Source: Antedon mediterranea
Taxonomy: Eukaryota > Animalia > Echinodermata
DNA: 64,000 nucleotides
Assembly: GCF_964355755.1 (NCBI RefSeq)
Contig: NC_092678.1
Location: 15,791,881-15,855,880 of the forward strand
Reading direction: 5' to 3'
The first letter of the stretch is position 1. Every line of letters starts with the position of its first letter. The notes under the pieces were generated by a model. The model was not told where the DNA came from. It ran no database searches and saw nothing but the letters and a program-made list of their open reading frames with translations. Below are positions 1 to 64,000 of the stretch, in pieces. Both the position numbers and the translations under genes were made by a program.

Positions 1-330
1 CGAGTTAACAACCACAAGTAGCAATAGATATGACCTTGACCTTGAGGTATCGTGTACGCGCCCAAAAACATCGAATCGAGCATCGACTTGGAACTATACG
101 TACATAACAGTAAGCCAACGAGTTAATAACCACACACTACATACAAGTAGCAATTTAACCTTGACCTTGTTCTATCGTGTGCGCGCGCAAAAAAAAGCCA
201 ACAACCACACACTAGAAGCTACAATGATATAACATGGCCTTGACCTTGAAGTATGGTGCACGCGCGCAGCAAATAACAAATTGTCTTGAACTATTACGTT
301 CATTAAACAAACGAGTTAACGTGCAAATAT
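1..330. repeat. Degenerate ~80-120 bp tandem subrepeats (CGAGTTAA..ACCACA..CCTTGACCTTG..TCGTGT.CGCG), probably internal to the element ending at 725
   Basis: Motif CCTTGACCTTG followed by GTGT/GC-CGCG recurs near 34, 159 and 238; CGAGTTAA occurs at 1, 119 and 312. Confidence 0.6.
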
Positions 331-465
331 CACGCGCACGAGCAGCAAATGATAATAATCCAACGTGTTAACGACGACCCTAACAGACGTATCGTGAACA
401 AACAACTCAATACAATCATGATATAATGTTTGTCTGAATCTAGCATTAAATTTGATCTGATTTTT

Positions 466-725
466 TTTACATTTGTGGGCGAAAAAGTCTCTCTTTTTTT
501 TTACACTTGTGAGCGTTATCACATTTGTGGGCGATGATCGTTTTCACATTTGTGGGCGCTGTTTTCACATTTGTGGTTGATGCGTTTTCACATTTGTGGT
601 TGTTTTCACATTTGTGGGTGATGCGTTTTCACATTTGTGGTTGTTTTCACATTTGTGGGTGATGCGTTTTCACATTTGTGGTTGTTTTCACATTTGTGGG
701 CGTTTTCACATTTGTGGGTTCAACA
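466..725. mobile_element. Terminus of a DNA-transposon-like element with an 18-25 bp CACATTTGTGG minisatellite, ending ...GGGTTCAACA (TGTTGAACCC on the minus strand); possibly Ginger-like
   Basis: About 12 copies of (C/T)ACATTTGTGG. The sequence abuts AGGTTTTCTT, where copies 2 and 3 of the 3 kb unit read GAGTTG|AGGTTTT uninterrupted. The superfamily is inferred only from the TGT terminus. Confidence 0.5.
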
Positions 726-1468
726 AGGTTTTCTTCTTTGGGGAAAATAGTTACAGTTTGGTGTGTATGTCAGTGGATGAAATAGTGACCGTAAAATAAT
801 GTATCTGTATTGTACTGTTAGTGTGTATTACTGTACGTGTCAGTGAAAATTAAAGAGAGTCAATAACGGTACAAACGTTTACATTTTATTCAAATTAAAA
901 TACATAATGTATCGATTGAGTATCTAGTACGTCAGGAATAGGTTGTTAGTTTATATAGTCGCTAACAGGGACAACATAAGACGGAGAAATAACATTTTAA
1001 TATATCTTAAAGGCAATTGATAAATAATCAATCCCTTACTATAGCAGAAACGTAGCAAGAATGTGTAACTTATTTGTTATGAAATATAGAAAAAATAGTA
1101 CATGTTTAGACTCAAACCAACACAGCAATCTGATGGTAGCCTGCAATAATTAAAGTATAACTAAACGATAAAGAAAGACATTTATACAGAAGATCGATAT
1201 TATCTGATAGCTCGCTCGATGAGATCAAACGGTGCCTTTACACACACTCACACATTAATTCAATTCAAGGATTTTTTTTTTAAATTATGAATAATCAAGT
1301 GCCAAAATAATAATAAATTGTATATAATACCGTTTGTTATCTAGATTAATATATATGTACATATTATTCGTTATTTAGTGCCTTTGATTCTGACATCCGT
1401 TAGTTAGGGGTTAACCCACTGTGTATAACAGTGCCTGTTTCCGTGGTTAATTGCGCGGCGCAAAGCTG

Positions 1469-2263
1469 TTTTTAGTCGCGTGGAAGCGACTCTATAGTTC
1501 ACTATGTCAATCAGTTGGTCGGTCTGTCTGTCTGTCTGTCGGCCTGTCGGTCCGGTATCACTATGCGTTTTATCGCTTTCTGACCTTATCTTGATATCAG
1601 TTTAATCTAGCTAGGTCAATTTTTCACAGTATATTCCTTATGGCCAGGAATCAATGTGGTTATGTTTTCACGGTGCGCAATAAAAAATTACGCGGTCTAC
1701 GCACGATTTAACGAAATCACGTTTGTATTCATATCTTCACAACCATGAATCACAATTAAATAAAATTTGGTACTCATAAATTTCAGGGCATAAATCATCA
1801 TATGGCAATACAATTACGTGAGTAGCGCATGTAACGCATGCGTACGCGCGCTTACAATTTTCAAAATTTATTTCCGATGAAATAAGAGTACGTTTCAGGC
1901 AATTTTAAGCGTTTACAAAATTGCCATGAGTGCGCATACTTTTGCGCACGCACTGCGCGTTAAATGTTATTGCGCACTCTTTTTGCCCGATTTCTGTTTT
2001 CTTGACTTACTTTTCAACTCGAAATTACGTTATACGAGCACGTCAAAAGTGACAGGCTACGCACGTGTAAATTAAAAAAATATAAATGTTTTTAAACATT
2101 TCAACATTTTTAAACATGTTCAGTAATTTCGGTCAGTATAGTTCACTATGTCGGTCGGTCGGTCTGTCTGTCTGTCGGTCTGTCGGTCTTTCTGTCGGTC
2201 TTTCTGTCGGTCCGGTATCACTATACATTGTAGAACGCGACTTAATGGCTGTTGGCCTTGTTT
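1469..2263 (+). mobile_element. Non-autonomous Helentron derivative (HINE/DINE-1-like), AGTCGCG family, copy 1
   Basis: 5' TTTTTAGTCGCGTGGAAGCGACT (subTIR plus partial palindrome), (GTCT/GTCG)n microsatellite, 3' subTIR ACGCGACT, short GGCTGTTGGCC hairpin, ending TTGTTT. Confidence 0.8.
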
Positions 2264-4308
2264 AATTGAGGTTTTGTCAGTTCTGTTCTCCCAACATTAT
2301 TGTTTTATTTGTTATTCTTTGAGATAGTGAAAAAATTAGGGAAGTTTTGTAAAGACATTTGTTATATAATTCGAACGAGTGCACGATGTATCGTATTTCT
2401 TTTCTTTATTATACATAAAAATACAAAAATACATAGTCCAAGATGGGATGGAATGTTTAAAATATAGCTTTGACCCTCAACCCGGTCACTCCGTAAATGT
2501 ACCGTAATGTATTAACCAATTTATGGAATTTACGTACCGAACATAAGCCACGGACTGAAATCGTGGTTTTGTGTGGATGGTGCTAATTGGAATGATTCGT
2601 TTACGCTAGTCCTGTACTTTTAAAATTAACTAATTTTTTTTATAAAGGATCCCATAAAAAGCTTCCAAAGGAAATTCCACACCTTCATCATTATGTAAAC
2701 GTTGCTACGAGAAAAGGCACTATATGGAAATGTTAAAAATGCTTATATAGCAAAGAGATGAGCAGTCATTGGGCGGTCACGAAATGATACAACATGATCC
2801 CAAGCTATAATTTACAAACGTAGGAAGCCTCAAAATGAATAAGATACGCACATATCTTAGTGCCTTTAATTATGATATTCATATAGGCCTACATTATGCC
2901 TGGGTTAACCCACTGTGCAACTGTAGTGCTGTTTTTTTATTCTTCGGTTCGATTCTTCCAGGATAATTATTGTTTTTTTTCTTTAACCTATAGAAGGTCC
3001 ATAAGAATACGAACGTTATATTGATATAAACAAAAAAAATGTAAAGTTTATCGATAAAGTAGATCAATGGATTTATGTCTAGATATGGTAGTTTTCTTAG
3101 GTTTACGAATTATTTTTCCTTTGGTTAAGGGGGATTGGTCGACATATGTTAAGATTTTAAAAATGTATATGATTAAGCTTTGTAATTTGTTATAAGTATT
3201 GTCTCTGGTGTCTGTAGCAAGGGCATATATTCTACAAATTCAGATTCGACTAAACATTTTAGAAATGTAATATGATTGTTGCATACAAACATTTCAGAAT
3301 TACAGAAAAGCAATGATGGAATAATGATATATTTGCAGTGTAGCACGTGGAAGTATTTTTCCTTCTCTGGGCCTATGATGGCAGAATGTGAACGAAAACA
3401 TCAGTATACATTTAGTTGTTATTGTTCACAGTCATACCACCATAACGCTTCACTTTAATTAACAGACTCTAACGTACCGTCATTTTACAAGTAAGATTTA
3501 ACAGTTAAACCTATCGTTAAATGTATAATTTACATTATTTATTTGAATTTTTACAAGTAAGAAAAACAAAAGATAAAAAAAACACTTACAGTGTAACCAA
3601 CGATGTCAAACCAACAAATGCATTTTCAGCCAATGTAGAAATGCCGTTACGTTCTAAATACCTTCAAAATATAAATAGTTGGCAAATAACAGTTCACGAG
3701 TTGAGGTTTTCTTCTTTGGGGAAAATAGTTACAGTTTGGTGTGTATGTCAGTGGACAAAATAGTGATCGTACAATAATTTATCTGTATTGTACTATTATT
3801 GTGTATTACTGTACGTGTCAGTGAAAATTAAAGAGAGTCGATAACGGTACAAACGTTTACATTTTATTCAAATTAAAATACATAATGTATCGATTGAGTA
3901 TCTAGTACGTCAGGAATAGGTTGTTAGTTTATATAGTCGCTAACAGGGACAACATAAGACGGAGAAATAACATTTTAATATATCTTAAAGGCAATTGATA
4001 AATAATCAATCCTTTACTATAGCAGAAACGTAGCAAGAATGTGTAACTTATTTGTTATGAAATATACAAAAAATAGTACATGTTTAGATTCAAACCAACA
4101 CAGCAATCTGAGGGTAGCCTGCAATAATTAAAGTATAACTAAACGATAAAGAAAGAAATTTATACAGAAGATCGATATTATCTGATAGCTCGCTCGATGA
4201 GATCAAACGGTGCCTTTGAAGACTCACACATCAATTCAATTCAATTCAAGGATTTTTTTTTTAAATTATGAATAATCAAGTGCCAAAATAATAATAAATT
4301 GTATAAAA

Positions 4309-6116
4309 CTAGATGGCACGCTCGCTTCGCTCGCGTACCATCTAGGTCGTGCCCACAGATGGTTCTCGAATACATAATAATTTCAGCGTTAAAAAACTGG
4401 CGATTTCAAATGTACGTACCGCAGAACAATAATACATGTCGTTTACAGCCTACAGGAACGAATAAATATACACTGTAATTTATGTACTCAACTGAAATTA
4501 GCACCATGGGAATTACTTCCGAAAGAGAAACTTGTCACAAAATGAGACCAATTGTTTAAGTCAAATTTAAACAAACTTGATTTGTGTTTTGTATGTAACA
4601 TTAGGGTTGAGGGATGGGGAAGAGGATGGGTGCAAAGAGGAACAATTTTTAAATATTATTCTTTATCCATTTAGTAACGAAATATTAATTGAACTTATTC
4701 AACCTTATGTTCCTAAGCGGTCTCTGAGATCTAGATCTGAGTCTCTTCTTGCCCATATATTTCATCCTTCCACTAAGTTTTATGGAAATCGTTCATTTTC
4801 TTCGGCATCCGTTTTTCTATGGAATGCGTTGCCTATTGAAATCCGTCAGGCTACTTCCACCAGTGTCTTCAAATCTCTCCTCAAAACCCATTTTTTAATT
4901 TGTAAATTTCTAAAATTGTTCTGTCTTTGTAAAGCGCATTGAGGCTTTCAGCATAATGCGCTATATCAAGTACCAGTTATTATTATTATTATTATTATTA
5001 GTGTTATTATTATTGTTATTATTATTATTATTGTTTTCATGTTTTACAAACAATATACCACTAAACACAGTAAAACATTGCGATGTAATACTTTGTTGAA
5101 ACTATCACCGTCCTAGTCGATTGAAATAGTACAGTAGCCCCTACATGTAACGATACATCACTACGACGTGTATATTATGTTTATATAATGTAAAACAATT
5201 TGTGAAAACCACCTCTATTCGGGGAAAATCATAAATTCGATTTAATCGTCAATAAATATTAAATTATCTAACTCAACTTAATTAGTAGGCCTAATGGTTT
5301 TCAATTGTTTCTTAGAGCCAATTCATACTTAAGTTGGTTCCTACCCTACCCACCAAAGTTGTTCTGCGTTTAGGGCATGTGATGTACCGTAGGCCTATCC
5401 TCTACTGGTTTTACAACGCTAATCATGCCAGTGAGGGAAGGGTGATGATGTGGGTGGTTTAACTGCAATAATAAAGATGTGTACATAATATACGGCGAGT
5501 GAAAACGCTAGCTCATTATCCGTTTAAACAAAATTTATATCCAACCTCTGCAGCACGGATTGAAAAAAAAAATGGATCGAATTTCTGTTATGAGTATACA
5601 GTACTTGCCTTTACGACGCCTGAGGGGGAATAGACGTTTGTGGAACAGAGATTGGAATGTTTCATTCATCGCAAATCAATACATTTGTATAAACGTATAT
5701 TAAATCTATCAAAATAGTATTTTTTAAAGAAAATCGGCCTGTCTTCAACATTATGATGCTGTACTCGAGCTGTTCAACCGGTTTTCAGCAATTAAAAACA
5801 ATTATCGTAGGAGGAGATAGGAAAATGCGAAGCATCCTCGCATTATTGTTTGCGGGTATTTATCAAGACGGACATCCATTAGACAGTGTATACCACGATC
5901 GAAAAACATCCCTATTTGGGGCAAATCGTTTAACCTAAATTCGTTTTAATCGTCAATAACTAATTATCGAACTCAATTTAATTAGTAAACAGGGTTACAT
6001 CAGGTGGTGAAAATCAGTACCGAAAGTACGAACCAACTTTATATACCATTGAGTAAACATTCTAGAAAGAAGGCGCGATTTACAGAATTTTGCCCTTACG
6101 TAAATTTATATATAGA
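4309..6116 (-). mobile_element. Non-autonomous canonical Helitron (5'-TCTATATATA ... hairpin-CTAG-3'), containing a LINE fragment
   Basis: The minus strand starts TC and ends CTAG, with inverted repeat CTAGATGG..CG/CG..CCATCTAG at 4309-4345. It is inserted between A and T with no TSD; the empty site is A1327|T1328 in copy 1. Confidence 0.9.
4692..5033 (+). mobile_element. 5'-truncated L2/CR1-group LINE (3' end of ORF2 plus (TTA)n tail)
   Basis: Peptide PYVPKRSLRS...YGNRSFSSASVFLWNALPIEIRQATSTSVFKSLLKTHF has the typical CR1/L2-group ORF2 C-terminal motif. It is followed by an AAAGCGCATTGAG..ATGCGCT stem-loop and (TTA)n, and is absent from the sister Helitron at ~9410. Confidence 0.85.
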
Positions 6117-6261
6117 TACCGTTTGTTATCTAGATAAATATATAATTATGTACATATTATTCGTTATTTAGTGCCTTTGATTCTGACATCCGTTAGTTAG
6201 GGGTTAACCCACTGTGTATAACAGTGCCTGTTTCCGTGGTTAATTGCGCGGCGCAAAGCTG

Positions 6262-7049
6262 TTTTTAGTCGCGTGGAAGCGACTCTATAGTTCACTATGT
6301 CGGTCGGTTGGTCGGTCTCTGTCGGTCTGTCTGTCTGTCTGTCGGTCCGGTATCAATATGCGTTTTATCGCTTTCTGACCTTATCTTGATATCAGTTTAA
6401 TCTAGCTAGGTCAATTTTTCACAGTATATTCCTTATGGCCAGGAATCAATGTGGTTATGTTTTCACGGTGCGCAATAAAAAATTACGCGGTCTACGCACG
6501 ATTTAACGAAATCACGTTTGTATTCATATCTTCACAACCATGAATCACAATTAAATAAAATTTGGTACTCATAAATTTCAGGGCATAAATCATCATATGG
6601 CAATATAATTGTAACGCATGCGTACGCGCGCTTACAATTTTCAACATTTATTTCCGATGAAATAAGAGTACGTTTCAGGCAATTTTAAGCGTTCACAAAA
6701 TTTTCATGAGTGCGCATACTTTTGCGCGCGCACTGCGCGTTAAATGTTATTGCGCACTCTTTTTGCCCGATTTCTGTTTTCTTGACTTTCTTTTCAACTC
6801 GAAATTACGTTATACGAGCACGTCAAAAGTGAAAGGCTACGCACGTGTAAATTAAAAAAATATAAATGTTTTTAAACATTTCAACATTTTCAGTAATTTC
6901 GGTCAGTATAGTTCACTATGTCGGTCGGTCGGTCTGTCTGTCTGTCTGTCGGTCTGTCGGTCTTTCTGTCGGTCTGTCTGTCGGTCTTTCTGTCGGTCCG
7001 GTATCACTATGCATTGTAGCACGCGACTTAATGGCTGTTGGCCTTGTTT
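6262..7049 (+). mobile_element. HINE/DINE-1-like element, AGTCGCG family, copy 2
   Basis: Same termini and microsatellites as 1469-2263. Confidence 0.8.
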
Positions 7050-9100
7050 AATTGAGGTTTTGTCAGTTATGTTCTCCCAACATCATTGTTTTATTTGTTA
7101 CTCTTTGAGATAGTGAAAAAATGAGGGAAGTTTTGTAAACACATTTGTTATACAATTCGAACGAGTGCACGATGTATCGTATTTCTTTTCTTTATTATAC
7201 ATACAAATACAAAAATACATAGTCCAAGATGGCATGGAATGTTTAAAATATAGCTTTGACCCTCAGGCCGGTCACTCCGTAAATTTACCGTAATGTATTA
7301 ACCAATTTATGGAATTTACGTACCGAACATAAGCCACGGACTGAAATCGTGGTTTTGTGTGGATGGTGCTAATTAGAATGATTCGTTTACGCTAGTCCTG
7401 TACTTTTAAAATTAACTAATTTTTTTAAAAAGGATCCCATAAAAAGCTTCCAAAGGAAATTCCACACCTTCATCATTATGTAAACGTTGCTACGAGAAAA
7501 GGCACTATATAAAAATGTTAAAAATGCTTATATAGCAAAGAGATGAGCAGTCATTGGGCGGTCACGAAATGATACAACATGATCCCAAGCTATAATTTAC
7601 AAACGGAGGAAGCCTCAAAATGAATAAGATACGCACATATCTTAGTGCCTTTAATTATGATATTCATTAGGCCTATATTAGGCCTGGGTTAACCCACTGT
7701 GCAACTGTAGTGCTGTTTTTTTATTCTTCGGTTCGATTCTTCCAGGATAATCATTGTTTTTTTTATTTAACCTATAGAAGGTCCATAAGAATACGAACGT
7801 TATATTGATATAAACAAAAAAAATGTAAAGTTTATCGATAAAGTAGATCAATGGATTTATGTCTAGATATGGTAGTTTTCTTAGGTTTACGAATTATTTT
7901 TCCTTTGGTTAAGGGGGATTGGTCGACATATGTTAAGATTTTAAAAATGTATATGATTAAGCTTTGTAATTTGTTATAAGTATTGTCTCTGGTGTCTGTA
8001 GCAAGGGCATAATTATATTCTACAAATTCAGATTCGACTAAACATTTTAGAAATGTAATCTGATGGTTGCATACAAACATTTCAGAATTACAGAAAAGCA
8101 ATGATGGAATAATGATATATTTGCAGTGTAGCACGTGAAAGTATTTGTCCTTCTCTGAGCCTATGATTGCAGAATGTGAACGAAAACATCAGTATACATT
8201 TAGTTGTTATTGTTCACAGTCATACCACCATAACGCTTCACTTTAATTAACAGACTCTAATGTACCGTCATTTTACAAGTAAGATTTAACAGTTAAACCT
8301 ACCGTTAAATGTATAATTTCACAATTAACATTATTTATTTGAGTTTTTACAAGTAAGACAAAAAAAGGGAATAAAACACTTACAGTGTAACCAACGATGT
8401 CAAACCAACAAATGCATTTTCAGCCAATGTAGAAATGCCGTTACGTTCTAAATACCTTCAAAATAAAAATAGTTGGCAAATAACAGTTCATGAGTTGAGG
8501 TTTTCTTCTTTGGGGAAAATAGTTACAGTTTGGTGTGTATGTCAGTGGATGAAATAGTGATCGTAAAATAATTTATCTGTAATGTACTATTATTGTGTAT
8601 TACTGTACGTGTCAGTGAAAATTAAAGAGAGTCAATAACGGTACAAACGTTTACATTTTATTCAAATTAAAATACCTAATGTATCGATTGAGTATCTAGT
8701 ACGTCAGGAATAGGTTGTTAGTTTATATAGTCGCTAACAGGGACAATATAAGACGGAGAAATAACATTTTAATATATATTAAAGGCAATTGATAAATAAT
8801 CAATCCCTTACTATAGCAGAAACGTAGCAAGAATGTGTAACTTATTTGTTATGAAATATAGAAAAAATAGTACATGTTTAGACTCAAACCAACACAGCAA
8901 TCTGAGGGTAGCCTGCAATAATTAAAGTATAACTAAACGATAAAGAAAGAAATGTATACAGAAGATCGATATTATCTGATAGCTCGCTCGATGAGATCAA
9001 ACGGTGCCTTTACACACACTCACACATTAATTCAATTCAAGGATTTTTTTTTTTTAATTATGAATAATCAAGTGCCAAAATAATAATAAATTGTATAAAA

Positions 9101-10493
9101 CTAGATGGTACGCTCGCTTCGCTCGCGTACCATCTAGGTCGTGCCCACAGATGGTTCTCGAATACATAATAATTTAAGCGTTAAAAAACTGGCGATTTCA
9201 AATGTACGTACCGCAGGACAATAATACATATCGTTTACAGGAACGAATAAATAGACACTGTGATTTATGTACTGAACTAAAATTAGCACCCTGGGAATTA
9301 CTTCCGAAAAAGAAACTTGTCACAAAATGAGACCAATTGTTTAAGTCAAATTTAAACACTTAATTTGTGTTTTGTATGTAACATTAGGGTCCATGTAGTA
9401 ACGAAATAATAATTGTTTTCATGTTTTACAAATAATATACCACTAAACACAGTAAAATATTGTGATGTAATATTTTGTTGAAACTATCACCGTCCTAGTC
9501 GATTGAAATAGTATAGTACATGTAACGATACATCACTACGACGTTTATAATATGTTTATATAATGTATAACAATTTGTGAAAAACCACCCCTATTCGTGG
9601 CAAATCATAAATTCAATTTAATCGTCAATAATATTAAATTATCTAATTCAACTTAATTAGTAGGCCTAATGGTTTTCAATTGCTTCTTAGAGCCAATTCA
9701 TACTTAAGTTGGTTCCTAACCCTACCCACCAAAGTTGTTCTGCGTTTAAGGCATGTGATGCACCGTAGGTCTATCCTCTACTGGCTTTACAACGCTACTC
9801 ATGCCAGTGAGGGAAGGGTGATGATGTCACATGGGTGGTTTAACTGCAATAATAAAGATTTGTACATAATATACGGCGACTGAAAACGCTAGCTCATTAT
9901 CCGTTTAAAAAAATCTATATCCAACCTCTGCAGCACAGATTGAAAAAAAAAATGGATCGAATTTCTGTTATGAGTATACAGTACTTGCCTTTACGACGCC
10001 TGAGGGAATAGACACTTGTGGAACAGAGATTGGAATGTTCCATTCATTTCAAATCAATACATTTGCATAAACGTATATTAAATCTATCAAAATAGTATTT
10101 TTTTAAGAAAATCGGCCTGTCTTCAACATTATGATACTGTACTCGAGCTGTTCAACCGGTTTTCAGCTATTAAAAACAATTATCGTAGGAGGAGATAGGA
10201 AAATGCGAAGCCTCCTCGCATTTTTTTGGGGGGTATTTTTCAAGATGGACATCCATTAGACAGTGTATACGACGATCGGAAAACACCCCTATTTGGGGCA
10301 AATCGTTGAACCTAAATTCATTTTAATCGTCAATAACTAATTATCTAACTTAATTTAATTAGTAAACAGGGTTACATCAGGTGGTTAAAATCAGTACCGA
10401 AAGTACGAACCGACTTTATATACCATCGAGTAAAAATTCTAAAAGTAAGGCGCGATTTACCGAATTTTGACCTTACGTAAATTTATATATAGA
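9101..10493 (-). mobile_element. Non-autonomous canonical Helitron, second copy (no LINE)
   Basis: CTAGATGGTACGC..GCGTACCATCTAG perfect arms at 9101; ends TATATATAGA at 10493; same A|T site as in copy 2. Confidence 0.9.
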
Positions 10494-10634
10494 TATCGTT
10501 TGTTATCTAGATTAATATATATGTACATATTATTCGTTATTTAGTGCCTTTGATTCTGACATCCGTTAGTTAGGGGTTAACCCACTGTGTATAACAGTGC
10601 CTGTTTCCGTGGTTAATTGCGCGGCGCAAAGCTG

Positions 10635-11465
10635 TTTTTAGTCGCGTGGAAGCGACTCTATAGTTCACTATGTCGGTCGGTCGGTCGGTCTGTCGGTCGG
10701 TCTGTCTGTCTGTCTGTCTGTCGGTCTGTTGGTCCGGTATCACTATGCGTTTTATCGCTTTCTGACCTTATCTTGATATCAGTTTAATCTAGCTAGGTCA
10801 ATTTTTCACAGTATATTCCTTATGGCCAGGAATCAATGTGGTTATGTTTTCACGGTGCGTAATAAAAAATTACGCGGTCTACGAACGATTTAACGAAATC
10901 ACGTTTGTATTCATATCTTCACAACCATGAATCACAATTAAATAAAATTTGGTACTCATAAATTTCAGGGCATAAATCATCATATGGCAATACAATTACG
11001 TGCGTAGCGCATGTTACGCATGCGTACGCGCGCTTACAATTTTCAAAATTTATTTCCGATGAAATAAGAGTACGTTTCAGGCATTTTTAAGCGTTTACAA
11101 AATTGCCATGAGTGCGCATACTTTTGCGCGCGCACTGCGCGTTAAATGTTATTGCGCACTCTTTTTGCCCGATTTCTGTTTTCTCGACTTACTTTTCAAC
11201 TCGAAATTACGTTATACGAGCACGTCAAAAGTGAAAGGCTACGCACGTGTAAATTAAAAAAATATAAATGTTTTTAAACCTTTCAACATTTTTAAACATG
11301 TTCAGTAATTTCGGTCAGTATAGTTCACTATGTCGGTCGGTCGGTCTGTCTGTCTGTCGGTCTGTCGGTCTTTCTGTCCGTCTGTCTGTCGGTCTGTCGG
11401 TCTTTCTGTCGGTCCGGTATCACTATGCATTGTAGCACGCGACTTAATGGCTGTTGGCCTTGTTT
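10635..11465 (+). mobile_element. HINE/DINE-1-like element, AGTCGCG family, copy 3
   Basis: Same termini and microsatellites as 1469-2263. Confidence 0.8.
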
Positions 11466-12379
11466 AATTGAGGTTTTGTCAGTTCTGTTCTCCCAACATT
11501 GTATGTATTTGTTACTCTTTGAGATAGTGAAAAAATGAGGGAAGTTTTGTAAACACATTTGTTATACAATTCGAACGAGTGCACGATGTATCGTATTTCT
11601 TTTCTTTATTATACATAAAAATACAAACATACATAGTCCAAGATGGGATGGAATGTTTAAAATATAGCTTTGACCATCAGGCCGGTCACTCCGTAAATGT
11701 ACCGTAATGTATTAACCAATTATGGAATTTACGTACCGAAAATAAGCCACGGACTGAAATCGTGGTTTTGTGTGGATGGTGCTAATTGGAATGATTCGTT
11801 TACGCTAGTCCTGTACTTTTAAAATTAACTAATTTTTTTATAAAGGATCCCATAAAAAGCTTCCAAAGGAAATTCCACACCTTCATCATTATGTAAACGT
11901 TGCTACGAGAAAAGGCACTATATAGAAATGTTAAAAATGCTTATATAGAAAAGAGATGAGCAGTCATTGGGCGGTCACAAAATGATACAACATGATCCCA
12001 AGCTATAATTTACAAACGTAGGAAGCCTCAAAATGAATAAGATACGCACATATCTTAGTGCCTTTAATTATGATATTCATTAGGCCTACATTAGGCCTGG
12101 GTTAACCCACTGTGCAACTGTAGTGCTGTTTTTTTATTCTTCGGTTCGATTCTTCCTGGATAATTATTGTTTTTTTTAATTTAACCTATAGACACCCGAT
12201 TCTGTAGCTGTTAGTACACTCAACGTGGAAGACTGTCGACAGTATACCAGAGACCTATCTGACTGTATTAAGTACTTTTAATACACGATATCGCTGTCAT
12301 TAGGTTCCTATCTGGAGATAATTTGTAACGTTATAGGCTATATTCAATATAAAATCCACTCGGCAACCAGAATAGTAGC

Positions 12380-13230
12380 AGGTTGTGGTATTGCCATGAA
12401 AGAAAGGCCTAGGCCTAGCCTAGTCAATTATTGTACAAATTACGTAATTAGTTTAGTAGCTCATCTACCTTTTTAGCAGGGCATAATGAATATCGTAGCT
12501 AGGCTAGGCCTACTAGCATGAAATCAACCAATTATTTGGGTGGTATGAGGGGGTGGGTATGAAGTTTCGAGTTTGCATGGGTACGAGTCAACCAGGGTAC
12601 ACCCACTAGCCCTACTAGAGCATAGGCTATAGTCCTGCGAGAATGGGAAATCTGGCCTAGATAGGCATAGGCCTAGATTAGGTACGCCGCAAAAAAGCTA
12701 TCCTATGAGCATAAAAAAGCCTCGTAGTAGAGCCAAAGGTGTTAGCGACTACTACGGATCACTAATTAATCTATCTAGGGCTAGCTAGCCTAGGCCTATA
12801 TAGAGTTAATTTTAAATTAAGTAGGCCTAGGCCTGGTTGGTTGGTTGCTGGGCTTCAGTAATTTCGGTCGCATTTTCGGCCTACTTTTCAGGACATGTGA
12901 GAGGTGAGGTAGGTTAGCCCAGCTAGGCTAACCTAACCTGTAAGTAGTATTCTAGCCCATCCATGATGCCTGATGGGTACGAGTTGGCAGCCATTGGTAC
13001 GAGTTGACCCGTATTCTAGCTAGGGTGTCCTGGTCAACCCGTACCCAAACCAACCCGTATGTAATATAAATATACTTTTAATAGCATTAAACATGGGTAC
13101 AGGCGCGCTAGCCCATGATGTGCAGGAGTGGGCCAACATTTTGGGTATGAGTAAATCAAAATTTGGGTACGTTGTTGGCATGGGTACGTGTTGACCTGTA
13201 TCCTTCTAGCTAATCTTACTAGGCCTAGAG
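12380..13230. repeat. TAGGCCTAG-rich low-complexity tract with GGGTACGAGTTG-type MITE remnants
   Basis: Many AGGCCT/CTAG palindromes; GGTACGAGT at ~12580, 12976 and 12996; inverted pair GGTCAACCCGTACCC (~13032) and GGGTACGTGTTGACC (~13182). Confidence 0.5.
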
Positions 13231-13424
13231 TAGAGTAGGTCTATGCTATACCCAGACCGGTTACAATAATGGTCTATTCATTCTGTTTATACTGTAGCTT
13301 TATTGATAGCTGGGTTGGGGCGGCTTTTTCTCATTCTAAAACAGATTTCCTTATCATAATAAAATAATATATGAATTTAAATGTAATATTGTATACATAA
13401 TATTAGTAATTGCCATTGCATTTA

Positions 13425-13825
13425 TTGGTTATCCGCACTTGGCGGATAACCCCTTGTTATTGTCAGGATCTTTTTTTTTTTTTTTTTTTTTTTCTATGTT
13501 ATTAGTTATCCGCTTAGTAGCGGATAACTCCTTGTAATCGTCCTGGATCTTTTTTTTTTTTCTTTATTAGTTATCCGCTTAGTAGCGGATAACTCCTTGT
13601 AACTGTATGAAATCATCTTTTTTTTCTGTATTATTGGTTATCCGCACTTGGCGGATAACCCCTTGTTATTGTAAGGATCTTTTTTTTTTTCTATCTTATT
13701 AGTTATCCGCTTAGTAGCGGATAACTCCTTGTAACTGTATGAAATCATCTTTTTTTTTTTTTTTTTTTTTTTAGTTATCCGCTTAGTAGCGGATAACTCC
13801 TCGTAACTGTATGAAATCATCTTTT
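13425..13825 (+). repeat. Stack of six 5' heads (loops ACTTG, TTAGTA, TTAGTA, ACTTG, TTAGTA, TTAGTA)
   Basis: Palindromes start at ~13425, 13502, 13567, 13634, 13699 and 13771, each followed by a T tract. Confidence 0.9.
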
Positions 13826-14948
13826 TCTGTATTATTCTTTCTTTCTGTCAATTTTGTGTCTCGCGTATCTCAAAAACTTGTAAACAAAACATTTTATAAC
13901 TTTGTCAACATGTGGGCATTCACGTGAAATTGTGCACCTCCTATTGTGAATGACGTCAGAATTGCGCAACGTGATTTACGCGCATTTTAATGAATTTCGC
14001 GTATTTAACATAGATCGAAAACCATATAGCAATTAAATTAGAGCACGATTCAGGTCATTTTAAGCGTTTAAAAAATTGCCACTGGTGCGCACATTTTTAC
14101 GCGCGCACGGCGCAGGGAACACGTATGAGCATTTCTTTTACACGAGTTGTGTTTTTAAATCTTCGGTTAACAATTTAACGTTATTTTATTCACTTTTCAA
14201 CTTGAAATGGCGTTCTACGAGCACGTTAAACATGACAGGTTGCGCACAAAAACGTCAACAAATTGTGAAAATGTTCCAAAATATGTATACTTTTAAAAAT
14301 GAAACAGTTCATCAGAATGCAAGGTTACCCTCATTTTTTATTTTAATTTCTTGCAGTGTATTAATCATAGCTCTGATTTATTATAGTCTTGAATGTTAAA
14401 AAGTGTTTGATGGCTACATTATTTGCATATTAAATGTAATTTTTGAAATAATTATCATCAAACAAACATAAACATATTCAAAGAGTAAAACAATAAACAT
14501 AACGTTTATTTTTTTTCTTTACATGTTAATATATAAAACTTGAAAGTATGCACTTTCATAATATGTCACTGTTTAAAATTTGTGAAGATTTCATCATAGT
14601 AAAAATTATGATTTAAGTTGATTATGTAATAATCAACTTGCATCGAGTGGGTTCACGACATACCAAATGAACGAGGACTCTTTCTTCGGATTTTCTTCAG
14701 CAGGTGCTCATATGGCTGGATGTGTAGTGCACCCGACTTTGGTATCAGAGGTACCGGGTTCGAATCCCATAATGGGAAAACAATTAATTAAAAGGATTTA
14801 TTTGGTTATTACACTGAAAGGGCAGTTTTAATTTTGAATAGGCTACTATTTGGAAAAATCACAACTGAAAAGTACTTGAATGCGCAAGATACGTTTTGTT
14901 GCTGGCGGATAACCAAACTCGTCCTCAAGTGACGAGTTTAAGTTCTAG
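13771..14948 (+). mobile_element. Chimeric HINE (TTAGTA-type 5' part fused at ~14035 to a CTCAA-type 3' part)
   Basis: The 5' part matches the 19697 body and the 3' part matches 15650-16565; CTAG end at 14945-14948. Confidence 0.8.
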
Positions 14949-16565
14949 TTGGTTATCCGCCTCAAGCGGATAACCTTTGTTATTGTAGTGTTACTTTTTT
15001 TTTTTATTATTCTTCTTTCTTTCTCCGATTTTGTGTACGCGTTTTCTCTTGAACGTGTTAACATAACATTTTGTAACTTGGTCAACATATAGACAATTAA
15101 CTGAAGATGTACTGCGAAGCTTTTTGACAATGTCAGATCCGCGTAGCGTAAGTTACGCGCGATTTTCTGAAAATCTTAAATCGGTCATAACTTCGAAACC
15201 GATAAATATTTTTTAACGAAATTTTCAGCCCCGTTTTCTTCACATCAATGGCTAACTTTTTCGCTCTTCAGCAAATTTTTGAACACTAGAAAGTCTGCGC
15301 GTAAACTGCGTTTGAAATTTTAAAATGCTCCTAATTTGTGCACGCTGTTTCTCTGTAACGCGTTAACATAACATTTTGTAACTTGTTCAACATATAGACA
15401 TTTTACTGAAGTTGTCCAGCCAAGCTTTTTGACGATGTCAGAGCCGCGTAGCGTAAGTTACGCGTGATTTTCTGAAAATCTTAAATTGGTTATAACTTCG
15501 AAACAAATGAATATTTTTAACGTCATTTTCAGCCACGTTTGCTTCACATCAATAGTTAACTTTTTTAACGCTATCACAATTTGTAACATTAGAAAGTGCG
15601 CGCGTAAATGGCGTTTGAAATTTTAAAATGCTTCAAATCAATTTCTGATTAAATTAGAGCACGATTCAGGTCATTTTAAGCGTTTAAAAAATTGCCACTG
15701 GTGCGCACATTTTTACGCGCGCACGGCGCAGGGAACAGGTATGAGCATTTCTTTTACACGATTTGTGTTTTTAAATCTTCGGTTAACAATTTTACGTTAT
15801 TTTATTCACTTTTCAACTTGAAATGGCGTTCTACGAGCACGTTAAACATGACAGGTTGCGCACGAAAACGTCAACAAATTGTGAAAATGTTCCAAAATAT
15901 GTCTACTTTTAAAAATGAAACAGTTCATCAGAATGCAAGGTTACCCCCATTTTTTATTTAAATTTCTTGCAGTGTATGAATCATAGGTCTGATTTATTAT
16001 AGTGTTGAATGCTAAAACGTGTTTGATGGCTACATTATTTGCATATTAAATATAATTTTTGAAATATTTATCATCAAACAAACATAAACTTATTCAAAGA
16101 GCAAAACAATAAACATAACATTTATCTTTTTTCTTTACATGTTAATATATAAAACTTGAAAGTATGTACTTTCATAAAATATCAGCGTTTAAAATTTTTG
16201 AAGATTTCATCATAGTAAAATTTATGATTTAAGTTTGATATGTAATAATCAACTTGCATCGAGGGGGTTCACGACATACCGAATGAACGAGGACTCTTTC
16301 TTCGGATTTTCGTCAGCAGGTGGTCATATGGCTCGATGTGTAATGCAACCGACTTTGGTATCAGAGGTACCGGGTTCGAGTCCCGTCACGGGAAAACAAT
16401 TAATTAAAAGGGTTTAGTTGGTTATTACACTGAGAGGGCAGTTTTAATTTTGAATAGCCTACTTTTTTGGAAAAGTCATAACTTGGAAGTACTTGAATAC
16501 GCAAGATACGCTTTGTTGCTGGCGGATAACCAAACTCGTCCTCAAGTGACGAGTTTAAGTTCTAG
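14949..16565 (+). mobile_element. Complete HINE, CTCAA-loop subfamily (D)
   Basis: Head GGTTATCCGCCTCAAGCGGATAACC, ~304 bp internal duplication (15030/15334), tRNA-like segment, 3' hairpin and CTAG. Confidence 0.88.
16321..16393 (+). promoter_or_regulatory. tRNA-derived segment with Pol III A/B-box-like motifs inside D-type HINEs (also ~14703-14776 and ~17881-17953; minus strand ~33895-33968 and ~38177-38250)
   Basis: TGGCTCGATGTG (A-box-like) ... GACTTTGGTATCAGAGGTACCGGGTTCGAGTCCCG (T-arm/B-box). No intact acceptor stem. Confidence 0.6.
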
Positions 16566-18126
16566 TTATTCTTCTTTCTTTCTCAGATTTTGTGTACGCG
16601 TTTTCTCTTGAACGTGTTAACATAACATTTTGTAACTTGGTCAACATATAGACAATTAACTGAAGATGTACTGCGAAGCTTTTTGACAATGTCAGATCCG
16701 CCTAGCGTAAGTTACGCGCGATTTTCTGAAAATCTTAAATCGGTCATAACTTTGAAACCGATAAATATTTTTTAACGAAATTTTCAGCCACGTTTTCTTC
16801 ACATCAATGGCTAACTTTTTCGCTCTTCAGCAAATTTTTGAACACTAGAAAATCTGCGCGTAAACTGCGTTTGAAAGTTTAAAATGCTCCTAATTTGTGC
16901 ACGCTGTTTCTCTGTAACGCGTTAACATAACATTTTGTAACTTGTTCAACATATAGACATTTTACTGAAGTTGTCCAGCCAAGCTTTTTGACGATGTCAG
17001 AGCCGCGTAGCGTAAGTTACGCGTGATTTTCTGAAAATCTTAAATTGGTTATAACTTCGAAACAAATGAATATTTTTTAACGTCATTTTCAGCCACGTTT
17101 GCTTCACATCAATAGTTAACTTTTTTAACGCTATCGCAATTTGTAACATTAGAAAGTGCGCGCGTAAATGGCGTTTGAAATTTTAAAATGCTTCAAATCA
17201 ATTTCTGATTAAATTAGAGCACGATTCAGGTCATTTTAAGCGTTTAAAAAATTGCCACTGGTGCGCACATTTTTACGCGCGCACGGCGCAGGGAACAGGT
17301 ATGAGCATTTCTTTTACACGATTTGTGTTTTTAAATCTTCGGTTAACAATTTTACGTTATTTTATTCACTTTTCAACTTGAAATGGCGTTCTACGAGCAC
17401 GTTAAACATGACAGGTTGCGCACGAAAACGTCAACAAATTGTGAAAATGTTCCAAAATATGTCTACTTTTAAAAATGAAACAGTTCATCAGAATGCAAGG
17501 TTACCCCCATTTTTTATTTTAATTTCTTGCAGTGTATGAATCATAGGTCTGATTTATTATAGTGTTGAATGCTAAAACGTGTTTGATGGCTACATTATTT
17601 GCATATTAAATATAATTTTTGAAATATTTATCATCAAACAAACATAAACTTATTCAAAGAGCAAAACAATAAACATAACATTTATCTTTTTTCTTTACAT
17701 GTTAATATATAAAACTTGAAAGTATGTACTTTCATAAAATATCAGCGTTTAAAATTTTTGAAGATTTCATCATAGTAAAATTTATGATTTAAGTTTGATA
17801 TGTAATAATCAACTTGCATCGAGGGGGTTCATGACATACCGAATGAACGAGGACTCTTTCTTCGGATTTTCGTCAGCAGGTGGTCATATGGATCGATGTG
17901 TAATGCAACCGACTTTGGTATCAGAGGTACCGGGTTTGAGTCCCGTCACGGGAAAACAATTAATTAAAAGGGTTTAGTTGGTTATTACACTGAGAGGGCA
18001 GTTTTAATTTTGAATAGCCTACTTTTTTTGGAAAAGTCATAACTTTGAAGTACTTGAATACGCAAGATACGCTTTGTTGCTGGCGGATAACCAAACTCGT
18101 CTTCAAGTGACGAGTTTAAGTTCTAG
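16566..18126 (+). mobile_element. Headless D-type HINE body, near-identical tandem duplicate of the previous body (period ~1560 bp)
   Basis: ORF-track twins at 15692/17252 and 16235/17795; same 3' end. Confidence 0.88.
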
Positions 18127-19696
18127 TTAGTTATCCGCATTCAGCGGATAACTCCTTGTAACTGTCCTGTTACTTTTTTTTTTTTTTCTTTCTTTCTCCC
18201 TCATTTTTGTGGCTCGCGTATCTCAAAAACGTGTAAACATAACATGTTATAACTTTGTCAGCATGAGGGCATTCAGGTGAAGTTGTGCACCTCCTATTTT
18301 TGAATGACGTCAGAGTTGCGCAACATGACTTACGCGCGTTTTTACGAATTTTGCATTTTTAACATAGATTGAAAACCATATAGCAATTTAAATTGAAACT
18401 TAACGAAAGTTTAATTGATTTCTTGCGCTAACAGAATGTGAAAAAAAAATGGCATGTTTCACAGGAAGTTAAAATTTCAAAATGCGAAAAATCAATTTCT
18501 AATCAACTTTCTACGCGTTTCATGTCATTTTGAGCATGTAAAAAATTCCCACGTACGCGCATTTTTTTACGCATGCGGTGCGCACGTAGCGTTGAAAACC
18601 ATTTTTTTCGCGTAATTTATGTTTTTCCAGCCTTTTCTAGTAATTTTACCAACTTTTGAACAATTTCGACTTAAAATTACGTCATACGGGCACGTCGAAT
18701 TGGATAATTTACGTGCATTTTTGATGAAAAAGTTAAAAAAGTCGTCAAAATTTGTCAAAATTATGCCCTTTTTTAAACAGTTATAGTTCCTAAAATAAAC
18801 GGTGAAAGTTATTTTTTTTGCATATTCTGAAAGTTGATGAGTTGTAAATTTTGAATCATGCATTAATATGGCTAACCGGACATTGTGACGTCACCGTATG
18901 CCCACGCGAATATAAAATATAGGATTTTTGTATCTTTCATCATAGCGCATGACATTTAATAGAGCGCATCTCCAATTATCTGTTTTCCATTTTTACCCCG
19001 ATTTTTATATTATCTAGCTCAATCAACTATCTTTCGTATGAGTTAAAAATATTTTAATATTTATGACGTCATCATGTCTAAAAATGTAAATAACGTGGGT
19101 CACTTATTTTCGTCCTTACAGTAAATTTCAATCTGTTATAGCTCGTCAGAATAAAACGTGATAATCATGATTAAAACGTTTTCTGGAAGCTATTGAATTG
19201 TAGATACGAATTCATGTAAACATTTTGCCAATCGGATGTTGTGACGTCATCATATGGCCAGTTGAATAAAAAAAGGCGTATTTTCATATTTTGCGTAATA
19301 GTTCATCACATTTAAAAGGGCCCGCATCTATATTTTACGTATTCAAATTTCTTCTACACGTTAATATGTGGTTGCTGAGATAATGTCCTTCCGAAATTGC
19401 TAACTTAGTGTTTCATTTTGATACCGTCGCCATGTTAAAAATAAGAATAAATGGGGGGTCTCGTAATTTCACCTATTCTACACTGTATGTAACATGTATA
19501 CAGAGTATACCGTTTGCACTGTATATACTATATGACACAAAATAGACTGAATTCAGCACTAACAACGTATGATATTCTTCAGTTCAGGTCATAATGCCAT
19601 AATCTTTATCTGTGTGCAGTATTCCAACGTATGACGTGCACGTGGCGTTTGTCGTGCGGATAACTAACTCGTCAAAGTGACGAGTTTCATGTCTAG
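18127..19696 (+). mobile_element. Complete HINE, ATTCA-loop head
   Basis: TTAGTTATCCGCATTCAGCGGATAAC head; 3' GCGGATAACTAACTCGTCAAAGTGACGAGT..CTAG. Confidence 0.88.
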
Positions 19697-22096
19697 TTTT
19701 TTTTCTGTATTATTCTTTCTTTCTGTCAATTTTGTGTCTCGCGTAACTCAAAAACGTGTAAACATAACATTTTATAACTTTGTCAACATGTGGGCATTTA
19801 CGTGAAATAGTGCACCTCCTATTGTGAATGACGACAGAGTTGCGCAACATGACTTACGCGCGTTTTTACAAATTTCGCGTATTTAATATAGATCGAAAAT
19901 CATATAACAATTTAAATTGAAACTTAAAGCCCCATTCCCTACGTTTTTTAGATCTAATTTAAGATCACAAACTATATTTAATGTAAAAATAATACTATAT
20001 GGTCCTATTGCGATAACTTTTTTCGTCTTTAAACGGTTAAAAATGTGAAAAATAAATCGATTTTAATAATTATAGCGGCCCGCTATAAATCCCAAAATGC
20101 ATTGCGCGTGGATTGATATTGTTGTTTTTCACCTGTAATTCGCCCACTTTTCGATCGATCGTGAAGCCAAAACAAATGGAAGACTCCTAACTTTTCAGCG
20201 AAAATACCGGGTTTTCCCCAATTTGTATCAACGGAGTCTGGCAAAAATAGAAAGACAATTAATGCAGCAACTATACAACGTCAGGCTAGGTATATAGCTA
20301 GCGTACGATGTTCGTACGTTACCGATGTTTACCAGCTAGGCCTACAAAACTAAGCCTGGCTAGGCTAGGCCTGAGACCGTCCACGAGAGGTCGATCGCCG
20401 CGAGCTACTTAGGTAGTGCATTGTTTCTCACTTTTTATCATAATTTACCATAAAACGTACATTTAAGACAAGGAATGACATGGTTTAATGTTTTTAAAGT
20501 GATATATATGTATTATTTTCCAAAAAACGTCCAAAATTGCAGGGAAGGGGTCTTTAACAAAAGTTTAATTTATATCTTGCGCTAACTGACTGTGGGGAAA
20601 AAATGGCATGTTTCACACGAAGTTACGCGCGCATGCGCGTTTAAAATTTCAAATTGAGAAAAATCAATTTCAACAGTCATTTTGAGCATGTCAAAAATTC
20701 CCACGCGTGCGCATTTTTTTACGCGTGCGGTGCACACGTAGGGTTGAAAACAATTTTTTTTTCCGTGATTTATGTTTTTCCACCCTTTTTTAGTAATTTT
20801 ACCAATTTCTAAACATTTTCGACTTAAAATCACGTCATACGGGCACGTCGAATTGCGCAACGTGACTTACGCGCGATTTAACGATTTTGTCGTATTTAAC
20901 ATAGCTCGACAACCAAATAACATTTCAACTTGAAACTTTGCAAAAGTTTAATTTATATCATGCGCTAACTTCCTGTTGAAAAAAAATTGCGTGTTTTAAA
21001 CAAAGTTACGCGCGCACGCGCATTTAAAATTTCAAAATGCGCAAAATTAATTTAAAATCAACTTTCTACGCGTTCCATGTTGTTTTAAGCATGTCAACAA
21101 TTCCCACGCTCGCGCACATTTTTACGTGTGCGGTACGCACGTAGCATTGAAAACGTATTTTTTTCGCGTGATTTATATTTTTCCAGCCTTTTCTAGTAAT
21201 TTTACCAAATTTTAAACAATTTCGACTTAAAGATACCTCATACGAGCACGTCGAATTGGACAATTTGTGCGCGTTTTTTATGAAAAGGTTAAAAAATTCG
21301 TTTAAAATATGCCTTTTTTTAAACAGTCGTAATTTCTAAACTAGACGGTCAACTTTTTGTGGATGGCATATTCTGGAAGTAAATGAGTTGTAGATATCGG
21401 ATCAGGTATTAATATGGCTAACCGGACATTGTGACGTCATCGTATGGCCACACGAATATAAAATTTAGGATTTTTGTATCTTTCGTCATAGCTCATCACA
21501 TTGAATAGAGCGCATCTCCACTTATCCGTTTTCCATTTTCACCCCGATTTTGATATTGTCTAGGTCAATCAAGTATCTTTCGCATGAGTTAAAAATATTT
21601 TAATTTTTTGACGTCATCATGCCTAAAAATGTAAATCACGTGTGGCATTAATTTCATCTTTACAGTAAATTTTAATCTGTTATAGCTCGTAAGAATAAAA
21701 TGTGATAATCACGATTAAAACTTTTTCTGGAAGCTATTGGATTGTAGATACGAAATTATGAAAAAATGTTGCCAATCGGATGTTGTGACGTCATCATATG
21801 GCCAGTTAAATAAAAAAGGTCGTATCTTCATCTTTTGCGTCATAATTCATTACATTTAAAAGAGCGCGCATCAATATTTCACGTATTCAAATTTCTTCTA
21901 CACGCTAATACGTTGTTGCTGAGATAATTTCATTTCGGAATTGCTACCTTCGCGTTTCATTTTAAAACTGTCAACGTGTTAAAAATTGCAATAAATAGCG
22001 GGTCCCGTAATTTCACCTATTCTATGTATGTCACTGTATGTGATATGGATACAGATTATACGGTGTATACTATATATCAATTTAAATAATAAAATT
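19697..22096 (+). mobile_element. Chimeric HINE body (switches to C-type at 20851-20855), interrupted by a MITE and broken at 22096; it continues at 41517
   Basis: Ends ...AAATAATAAAATT, whereas an intact copy reads AAATAATAAAATTCAGCAATAACAACATATC (50221-50250). Confidence 0.82.
19928..20553. mobile_element. Kolobok-like non-autonomous DNA transposon (MITE), 626 bp
   Basis: TTAA duplicated at 19924-19927 and 20554-20557 (intact copies read AACTTAACGAAAG). Imperfect TIRs AGCCCCATTCCCTAC / GCAGGGAAGGGGTCT. RR...YY ends with a TTAA TSD fit Kolobok better than piggyBac. Confidence 0.8.
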
Positions 22097-22937
22097 AGAC
22101 AATATCAAAATCGGGGTGAAAATGGAAAACGAATAAGTGGAGATGCGCTCTATTCAATGTGATGAGCTATGACGAAAGATACAAAAATCCTAAATTTTAT
22201 ATTCGCGTGGCCATACGATGACGTCACAATGTCCGGTTAGCCATATTAATACCTGATCCGATATCTACAACTCATCTACTTCCAGAATATGTCATCCACA
22301 AAAAGTTGACCGTCTAGTTTAGAAATTACGACTGTTTCAAAAAAGGCATATTTTAAACGAATTTCTTAACCTTTTCATAAAAAACGCGCGCAAATTGTCC
22401 AATTCGACGTGCTCGTATGACGTATCTTTAAGTCGAAATTGTTTAAAATTTGGTAAAATTACTAGAAAAGGCTGGAAAAACATAAATCACGCGAAAAAAA
22501 TACGTTTTCAATGCTACGTGCGCACCGCACACGTAAAAATGTGCGCACGCGTGGTAATTTTTTACATGCTTAAAACGAGATGAAACGCGTAGAAAGTTGA
22601 TTATAAATTATTTTTGCGCATTTTGAAATTTTAAATGCGCGTGCGCGCGTAACTTTGTGTAAAACACGCAATTTTTTTTCAACAGAAATTTAGCGCATGA
22701 TATAAATTAAACTTTTGCAAAGTTTCACTTTAAAATGTTATTTGGTTTTCGACATATGTTAAATACGAGAAAATCGTTAAATCGCGCGTACGTCACGTTG
22801 CGCAATTGTACACATCATGAAAAGCTTCGCTTGACGACGTTACATAAATGTCAAAATGTTAACATAGTTAACAAAATGTTATGTTTGCAAGTTTTAGAGA
22901 AAAGCGTTACACAAAAATCATACAGAAAGAAAGAAGA
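22097..22937 (-). mobile_element. 3'-truncated C-type HINE body (its head is at 41394-41461)
   Basis: The rejoined sequence ATCATCA|TCTTTTTCTTAA|TCTTCTTTCTTTCTG resembles the intact copy at ~48850-48880. Confidence 0.75.
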
Positions 22938-24538
22938 CTAGACATGTAACTCGTCACTTTGACGAGTTTGGTTATCCGCCGCGCAAGTGGTGCAACATTA
23001 ACATTAAGGGGATAGGTTGAGGACAAAAGGAAGTGTTCACGTTGGCATTATGACCTGAACTGAAGAATATGATCTGTTGTTATTGCTGAATTTTATTATT
23101 TAAATTCATATATAGTATACACAGTATAATCTGTATCCATATCACATACAGTGTAGAATAGGTGAAATTACGGGACCCGCTATTTATTGCAATTTTTAAC
23201 ATGTTGATGGTTTTAAAATGAAACGCGAAGTTAGCAATTCCGAAAGCAAATTATCTCAGCAACAACGTATTAGCGTGTAGAAGAAATTTGAATACGTTAA
23301 ATATTGATGCGCGCTCTTTTAAATGTAATGAATTATGACGAAAAAGATGAAAATACGACCATTTTTATTTAACTGGCCATATGATGACGTCACAACATCC
23401 GATTGGCAACATTTTTACATAATTTCATATCTACAATCCAATAGCTTCCAGAAAAAGTTTTAATCGTGATTATCACATTTTATTCTTACGAGCTATAACA
23501 GATTCAAATTTACTGTAAAGATGAAATTGATGCCACACGTGATTTAAATTTTTAGGCATGATGACGTCAAAAAAATTAAAATATTTTTAACTCATGCGAA
23601 AGATAGTTGATTGACCTAGACAATATCAAAATCGGGGTGAAAATGGAAAACGGATAAGTGGAGATGCGCTCTATTCAATGTGATGAGCTATGACGAAAGA
23701 TACAAAAATACTAAATTTTATATTCGCGTGGCCATACGATGACGTCACAATGTCCGGTTAGCCATATTAATACCTGATCCGATATCTACAACTCATCTAC
23801 TTCCAGAATATGTCATCCACAAAAATTTGACCGTCTAGTTTAGAAATTACGACTGTTTAAAAAAAGGCATATTTTAAACGAATTTTTTAACCTTTTCATA
23901 AAAAACGCGCGCAAATTGTCCAATTCGACGTGCTCGTATGACGTATCTTTAAGTCGAAATTGTTTAAAATTTGGTAAAATTACTAGAAAAGGCTGGAAAA
24001 ACATAAATCACGCGAAAAAAATACGTTTTCTATGCTACGTGCGCACCGCACACGTAGAAATGTGCGCACGCGTGGGAATTTTTGACATGCTTAAAACGAC
24101 ATGAAACGCGTAGAAAGTTGATTATAAATTAATTTTGCGCATTTTGAAATTTTAAATGTGCGTGCGCGCGTAACTTTGTGTAAAACACGCAATTTTTTTT
24201 CAACAGAAATTTAGCGCATGATATAAATTAAACTTTTGCAAAGTTTCACTTTAAAATGTTATTTGGTTTTCGACATATGTTAAATACGATAAAATCGTTA
24301 AATCGCGCGTACGTCACGTTGCGCAATTGTAAACATCATGAAAAGCTTCGCTTGACGACGTTACATAAATGTCAAAATGTTAACATAGTTAACAAAATGT
24401 TATGTTTGCGAGTTTTAGAGAAAAGCGTTACACAAAAATCATACAGAAAGAAAGAAGAAGAATAAAAAGTTGATGATGATGATGATGATTTCGTACAATC
24501 ACAAGAGGTTATCCTGCAACTTCGTTGCGGATAACCAA
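22938..24538 (-). mobile_element. Complete C-type HINE (head GGTTATCCGCAAC-GAA-GTTGCAGGATAACC)
   Basis: Head and CTAG end are both present and contiguous. Confidence 0.9.
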
Positions 24539-24550
24539 TTAAGAAAAAGA

Positions 24551-26053
24551 CTAGACATGTAACTCGTCACTTTGACGAGTTTGGTTATCCGCCGCGCAAG
24601 TGGTGCAACATTAACATTAAGGGGAGAGGTTGAGGACAAAAGGAAGTGTTCACGTTGGCATTATGACCTGAACTGAAGAATATGATATGTTGTTATTGCT
24701 GAATTTTATTATTTAAATTCATATATAGTATACACAGTCTAATCTGTATCCATATCACATACAGTGTAGAATAGGTGAAATTACGGGACCCGCTATTTAT
24801 TGCAATTTTTAACATGTTGACGGTTTTAAAATGAAACGCGAAGGTAGCAATTCCGAAAGGAAATTATCTCAGCAACAACGTATTAGCGTGTAGAAGAAAT
24901 TTGAATACGTGAAATATTGATGCGCGCTCTTTTAAATGTAATGAATTATGACGCAAAAGATGAAAATACGACCTTTTTTATTTAACTGGCCATATGATGA
25001 CGTCACAACATCCGATTGGCAACATTTTAACATAATTTCGTATCTACAATCCAATAGCTTCCAGAAAAAGTTTTAATCGTGATTATCACATTTTATTCTT
25101 ACGAGCTATAGCAGATTAAAATTTACTGTAAAGATGAAATTGATGCCACACGTGATTTCAATTTTTAGGCATGATGACGTCATAAAAATTAAAATATTTT
25201 TAACTCATGCGAAAGATAGTTGATTGACCTAGACAATATCACAATCGGGGTGAAAATGGAAAACGGATAAGTGGAGATGCGCTCTATTCAATGTGATGAG
25301 CTATGACGAAAGATACAAAAATCCTAAATTTTATATTCGCGTGGCCATACGATGACGTCACAATGTCCGGTTAGCCATATTAATACCTGATCCGAGATCT
25401 ACAACTCATCTACTTCCAGAATATGCCATCCACAAAAAGTTGACCGTCTAGTTTAGAAATTACGACTGTTTAAAAAAAGGCATATTTTAAACAAATTTTT
25501 TAACCTTTTCATAAAAAACGCGCGCAAATTGTCCAATTCGACGTGCTCGTATGACGTATCTTTAAGTCGAAATTGTTAAAAATTTGGTAAAATTACATGA
25601 AAAGGCTGGAAAAACATAAATCGCGCGAAAAAAATACGTTTTCAATGCTACGTGCGCACCGCACACGTAAAAATGTGCGCACGCGTGGGAATTTTTGACA
25701 TGCTTAAAACGACATGAAACGCATAGAAAGTTGATTATAAATTAGTTTCGCGCATTTTGAAATTTTAAATGCGCGTGCGCGCGTAACTTTGTGTAAAACA
25801 CGCAATTTTTTTTCAACAGAAAGTTAGCGCATGATATAAATTAAACTTTTGCAAAGTTTCAAGTTGAAATGTTATTTGGTTTTCGACATATGTTAAATAC
25901 GAGAAAATCGTTAAATCGCGCGTGCCATTGTAAACATCATGAAAAGCTTCGCTTGACGACGTTACATAAATGTCAAAATGTTAACATAGTTAACAAAATG
26001 TTATGTTTGCAAGTTTCAGAGAAAAGCGTTACACAAAAATCATACAGAAAGAA
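24551..26053 (-). mobile_element. C-type HINE body (head at 29237-29328)
   Basis: The junction rejoins exactly to TATTCTTCTTCT|TTCTTTCTGTAT, as in the intact copy at 24441-24464. Confidence 0.85.
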
Positions 26054-27575
26054 CTAGACATGTAACTCGTCACTTTGACGAGTTTGGTTATCCGCCGCGC
26101 AAGTGGTGCAACATTAACATTAAGGGGATAGGTTGAGGACAAAAGGAAGTGTTCACGTTGGCATTATGACCTGAACTGAAGAATATGATATGTTGTTATT
26201 GCTGAATTTTATTATTTAAATTCATATAGTATACACAGTATAATCTGTATCCATATCACATACAGTGTAGAATAGGTGAAATTACGGGACCCGCTATTTA
26301 TTGCAATTTTTAACATGTTGACGGTTTTAAAATGAAACGCGAAGGTAGCAATTCCGAAAGGAAATTATCTCAGCAACAACGTATTAGCGTGTAGAAGAAA
26401 TTTGAATACGTTAAATATTGATGCGCGCTCTTTTAAATGTAATGAATTATGACGCAAAAGATGAAAATACGACCTTTTTTATTTAACTGGCCATATGATG
26501 ACGTCACAACATCCGATTGGCAACATTTTTACATAATTTCGTATCTACAATCCAATAGCTTCCAGAAAAAATTTTAATCGTGATTATCACATTTTATTCT
26601 TACGAGCTATAACAGATTAAAATTTACTGTAAAGATGAAATTAATGCCACACGTGATTTAAATTTTTAGGCATGATGACGTCAAAAAAATTAAAATATTT
26701 TTAACTCATGTGAAAGATAGTTGATTGACCTAGACAATATCAAAATCGGGGTGAAAATGGAAAACGGATAAGTGGAGATGCGCTCTATTCAATGCGATGA
26801 GCTATGACGAAAGATACAAAAATCCTAAATTTTATATTCGCGTGGCCATACGATGACGTCACAATGTCCGGTTAGCCATATTAATACCTGATCCGAAATC
26901 TACAACTCATCTACTTACAGAATATACTATCCACAAAAAGTTGACCGTCTAGTTTAGAAATTATGACTGTTTAAAAAAAGGCATATTTTAAACGAATTTT
27001 TTAACCTTTTCATAAAAAACGCGCGCAAATTGTCCAATTCGACGTGCTCGTATGACGTATCTTTAAGTCGAAATTGTTTAAAATTTGGTAAAATTACTAG
27101 AAAAGGCTGGAAAAACATAAATCACGCGAAAAAAATACGTTTTCAATGCTACGTGCGCACCGCACACGTAAAAATTTGCGCACGCGTGGGAATTTTTGAC
27201 ATGCTTAAAACGACATGAAACGCGTAGAAAACTGATTATAAATTAATTTTGCGCATTTTGAAATTTTAAATGCGCGTACGCGCGTAACTTTGTGTAAAAC
27301 ACGCAATTTTTTTTCAACAGAAAGTTAGCGCATGATATACATTAAACTTTTGCAAACTTTCAAGTTGAAATGTTATTTGGTTGTCGAGCTATGTTAAATA
27401 CGACAAAATCGTTAAATCGCACGTAAGTCACGTTGCGCAATTGTAAACATCATGAAAAGCTTCGCTGCACATCTTCATGTGCATGAAGATATGTTGAGAA
27501 AGTTACAAAATGTTATGTTTGCAAGTTTTAGAGAAAAGCGATCCACAAAAATCATACAGAAAGAAAGAAGACAAA
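26054..27575 (-). mobile_element. C-type HINE body, AGAAGACAAA variant (head at 29167-29236)
   Basis: The same head/body variant pairing occurs at 41324-41393 with 29329-30852. Confidence 0.82.
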
Positions 27576-29166
27576 CTAGACATGTAACTCGTCACTTTGA
27601 CGAGTTAGTTATCCGCACGACAAACGCCACGTGCACGTCATACGTTAGAATATTGCACACAGAAAAAATTATGGCATTATGACCTGATCTGAAGAATATG
27701 ATATGTTGTTAGTGCTGAATTCTGTCAATTTTGTGTCATATAGTATATACATGCAAACAGTATAATCTGTATACATGTTACATACAGTGTAGAATAGGTG
27801 AAATTACGGGACCCGCCATTTATTCAAATTTGTAAAAACATGGCGACGGTATCAAGATGAAACACTAAGATAGCAATTTCGGAAGCAAATTATCTCAGCA
27901 ACAACATATTAACGTTTAGAAGAAATTTGAATACGTTTAATATTGATGCGCGCTCTTTTAAATATAATGAACTATGATGCAAAAGATGAAAATACGACTT
28001 TTTTTATTTAACTTGCAATATGATGACGTCACAGCATCTGATTGGCAAAATGTTCACATGATTTCATATCTACAATCCAAGAGCTTCCAGAAAATGTTTT
28101 AATCGTGATTATCACATTTTATTTTGACGGGCTATTACAGATTAAAATTTACTGTAAAGATGAAATTAATGACCCACGTAATTAAAATTTTTAGGCATGA
28201 TGACGTCATAAAAATTAAAATATTTTTATCTCATGCGAAAGATAGTTGATTGACCTAGACAATATTAAAATCTCGGAGAAAAAGAAATACGTATAAGCGT
28301 GATGCGCTCCATTGAATGTGATGAGCAATAACGAAAGACAAAAAAATCCTATATTTTACATTCGTGTGGCCATATGATGACGTCACAACATCCGTGAGGT
28401 AAAAATTCTACATGAATTCATATCTACAACATATCTGCTTACATATTAAGTTAAAAAAATTAGGGGTAATCGTTGATCTTGAGAAGCTATAAAACATTCA
28501 AAATAGGCATAATTTTGACAACATTTTGTAACTTTTTCAACTAAAACGCGCGCAAATGGGCTAAATCAACGTGTTCGTATGACGTCATTTTAATTTGAAA
28601 TGATGTCAATCTTTTTGAAAATGACTAGGAAAGGCTGGAAAATCACAATTCAAGAGAAAAAAACATGATTTTCATGCTCTATGCGCACCGTGCGCGTAAT
28701 ATTTTTCGCGCGCGCGGTAATTTTGTACATGCTTAAAATGACATGAAACGCGTAGAAAGTTGATTAGAAATTATTTTTGCGCATTTTGAAATTTTAAATG
28801 CGCGTGCGCGCGTAACTTTGTGTAAAACACGCAATTTTTTTCAAACAGAAAGTTAGCGCATGATATAAATTAAACTTTCACAAAGTGTCAAATAAAAATC
28901 ACTTTTAGTTTTTAATCTATGATCAATCATAAAAAATCATAAAATCGCGCGTAAGTCACGTTACGCAACTCTGACGTAATTCAAAAATAGGAGGTGCAGA
29001 ACTTCACGTAAATGCCCACATGTTGTCAAAGTTATAAAATGTTATGTTTACAAATTTTAGAGAAACGCTCTACACAAAAATAGCGAGAAAGAAAGAAGAA
29101 TAATACAGAAAAAAATATTGATCCCATACAATAACAAGGAGTTATCCGCCAAGTGCGGATAACTAA
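27576..29166 (-). mobile_element. Complete HINE, ACTTG-loop head
   Basis: Head GTTATCCGCCAAGTGCGGATAAC at 29141; CTAG end at 27576. Confidence 0.88.
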
Positions 29167-29328
29167 TAAAAAGTTGATGTTGATGATTTCGTACAATCAC
29201 AAGAGGTTATCCTGCAACTTCGTTGCGGATAACCAAAGAAGAAGAATAAAAAGTTGATGATGATGATGATGATGATGATTTCGTACAATCACAAGAGGTT
29301 ATCCTGCAACTTCGTTGCGGATAACCAA

Positions 29329-30852
29329 CTAGACATGTAACTCGTCACTTTGACGAGTTTGGTTATCCGCCGCGCAAGTGGTGCAACATTAACATTAAGG
29401 GGATAGGTTGAGGACAAAAGGAAGTGTTCACGTTGGCATTATGACCTGAACTGAAGAATATGATATGTTGTTATTTCTGAATTTTATTATTTAAATTCAT
29501 ATATAGTATACACAGTATAATCTGTATCCATATCACATACAGTGTAGAATAGGTGAAATTACGGGACCCGCTATTTATTGAAATTTTTAACATGTTGACG
29601 GTTTTAAAATGAAACGCGAAGGTAGCAATTCCGAAAGGAAATTATCTCAGCAACAACGTATTAGCGTGTAGAAGAAATTTGAATACGTGAAATATTGATG
29701 CGCGCTCTTTTAAATGTAATGAATTATGACGCAAAAGATGAAAATACGACCTTTTTTATATAACTGGCCATATGATGACGTCACAACATCCGATTGGCAA
29801 CATTTTTACATAATTTCGTATCTACAATCCAATAGCTTCCAGAAAAAGTTTTAATCGTGATTATCACATTTTATTCTTATGAGCTATAACAGATTAAAAT
29901 TTACTGTAAAGATGAAATTAATGCCACACGTGATTTAAATTTTTAGGCATGATGACGTCAAAAAAATTAAAATATTTTTAACTCCTGCGAAAGATACTTG
30001 ATTGACCTAGACAATATCAAAATCTGGGTGAAAATGGAAAACGGATAAGTGGAGATGCGCTCTATTCAATGTGATGAGCTATGACGAAAGGTACAAAAAT
30101 CCTAAATTTTATATTCGCGTGGCCATACGATGACGTCACAATGTCCGGTTAGCCATATTAATACCTGATGCGATATCTACAACTCATCTACTTCCAGAAT
30201 ATGCCATCCACAAAAAGTTGACCGTCTAGTTTAGAAATTACGACTGTTTAAAAAAAGACATATTTTAAACAAATTTTTTAACCTTTTCTTAAAAAACGCG
30301 CGCAAATTGTCCAATTCGACGTGCTCGTATGACGTATCTTTAAGTCGAAATTGTTTAAAATTTGGTAAAATTACTAGAAAAGGCTGGAAAAATATAAATC
30401 ACGCGAAAAAAATACGTTTTCAATGCTACGTGCGCACCGCACACGTAAAAATGTGCGCACGCGTGGGAATTTTTGACATGCTTAAAACGACATGATTCGC
30501 GTAGAAAGTTGATTATAAATTAATTTTGCGCATTTTGAAATTTTAAATGCGCGTGCGTGCGTAACTTTGTGTAAAACACGCAATTTTTTTTCAACAGAAA
30601 GTTAGCGCATAATATAAATTAAACTTTTGCAAAGTTTCAAGTTGAAATGTTATTTGGTTGTCGAGCTATGTTAAATACGACAAAATCGTTAAATCGCGCG
30701 TAAGTCACGTTGCGCAATTGTAAACATCATGAAAAGCTTCGCTGCACATCTTCATGTGCATGACGATATGTTGAGAAAGTTACAAAATGTTATGTTTGCA
30801 AGTTTTAGAGAAAAGCGATCCACAAAAATCATACAGAAAGAAAGAAGACAAA
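29329..30852 (-). mobile_element. C-type HINE body (head at 41324-41393)
   Basis: Variant co-segregation and bracket order. Confidence 0.8.
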
Positions 30853-32137
30853 CTAGACATGAAACTCGTCACTTTGACGAGTTAGTTATCCGCACCACGA
30901 CAAACGCCACGTGCACGTCATACGTTGGAATATTGCACACAGATAAAGATTATGGCATTATGACAAGAACTGAAGAATAAGATATGCTGTTAGTGCTGAA
31001 TTCTGTCAATTTTGTGTCATATAGTATATACATGCAAACAGTATAATCTGTATACATATTACATACAGTGTAGAATAGGTGAAATTACGGGACCCGCCAT
31101 TTATTCCAATTTTTAACATGGCGACGGTATCAAAATGAAACACTTAGATAGCAATTTCAGAAGGAAATTATCTCAGGAAAAACATATTAACGTGTAGAAG
31201 AAATTTGAATACGTAAAATATAGATGCGCACCCTTTTAAATGTGATGAACTATTACGCAAAATATGAAAATACGACTTTTTTTATTCAACTGGCCATATG
31301 ATGACGTCACAACATTCGATTGGCACAATTTTCACATGATTTTGTATCTACTATACAATAGCATCCTGTAAATGTTTTAATTGTGATTATCACATTTTAT
31401 TCTTACGAGCTATAACAGATTAAAATTTACTGTAAAGATGAAATTAATGACCAACGTAATTTAGAATCTATGACTGTTTAAAAATAGGCATAATTTTGAC
31501 GAATTTTGGAACTTTTTCACCAAAAACGCGTGCAAATTATCTAATTCGACGTGCTCGTATGACGTAATTTTAAGTCGAAATTGTTTAAAAGTTGGTAACA
31601 TTACTAGAAAAGGCTGAAAAAACATAAATCATGCAAAAAAAATATGTTTTTAACGCTTCGTGTGCACCGCGTGCGTAAAAATTTTCGCGCGCGTGGGAAT
31701 TTTTGACATGCTCAAAATGACATGAAACGCATAGAAAGTTGATTAGAAGTTGATTTTTCCCATAGTAAAATTTTAAACTTTTTGTGAAACATGCTATTTT
31801 TAATCCATAGAAAGTTTGCGCTTGATATGACTTAAATTTTCACAAAGTGTCAAAACAAAATTATGTTTGGTTTTTAGTCTATGATCAATCATTGAAATTC
31901 ATAAAATCGCGCATAAGTCACGTTGCGCAACTCTGACGTCATTCAAAAATAGGAGGTGCACAAGTTCACGTAAATGTCGATATGTTGAGAAAGTTACGAT
32001 ATGTTCTGTTTACACGTTTTAGAGAAACACGACGCACAAAAATGACAGAAGGAAAGAAGTATAATACAGAAAAAAAAAAAAAATATGATGAAACAGGACG
32101 ATTACAAGGAGTTATCCGCTACTAAGCGGATAACTAA
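30853..32137 (-). mobile_element. Complete HINE, TTAGTA-loop head, with an internal deletion near 31460
   Basis: Head at 32111; CTAG end at 30853. Confidence 0.86.
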
Positions 32138-33720
32138 CTAGACATGTAACTCGTCACTTTGACGAGTTAGTTATCCGCACGACAAACGCTACGTGCACGT
32201 CATACGTTGGTATATGGCACACAGAAAAAGATTATGGCATTATGACCTGAACTGAAGAATATGATATGTTGTTGGTGCTGAATTCTGTCAATTTTGTGTC
32301 ATATAGTATACACAGTATAATCTGTATACATATCACATACAGTGTAGAATAGGTGAAATTACGGAACCCGCTATTTATTGCAATTTTTAACATTTTGACG
32401 GTTTCAAAATGAAACGCAAATGTAGCAATTTCGGAAGGAAATTATCTCAGCAACAACATATTAACGTGTAGAAGACATTTTAATACGTAAAATATAGATG
32501 CGCGCTCTTTTAAATGTGATGAACTATAACGCAAAAGGTGAAAATACGACTTCTTTTATTTAACTGGCCATATGATGACGTCACAACATCCGATTGGGAA
32601 AATGTTCACATGATTTTGTATCTACAATCCAATAGCTTCCAGAAAACGTTATAATCGTGATTATCACATTTTATTCTTACGAGCTATAACAGATTAAAAT
32701 TTACTGTAAAGATGAAATTAATGCCACACGTAATTTAAATTTGTAGGCATAATGACGTCATAAAAATTAAATTATTTTTAACTCATGCAAAAGATAGTTG
32801 ATTGACATAGACAATATCAAAATCGGGGTGAAAATGGAAAACGGATAAGTGGAGATGCGCTCTATTAAATGTGATGAGCTATTACGAAAGAGACAAAAAT
32901 CCTATATTTTATATTCGCGTGGCCATACGATGACGTCACAATGTCCGGTTAGCCATATTAATGCATGATTCGATATCTACAACTCATTAACTTAAAGAAT
33001 ATGTCATCCACAAAAAGTTGACCGTGTAGTTTAGAAATTATGACTGTTTAAAAAAAGGTATAATTTTGACAAATTTTGACGAATTTTTGAACTTTTTCAT
33101 AAAAAACGCACGTAAATTATCCAATTCGACGTGCCCGTATGACGTAATTTTAAGTCGAAATTGTTTAAAAGTTGGTAAAATTACTAGAAAAGGCTGGAAA
33201 AACATAAATCATTCGAAAAAATTATGTTTCAACGTTACGTGCGCACAGCGCGCGTAAAACTTTGAGCGCACGTGGGAATTTTTGACACGCTCAAAATGAC
33301 ATGAAACGCGTAGAAAGTTGATTAGAAATTGATTTTTCGCATTTTTAAATTTTAAACGCGCGTGCGCGCGTAACTTCTTGTATGACATGCCATTTTTTTA
33401 GCACAGAAAGTTAGCGCATGATATAAATTAAACTTTTGCTAAGTTTCAATTTAAATTGTTATATGGTTTTCAATCTATGTTAAATACGCGAAATCGATAA
33501 ATACGCGCGTAAGTCACGTTGCGCAACTCTGACGTCATTAAAAAATAGGTGGTGCACAACTTCACGTGAATGCGCATATGTTGACAAAGTTATGAAATGT
33601 TATGTTTACAAGTTTTAGAGATACGCTCTGCACAAAAATGACAGAAAGAAAGAAGAATACAGAAAAAAATGATGAAACAGGACAGTTACAAGGAGTTATC
33701 CGCTCAATGCGGATAACTAA
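32138..33720 (-). mobile_element. Complete HINE, ATTGA-loop head
   Basis: Head GTTATCCGCTCAATGCGGATAAC at ~33695; CTAG end at 32138. Confidence 0.88.
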
Positions 33721-34985
33721 CTAGATCTTAAACTCGTCACTTGAGGACGAGTTTGGTTATCCGCCCGCAACAAAACGTATCTTGCGTATTAAAGTACTTA
33801 TCAGTTATGACATTTCCAAAAAAAGTAGCCTATTCAAAAGTAAAACTGCCCTTTCAGTGTAATAACCATTTAAATCCTGTTATTTAATTACTTTCCCGTG
33901 ATGGGATTCGAACCCGGTACCTCTGATACCAAAGTCGGTGGCACTACACATCGAACCATACGAGCACCTGCTGAAGAGAATCCGAAGAAAGTTAACTCGT
34001 CCATTCGGTATGTCGTGAACCACTCGATGCAAAAAGATTATTACTTACCAAACTATATCATAATTTTCACTATGATGGAATCTTCACAAATTTTAACCAG
34101 TCACATATTATGAAAGTGCATACTTTTTAGTTTTATATATTAACATGTGAAGAAAAAAGATAAACGTTATGTTTATTGTTTTGCTCTTTGAAAAAGTTTA
34201 TGTTTGTTTGATGATAAAAATTTCAAAAATTATATTTAATATGCAAATAATGTAGCCATCAAACACGTTTTAACATTCAACACTATAATAAATCAGACCT
34301 ATGATTCATACACTGCAAGAAAATAAAATAAAAAATAGGGGTAACCTTGCATTCTGATGAACTGTATCGTTTTTAAAAGTATACATATTTTGCAACATTT
34401 TCACAATTTTTTAACGTTTTACGTGCGCAACCAGTCATGTTTAACGTGCTCGTAGAACGCCATTTGAAGTTGAAAAGTGAATAAAATAACGTAAAATTGT
34501 TAACCGAAGATTGAAAAACACAAATAGTGCAAAAGAAATGCTCATACGTGTTTCCTGCGCCGTGCGCGCGTAAAAAAATGCGCACCTGGTGGCAATTTTT
34601 CAAACGCTTAAAATGACCTGAATCGTGCTCTAATTTAATCAGAAATTGATTTAGAGCATTTTAAAATTTCAAACGCTTTTTACTCGTGCACTTTCCAATG
34701 TTACAAATTTCGGTAGCGATAAAAAAGTTAGCAATTGATGTAAAGCAAACATGACTGAAATTTACGTTAAAAAATATTCATCTGTTTCGAAGTTATGATC
34801 AACTTAGGATTTTTTGAAAATCGCGCGTGACTCACGCTACGCGGTTCTGCCAGCGTCCAAAAGCTTGGCTGCACATCTTCAGCTAAATGTCTAAATGTTT
34901 AACAAGTTACAACATGTTATGTTAACAGGATGCAGAGAAAAGCTGAACACAAAAATCGGCGGAAATAGAGAAGAATAATAAAAAA
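33721..34985 (-). mobile_element. Divergent D-type HINE body with a single internal unit (head probably 39683-39732)
   Basis: D-type 3' hairpin AAACTCGTCACTTGAGGACGAGTTT; tRNA-like segment. Confidence 0.82.
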
Positions 34986-37900
34986 CTAGATTTAATTCGT
35001 CACTATGACGAATTATAGGTTATATGCATTGATTTAAATAAAGATAATTGATTTTTAAAAGATATTTTGATTCATTGATTTTCTCAGATTCTTTAATTAT
35101 TTATAATATATGATAGGACCTTGCTAACGCGAATACAATAGCCGGTATCACAATCCGATCAAAGATCCCTCTGCGTATAATGTCATAAACCACATTTGCT
35201 GTTACATAATAATAAAGACATAAGTTATTTTTTATCTAGATTTCATTATAAATCATGTATATAATATATACACTAAGAAATAAATTTGAACAAACAATAC
35301 GGATAATAAAAAAAAAATCTTATTTCGTTTCCCAAGGTGAGACTCGATCTCGGTACCTTGAGTGCCATAGACACGAGCACACACTGACTAAAAATTGTAG
35401 AAAAATTCCTCCGTGTATTTACTATGCAGTAACCACTTTGGTGCAGATAGATTATTACATACCGAAATGAATTATAATTTTTTACTATGATGACATCTCT
35501 AAAAATGTACAAAAAGGATGCACTGTCAAACTATATACTTTTAACTTTAATATATGAACTTTTGAAGGAAGAAAGTTAATGTTAAGTTTGTTATTTTGGC
35601 CTAAGAAAATGTCATAATTTGTTTGATTGTCGAAATGAATTTTTTTTTATTTAATATGCAATTAATTATGGCTTAATCAACTTTTGTTCCCTTAGTTTAA
35701 TAATAAATCATACATAAGATACATACACTTCAAGAAAATGAAATAAAAAATATGTGTTCCCGAGCATTCTGACGATCTATATTAATTTTAAAATTTAGCA
35801 TATTTTCACCATTTTGTTAACTTACACGTGCGTAGCCTGTCACTTTTGACGTGCTCGTATAAGGCAATTACGCGTTGAAAAGTGAATAAAATATGATGAT
35901 ATTATTAAAGAAAGGTTGTACAACCGAAATCGGACAAAAAGAGTGCGCATTAACGTATAACGCGCAGTGCGCGTGCAAAAATCTGCGCACTCATGGCAAT
36001 TTTTTAAACGCTTAAAATTGCCTGAAACGTACTCTAATTTCATCGAAAATAAATTTTGACAATTTTGAACATTTTAAGCGCGCGTACGCAAGCGTTATAT
36101 GCGCTACGCACGTAATTGTATTGCCATATGATGAAATATGACCTGAAATTTATGAGTACCAAATTTTGTTTAATTGTGATTCATGCTTGTGAAGATGTGA
36201 TTACAAACGTGATTTCGTAAAATCGCGCGTTGACCGCGTAATTTTTGATTACGCATCGTGAAAATATAACCACATCGATTCCTGGCCATAAGGAATATAC
36301 TCTGAAAAATTGACTTAGATAGATGAAACTGATATCAAGATAATTCACGGACAAAATAGTGCTAAGGAAAGAATAAATAAACTAGACATGTAACTCGTCA
36401 CTTTGACGAGTTTGGTTATCCGCCGCGCAAGTGGTGCAACATTAACATTAAGGGGATAGGTTGAGGACAAAAGGAAGTGTTCACGTTGGCATTATGACCT
36501 GAACTGAAGAATATGATATGTTGTTATTGCTGAATTTTATTATTTAAATTCATATATAGTATATACACAGTATAATCTGTATCCATATCACATACAGTGT
36601 AGAATAGGTGAAATTACGGGACCCGCTATTTATTGCAATTTTTAACATGTTGACGGTTTTAAAATGAAACGCGAAGGTAGCAATTCCGAAAGGAAATTAT
36701 CTCAGCAACAACGTATTAGCGTGTAGAAAAAATTTGAATACGTGAAATATTGATGCGCGCTCTTTTAAATGTAATGAATTATGACGCAAAAGATGAAAAT
36801 ACGACCTTTTTTATTTAACTGGCCATATGATGACGTCACAACATCCGATTGGCAACACTTTTACATAATTTCGTATCTACAATCCAATAGCTTCCAGAAA
36901 AAGTTTTAATCGTGATTATCACATTTTATTCTTACGAGCTATAACAGATTAAAATTTACTGTAAAGATGAAATTGATGCCACACGTGATTTAAATTTTTA
37001 GGCATGATGACGTCAAAAAAATTTAAATATTTTTAACTCATGCGAAAGATATTTGATTGACCTAGACAAAATCAAAATCGGGGTGAAAATGGAAAACGGA
37101 TAAGTGGAGATGCGCTCTATTCAATGTGATGAGCTATGACGAAAGATACAAAAATCCTAAATTTTATATTCGCGTGGCCATACGATGACGTCACAATGTC
37201 CGGTTAGCCATATTAATACCTGACCCGATATCTACAACTCATCTACTTCCAGAATATGCCATCCACAAAATGTTGACCGTCTAGTTTAGAAATTACGACT
37301 GTTTAAAAAAAGGCATATTTTAAACAAATTTTTTAACCTTTTCATAAAAAACGCGCGCAAATTGTCCAATTCGACGTGCTCGTATGAGGTATCTTTAAGT
37401 CGAAATTGTTTAAAATTTGGTAAAATTACTAGAAAAGGCTGGAAAAATATAAATCACGCGAAAAACGTACGTTTTCAATACTACGTGCGCACCGCACACG
37501 TAAAAATGTGCGCACGCGTGGGAATTTTTGACATGCTTAAAACGACATGAAACGCGTAGAAAGTTGATTATAAATTAATTTTGCGCATTTTGAAATTTTA
37601 AATGCGCGTGCGCGCGTAACTTTGTGTAAAACACGCAATTTTTTTTCAACAGAAAGTTAGCGCATGATATAAATTAAACTTTTGCAAAGTTTCAAGTTGA
37701 AATGTTATTTGGTTGTCGAGCTATGTTAATTACGACAAAATCGTTAAATCGCGCGTAAGTCACGTTGCGCAATTGTAAACGTCATGAAAAGCTTCGCTTG
37801 ACGACGTTACGTAAATGTCAATATGTTAAGATAGTTACCGAAATGTTATGTTTGCGAGTTTTAGAGAAAAGCGTTACACAAAAATCATACAGAATGATTT

Positions 37901-38005
37901 CGTACAATCACAAGAGGTTATCCTGCAACTTCGTTGCGGATAACCAATAAATAAAGATTTTGACAGAATCAAGAGGTTATATGCATGATAATGCATATAA
38001 CCTAA
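34986..38005 (-). mobile_element. E-type HINE (subTIR AGGTTATATGCAT): body 34986-36381, head 37948-38005, with a C-type element nested between them
   Basis: The unique subTIR at 35017-35029 matches only the palindrome AGGTTATATGCAT-GATA-ATGCATATAACCT at 37974-38003. Confidence 0.88.
36382..37947 (-). mobile_element. Complete C-type HINE nested in the E-type element; its own T-tract is deleted
   Basis: Head 37894-37947 is joined directly to CATACAGA; CTAG end at 36382. Confidence 0.88.
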
Positions 38006-39623
38006 CTAGAACTTAAACTCGTCACTTGAGGACGAGTTTGGTTATCCGCCCGCAACAAAACGTATCTTGCGTATTAAAGTACTTCTCAGTTGTGACTTTT
38101 CCAAAAAAGTAGCCTTTTCAAAATTAAAACTTCCTTTCAGTGTAATAACCTAATAAATCCTTTTAATTAATTGCTTTCCCGTGATGGGATTCGATCCCGG
38201 TACCTCTAATACCAAAGTCGGTTGCACTACACATCGAGCCATATGAGCACCTGTTGAAGAAAATCCGAAGGAAGAGTTCTCGTTCATTTGGTATGTCGTG
38301 AACCCCCTCGATGCAAGTTGATTATTACATATCGAACTTAAATCATAATTTTGACTATGATGAAATCTTGACAAATTTTAAACAGTGACATATTATGAAA
38401 GTGCATACTTTCAAGTTTTATATATTAACATGTAAAGAAAAAAGATAAACGTTATGTTTATTGTTTTACTCTTTGAATATGTTTATGTTTGTTTGTTGAT
38501 AATTATTTCAAAAATTACATTTTAATATGCAAATAATGTAGCTATCAAACACTTTTTAACATTCAAGACTATAATAAATTAGACCTATGATTAATACACT
38601 GCAAGAAAGTAAAATAAAAAATGGGGGTAACCTTGCATTCTGATGAACTGTTTCATTTTTAAAAGTAGACATATTTTGCAACATTTTCACAATTTGTTGA
38701 CGTTTTCGTGCGCAACCTGTCATGTTTAACGTGCTCGTAGAACGCCATTTCAAGTTGAAAAGTGAATTAAATAACATAAAATTGTTAACCGAAGATTTAA
38801 AAACACAAATCGTGTAAAAGAAATGTTCATACGTGTTTCCTGCGCCGTGCGCGCGTAAAAATGTGCGCACCAGTGGCAATTTTTTAAACGCTTAAAATGA
38901 CCTGAATCGCGCTCTAATTTAATCAGAAATTGATTTGAAGCATTTTAAAATTTCAAACGCCATTTACGCGCGCACTTTCTAATGTTACAAATTTCGGTAG
39001 TGATAACAAAGTTAACAATTGATGTGAATCAAACGTGGCTGAAAATTACGTTAAAAAATATTTATTTGTTTCGAAGTTATAACCAATTTAAGATTTTCAG
39101 AAACTCGCGCGTAAGTTACGCTACGAGACTCTGACATCGTCAAAAAGCTTGGCTGGACAACTTCAGTAAAATGTCTAAATGCTGAACAAGTTACAACATA
39201 TTATGTTTACACGTTGAAGAGAAACAGCGTGCACAAAATAAGAAGAGTAAAATATTTCAAACGCAATTTACGCGAAAACTTTCTAGTCTCCAAAAATTTG
39301 TTAAACATTCCAAAAGTTAGCCATTAATGTGAAGAAAACGTGGCTGAAAATTTCGTTAAAAAATATTTATCGGTTTCGAAGTTATGACCGATTTAAGATT
39401 TTCAGAAAATCGCGCGTGACTTACGCTACGCGAATCTGACATTGTCAAAAAGCTTGGAAGTACATCTTCAGTTAAATGTCTATATGTTGACGAAGTTACA
39501 ACATGTTATGTTAACACGTTAAAGAGAAAACGCGTGCACAAAATCCGAGAAAGAAAGAAGAATAATAAAAAAAAAAAGTAACACTACAATAACAAAGGTT
39601 ATCCGCTTGAGGCGGATAACCAA
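38006..39623 (-). mobile_element. Complete D-type HINE, with two further D heads at 39624-39732
   Basis: TTATCCGCTTGAGGCGGATAACC occurs three times; D-type 3' end at 38006. Confidence 0.88.
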
Positions 39624-39732
39624 TAAAAGAAAAAAAGAAACACTACAATAACAAAGGTTATCCGCTTGAGGCGGATAACCAAAAAGTAACACTACAATTC
39701 CAAGGGCTTATCCGCTTGAGGCGGATAACCAA

Positions 39733-41323
39733 CTAGACATGAAACTCGTCACTTTGACGAGTTAGTTATCCGCACGACAAACGCCACGTCCACGCCATAC
39801 GTTGGAATATTGCACACGGAAATAGATTATGGAATTATGACCTGAACTGAAGACTATGATATGTTGTTATTGCTGAATTCTATTATTTTGATTCATATAT
39901 AGTATACACAGTGTAATCTGTATACATATCACATACAGTGTAGAATAGGGGAAATTACAGGACCCGCTATTTATTGCAATTTTTAACATGTTGATGGTTT
40001 TAAAATAAAACGCGAAGGTAGCAATTTTGGAAGGAAATTATCTCAGCAACAACATATTAACGTGTAGAAGAAATTTGAATACGTGAAATATTAATGCGCG
40101 CTCTTTTAAATGTAATGAACTATGACGCAAAATATGAAAATACGACTTTTTTTATTTAACTGGCCATATGATGACGTCACCACATCCGATTGGCAAAATT
40201 TTCACATGATTTTGTATCTACCATCCAATAGCTTCAAGAAAACGTTTTAATCATGATTATCACATTTTCTTCTTACGAGCTATAACAGATTGAAATTTAC
40301 TGTAAAGATGAAATTAAAGGCACACGTAATTTAAATTTTTAAGCATGATGACGTCATAAAAATTAAAATATTTTTAACTCATGCAAAGGATAGTTGATTG
40401 ACCTAGATATATATCAAAATCGGCGTGAAAATGGAAAACGGATAAGTGGAGATGCGCTCTATTAAATGTGATGCGCTATGACAAAAGAGAAAAAATCCCT
40501 ATATTTTATATTCGAGTGGCCATACGATGACGTCTAAATGTCCGGTTAGCCATATTGATGCATGATACGATATCTACAACTCATCATCTTCCAGAAAACG
40601 TAAAAAAAAACAACTTTTACCGTTTAGTTTAGAAACTACAACTGTTTAAAAAAAGGTATAATTTTGACAAATTTTGATGAATTTTTGAACTTTTTCATAA
40701 AAAACGCACATAAATTATCCAATTCTACGGGCTCGTATGACGTGATTTTAAGTCGAAATCGTTTAAAAGTTGGTAAAATTACTAGAAAAGGCTGGAAAAA
40801 CCTAAATCACGCGAAAAAAATTGTTTTCAACGCTACGTGCGCACCACGCGCGTAAAAATATTCGCGCGCGTGGGAATTTTTTACATGCTCAAAATGACAT
40901 GAAACGCGTAGAAAGTTGATTAGAAATTGATTTTTTGCATTTTAAAATTTTAAACGCGCGTGCGCGCGTAACTTTGTCTGAAACATGCCATTTTTTTTTC
41001 ACAGTCGGTTAGCGCAGAATATAAATTAAACTTTTGCTAAGTTTCAATTTAAATTGTTATATGGTTTTTTATTAATGTTAAATACGCTAAATTCGTTAAA
41101 ACGCGCGTAAGTCATGTTGCGCAATTCTGATGTCATTCAAAAATAAAAAAGCACAACTTCACGTGAATGCCCATAGGTTGACAAAGTTATGAAATGTTAA
41201 CTGTACACGTTTTTGAGATATGCTCTGCACAAAAATGACAGAAAGAAAGAAGAATACAGAAAAAAAAAAAAGATGATGAAACAGGACAGTTACAAGGAGT
41301 TATCCGTGAAAGCGGATAACTAA
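39733..41323 (-). mobile_element. Complete HINE, TTTCAC-loop head
   Basis: GTTATCCGTGAAAGCGGATAAC at ~41299; CTAG end at 39733. Confidence 0.88.
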
Positions 41324-41516
41324 TAAAAAGTTGATGTTGATGATTTCGTACAATCACAAGAGGTTATCCTGCAACTTCGTTGCGGATAACCAATGATGAT
41401 GATGATGATGATTTCGTACAATCACAAGAGGTTATCCTGCAACTTCGTTGCGGATAACCAATTAAGAAAAAGATGATGATGATGATTTCGTACAATCACA
41501 AGAGGTTATCCTGCAA
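41324..41516 (-). repeat. Stack of three C-type heads, the last cut at its hairpin
   Basis: GATTTCGTACAATCACAAGAGGTTATCCTGCAA occurs three times; the third lacks the second arm. Confidence 0.88.
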
Positions 41517-41669
41517 CAATAACAACATATCATATTCTTCAGTTCAGGTCATAATGCCAACGTGAACACTTCCTTTTGTCCTCAACCTATCCCCTTAATG
41601 TTAATGTTGCACCACTTGCGCGGCGCGGCGGATAACCAAACTCGTCAAAGTGACGAGTTACATGTCTAG
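41517..41669 (+). mobile_element. 3' remainder of the element broken at 22096
   Basis: CAATAACAACATATC...C-type 3' end with CTAG. Confidence 0.85.
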
Positions 41670-43640
41670 TTAGTTATCCGCTTTCACGGATAACTCCTTG
41701 TAACTGTCCTGTTTCATCATCTTTTTAGTTATCCGCTTAGTAGCGGATAACTCCTTGTGATTGTAGTGGATCAATATTTTTTTGTTTTTTCTGTATTATT
41801 AGTTATCCGCACTTGGCGGATAACTCCTTGTTATTGTATGGGATCTTTTTCCTTTTCTGTATTATTCTTCTGTCTTTCTTCCTTTTTTTGTGAGCCCTGT
41901 TTCTCTAAAATGTGTACACAGAACATATCGTAACTTTTTCAAAATATAGACATTTACGTGAAGTTGTGCACCTCCTATTTTTGAAAAACGTCAGAGTTGC
42001 GCAACGTGACTTGCACGCAATTTCATGAATTTAAATGATTGATCATAGATTAAAAACCAAAAGTCGATTTGTATTGAGACTTGGTGAAAATTTAATTTAT
42101 ATCAAGAGTCAATTTTCTGTGGATTAAAAATGGCATGTTTCAGACAAAGTTACGCGCGCACGTGCATTTAAAATTTCAAAATGCGCAAAATTAATTTCTA
42201 ATCAACTTTCTACGCGTTTCATGTAATTTTAAGCATGTCAAAAATTCCCACGCGCCCGCAAATTTTTACGTGCGCGGTGCGCATGTAGCGTTGAAAACAT
42301 ATTTTTTTCTCGTGATTTATGTTTTTCTAGCTTTTTTTAGTAATTTTATCAACTTTTAAACAATTTCGACTTAAAATCACGTCATATGAGCACGTCGAAT
42401 TGAACAATTTGTGCGCTTTTTTGAGGAAAAAGTTCAAAAATTTGTCAAAATTATGCCTTTTTTTAAACAGTCGTAATTTCTAAACTGCACCGTCAACTTT
42501 TTGTGGATAACATATTCTGGAAGTTGATTAGTTGTATATATCGGATCATGTATTAATATGGCTAACCGGACATTATGACGACATTGTATGGCCACGCAAA
42601 TATAAAATAAAGGATTTTTGTATCTTTCGTTATAGGTCATCACATTTAATAGAGCGCATCTCAACTTAGCCGTTTTCCATTTTCACCCCGATTTTTATAT
42701 TGTCTAGGTCAATCAACACAGCTGTTTCAACTAGTGTTAATATATCAGAAAAAGTCAAGCGCCCTCAGTGTTAGCAGATGAGGCTCTCCCGAGTCGCGCG
42801 GACATATAATTTTTGTTTACAAACCATTATTTCGCGAACGCCAAATTAAATTTCGCTATCGTGAGTTTTTATGTAGTAAAACATTTTATACAAAACTAAA
42901 TGATTAAAAAAAGTGTATGTTCAATTAAAAAATAAATATTTTATTGTTTCTTTACTATAAAATAATAAATAAACGACGATATTGTCCATTTTACTGAAAT
43001 ACTCTCCAGCACATAAACCAGGAAGTCAAGATAAACTGTGTAAAGAAATGGTAAACAATCGTAAGTAGAAAATATCATTGTATTCTTTACTTTTTTTGTG
43101 GATATAATTAATTTTTTTAGAAAAAGAACGAACTAGAATATAGTCCATCATTATTATATAAACAAAATAATACTAGTTTTGTTAATATAGCCTGGTTCAG
43201 TTTTTAGTAAAACTCGCATATTTTGCAACCCCTTTATACATTGTTATTGTTGTCGGCGAGAAAACGGTTTGGCGATAGGCTTAGAAAGTGCGTTGACGCC
43301 CGCGATGACCGTGACGGTAATGTGGGCCTAGAATAAAGCTAGGCCGAAACATAGAAAATTCGTAATAGTTAAACCTTTAATTACCCTAATCCTAAATTTA
43401 ATCATTATAACTGTTACCAAATAATTAATGGCATGTGTTTATAATAATAATTATTGCTTTCCTGGTGCATTTTTAGGCTAGCTGGTGTGACTGAGTGACA
43501 GTCACAGCCTAGGCTAGGCCTCAATAGTAATACATTTGTATAATAATGTTTTAATATTTTGACTATTAGCTCTCTTGTTTGGATTTGTTTGGACACAAAA
43601 CTGAAGTACTGTAGATTAAAAAATTGATTTATTTTTAAAG

Positions 43641-44870
43641 GAAAGTACAGTTGCATCTATTCTTTTTGTAATCAAGATGACATCAGAACCAACAATGTTC
43701 CTCAAGCCTGTAGACATCTCAAGGCCTACAATCATGACTACAAGTTTTTTGTAGACCATGGCAGTGAAAAAAAAAAGAAGCAAAATAATATCGCACAGTG
43801 TTGTTAGGCCATACCTGGTAGACATTGAATTAAACAGGGTAGGTAAATAATCATAACCACCTCTTTAGAAAGTTTAATACACACTCCAAACAATGAAATG
43901 TGTGTTTGTACTTCATATTAAAGAACAATGTTAGTATAAAATAACTGTCGAAACAAACAATTGTTACAGTAATTTATAAATATACCTCTTTTCTTTATTA
44001 AATATTTCCTCAATCAACTATTTTTCCAGGTGTCAATATGTTATAATATTCAACATGCGACAGGATGCTGACATCTTGACTGGTAAATTCAAATGTTGTT
44101 TCAACTTTACATTGACATTACATAATAACTCAATTGGTCAAGTTGCTCTTTAAATATACATTGTCCATTTGAGCATAGAATTTCAAAATTGTTTATCCTA
44201 TTGTTATGCATAATAAAGCAAACCTTTGGCTGGAACTTATTTTCCTATGAATTATCCATATATTATCATTATCTGCTACAAGAAATAGTTGTTAACATTT
44301 TGAAAATATAATAATGTTGATGCTCATTTTTTATGCAGATTGACATTTATTTGGTTGACCAATACTGTTTAATCTCAGGTGATCATCTAGGAGAAAGAGA
44401 AAATCAGAAGCTGCAGCACATCGACATGCTACAAAGTACAATGATTAAAATCCAGTCTTTAGAAGAGAATCTTGAGCATTTAAGAAATGAACTCTCAGTG
44501 TCACTTGTGACAAAACAGCATAGTAAGATTGCAGAGACTGGCCACATAATAAATCTAAAAGAACAAGAGGTCAAAGACTTGGTCAGTCCTACATTATATA
44601 CCTTTAAAATTATGTCTAAAACATGCAATACTATAAAAATGAATTCTTTTATATATTTTATATAGCGAACTACTATGAACCAAGAGATTTGAAACTGGAA
44701 CTCTATGTACAAAAATGGACGAGGTATTTAGAAAAAATAAATTCCTCGACAGCAGTACCATGGAAAGAGTTTTGTGGGAAATCATGAAGTCACATCTGAC
44801 GTTTATTTCACCTGAGATCCAGCATGAAGTAACTAGGCCGGTAACTAAGTGCAGAAAAGTTGAGGAATAG
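43641..44870 (+). pseudogene. Degenerate spliced gene of unknown function inside the CAC-ended element (putative exons ~43641-43838, 44030-44082, 44379-44581, 44666-44870)
   Basis: Polypyrimidine-AG acceptors and GT donors flank higher-complexity segments. Peptides KYSCIYSFCNQDDIRTNNVPQACRHLKAYNH and GDHLGERENQKLQHIDMLQSTMIKIQSLEENLEHLRNEL (coiled-coil-like). Frames do not join cleanly. Confidence 0.45.
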
Positions 44871-45025
44871 TTTGCTATTTCTCAGTTAATTGTTATAGTA
44901 TTGCATATTATATGTACAGTATACCATATGAATGGTAGTATTTTTTTGTGTTATTGCTAGAACAATGATTTTGTAAATATTTAACAAATGGTATATGAAT
45001 TGTAATTTAATTTAATTTTTTGGAA

Positions 45026-45950
45026 GTTATTTTATTTTAATTTGGTTTTATATATATTATTGATTGATAACGGAAATTGATGTTATTTACTGATTTAGAT
45101 TGTGATTGCATATACAATACAAATATGATAGAAATATGCATTTATAATTAAATATCTAATGTCACAGTACTCTATAGCTTCTTTCTATTAATATATTACA
45201 GATCTTTGACTAAGACATGCTAGGTAGGCTGCTAGCCTTTAACCTGCTGATGATGTAGCCTAGCCTATATATAGTATAGGCCTAGCTAGGCATGTAACCT
45301 GGCCTACTCTGTACTCCTCTCTCCCAATATGAATGATTATTAAAAAAAGCTTAGGCCTAGGCTAGGCCTAATTTTTAATTAGGACCAGGAACAAGTAATT
45401 AATCAGCTTTATAACAGGTCAACTGTCATTTAGGCCCCCCGAATAGACATATTTACATGTTAAAAATAAACAGTTATTTTATTTTAATTTGGTTTATATA
45501 TTAATAATTATTTATTGATAACGGAAATTTATGTTATTTACTGATTTAGATTGTGATTCATTGCATATCAAAATAATAAATATACAATACAAATATGAAA
45601 GAAATATGCATTTATGATTAAATATCTAATGTCACAGTACTATATAGCTTCTTTCTATTAATATATTACAGATCTTTGACTAAGACATGCTAGGTAGGCT
45701 GCTAGCCTTTAACCTGCTGATGAGGTAGCCTAGCCTATATATAATATATAATATAAGCCTAGCTAGGCCTGTAGCCTGGCCTACTCTGTACTCCTCTCTC
45801 CCAATATGAATGATTATTAAAAAAGCTTTAGGCCTAGGCTAGGCCTAATTTTTAATTAGGACCAGGAACAAGTAATTAATCAGCTTTATAACAGGTCAAC
45901 TGTCACTGAGGCCCCCCGAATATACATGTTTACGTGTTAAAAATAAACAG
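45026..45950. repeat. Tandem duplication of ~450-475 bp inside the CAC-ended element
   Basis: GTTATTTT..AATTTGGTTT at ~45026 and ~45473; both copies end GTTAAAAATAAACAG. Confidence 0.9.
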
Positions 45951-48900
45951 CCATTAGTCTTACACAGCTGGTTTTAACCACGCAATGGGGCCTGGGCATA
46001 GCCTATTATAAGCTAGCGTAGGAAAAAATCCAGCCAGGCAATATGAATACGATCCTTGTTAAAACATTCAAGGATAACTAAAGTATCCAACTAAATCAAA
46101 GAATTCAACAGAAAAAATTATTTTTAAACTGATATGGAAAACAACATTTATACCTACTTTTTAAATGTATCACTTGAGAAAAAAACTGGCGTTGGGTGTA
46201 CAATTTTCAATTACATTACCTCTTAAAATCCACGTGATAAAACAACGACAACATGTTTTTCACCTTCATCCAGGGTTGTTCTAATGAATATTCATTATTT
46301 TTCTGACTTTCGCGGTCTTTATTTGTTTTTATTGGCTATTAAAAAACAGTCGTTTTATGCTTGATTGCTTCCGGGTTCCTCATGTGGTTTGTATACAATA
46401 TGTTTTCGGAATCGCTACTCCATAAAACGCTATGAAACGTTGGGGGCGCTGCACTTAATTCATATTTCTGGAACAGCTGTGTCAACTATCTTTCGCATGA
46501 GTTAAAAATATTTTAATTTTTATGACGTCATCATGCCTAAACATTTAAATTACGTGTGGCATTAATTTCATCTTTACAGTAAATTTTAATCTGTTATAGC
46601 TCGTAAGAATAAAATGTGATAATCACGATTAAAACGTTTTCTAGTAGCTATTGGATTGTAGATAGGAAATCATGTAAACATTTTGCCAATCGAATGTTGT
46701 GACGTCATCATATGGCCAGTTAAATAAAAAAAATCGTATTTTCATCTTTTGCGTCATAGTTCATTACATTTAAAAGAACGCGCATCAATATTTCACGTGT
46801 TCAAATTTCTTCCACACGTTAATATGTTGTTGCTGAGATAATTTCCTTCCGAAATTGCTACATTCGCGTTTCATTTTGAAACCGTCAATATGTTAAAAAT
46901 TTGAATAAATAGCGGGTCCCGTAATTTCACCTATTCTACACTGTATGTGATATGTATACAGATTATACTGTGTATACTATATGACACAAAATAACAGAAT
47001 TCAGCAATAAAAACATATCATATTCTTCAGTTCAGGTCACAATGCCATAATCTTTTTCCGTGTGCAATATTCCAACGTATGACGTGCACGTGGCGTTTGT
47101 CGTGCGGATAACTAACTCGTCAAAGTGACGAGTTTCATGTCTAGTTCTTATTTCTTTCCCATTTTTTTGTGAGTCACGTTTCTCTAAAATGTGTAAACGT
47201 AACATTTTATAACTTTGACAACATGTGGGCATTTACGTGAAGTTGTGCATCTCCTATTTTGAATGACGTCAGAGTTGCGCAACGTGACTTGCGCGCGATT
47301 TTATGATTTTTAATGATTGATGATAGCTTAAAAACCAAGAGTAATTTTCTGTTTACCCTTTATGAAAATTTAAGTCATATCAAGGGCAAACTGTTAGTGC
47401 ACTAAAAATGGCATGTTTTACAAAAAGTTACGCGTGCACGCGCATTTAAAATTTCAAAATGCGCAAAATTAATTTCTAATCAACTTTCTACGCGTTTCAT
47501 GTCATTTTAAGCATGTAAAAAATTCCCACGCGTGCGCACATTTTTACGTGTGCGGTGCGCACGTAGCATTAAAAACATGTTTTTTTCGAGTGATTTATGT
47601 TTTTCCAGTCTTTTATAGTAATTTTACCAACTTTTAATCACTTTCGACTTAAAAGTTACGTCATACGAGCACGTCGAATTGGACAATTTGCGCTCGTTTT
47701 TGATGAAAAAGTACAAAAATTTGTCAAAATTATGCCTTTTTTTAAACAGTCGTAATTTCTAAACTACACGGTCAACTTTTTGTGGATGACATATTCCGGA
47801 AGTTGATGAGTTGTAGATATCGGATCATGTATTAATATGGCTAACCGGACATTTTAACGTCATCGTATGGCCACGCGAATATAAAATTGAGGATTTTTGT
47901 ATCTTTCGTCATAGCTCATCACATTTAATAGAGCGCATCTCCACTTATCCATTTTCCATTTTCACCCCGATTTTGATATTGTCTAGGTCAATCAACTATC
48001 TTTCGCATGAGTTAAAAATATTTTAATGATTATGACGTCATCATGCCTAAAAATTTAAATTACATGTGGCATTAATTTCATCTTTACAGAACATTTTAAT
48101 CTGTTATAGCTCGTAAGAATAAAATGTGATAATCACGATTAAAACGTTTTCTGGAAGCTATTGGATTGTAGATACAAAATCATGTAAAAATTTGGCAAAT
48201 CGGATGTTGTGACGTCATCATATGGCCAGTTAAATAAAAAAAGTCATATTTTCATATTTTGCGTCATAGTTCATTACATTTAAAAGAGCGCGCATTAATA
48301 TTTTACGTATTAAAATTTCTTCTACACGTTAATATGTTGTTGCTGAGATAATTTCCTTCCGAAATTCCTATATCAGTGTTTCATTTTCATACCGTCACCA
48401 TGTTAAAAATTGGAATAAATGACGGGACCCGTAATTTCGCCTATCCTACACTGTATTATGTATACAGATTATACTATGTATACTGTAAATAGTATATGAC
48501 ACAAAATATACAGCATTTAGCACTAACAACATATTATACTCTTCAGTTCATGTCAATATGCCATAATCTTTTTCTGTGTCCAATGTATGACGTGCACGTG
48601 GAGTTTGTCGTGCGGATAACTAACTCGTCAAAGTGACGAGTTTCATGTCTAGTTAGTTATCCGCACATGGCAGTGTGCGGATAACTCCTTGTTATTGTAT
48701 GGGATCTTTTTTTTTTTTTGGTTATCCGCAACTTGTAAAGTTGCGGATAACCCTTGTTATTGTAAATATCTTTTTCTTCATCTTCTTTGTTATTGGTTAT
48801 CCGCAACGAAGTTGCAGGATAACCTCTTGTGATTGTACGAGATCAACATCATCTTTTTCTTGATCTTCTTTCTTTCTGTATGATTTTTGTGGAACGCTTT

Positions 48901-51900
48901 TCTCTAAAACTTGTAAACATAACATTTTGTAACTTTCTCAACATATCGTCATGCACATGAAGATGTGCTGCGAAGCTTTTCATGACGTTTACAATTGCGC
49001 AACGTGACTTACGCGTGATTTAACGATTTCCTCGTATTTAACATAGGTCGAAAACCAAATAACATTTCAAATTGAAACTTTCCAAAAGTTTAATTTATAT
49101 CATGCGCTAACTTTATGTTGAAAAAAAATTGCGTGTTTTACACAAAGTTACGCGCGCACGCGCATTTAAAATTTCAAAATGCGCAAAATTAATTTCTAAT
49201 CAACTTTCTACGCGTTTCATGTCGTTTTAAGCATGTAAAAAATTCCCACGCGTGCGCAAATTTTTACGTGTGCGGTGCGCACGTAGCATTGAAAACATAT
49301 TTTTTTCGCGTGATTTATGTTTTTCCAGCCTTTTCTAGTAATTTTATCAAATTTTAAACAATTTCGACTTAAAGTTACGTCATACGAGCACGTCGAATTG
49401 GACAATTTGCGCGTGTTTTTGATGAAAAAGTTCAAAATTCCGTTAAAAATATGCCTTTTTTTAAACAGTCGTAATTTCTAAACTACACGGTCAACTTTTT
49501 GTGGATGACATATTCTGGAAGTTGATGAGTTGTAGATATCGGATCAGGTATTAATATGGCTAACCGGACATTGTGACGTCATCGTATGGCCACACGAATA
49601 TAAAATTTAGGATTTTTGTATCTTTCGTCATAGCTCATCACATTATATAGAGCGCATCTCCACTTATTCGTTTTCCATTTTAACCCCGATTTTGATATTG
49701 TCTAGGTCAATCAACTATCTTTCACATGAGTTAAAAATATTTTAATTTTTATGACGTCATCATGCCTAACAATTTAAATTACGTGTGGCATTAATTTCAT
49801 CTTTACAGTAAATTTTAATCTGTTATAGCTCGTAAGAATAAAATGTGACAATCACGATTAAAACGTTTTCTGGAAGCTATTGGATTGTAGATACGAAATA
49901 ATGTAAAAATTTTGCCAATCGGATGTTGTGACGTCATCATATGGCCAGTTAAATAAAAAAGATCGTATTTTCATCTTTTGCGTCATAATTCATTACATTT
50001 AAAAGAGCGCGCATCAATATTTCACATATTCAAATTTCTTCTACACATTAATATGTTGTTGCTGAGATAATTTTCTTCCGAAATTTCTACCTTCGCGTTT
50101 CATTTTAAAACCGTGAACATGTTAAAAATTGCAATAAATGGCGGGTCCCGTAATTTCACCTATTCTACACTGTATGTGATATGGATACAGATTATACTTT
50201 GTATACTATATATGAATCTAAATAATAAAATTCAGCAATAACAACATATCATATTCTTCAGTTCAGGTCATACGTGAACACTTCCTTTTGTCCTCAACCT
50301 ATCCCCTTAATGTTAATGTTGCACCACTTGCGCGGCGGATAACCAAACTCGTCAAAGTGACGAGTTACATGTCTAGTTCTTCTTTCTTTCCCGGATTTTT
50401 GTGACCAGCATATCTCTATTGCTTGTGAACATAACTTTGTATAACTTGGTAAAAAGATTGACATTGAAGTGTAGATGTGCAGCCAACCTTTTGGACGATG
50501 TCAGATCGGCGTTGCGTAAGTTACGCGCGATTTTATGAATTTCGCGTATTTAACATAGACTAAAAACCAAATGTCATTTTGTAATAACACTTGGAGAAAA
50601 TTTAAGTCATATCAAGTGCAAACTTTCTATGGATTAAAAATGGCATGTTTCACATAAAGTTACGCGCGCACGCGCGTTTAAAATTTCAAAATGCGTAAAA
50701 TCAATTTCTAATCAATTTTCTACGCGTTTCAGGTCATTTTGAGCATTTCAAAAATTCCCACGCGTGCGCAATTTTTTTACGCGCGTGTGGGCACTTAGCG
50801 CAAAAACATCTTTTTTTTGCTTGATTTTTGTTTTTTCAGCCTTTTCTAGTAAATTTACCAATTTTCAATCAATTTCGACTTCAAATCACGTCATACGAGC
50901 ACGTAGAATTGAACAATTTGCGCGCGTTTTTGATGAAAAAGTTCAAAAATTCGTCAAAATTATGCCTTTTTTAAAACAGTCATAGATTCTAAACTCCGTG
51001 GTGAACTTTTTTATAATTACATATTCTGGTAGTAGATGAGTTGTAAATATCGAATCATGTATCAATATGGCTATCAGGACATTGTGATGTCATCGTATGG
51101 CCACTCGAATATAAAATATATGATTTTTTTCTCTTTCGTATAGCTCATCACATTTAATAGAGCGCATCTCCACTTATCGGTATTCCATTGCCCTCCATTT
51201 CTATATATTGTCTATGTCAATCAATTATCTTTCGCATGATTCACCATTTAAAAAATTGTTATGACGTCATCATGTGCAAAAGCGTCAATAACTTTGGTCA
51301 CTTATTTTCAACTATTCTGAACTGTATGTAGTACGTATACGGTATATAGTGTATACCGTATACACTTTGACGTGACGCAAGATAGAGAGCGCACTCACAT
51401 TTTTTCAATGGCATAATCGTTTTTCTGCGCGCAATATTCCAACGTATGACGTGCACGTGACTTTAGGACTGCGGATAACCTAACTCATCCGTAGTGACGA
51501 GTTCAAATCTAGTTTTTCTGTATTATTCTTCTGTCTTTCTTCCTTTTTTTGTGAGCCTTGTTTCTCTAAAATGTGTAAACAGAACATATCATAACTTTGT
51601 CAACATATAGATATTTACGTGAAGTTGTGCACCTCCTATTTTTGAAAAAAGTCACAGTTGCGCAACGTGACTTGCGCGCAATTTTATGAATTTAAATGAT
51701 TGATCATAGATTAAAAACGGAAAGTCATTTTGTATTGAGACTTGGTGAAAATTTAATTCATATCAAGAGTCAACTTTCTGTGGATTAAAAATGGCATGTT
51801 TCACACAAAGTTACGCGCGCACGCGTATTTAAAATTTTAAAATGCGAAAAATCAATTTCTAATCAACTTTCTACGCGTTTCTTGTCATTTTGAGCATGTC

Positions 51901-54555
51901 AAAAATTCCCACACGTGCGCAAATTTTTACGCGCGAGGGGCGCATGTAGCGTTAAAAACATACTTTTTTCATGTGATTTATGTTTTTCCAGCTTTTTCTA
52001 GTAATTTTACCAACTTTTAAACAATTTCGACTTAAAATTACGTCATACGAGCACGTCGAATTGGATAATTTGCGCGCGTATTTCATCAAAAAGCTAAAAA
52101 AAATCGTCAAAATTATGCCTTTTTTTAAACAGTCGTAGTTTCTAAACTAAACGGTGAAAGTTATTTTTATTACATATTCTGGAAGTTGATGAGTTGTAGA
52201 TATCAAATCATACATTAATATGGCTAACAGGACATTGTGACGTCATCGTATGGCCACGCGAATATAAAATATAGGATTTTTGTCTCTTTCGTTATTGCTC
52301 ATCACATTCAATGGAGCGCATCACGCTTATCCGTATTCCATTTTCTCCGAGATTTTAATATTGTCTTGGTCAATCAACTACCTTTCAAATGAGTTAAAAA
52401 TATTTTAATTTTTGTAACGTCATCATGCCTAAAAATTTTAATTACGTGGGTCATTAATTTCATCTTTACAGTAAATTTTAATCTGTTATCGCTCGTAAGA
52501 ATAAAATGGGATAATCACGATTAAAATGTTTTCTGGAAGCTATTGGATTGTAGATACGAAATCATGTAAACATTTTGCCAATCGGATGTTGTGACATCAT
52601 CATATGGCCAGTTAAATAAAAAAAGTCGTATTTTCATCTTTTGCGTCATAGTTCATTACATTTAAAAGAGCGCGCATCAATATTTCACGTGTTCAAATTT
52701 CTTCTACACGTTAATATGTTGTTGTTGAGATAATTTCCTTCCGAAATTGCTACATTCACGTTTCATTTTGAAACTGTCAATATGTTAAAAATTTGAATAA
52801 ATAGCGGGTCCCGTAATTTCACCTATTCTACACTGTATGTGATATGTATACAGATTATACTGTGTATACTATATGACACAAAATAACAGAATTCAGCAAT
52901 AACAACATATCATATTCTTCAGTTCAGGTCACAATGCCATAATCTTTTTCTGTGTGCAATATTCCAACGTATGATGTGCACGTGGCGTTTGTCGTGCGGA
53001 TAACTAACTCGTCAAAGTGACGAGTTTCATGTCTAGTATATTATTCTTCTGTCTTTCTCCCTCACTTTTTGTGCAGAGCGTATCTCTAAAATGGGTAAAC
53101 ATAACATTTCATAACTTTGTCAACATATGGGCATTTACGTGAAGTTGTGCACCTCCTATTTTTGAATGACGTCAGAGTTTCGCAACGTGACTTACGCGCG
53201 ATTTTATGATTTTTTATGATTGCTCATAGACTAAAAACCAAGCATAATTTAGTTTTGACACTTTGTGAAAATTTAAGTCATATCAAGTGCAAACTTTTTA
53301 TTGATTAAAAATGGCATGTTTTACAAGAAGTTACGCGCGCACGCGCATTTAAAGTTTCAAAATGCGTAAAATTAATTTTTAATCAACTTTTTACACGACT
53401 CATGACATTTCGCGCATGTCAAAAATTCCCACGTGCACGCATTTTTTTACGCGCGCGGTGGCCACGTACCGTGAAAAACATCTTTTTTTCTCATGAATTA
53501 TGTTTTTCCAGCCTTCTAGAGTAATTTTACCATGTTAAAACCATTTGTGACTTTAAATTACGTCATACGAGCACGTCGAATTGGAAAATTTACGCGCGTT
53601 TTTGACCAAAAAGCTAAAAAAATCGTCAAAATTATGTCTTTTTTTAAACAGTCGTAGTTTCTAAACTAAACGGTGAAAGTTATTTTTATTACATATTCTG
53701 GAAGTTGATGAGTTGTAGATATCAAATCATACATTAATATGGCTAACAGGATATTTTGACGTCATCATATGGCCACACGAATATAAAATAAAGGATTTTT
53801 GTCTCTTTCGTTATTGCTCATCACATTCAATGGAGCGCATCACGCTTATCCGTATTCCATTTTCTCCGAGATTTTAATATTGTCTAGGTCAATCAACTAC
53901 CTTTTGCATGAGTTAAAAATATTTTAATATTTGTAACGTCATCATGCCTAAAAATGTTATATACTTGGGTCATTAATTTCATCTTTACAGTAAATTTTAA
54001 TCTGTTATCGCTCGTAAGAACAAAATGGGATAATCACGATTAAAATGTTTTCTGGAAGCTATTGGATTGTAGATACGAAATCATGTAAACATTTTGCCAA
54101 TCGAATGTTGTGACGTCATCATATGGCCAGTTAAATAAAAAAAATCGTATTTTCATCTTTTGCGTCATAGTTCATTACATTTAAAAGAACGCGCATCAAT
54201 ATTTCACGTGTTCAAATTTCTTCCACACGTTAATATGTTGTTGCTGAGATAATTTCCTTCCGAAATTGCTACATTCGCGTTTCATTTTGAAACCGTCAAT
54301 ATGTTAAAAATTTGAATAAATAGCGGGTCCCGTAATTTCACCTATTCTACACTGTATGTGATATGTATACAGATTATACTGTGTATACTATATGACACAA
54401 AATAACAGAATTCAGCAATAAAAACATATCATATTCTTCAGTTCAGGTCACAATGCCATAATCTTTTTCCGTGTGCAATATTCCAACGTATGACGTGCAC
54501 GTGGCGTTTGTCGTGCGGATAACTAACTCGTCAAAGTGACGAGTTTCATGTCTAG

Positions 54556-56138
54556 TTAGTTATCCGCTTAGTAGCGGATAACTCCTTGTGATTGTAGTGG
54601 ATCAATATTTTTTTTTTTTTTCTGTATTATTCTTATTTCTTTCCCATTTTTTTGTGAGTCACGTTTCTCTAAAATGTGTAAACATAACATTTTATAACTT
54701 TGACAACATGTGGGCATTTACGTGAAGTTGTGCATCTCCTATTTTGAATGACGTCAGAGTTGCGCAACGTGACTTGCGCGCGATTTTATGATTTTTATTG
54801 ATTGATCATAGCTTAAAAACCAAGAGTAATTTTTTTTTACCCTTTGTGAAAATTTAAGTCATATCAAGGGCAAACTGTTAGTGCACTAAAAATGGCATGT
54901 TTTACAAAAAGTTACGCGTGCACGCGCAATTAAAATTTCAAAATGCGCAAAATTAATTTCTAATCAACTTTCTACGCGTTTCATGTCATTTTAAGCATGC
55001 AAAAAATTCCCACGCGTGCGCACATTTTTACGTGTGCGGTGCGCACGTAGCATTAAAAACATATTTTTTTCGAGTGATTTATGTTTCTCCAGCCTTTTAT
55101 AGTAATTTTACCAACTTTTAAACACTTTCGACTTAAAGTTACGTCATACGAGCACGTCGAATTGGACAATTTGCGCACGTTTTTGAGGAAAAATTACAAA
55201 AATTTGTCAAAATTATGCCTTTTTTTAAACAGTCGTAATTTCTAAACTACACGGTCAACTTTTTGTGGATGACATATTCCGGAAGTTGATGAGTTGTAGA
55301 TATCGGATCATGTATTAATATGTCTAACCGGACATTTTAACGTCATCGTATGGCCACGCGAATATAAAATTGAGGATTTTTGTATCTTTCGTCATAGCTC
55401 ATCACATTTAATAGAGCGCATCTCCACTTATCCATTTTCCATTTTCACCCCGATTTTGATATTGTCTAGGTCAATCAACTATCTTTCGCATGAGTTAAAA
55501 ATATTTTAATTATTATGACGTCATCATGCCTAAAAATTTAAATTACATGTGGCATTAATTTCATCTTTACAGAAAATTTTAATCTGTTATAGCTCGTAAG
55601 AATAAAATGTGATAATCACGATTAAAACGTTTTCTGGAAGCTATTGGATTGTAGATACAAAATCATGTAAAAATTTGGCAAATCGGATGTTGTGACGTCA
55701 CCATATGGCCAGTTAAATAAAAAAAGTCGTATTTTCATATTTTGCGTCATAGTTCATTACATTTAAAAGAGCGCGCATTAATATTTTACGTATTAAAATT
55801 TCTTCTACACATTAATATGTTGGTGCTGAGATAATTTCCTTCCAAAATTGCTATATCAGTGTTTCATTTTCATACCGTCACCATGTTAAAAATTGGAATA
55901 AATGACGGGACCCTTAATTTCGCCTATCCTACACTGTATTAATATGTATACATATTATACTATGCATACTGTAAATAGTATATGACACAAAATATACAGC
56001 ATTTAGCACTAACAACATATTTTACTCTTCAGTTCATGTCAATATGCCATAATTTTTTTCTGTGTCCAATGTATGACGTGCACGTGGCGTTTGTCGTGCG
56101 GATAACTAACTCGTCAAAGTGACGAGTTTCATGTCTAG
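54556..56138 (+). mobile_element. Complete HINE, TTAGTA-loop head
   Basis: Contiguous head, T-tract, body and CTAG end. Confidence 0.9.
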
Positions 56139-59100
56139 TTAGTTATCCGCACATGGCAGTGTGCGGATAACTCCTTGTTATTGTATGGGATCTTTTTTTT
56201 TTTTTTGGTTATCCGCAACTTTTTAAGTTGCGGATAACCCTTGTTATTGTAAATATCTTTTTTTTTTTCATCTTTATTCTTCTTTCTTTCCCGGATTTTT
56301 GTGCGCAGCATATCCCCTATTGCTTGTTACTATATCATATATATAACTTTTTCATCATATGGACATTTACCTGAAGTTGTGCACCTCCATATTTTGAATG
56401 ACGTCAGAGTTGCGCAACGTGACTTACGCGCGATTTTATGAATTTCAATGATTGGTCATAGATTATAAACCAAAAGTCATTTTGTTTTGACACTTAGTGA
56501 AAATTTAAGTCATATCAAGGGCAAACTTTCTATGGATTAAAAATGACATGTTTCACAAGAATTTAAGCGCGCACGCGCATTTAAAGTTTCAAAATGCGCA
56601 AAATTAATTTCTAATCAACTTTATACGCTGATCATGACATTTTGAGCATGTCAAAAATTCCCGCGCGCGCAAACAAATTTACGCGTATGGTGCGCACGGA
56701 GCATGAAAATCATGTTTTTTCTCTTGAATTTTGATTATCCAGCCTTTCCTAGTCATTTTAAAAAAGATTGACATCATTTCAAATTAAAATGACGTCATAC
56801 GAACACGTTGATTTAGACAATTTGCGCGCATTTTAGTTGAAAAAGTTACAAAATAATGTCAAAATTATGCCTACTTTGAATCTATTATAGCTCCTCAGGA
56901 TCAACCGTTACCCCCAATTTTTTTAATTTAATATGTAAGCAGATATGTTGTAGAAATGAATTCATGCAGAATCTTTACCCCTCGGATGTTATGACATCAT
57001 CGTATGGCCACACGAATGTAAAATATTGGATTTTTGACAGTTTCGTTATTGCTCATTACATTAAATAGAGCGCATATCGCTTATACGTATTCCATTTCCT
57101 CATATATTTTAATACTGTCTAGGTCAATCAACTATCTTTCGCATGAGTTAAAAATATTTTAATTTTTATGACGTCATCATGTCTAAAAATGTAAATAATG
57201 TGGGTCACTTATTTTTATCTTTACAGTAAATTTCAATCGGTTATAGCTCGTCAGAATTATAAGTGATGATCATGATTAAAACGTTTTCTGGAAGCTATTA
57301 GATTGTAGATACAAATTCATGTGAATATTTTGCCAATCAGATGTTGTGATGTCATCATATGGCCAGTTAAATTCAAAAAGACATATTTTCACCTCTTGCG
57401 TAAAAGTTCGTTGCGTTTAAACGAGAGCGCATCTCACTTTCACGTGCCCAAAATTCTTAAAATTTGTATTAATGTAATTATTTAGATAATTATCTTCTAA
57501 AATTGTTATCTTTATATGCCAATTTGATGACGTCATCGTGTTAATAATTGGATTTAAAAGATGGGTCTCGTAATTTCGTCTATTCTACACTGTATATAAC
57601 ATACAGTGTATTCTGTAAATACTGTAATATGTTGTATGCTACAAAATAGGTACAATTCAGCACTGTAAACGTATTTAAATCATGTAATTGGAAGGCATAA
57701 TAATTGTCAGCGTTCATATATTTTAAACGTATGTGCATGTTGCGTTTGCGCGGATAACCCGAACTCGTCAAAGTGACGAGTTCAAATCTAGTTTTCTGTA
57801 TTATTCTTCTGTCTTTCTTCCTTTTTTTGTGAGCCCTGTTTCTCTAAAATGTGTAAACAGAACATATCATAACTTTGTCAACATATAGATATTTACGTGA
57901 AGTTGTGCACCTCCTATTTTTGAAAAAAGTCACAGTTGCGCAACGTGACTTGCGCGCAATTTTATGAAGTTAAATGATTGATCATAGATTAAAAACTGAA
58001 AGTCATTTTGAATTGAGACTTGGTGAAAATTTAATTCATATCAAGAGTCAACTTTCTGTGGATTAAAAATGGCATGTTTCACACAAAGTTACGCGCGCAC
58101 GCGCATTTAAAATTTTAAAATGCGAAAAATCAATTTCTAATCAACTTTCTACGCGTTTCTTGTCATTTTGAGCATGTCAAAAATTCCCACACGTGCGCAA
58201 ATTTTTACGCGCGAGGGGCGCATGTAGCGTTAAAAACATACTTTTTTCGTGTGATTTATGTTTTTCCAGCCTTTTCTAGTAATTTTACCAACTTTTAAAC
58301 AATTTCGACTTAAAATTACGTCATACGAGCACGTCGAATTGGATAATTTGCGCGCGTATTTGATCAAAAAGCTAAAAAAATCGTCAAAATTATGCCTTTT
58401 TTTAAACAGTCGTAGTTTCTAAACTAAACGGTGAAAGTTATTTTTATTACATATTCTGGAAGTTGATGAGTTGTAGATATCAAATCATACATTAATATGG
58501 CTAACAGGACATTTTGACGTCATCGTATGGCCACGCGAATATAAAAAATAGGATTTTTGTCTCTTTCGTTATTGCTCATCACATTCAATGGAGCGCATCA
58601 CGCTTATCCGTATTCCATTTTCTCCGAGATTTTAATATTGTCTAGGTCAATCAACTACCTTTCGCATGAGTTAAAAATATTTTTATATTTGTAACGTCAT
58701 CAAGCCTAAAAATGTTAATTACTTGGGTCATTAATTTCATCTTTACAGTAAATTTTAATCTGTTATCGCTCGTAAGAACAAAATGGGATAATCACGATTA
58801 AAATGTTTTCTGGAAGCTATTGGATTGTAGATACGAAATCATGTAAACATTTTGCCAATCGGATGTTGTGACGTCATCATATGGCCAGTTAAATAAAAAA
58901 AAGTCGTATTTTCATCTTTTGCGTCATAGTTCATTACATTTAAAAGAGCGCGCATCAATATTTCACGTGTTCAAATTTCTTCTACACGTTAATATGTTGT
59001 TGCTGAGATAATTTCCTTCCGAAATTGCTACATTCGCGTTTCATTTTGAAACCGTCAATATGTTAAAAATTTGAATAAATAGCGGGTCCCGTAATTTCAC

Positions 59101-59314
59101 CTATTCTACACTGTATGTGATATGTATACAGATTATACTGTGTATACTATATGACACAAAATAACAGAATTCAGCAATAAAAACATATCATATTCTTCAG
59201 TTCAGGTCACAATGCCATAATCTTTTTCCGTGTGCAATATTCCAACGTATGACGTGCACGTGGCGTTTGTCGTGCGGATAACTAACTCGTCAAAGTGACG
59301 AGTTTCATGTCTAG
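56139..59314 (+). mobile_element. HINE with ACATGGCAGTGT head (body 57792-59314) containing nested HINE 56205-57791
   Basis: Two heads and two CTAG ends (57791, 59314). Confidence 0.86.
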
Positions 59315-62300
59315 TTGGTTATCCGCCTCAAGCGGATAAGCATTTGTTATTGTAGTGTTACTTTTTTTTTTTTAGTTATCCGCACTTGGCGGATAACTCC
59401 TTGTGATTGTATGGGATCATCATTTTTAGTTATCCGCACTTGGCGGATAACTCCTTGTTATTGTATGGGATCAATATTTTTTTCTGTTTTATTCTTCTTT
59501 CTTTCTCGCTATTTTTGTGTAGAGCGTTTCTCTAAAATGTGTAAACATAACATTTCATAACTTTGACAACATGTGGGCATTTACGTGAACTTGTGCACCT
59601 CCTATTTTTTAATGACGTCAGAGTTGTGCAACGTGACTTACGTGTGATTTTATGAATTTCGCGTATTTAACATAGATCGAAAACCATAAAAGATTTTAAA
59701 CTGAAACTTTGCAAAAGTTTAATTTGTGTCATGCGCTAACTTCCTGTTAAAAAAAATTGCGTGTTTTACACAAAGTTACGCGTGCACGCGCATTTAAAAT
59801 TTTAAAATGCGCAAAATTAATTTCTATTCAATTTTCTTCGAGTTTCATGTCATTTAAAGCATGTCAAAAATTCCCACGCATGCGCAAATTTTTACGTGTG
59901 TGGTGCGCACGTAGCATTAAAAACATATTTTTTTCGCGTGATTTATATTTGTCCAGCCTTTTCTAGTAATTTTACCAACTTTTAAACAATTTCGACTTAA
60001 AGTTACGTCATACGAGCACGTCGAATTGGACAATTTGCGCGCGTTATTGATGAAAAAGTTCAAAAATTTGTCAAAATTATGCCTTTTTTTAAACAGTCAT
60101 AATTTCTAAACTACACGATCAACTTTTTGTGGATGACAAATTCTGGAAGTTGATGAGTTGTAGATATCGGATCATGTATTTTTATGGCTAACCGGACATT
60201 GTGACGTCATCGTATGGCCACGTGAATATAAAATTTAGGATTTTGTATCTTTCGTCATAGCTCATCACATTTAGTAGAACGCATCGCCACTTATCAGTTT
60301 TCCATTTTCACGCCGATTTTGATATTGTCTAGGTAAATCAACTATCTTTCGCACAAGTTAAAAATATTTAAATTTTTATGAGGTCATCATGCCTAAAAAT
60401 TTTAATTACGTGGGTCATTAATTTCATCTTTACAGTAAATTTTTATCTGTTGTAGCTCGTAAGAATAAAATGTGATAATCACGATTAAAACATTTTCTGG
60501 AAGCTATTGGATTGTAGATACGAAATCCTGTCAACATTTTGCCAATCGCATGTTGTGACGTCATCATATGGCCAGTTAAATAAAAAATGTCGTATTTTCA
60601 TATTTTGCGTCATCATTCATTACATTTAAAAGAACGCGCATCAATATTTCACGTATTCGAATTTCTTTTACACGTTAATATGTTGTTACTGAGATAATTT
60701 CCTCCCGAAATTGCTATCTTAGTGTTTCATTTTGATACCTTAACCATGTTAAAAATTTGAATAAATTGCGGGTTCCGTAATTTCACCTATTCTACACTGT
60801 ATGTAATAATGTATACAGATTATACTGTTTGCATGTATATACTATATGACACAAAATAGACTGAATTCAGCACTAAAAACGTATGATATTCTTCAGTTCA
60901 GGTCATAATGCCATAATTTTTATCTCTGTGCAATATTCCAACGTATGACGTGCACGTGGCGTTTGTCGTGCGGATAACTAACTCGTCAAAGTGACGAGTT
61001 TCATGTCTAGTTTTTTTTTTTTTCTGTATTATTCTTATTTCTTTCCTTCCATTTTTGTGTAGAGCGTTTCTCTAACATGTGTGAACGTAACATTTCATAA
61101 CTTTGTCAACATATGGGCATTTACGTGAAGTTGTGCACCTCCTATTTTTTAATGACGTCAGAGTTGCGCAACGTGACTTACGTGCATTTTATGATTTTTT
61201 ATGATTGATCATAGACTAAAAACCAAGCATAAATTTGTTTTGACACTTTGTGAAAATTTAAGTCATATCAAGGGCAAACTTTTTGTGGATTAAAAATGCC
61301 ATGTTTTACAAGACGTTACGCGCGCACGCGCATTTCTCCTCTATTTTTGTATCTCGCGTATCTCAAAAACGTGTAAACATAACATTTCATAACTTTGTCA
61401 ACATATGGGCATTCATGTGAAGTTGTGCACCTTCTATTGTGAATGACGTCAGAAATGCGCAACGTGACTTACGCACTATTTTATGAATTTCGCGTATTTA
61501 ACATAGATTTAAAACCATATAACAATTTAAATTGAAACTTCGCAAAAGTTTAATTTATATCATGCGCTAACTTTCTGTGGAAAAAAAATTGCGTGTTTTA
61601 CACAAAGTTACGCGCGCACGCGCATTTAAAATTCAAAATGCTCAAAATTAATTTTTAATCAACTTTCTTCGCTGATCATGACATTTTGAGCATGTCAAAA
61701 TTTCCCACGCGTGCGAACAATTTTATGCGCGTGGTGCGCACGTAGCGCTAAAAGTATTTTTTTTTTATTGAATTATGTTTTTCCAGCCTTTTATAGTAAT
61801 TTTACCAATTTTAAAACAATTTCGACTTACAATTACGTCATACGGGCACGTTGAATTGGATACTTTACGTGCGTTTTTGATGAAAAAGTTCAAAAATTTG
61901 TCAAAATTATGCCTTTTTTTAAACAGTCATAAATTCTAAACAACGAGGTGAACTTTTTTTAAATTACATATTCTTGAAGGTGATGAGTTGTAGAAAGCGG
62001 ATCATGAATCAATATGGCTAACCGGACATTGTGACGTCATCGTATGGCCACACGAATGTAAAATATAGGATTTTTGTCTCTTTCGTTATTGCTCATCATA
62101 TTCAATGGAGCGCATCACGCCTATCTGTATTCCTTTTTCTCTGAGATTTTAATATTGTCTAGGTCAATCAACTATCTTACGCATGAGTTAAAATATTTTA
62201 ATTTTTATGACGTCACCATGCCTAAAAATTTTAATTAACAGCGTCATTAATTTCATCATTACAGTAAATTTTAATCTGTTATAGCTCGTAAGAATAAAAT

Positions 62301-62813
62301 GTGATAATCACGATTAAAACGTTTTCAGGAAGCTATGGTATTGTAGATACGAAATCATGTGAACTTTTCGCCAATCAGATGTTGTGACGTCATCATATGG
62401 CCAGTTAAATAAACAAAGTCATATTTTCATCTTTTGCGTCATAGTTCATTACATTTAAAAAAGCGCGCATTAATATTTCACGTATTCAAATTTCTTCTAA
62501 ACGTTAATATGTTGTTGCTGAGATAATTTTCTTCCGAAATTACTACCTTCGCGTTTCCTTTTGAAAACTAAAATAAAATATGGGTCCCGTAATTTCACCT
62601 ATTTTACACTGTTTGTGACATGTATACAGATTATACTGTGTATACTATATGACAGAAAATATACAGCATTCAGCACTAACAACACATCATATTCTTCAGT
62701 TCAGGTCATAATGACATAATCTTTTTCGGTGTGCAATATTCCAACGTATGACGTGCACGTGGCGTTTGTCGTGCGGATAACTAACTCGTCAAAGTGACGA
62801 GTTTCATGTCTAG
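59315..62813 (+). mobile_element. D head (unclosed) followed by two ACTTG heads and two bodies (ending 61010 and 62813; the second is chimeric at ~61335)
   Basis: Heads at 59315, 59372 and 59426; CTAG ends at 61007 and 62810. Confidence 0.85.
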
Positions 62814-62817
62814 TTTA

Positions 62818-64000
62818 TTGGTTATCCGCCTCAAGCGGATAAGCATTTGTTATTGTAGTGTTACTTTTTTTTTTTTTGGTTATCCGCCTCAAGCGGATAA
62901 GCTCTTGTTATTGTAGTGTTACTTTTTTTTTTTTTTTTATTGGTTATCCGCCTCAAGCGGATAAGCTCTTGTTATTGTAGTGTTACTTTTTTTTTTTTTT
63001 TTATTATTCTTCTTTCTTTCTCAGATTTTGTGCACGCGTTTTCTCTTGAACGTGTTAACATAACATGTTGTAATTTGGTCAACATTTAGACATTTAACTG
63101 AAGATGTTCAGCCAAGCTTTTGGTCGCTGTCAGATCCGCGTAGCGTAAGTCACGCGCGATTTTCTGAAAATCTTAAATCGGTCATAACTTCGAAACCGAT
63201 AAATATTTTTTAACGAAATTTTCAGCCACGTTTTCTTCACATCAATGGCTAACTTTTGGAATGTTTAACAAATTTTTAGAGATAAGAAAGTTTTCGCGTA
63301 AATTGCGTTTGAAATATTTTACTCTTCTTATTTTGTGCACGCTGTTTCTCTTCAACGTGTAAACATAATATGTTGTAACTTGTTCAGCATTTAGACATTT
63401 TACTGAAGTTGTCCAGCCAAGCTTTTTGACGATGTCAGAGCCGCGTAGCGTAAGTTACGCGTGATTTTCTGAAAATCTTAAATTGGTTATAACTTCGAAA
63501 CAAATGAATATTTTTTAACGTCATTTTCAGCCACGTTTGCTTCACATCAATAGTTAACTTTTTTAACGCTACCGCAATTTGTAACATTAGAAAGTGCGCG
63601 CGTAAACGGCGTTTGAAATTTTAAAATGCTTCAAATCAATTTCTGATTAAATTAGAGCACGATTCAGGTCATTTTAAGCGTTTAAAAAATTGCTACTGGT
63701 GCGCACATTTTTACGCGCGCACGGCGCAGGGAACACGTATGAGCATTTATTTTACACGATTTGTGTTTTTAAATCTTCGGTTAACAGTTTTGCGTTATTT
63801 TATTCACTTTTCAACTTGAAATGGCGTTCTACGAGCACGTTAAACATGACAGGTTGCGCACAAAAACGTCAACAAATTGTGAAAATTTTGCAAAATATGT
63901 CTACTTTTAAAAATGAAACAGTTCATCAGAATGCAAGGTTACCCCCATTTTTTATTTTAATTTCTTGCAGTGTATGAATCATAGCTCTGATTTATTATAT
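62818..64000 (+). mobile_element. Three D heads and a D-type body running off the window
   Basis: GGTTATCCGCCTCAAGCGGATAAG at ~62820, 62878 and 62942; the body matches 15005-15990. Confidence 0.88.

Follow-up and report, generated by a model that had tools for sequence, protein, structure and literature searches.

A nested stack of non-coding elements with Helitron2/HINE-type ends in Antedon mediterranea that may have grown by insertion behind resident 5' ends

The closest described relatives of the elements considered here are the Helitron2, or HLE2, transposons (Bao and Jurka 2013, PMC3627910; HELIANO, PMC11417382). In the available text of these sources, and as in the family described below, such elements have a hairpin-forming 5' ATIR 0-2 nt from the end and a 3' ATIR that lies about 30 nt from the end and is followed at once by a hairpin; the two repeats show compensatory changes, and insertion occurs after TTTT without a target-site duplication (TSD). 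The non-autonomous Helentrons called HINE or DINE-1 (Thomas et al. 2014, PMC4067079; oyster Cg_HINE, PMC7492417) are likewise described, as far as these papers were available, as non-coding elements that insert at T-rich targets with no target modification, carrying a subTIR, an IR and a microsatellite-like tract at the 5' end and a subTIR and palindrome at the 3' end. Most data on target choice by Helitron2 and Helentrons say merely "T-rich". Self-insertion has a history of its own: according to the available text on FoHeli, a Fusarium Helitron2 with a TNAT target, repeats of the 5'-terminal 31-85 nt were attributed to self-insertion, and in Metarhizium one 5' end may have been hit twice (Chellapan et al. 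2016, PMC5148889). Nested Helitrons were also proposed as intermediates for maize Helitrons with multiple termini (PMC3288121, available text), and Helitrons are reported to insert preferentially close to one another (Yang and Bennetzen 2009, cited by PMC12477314).

The stretch analysed here, called the window, comprises 64,000 nt of Antedon mediterranea DNA (NC_092678.1, 15,791,881 to 15,855,880), of which about 46 kb resemble a tandem repeat. In this DNA at least 38 copies are stacked like Russian dolls, nearly all lying just behind another copy's front, and the anatomy of the elements, their nesting, their precise TSD-free junctions, a landing zone at 50-92 nt and exact end-to-head abutments can be read directly in the sequence. 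An apparent 1.6-kb tandem repeat can thus be an insertion stack, one that repeat annotators would call a satellite. We give about an even chance to the full reading, namely that ~1.6-kb non-coding elements with Helitron2/HINE-type ends are nested in one another here, in a stack likely grown by repeated self-insertion at resident 5' ends and probably transposase-guided. The element class and self-insertion were already known; the gain is one of scale and testability, not of a new kind of system.

Several differences set the locus apart from its relatives. The window holds no RepHel partner, and deep nests and a fixed landing zone are absent from the available descriptions of Helitron2/HLE2 (PMC3627910, PMC11417382). 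Unlike HINE/DINE-1 in the accessible accounts (PMC4067079, PMC7492417), the family has a fixed CTAG(T) 3' end, and whereas the oyster Cg_HINE arrays are tandem repeats inside one element (PMC7492417), here whole elements lie within each other. FoHeli, as far as its description was available, mostly shows at least two heads with one end in fragmented assemblies (PMC5148889), whereas the nest has tens of elements, bodies and ends kept, in reverse order over more than 46 kb. The maize elements are of Helitron1 type, with hypothetical nests and no fixed landing zone reported in the accessible part of PMC3288121. Nested intermediates that were merely hypothesised for Fusarium and maize are preserved here. 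An earlier note on this DNA knew of no account of nesting at such depth, and a literature search over mainly openly accessible papers turned up none of a deep, balanced nest of HLE2 elements; self-insertion in the first 31-85 nt, however, had been proposed for the Fusarium Helitron2 (PMC5148889).

The anatomy is best seen in an unsplit element of the S subfamily, 1582 nt long (54557..56138, + strand), which is 98% identical to a rebuilt split copy (41726-48652). Its 5' subTIR (TAGTTATCCGC; 54557..54583, +) pairs with a downstream arm to form an 11-bp hairpin, and its 3' end (56098..56138, +) consists of a 3' subTIR, GCGGATAACTA, at 56098-56108, a hairpin at 56108-56128, and a terminal CTAG followed by T. 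An autonomous RepHel partner of the HLE2 clade would be expected to share the termini GTTATCCGC/GCGGATAAC. The 5' and 3' subTIRs agree over 11 nt at 10-11 positions in 25 of 27 closed elements, and at 9 in the other two, both affected by a chimeric junction at 14032. These repeats fit the asymmetric TIRs of Helitron2/HLE2 (8-15 bp; 5' 0-2 nt and 3' about 20-30 nt from the end). When examples of five subfamilies were folded, all five gave a 5' hairpin that includes the 5' ATIR (10-15-bp stems, -11.4 to -16.7 kcal/mol), and all five gave a 3' hairpin directly after the 3' ATIR (9-10-bp stems). Insertion without a TSD at T|T or TTTT|T/C is also seen, with a T after all 28 ends and before all 25 non-abutting heads.

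As in non-autonomous HLE2, coding capacity is absent: the longest stop-free stretch in the window is 123 aa and no transposase gene was found there, Pfam gave nothing above cut-off on three of the seven stop-free stretches of 100 aa or more, and Rfam gave no match. The end motif had no match in metagenome, viral and prokaryote collections, which is uninformative for an animal repeat. Judged from its sequence, the family is probably non-autonomous with Helentron/HINE-like (HLE2) terminal anatomy and no TSD, an assignment that the subTIRs, hairpins and T-flanked ends support and whose Helentron-like part the note had made. A Helentron in the strict sense would in addition have a partner transposase with an AP endonuclease domain, and the window contains no autonomous copy. 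The family is not a canonical Helitron1, which starts with 5'-TC, lacks both TIR and 5' hairpin, targets A|T and ends in CTRR: it has a CTAG end but a T[T][AG]G start, a subTIR and a hairpin. The proto-Helentron has 5' TT, 3' CTAG and no TSD, and the nest ends can also be read as TT[AG]G...CTAG at W|T; in the available account its ends are Helitron-like (PMC4067079), in contrast to the paired subTIRs and 5' hairpin of the nest elements.

The whole nest (13426..64000, +) continues past the window end. A motif parse found 38 heads in it, 37 whole and one truncated at 41516, together with 28 hairpin-and-CTAG ends; it found neither in positions 1-13425 of the window, and Markov simulations of the window yielded no heads and no ends in 20 of 20 runs. 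Family DNA makes up 91% of the nest, and both gaps are foreign transposons inserted in element bodies. The larger (42717..46481, unstranded; 3.8 kb) has CAC...GTG ends, a 10-bp TIR and a 4-bp TCAA duplication, contains no heads or ends by the same parse, and is presumably Chapaev-like; the smaller (19928..20553, unstranded; 626 bp) has a TTAA duplication and is one we take to be Kolobok-like. At the left edge stands a stack of six heads (13426..13830, +; heads at 13426, 13503, 13568, 13635, 13700 and 13772), each 65-77 nt into the preceding one, the outermost at TTAT|T within a different AT-rich repeat that has no resident hairpin. Once the inverted block described below is taken out, 23 heads and 16 ends remain in the + nest, which leaves seven heads unclosed at 64000. 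A sub-nest of nine elements, up to four deep (41671..59314, +), is fully balanced: the parse bore out the count of exactly 9 heads and 9 CTAG ends that had been claimed for 41670-59314, with the bracket string ((())((())))()(()).

That heads and bodies pair in last-in-first-out (LIFO) order was likewise claimed, and held in large part. Under strict LIFO, both members of every closed pair in the minus and right-hand slabs (11 of 11) belong to the same subTIR class, against a mean of 7.3 for random pairing of open heads (p=0.013) and 7 of 10 for first-in-first-out pairing; the match of head to family also improves (p=0.013). Taken per slab alone the test is not significant (p=0.06-0.17), and with the left slab included it gives 11/12 (p=0.028). 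Even a divergent D-subfamily element (34986..38004, -), ~50-60% identical to the others, closes in LIFO order around its child, its head and 3' subTIR sharing the same compensatory changes. The order is broken by deletions and by one surplus head: strict LIFO assigns one C-family head to an N-family body (surplus head at 39731/39681), and in the left slab the two split pairs mis-pair because of the chimeric deletion junction at 14032. Innermost-first excision in silico, a check suggested by the earlier note, regenerated elements, their split junctions matching sister copies in 7 of 7 tested cases (unsplit sisters 5/5, split sisters 2/2, T-run and ATC-repeat length aside). Each child adds one T at the rebuilt junction (7/7) with no target duplication, and six split main-family copies are rebuilt to 1575-1595 nt, compared with 1565-1600 nt for unsplit ones. 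Nests of this kind yield a relative chronology of subfamilies.

Where the children landed is sharply defined. Among the 36 internal heads, 24 lie 50-92 nt into their host, in line with the note's estimate of splits ~45-100 bp behind a head, and 12 adjoin a sibling end exactly; none lies in the ~1.5 kb of body, counts that hold for this one window, itself picked for being a nest, and not for the genome at large. In the type element the zone (54606..54648, +), a T run followed by a TAT/TTC-rich pyrimidine tract, is empty; in its sister it is filled at nt 74. When both strands are counted, only 4.5-17% of short T-rich sites that resemble targets fall in the zone, and even of T7 sites 44% do; the chance of 24/24 falling within it is at most 2e-9 on both strands or 1e-6 on the top strand alone. 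The bodies are open to insertion, since two foreign transposons landed in them. N-subfamily hosts lack a T run of 6 or more in the zone and have T7 runs in the body (B24537), yet 6/6 of their insertion sites fall in that zone. The 25 whole heads that do not abut a sibling are preceded by TTAT (13), TTTT (8), TAAT (2), TCAT (1) and TCTT (1), flanks resembling the TNAT of FoHeli1/2 and the TTTT of Helitron2 as given in available text (PMC5148889, PMC3627910). Twelve of 14 sibling neighbours abut exactly as CTAG-T-head; six of these joints link different terminal classes and four more link copies 86-88% identical, so that 10 of 12 are not concatemers of one template. A tandem satellite or rolling-circle concatemer is likewise at odds with the 24 heads displaced into stacks. 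The landing pad attributed by the note to each element is thus supported by the 24/24 in the zone, though the 12/36 that abut a sibling CTAG form a second class that it had not separated; its orientation-specific insertion stands in that children are co-oriented, but this is no separate property, because the T-rich target lies on one strand. A preference of children for parents of their own kin (12/29, counted after excluding three children with ambiguous or deleted parents; p=0.001 unstratified, p=0.18 within slabs) is unproven.

The array did not grow by insertion alone. The minus slab is an inverted block of 19.4 kb (22100..41516, -), for which a count of 15 heads and 13 bodies proved right (14 whole heads and one truncated; 12 ends and one truncated body), with depth up to 7 counting truncated and surplus heads. 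It interrupts an N-subfamily element (20851..41669, +) whose parts, 20851-22100 and 41514-41669, align contiguously to a sister at 96% with 3 nt lost and 1-nt microhomologies; the slab is an inverted block inside a single element and not an opposite-strand insertion. Simple inversion is disfavoured because the outer flanks rejoin missing just 3 nt while the block begins mid-head and ends mid-body; inversion plus two deletions is possible. The block also contains the surplus C-subfamily head, without a body (39682..39731, -). An S+M dimer (54557..59314, +) is 96-99% identical to another (41726-53036), the duplicated dimer amounting to 3.1 kb. The chimeric junction at 14032 (14032..14032, +) joins an X body to a C body, similar junctions lie at 20851 and 61335, and internal deletions at about 31460 and 51320. 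We propose that the inverted block, the duplicated dimer, several deletions and the orphan head added length and in places broke the bracket balance. The self-growing array of the note survives in that nested insertion is supported as the main growth route, qualified by the inverted block and the duplicated dimer.

As a mechanism, a rolling-circle transposase supplied from elsewhere, probably drawn to the resident's 5' hairpin, would cut the T-rich strand beside it. An HUH transposase, able to cut only ssDNA, would use TNAT|T or TTTT|T as its top-strand targets, leaving every child co-oriented; insertion would regenerate the site before the new head, letting later arrivals abut earlier ones, and each child would bring a fresh landing zone, so that depth grows. 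According to the available text of PMC4778049, the Helraiser transposase acts on ssDNA alone, both in binding and in cutting, and cuts exactly at the 5' end; this biochemistry comes from a Helitron1 and not an HLE2. More tentatively, and with doubt prevailing, HLE2 transposases may actively seek out the 5' end of related elements already in place, at its exact junction as well as on the T-rich strand 50-92 nt further in. This would be the opposite of target immunity and a general, as yet undescribed way for animal genomes to gain macrosatellite-sized arrays, with insertion order recorded in stack-like fashion. A passive version of nested self-insertion, in which the transposase prefers long T/pyrimidine-rich tracts, finds the best one behind the head and does not recognise the resident end, is a possible but rather doubtful rival. 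In 12 of 13 intact copies no other 40-nt stretch is as rich in pyrimidines as the zone (33-37, compared with 29-31 in the rest of the top strand and 25-28 on the bottom strand), so that the choice of site might follow from sequence alone; HINEs prefer T-rich targets (PMC4067079, available text), the sole copy without the tract (37946) is unsplit (n=1), and the outermost head sits in unrelated AT-rich, non-family DNA, which tells against guided targeting. Passive choice sits less easily with the N copies, whose margin over body tracts is small (33 vs 30-31) and whose sites are all in the zone, with exact abutment of siblings rather than a spread along the T run, and with 0/36 internal heads in bodies. 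With all 36 internal insertions in one 43-nt zone or at a sibling junction, the locus offers a sharp test between passive and transposase-guided targeting.

Events in the nest are not all independent, given the duplicated dimer and the five N copies that form one clade (95-98%) inside the inverted block. These, with the block itself, at least five deletion junctions and a surplus head such as composite transposition predicts (PMC5148889, available text), lend something to an origin in which most of the array was built from few original nests through duplication, unequal crossing-over, rolling-circle concatemers or the movement of composite (two-head or dimer) elements. We consider that unlikely: bracket balance is nearly intact, most neighbours are 50-90% identical rather than sisters, the L-type children at the same site in both M copies of the dimers are only ~70% identical, and sister hosts 41392 and 29235 carry different children at the same base, the last two pointing to separate insertions. 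Near-identical head runs (62819/62877/62941 and 41460/41392) and the one head without a body might suggest that heads move on their own as ~60-bp units or arose by short tandem duplication, with bracket balance a coincidence. This very improbable reading is already largely refuted by the equality of head and body counts in closed slabs, by the agreement of subTIR class in every LIFO pair, the divergent D element included, and by the rejoining of head and body to the base. Mis-assembly of a high-copy repeat can be given similarly little credence. The family is extremely deep in short-read runs (present in 4/4, summed depth 1e5-1e6, which is not a copy number), the joints of the inverted block look fold-back-like, and none of the short-read contigs listed bridges a junction unique to the nest; but copies differ by 2-50%, and base-exact nesting with covarying ends is not something an assembler can create. 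Nested self-insertion also agrees with independent short-read contigs from two samples and two studies, in which the same head-to-head, end-to-head and empty head-to-body joints occur.

Self-comparison of the window revealed that positions 13426-64000, the nest, are built from a repeat of about 1.6 kb, with 20-35-fold coverage and two gaps. The element's head (5' subTIR and hairpin) reads T[AG]GTTATCCGC, a short loop, the reverse arm and CTTGT, then a T/pyrimidine tract, and its end reads GCGGATAAC[TC]A, an ACTCGTC/GACGAGT hairpin, CTAG and T. A motif parse located 28 ends and 38 heads in the nest, 37 of the heads being whole and one cut short at 41516; both motifs are absent from 1-13425, from the foreign insert and from all 20 Markov simulations. 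The family occupies 91% of 13426-64000; its longest stop-free stretch is 123 aa, and it has no Rfam match. Identity is 95-98% within the N subfamily and within the S and M pairs, 80-90% in the main group and about 72% for L, while C and D are 50-60% identical to the main group. The termini agree with Helitron2 (HLE2) elements in every feature tested, as far as these are described in the available parts of the sources (PMC3627910, PMC11417382, PMC4067079, PMC7492417). Assigned from its termini, the family is a putative member of that class; 'Helentron' in the strict sense would depend on a partner enzyme.

The earlier note held that heads and headless bodies pair in last-in-first-out order. Its counts were confirmed, with nine heads and nine ends in 41670-59314, and 15 heads and 13 bodies (12 ends and one truncated body) in the minus slab, an inverted block at 22100-41516 (-). 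The order itself held in part. Under strict last-in-first-out pairing the subTIR class agrees in all 11 closed pairs of these two regions; picking at random from the open heads gives 7.3 (p=0.013), and first-in-first-out pairing gives 7 of 10. Agreement of head with family is likewise above random (p=0.013); taken slab by slab, the pairing statistic is not significant (p=0.06-0.17). Strict pairing fails at one surplus head, the C-family head 39731, which goes to an N body, and at both split pairs of the plus-strand left slab, the result of a deletion at 14032 that left an X body joined to a C body. In the divergent D element, head and 3' subTIR are both altered, and the pairing brings these two together on either side of a child. 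Excision in silico, the check proposed in the note, regenerates elements: the junctions agree with unsplit sisters in 5/5 cases and with split sisters in 2/2; in two of these seven comparisons the pairing had been adjusted to allow for the surplus head or for the deletion at 14032. Allowing one extra T per child, the differences between rebuilt and sister copies are confined to scattered substitutions and the length of T runs or ATC repeats, and no TSD is present at the junctions in the seven comparisons.

Within the nest, 24 of the 38 heads sit 50-92 nt inside a host, in the landing zone behind its head; 12 adjoin a sibling's CTAG-T directly, one is outermost and one truncated, and none lies in an element body. 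The 25 whole heads that do not abut a sibling are preceded by TTAT (13), TTTT (8), TAAT (2), TCAT (1) or TCTT (1), and T directly follows all 28 ends. Across 13 intact copies, 4.5-17% of short target-like sites (both strands) and 44% of T7 sites fall within the zone, which puts 24/24 there far beyond chance (tested under each of six target motifs, some insertion events being duplicates). Bodies do accept foreign DNA, two foreign transposons having inserted there (19928-20553; 42717-46481). One N-subfamily copy, 37946-36382 (-), has lost the landing tract and holds no child. In short-read contigs the flank of the outermost head (13310-13425) also proves to be a deep repeat; the nest was therefore seeded in another repeat.

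Nested self-insertion, in one form or another, very probably accounts for this arrangement. In a guided form, to which we would give an even chance, an HLE2 transposase supplied in trans would engage the hairpin at the resident's 5' end, where the T-rich top strand may be readily melted or peeled. The incoming strand would be joined between TNAT or TTTT and the following T, which would fix the child's orientation; insertion would restore the site ahead of the new head, hence the abutments, and every insertion would bring one more landing zone. In the available part of its description, the Helraiser transposase (a Helitron1) acts on ssDNA alone, both in binding and in cutting, which is exact at the 5' end, and Helraiser forms circular intermediates with no local hopping (PMC4778049). 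Self-insertion may instead have been passive, involving no active homing, and the zone is indeed the most pyrimidine-rich of all 40-nt stretches in 12 of the 13 intact copies. Such a passive process is the less likely of the two. N hosts, with T7 in the body and no T6 in the zone, have 6/6 sites in the zone, and exact abutment is seen in 12 of 14 sibling neighbours, both of which count for active homing. The abutments are not concatemers: six of the 12 join different terminal classes, and four more join copies 86-88% identical.

Rearrangement also made part of the nest. The minus slab did not arise by successive insertions on the opposite strand, as its plus-strand flanks rejoin and the block starts mid-head and stops mid-body. 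Put together, the plus pieces to 22100 and from 41514 give a single N-subfamily stretch that aligns with a sister over 1409 columns at 96% identity, 3 nt being lost. Most simply, the slab would be 19.4 kb of nest that was copied or transferred, inverted, into a break. Without it the plus nest reads (((((()())())((())((())))()(())((())(((, with seven heads still open at 64000. Five N copies of the inverted block form one clade (support 100/99), and an S+M dimer is present twice at 96-99% identity. The L children of the two duplicated M copies (48719, 56206; same site) are about 70% identical to each other, and sister hosts 41392 and 29235 carry different children at the same base; the same site was therefore struck separately. 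Both duplicated M hosts contain an L-type child, although only 2 of 38 heads are L. Subfamily-specific host choice by L children is possible (n=2). Child and parent subfamily coincide in 12/29 cases (p=0.001), a signal lost within slabs (p=0.18), so it reflects local clustering rather than demonstrated kin preference, which was not upheld.

In the available parts of their sources, self-insertion is proposed for FoHeli, with the first 31-85 nt repeated and TNAT as target (PMC5148889), and nested intermediates for maize (PMC3288121); the corresponding parts of three others contain no deep nest (PMC13085455, PMC13286980, PMC12477314). No description of a deep nest of this kind was found in the literature searched. 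The nest is real and well ordered and exceeds in size the published cases found; the process is a variant of one already proposed, in a known element class.

Parts of the sequence are present in eleven short-read runs. The family is very deep in the four runs examined; in three of them its summed depth, which is not copy number, is 1e5-1e6, whereas single junction contigs have 130-330. Contigs of two samples from two studies contain the empty M host (56197 to 57792), end-to-head joints, empty head-to-body joints, and head-to-head joints absent from the window; many joint contigs are short-sided, and the joints are alike in kind, but no contig among those listed confirms a junction of the nest itself.

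The larger foreign element (3.8 kb), presumably Chapaev-like, has CAC...GTG ends, a 10-bp TIR and a 4-bp TCAA duplication, along with exon-like stretches, an internal duplication of ~480 bp and a 114-aa frame (44321-44662) with a weak Card1-like Pfam match below cut-off. The smaller (626 bp), which we take to be Kolobok-like, has a TTAA duplication and imperfect AG...CT TIRs. Positions 1-12192 comprise about three tandem units of ~4.8 kb (94-95% identity) containing no nest head or end motifs, each with a piece resembling a D-subfamily body (1586-2118, 6381-6861, 10768-11263) beside GTCT/GTCG microsatellite modules. One unit alone carries, at 4571-5035, a 123-aa open frame with no Pfam match, followed by a (TTA)n tail; by eye this looks like a LINE 3' end.
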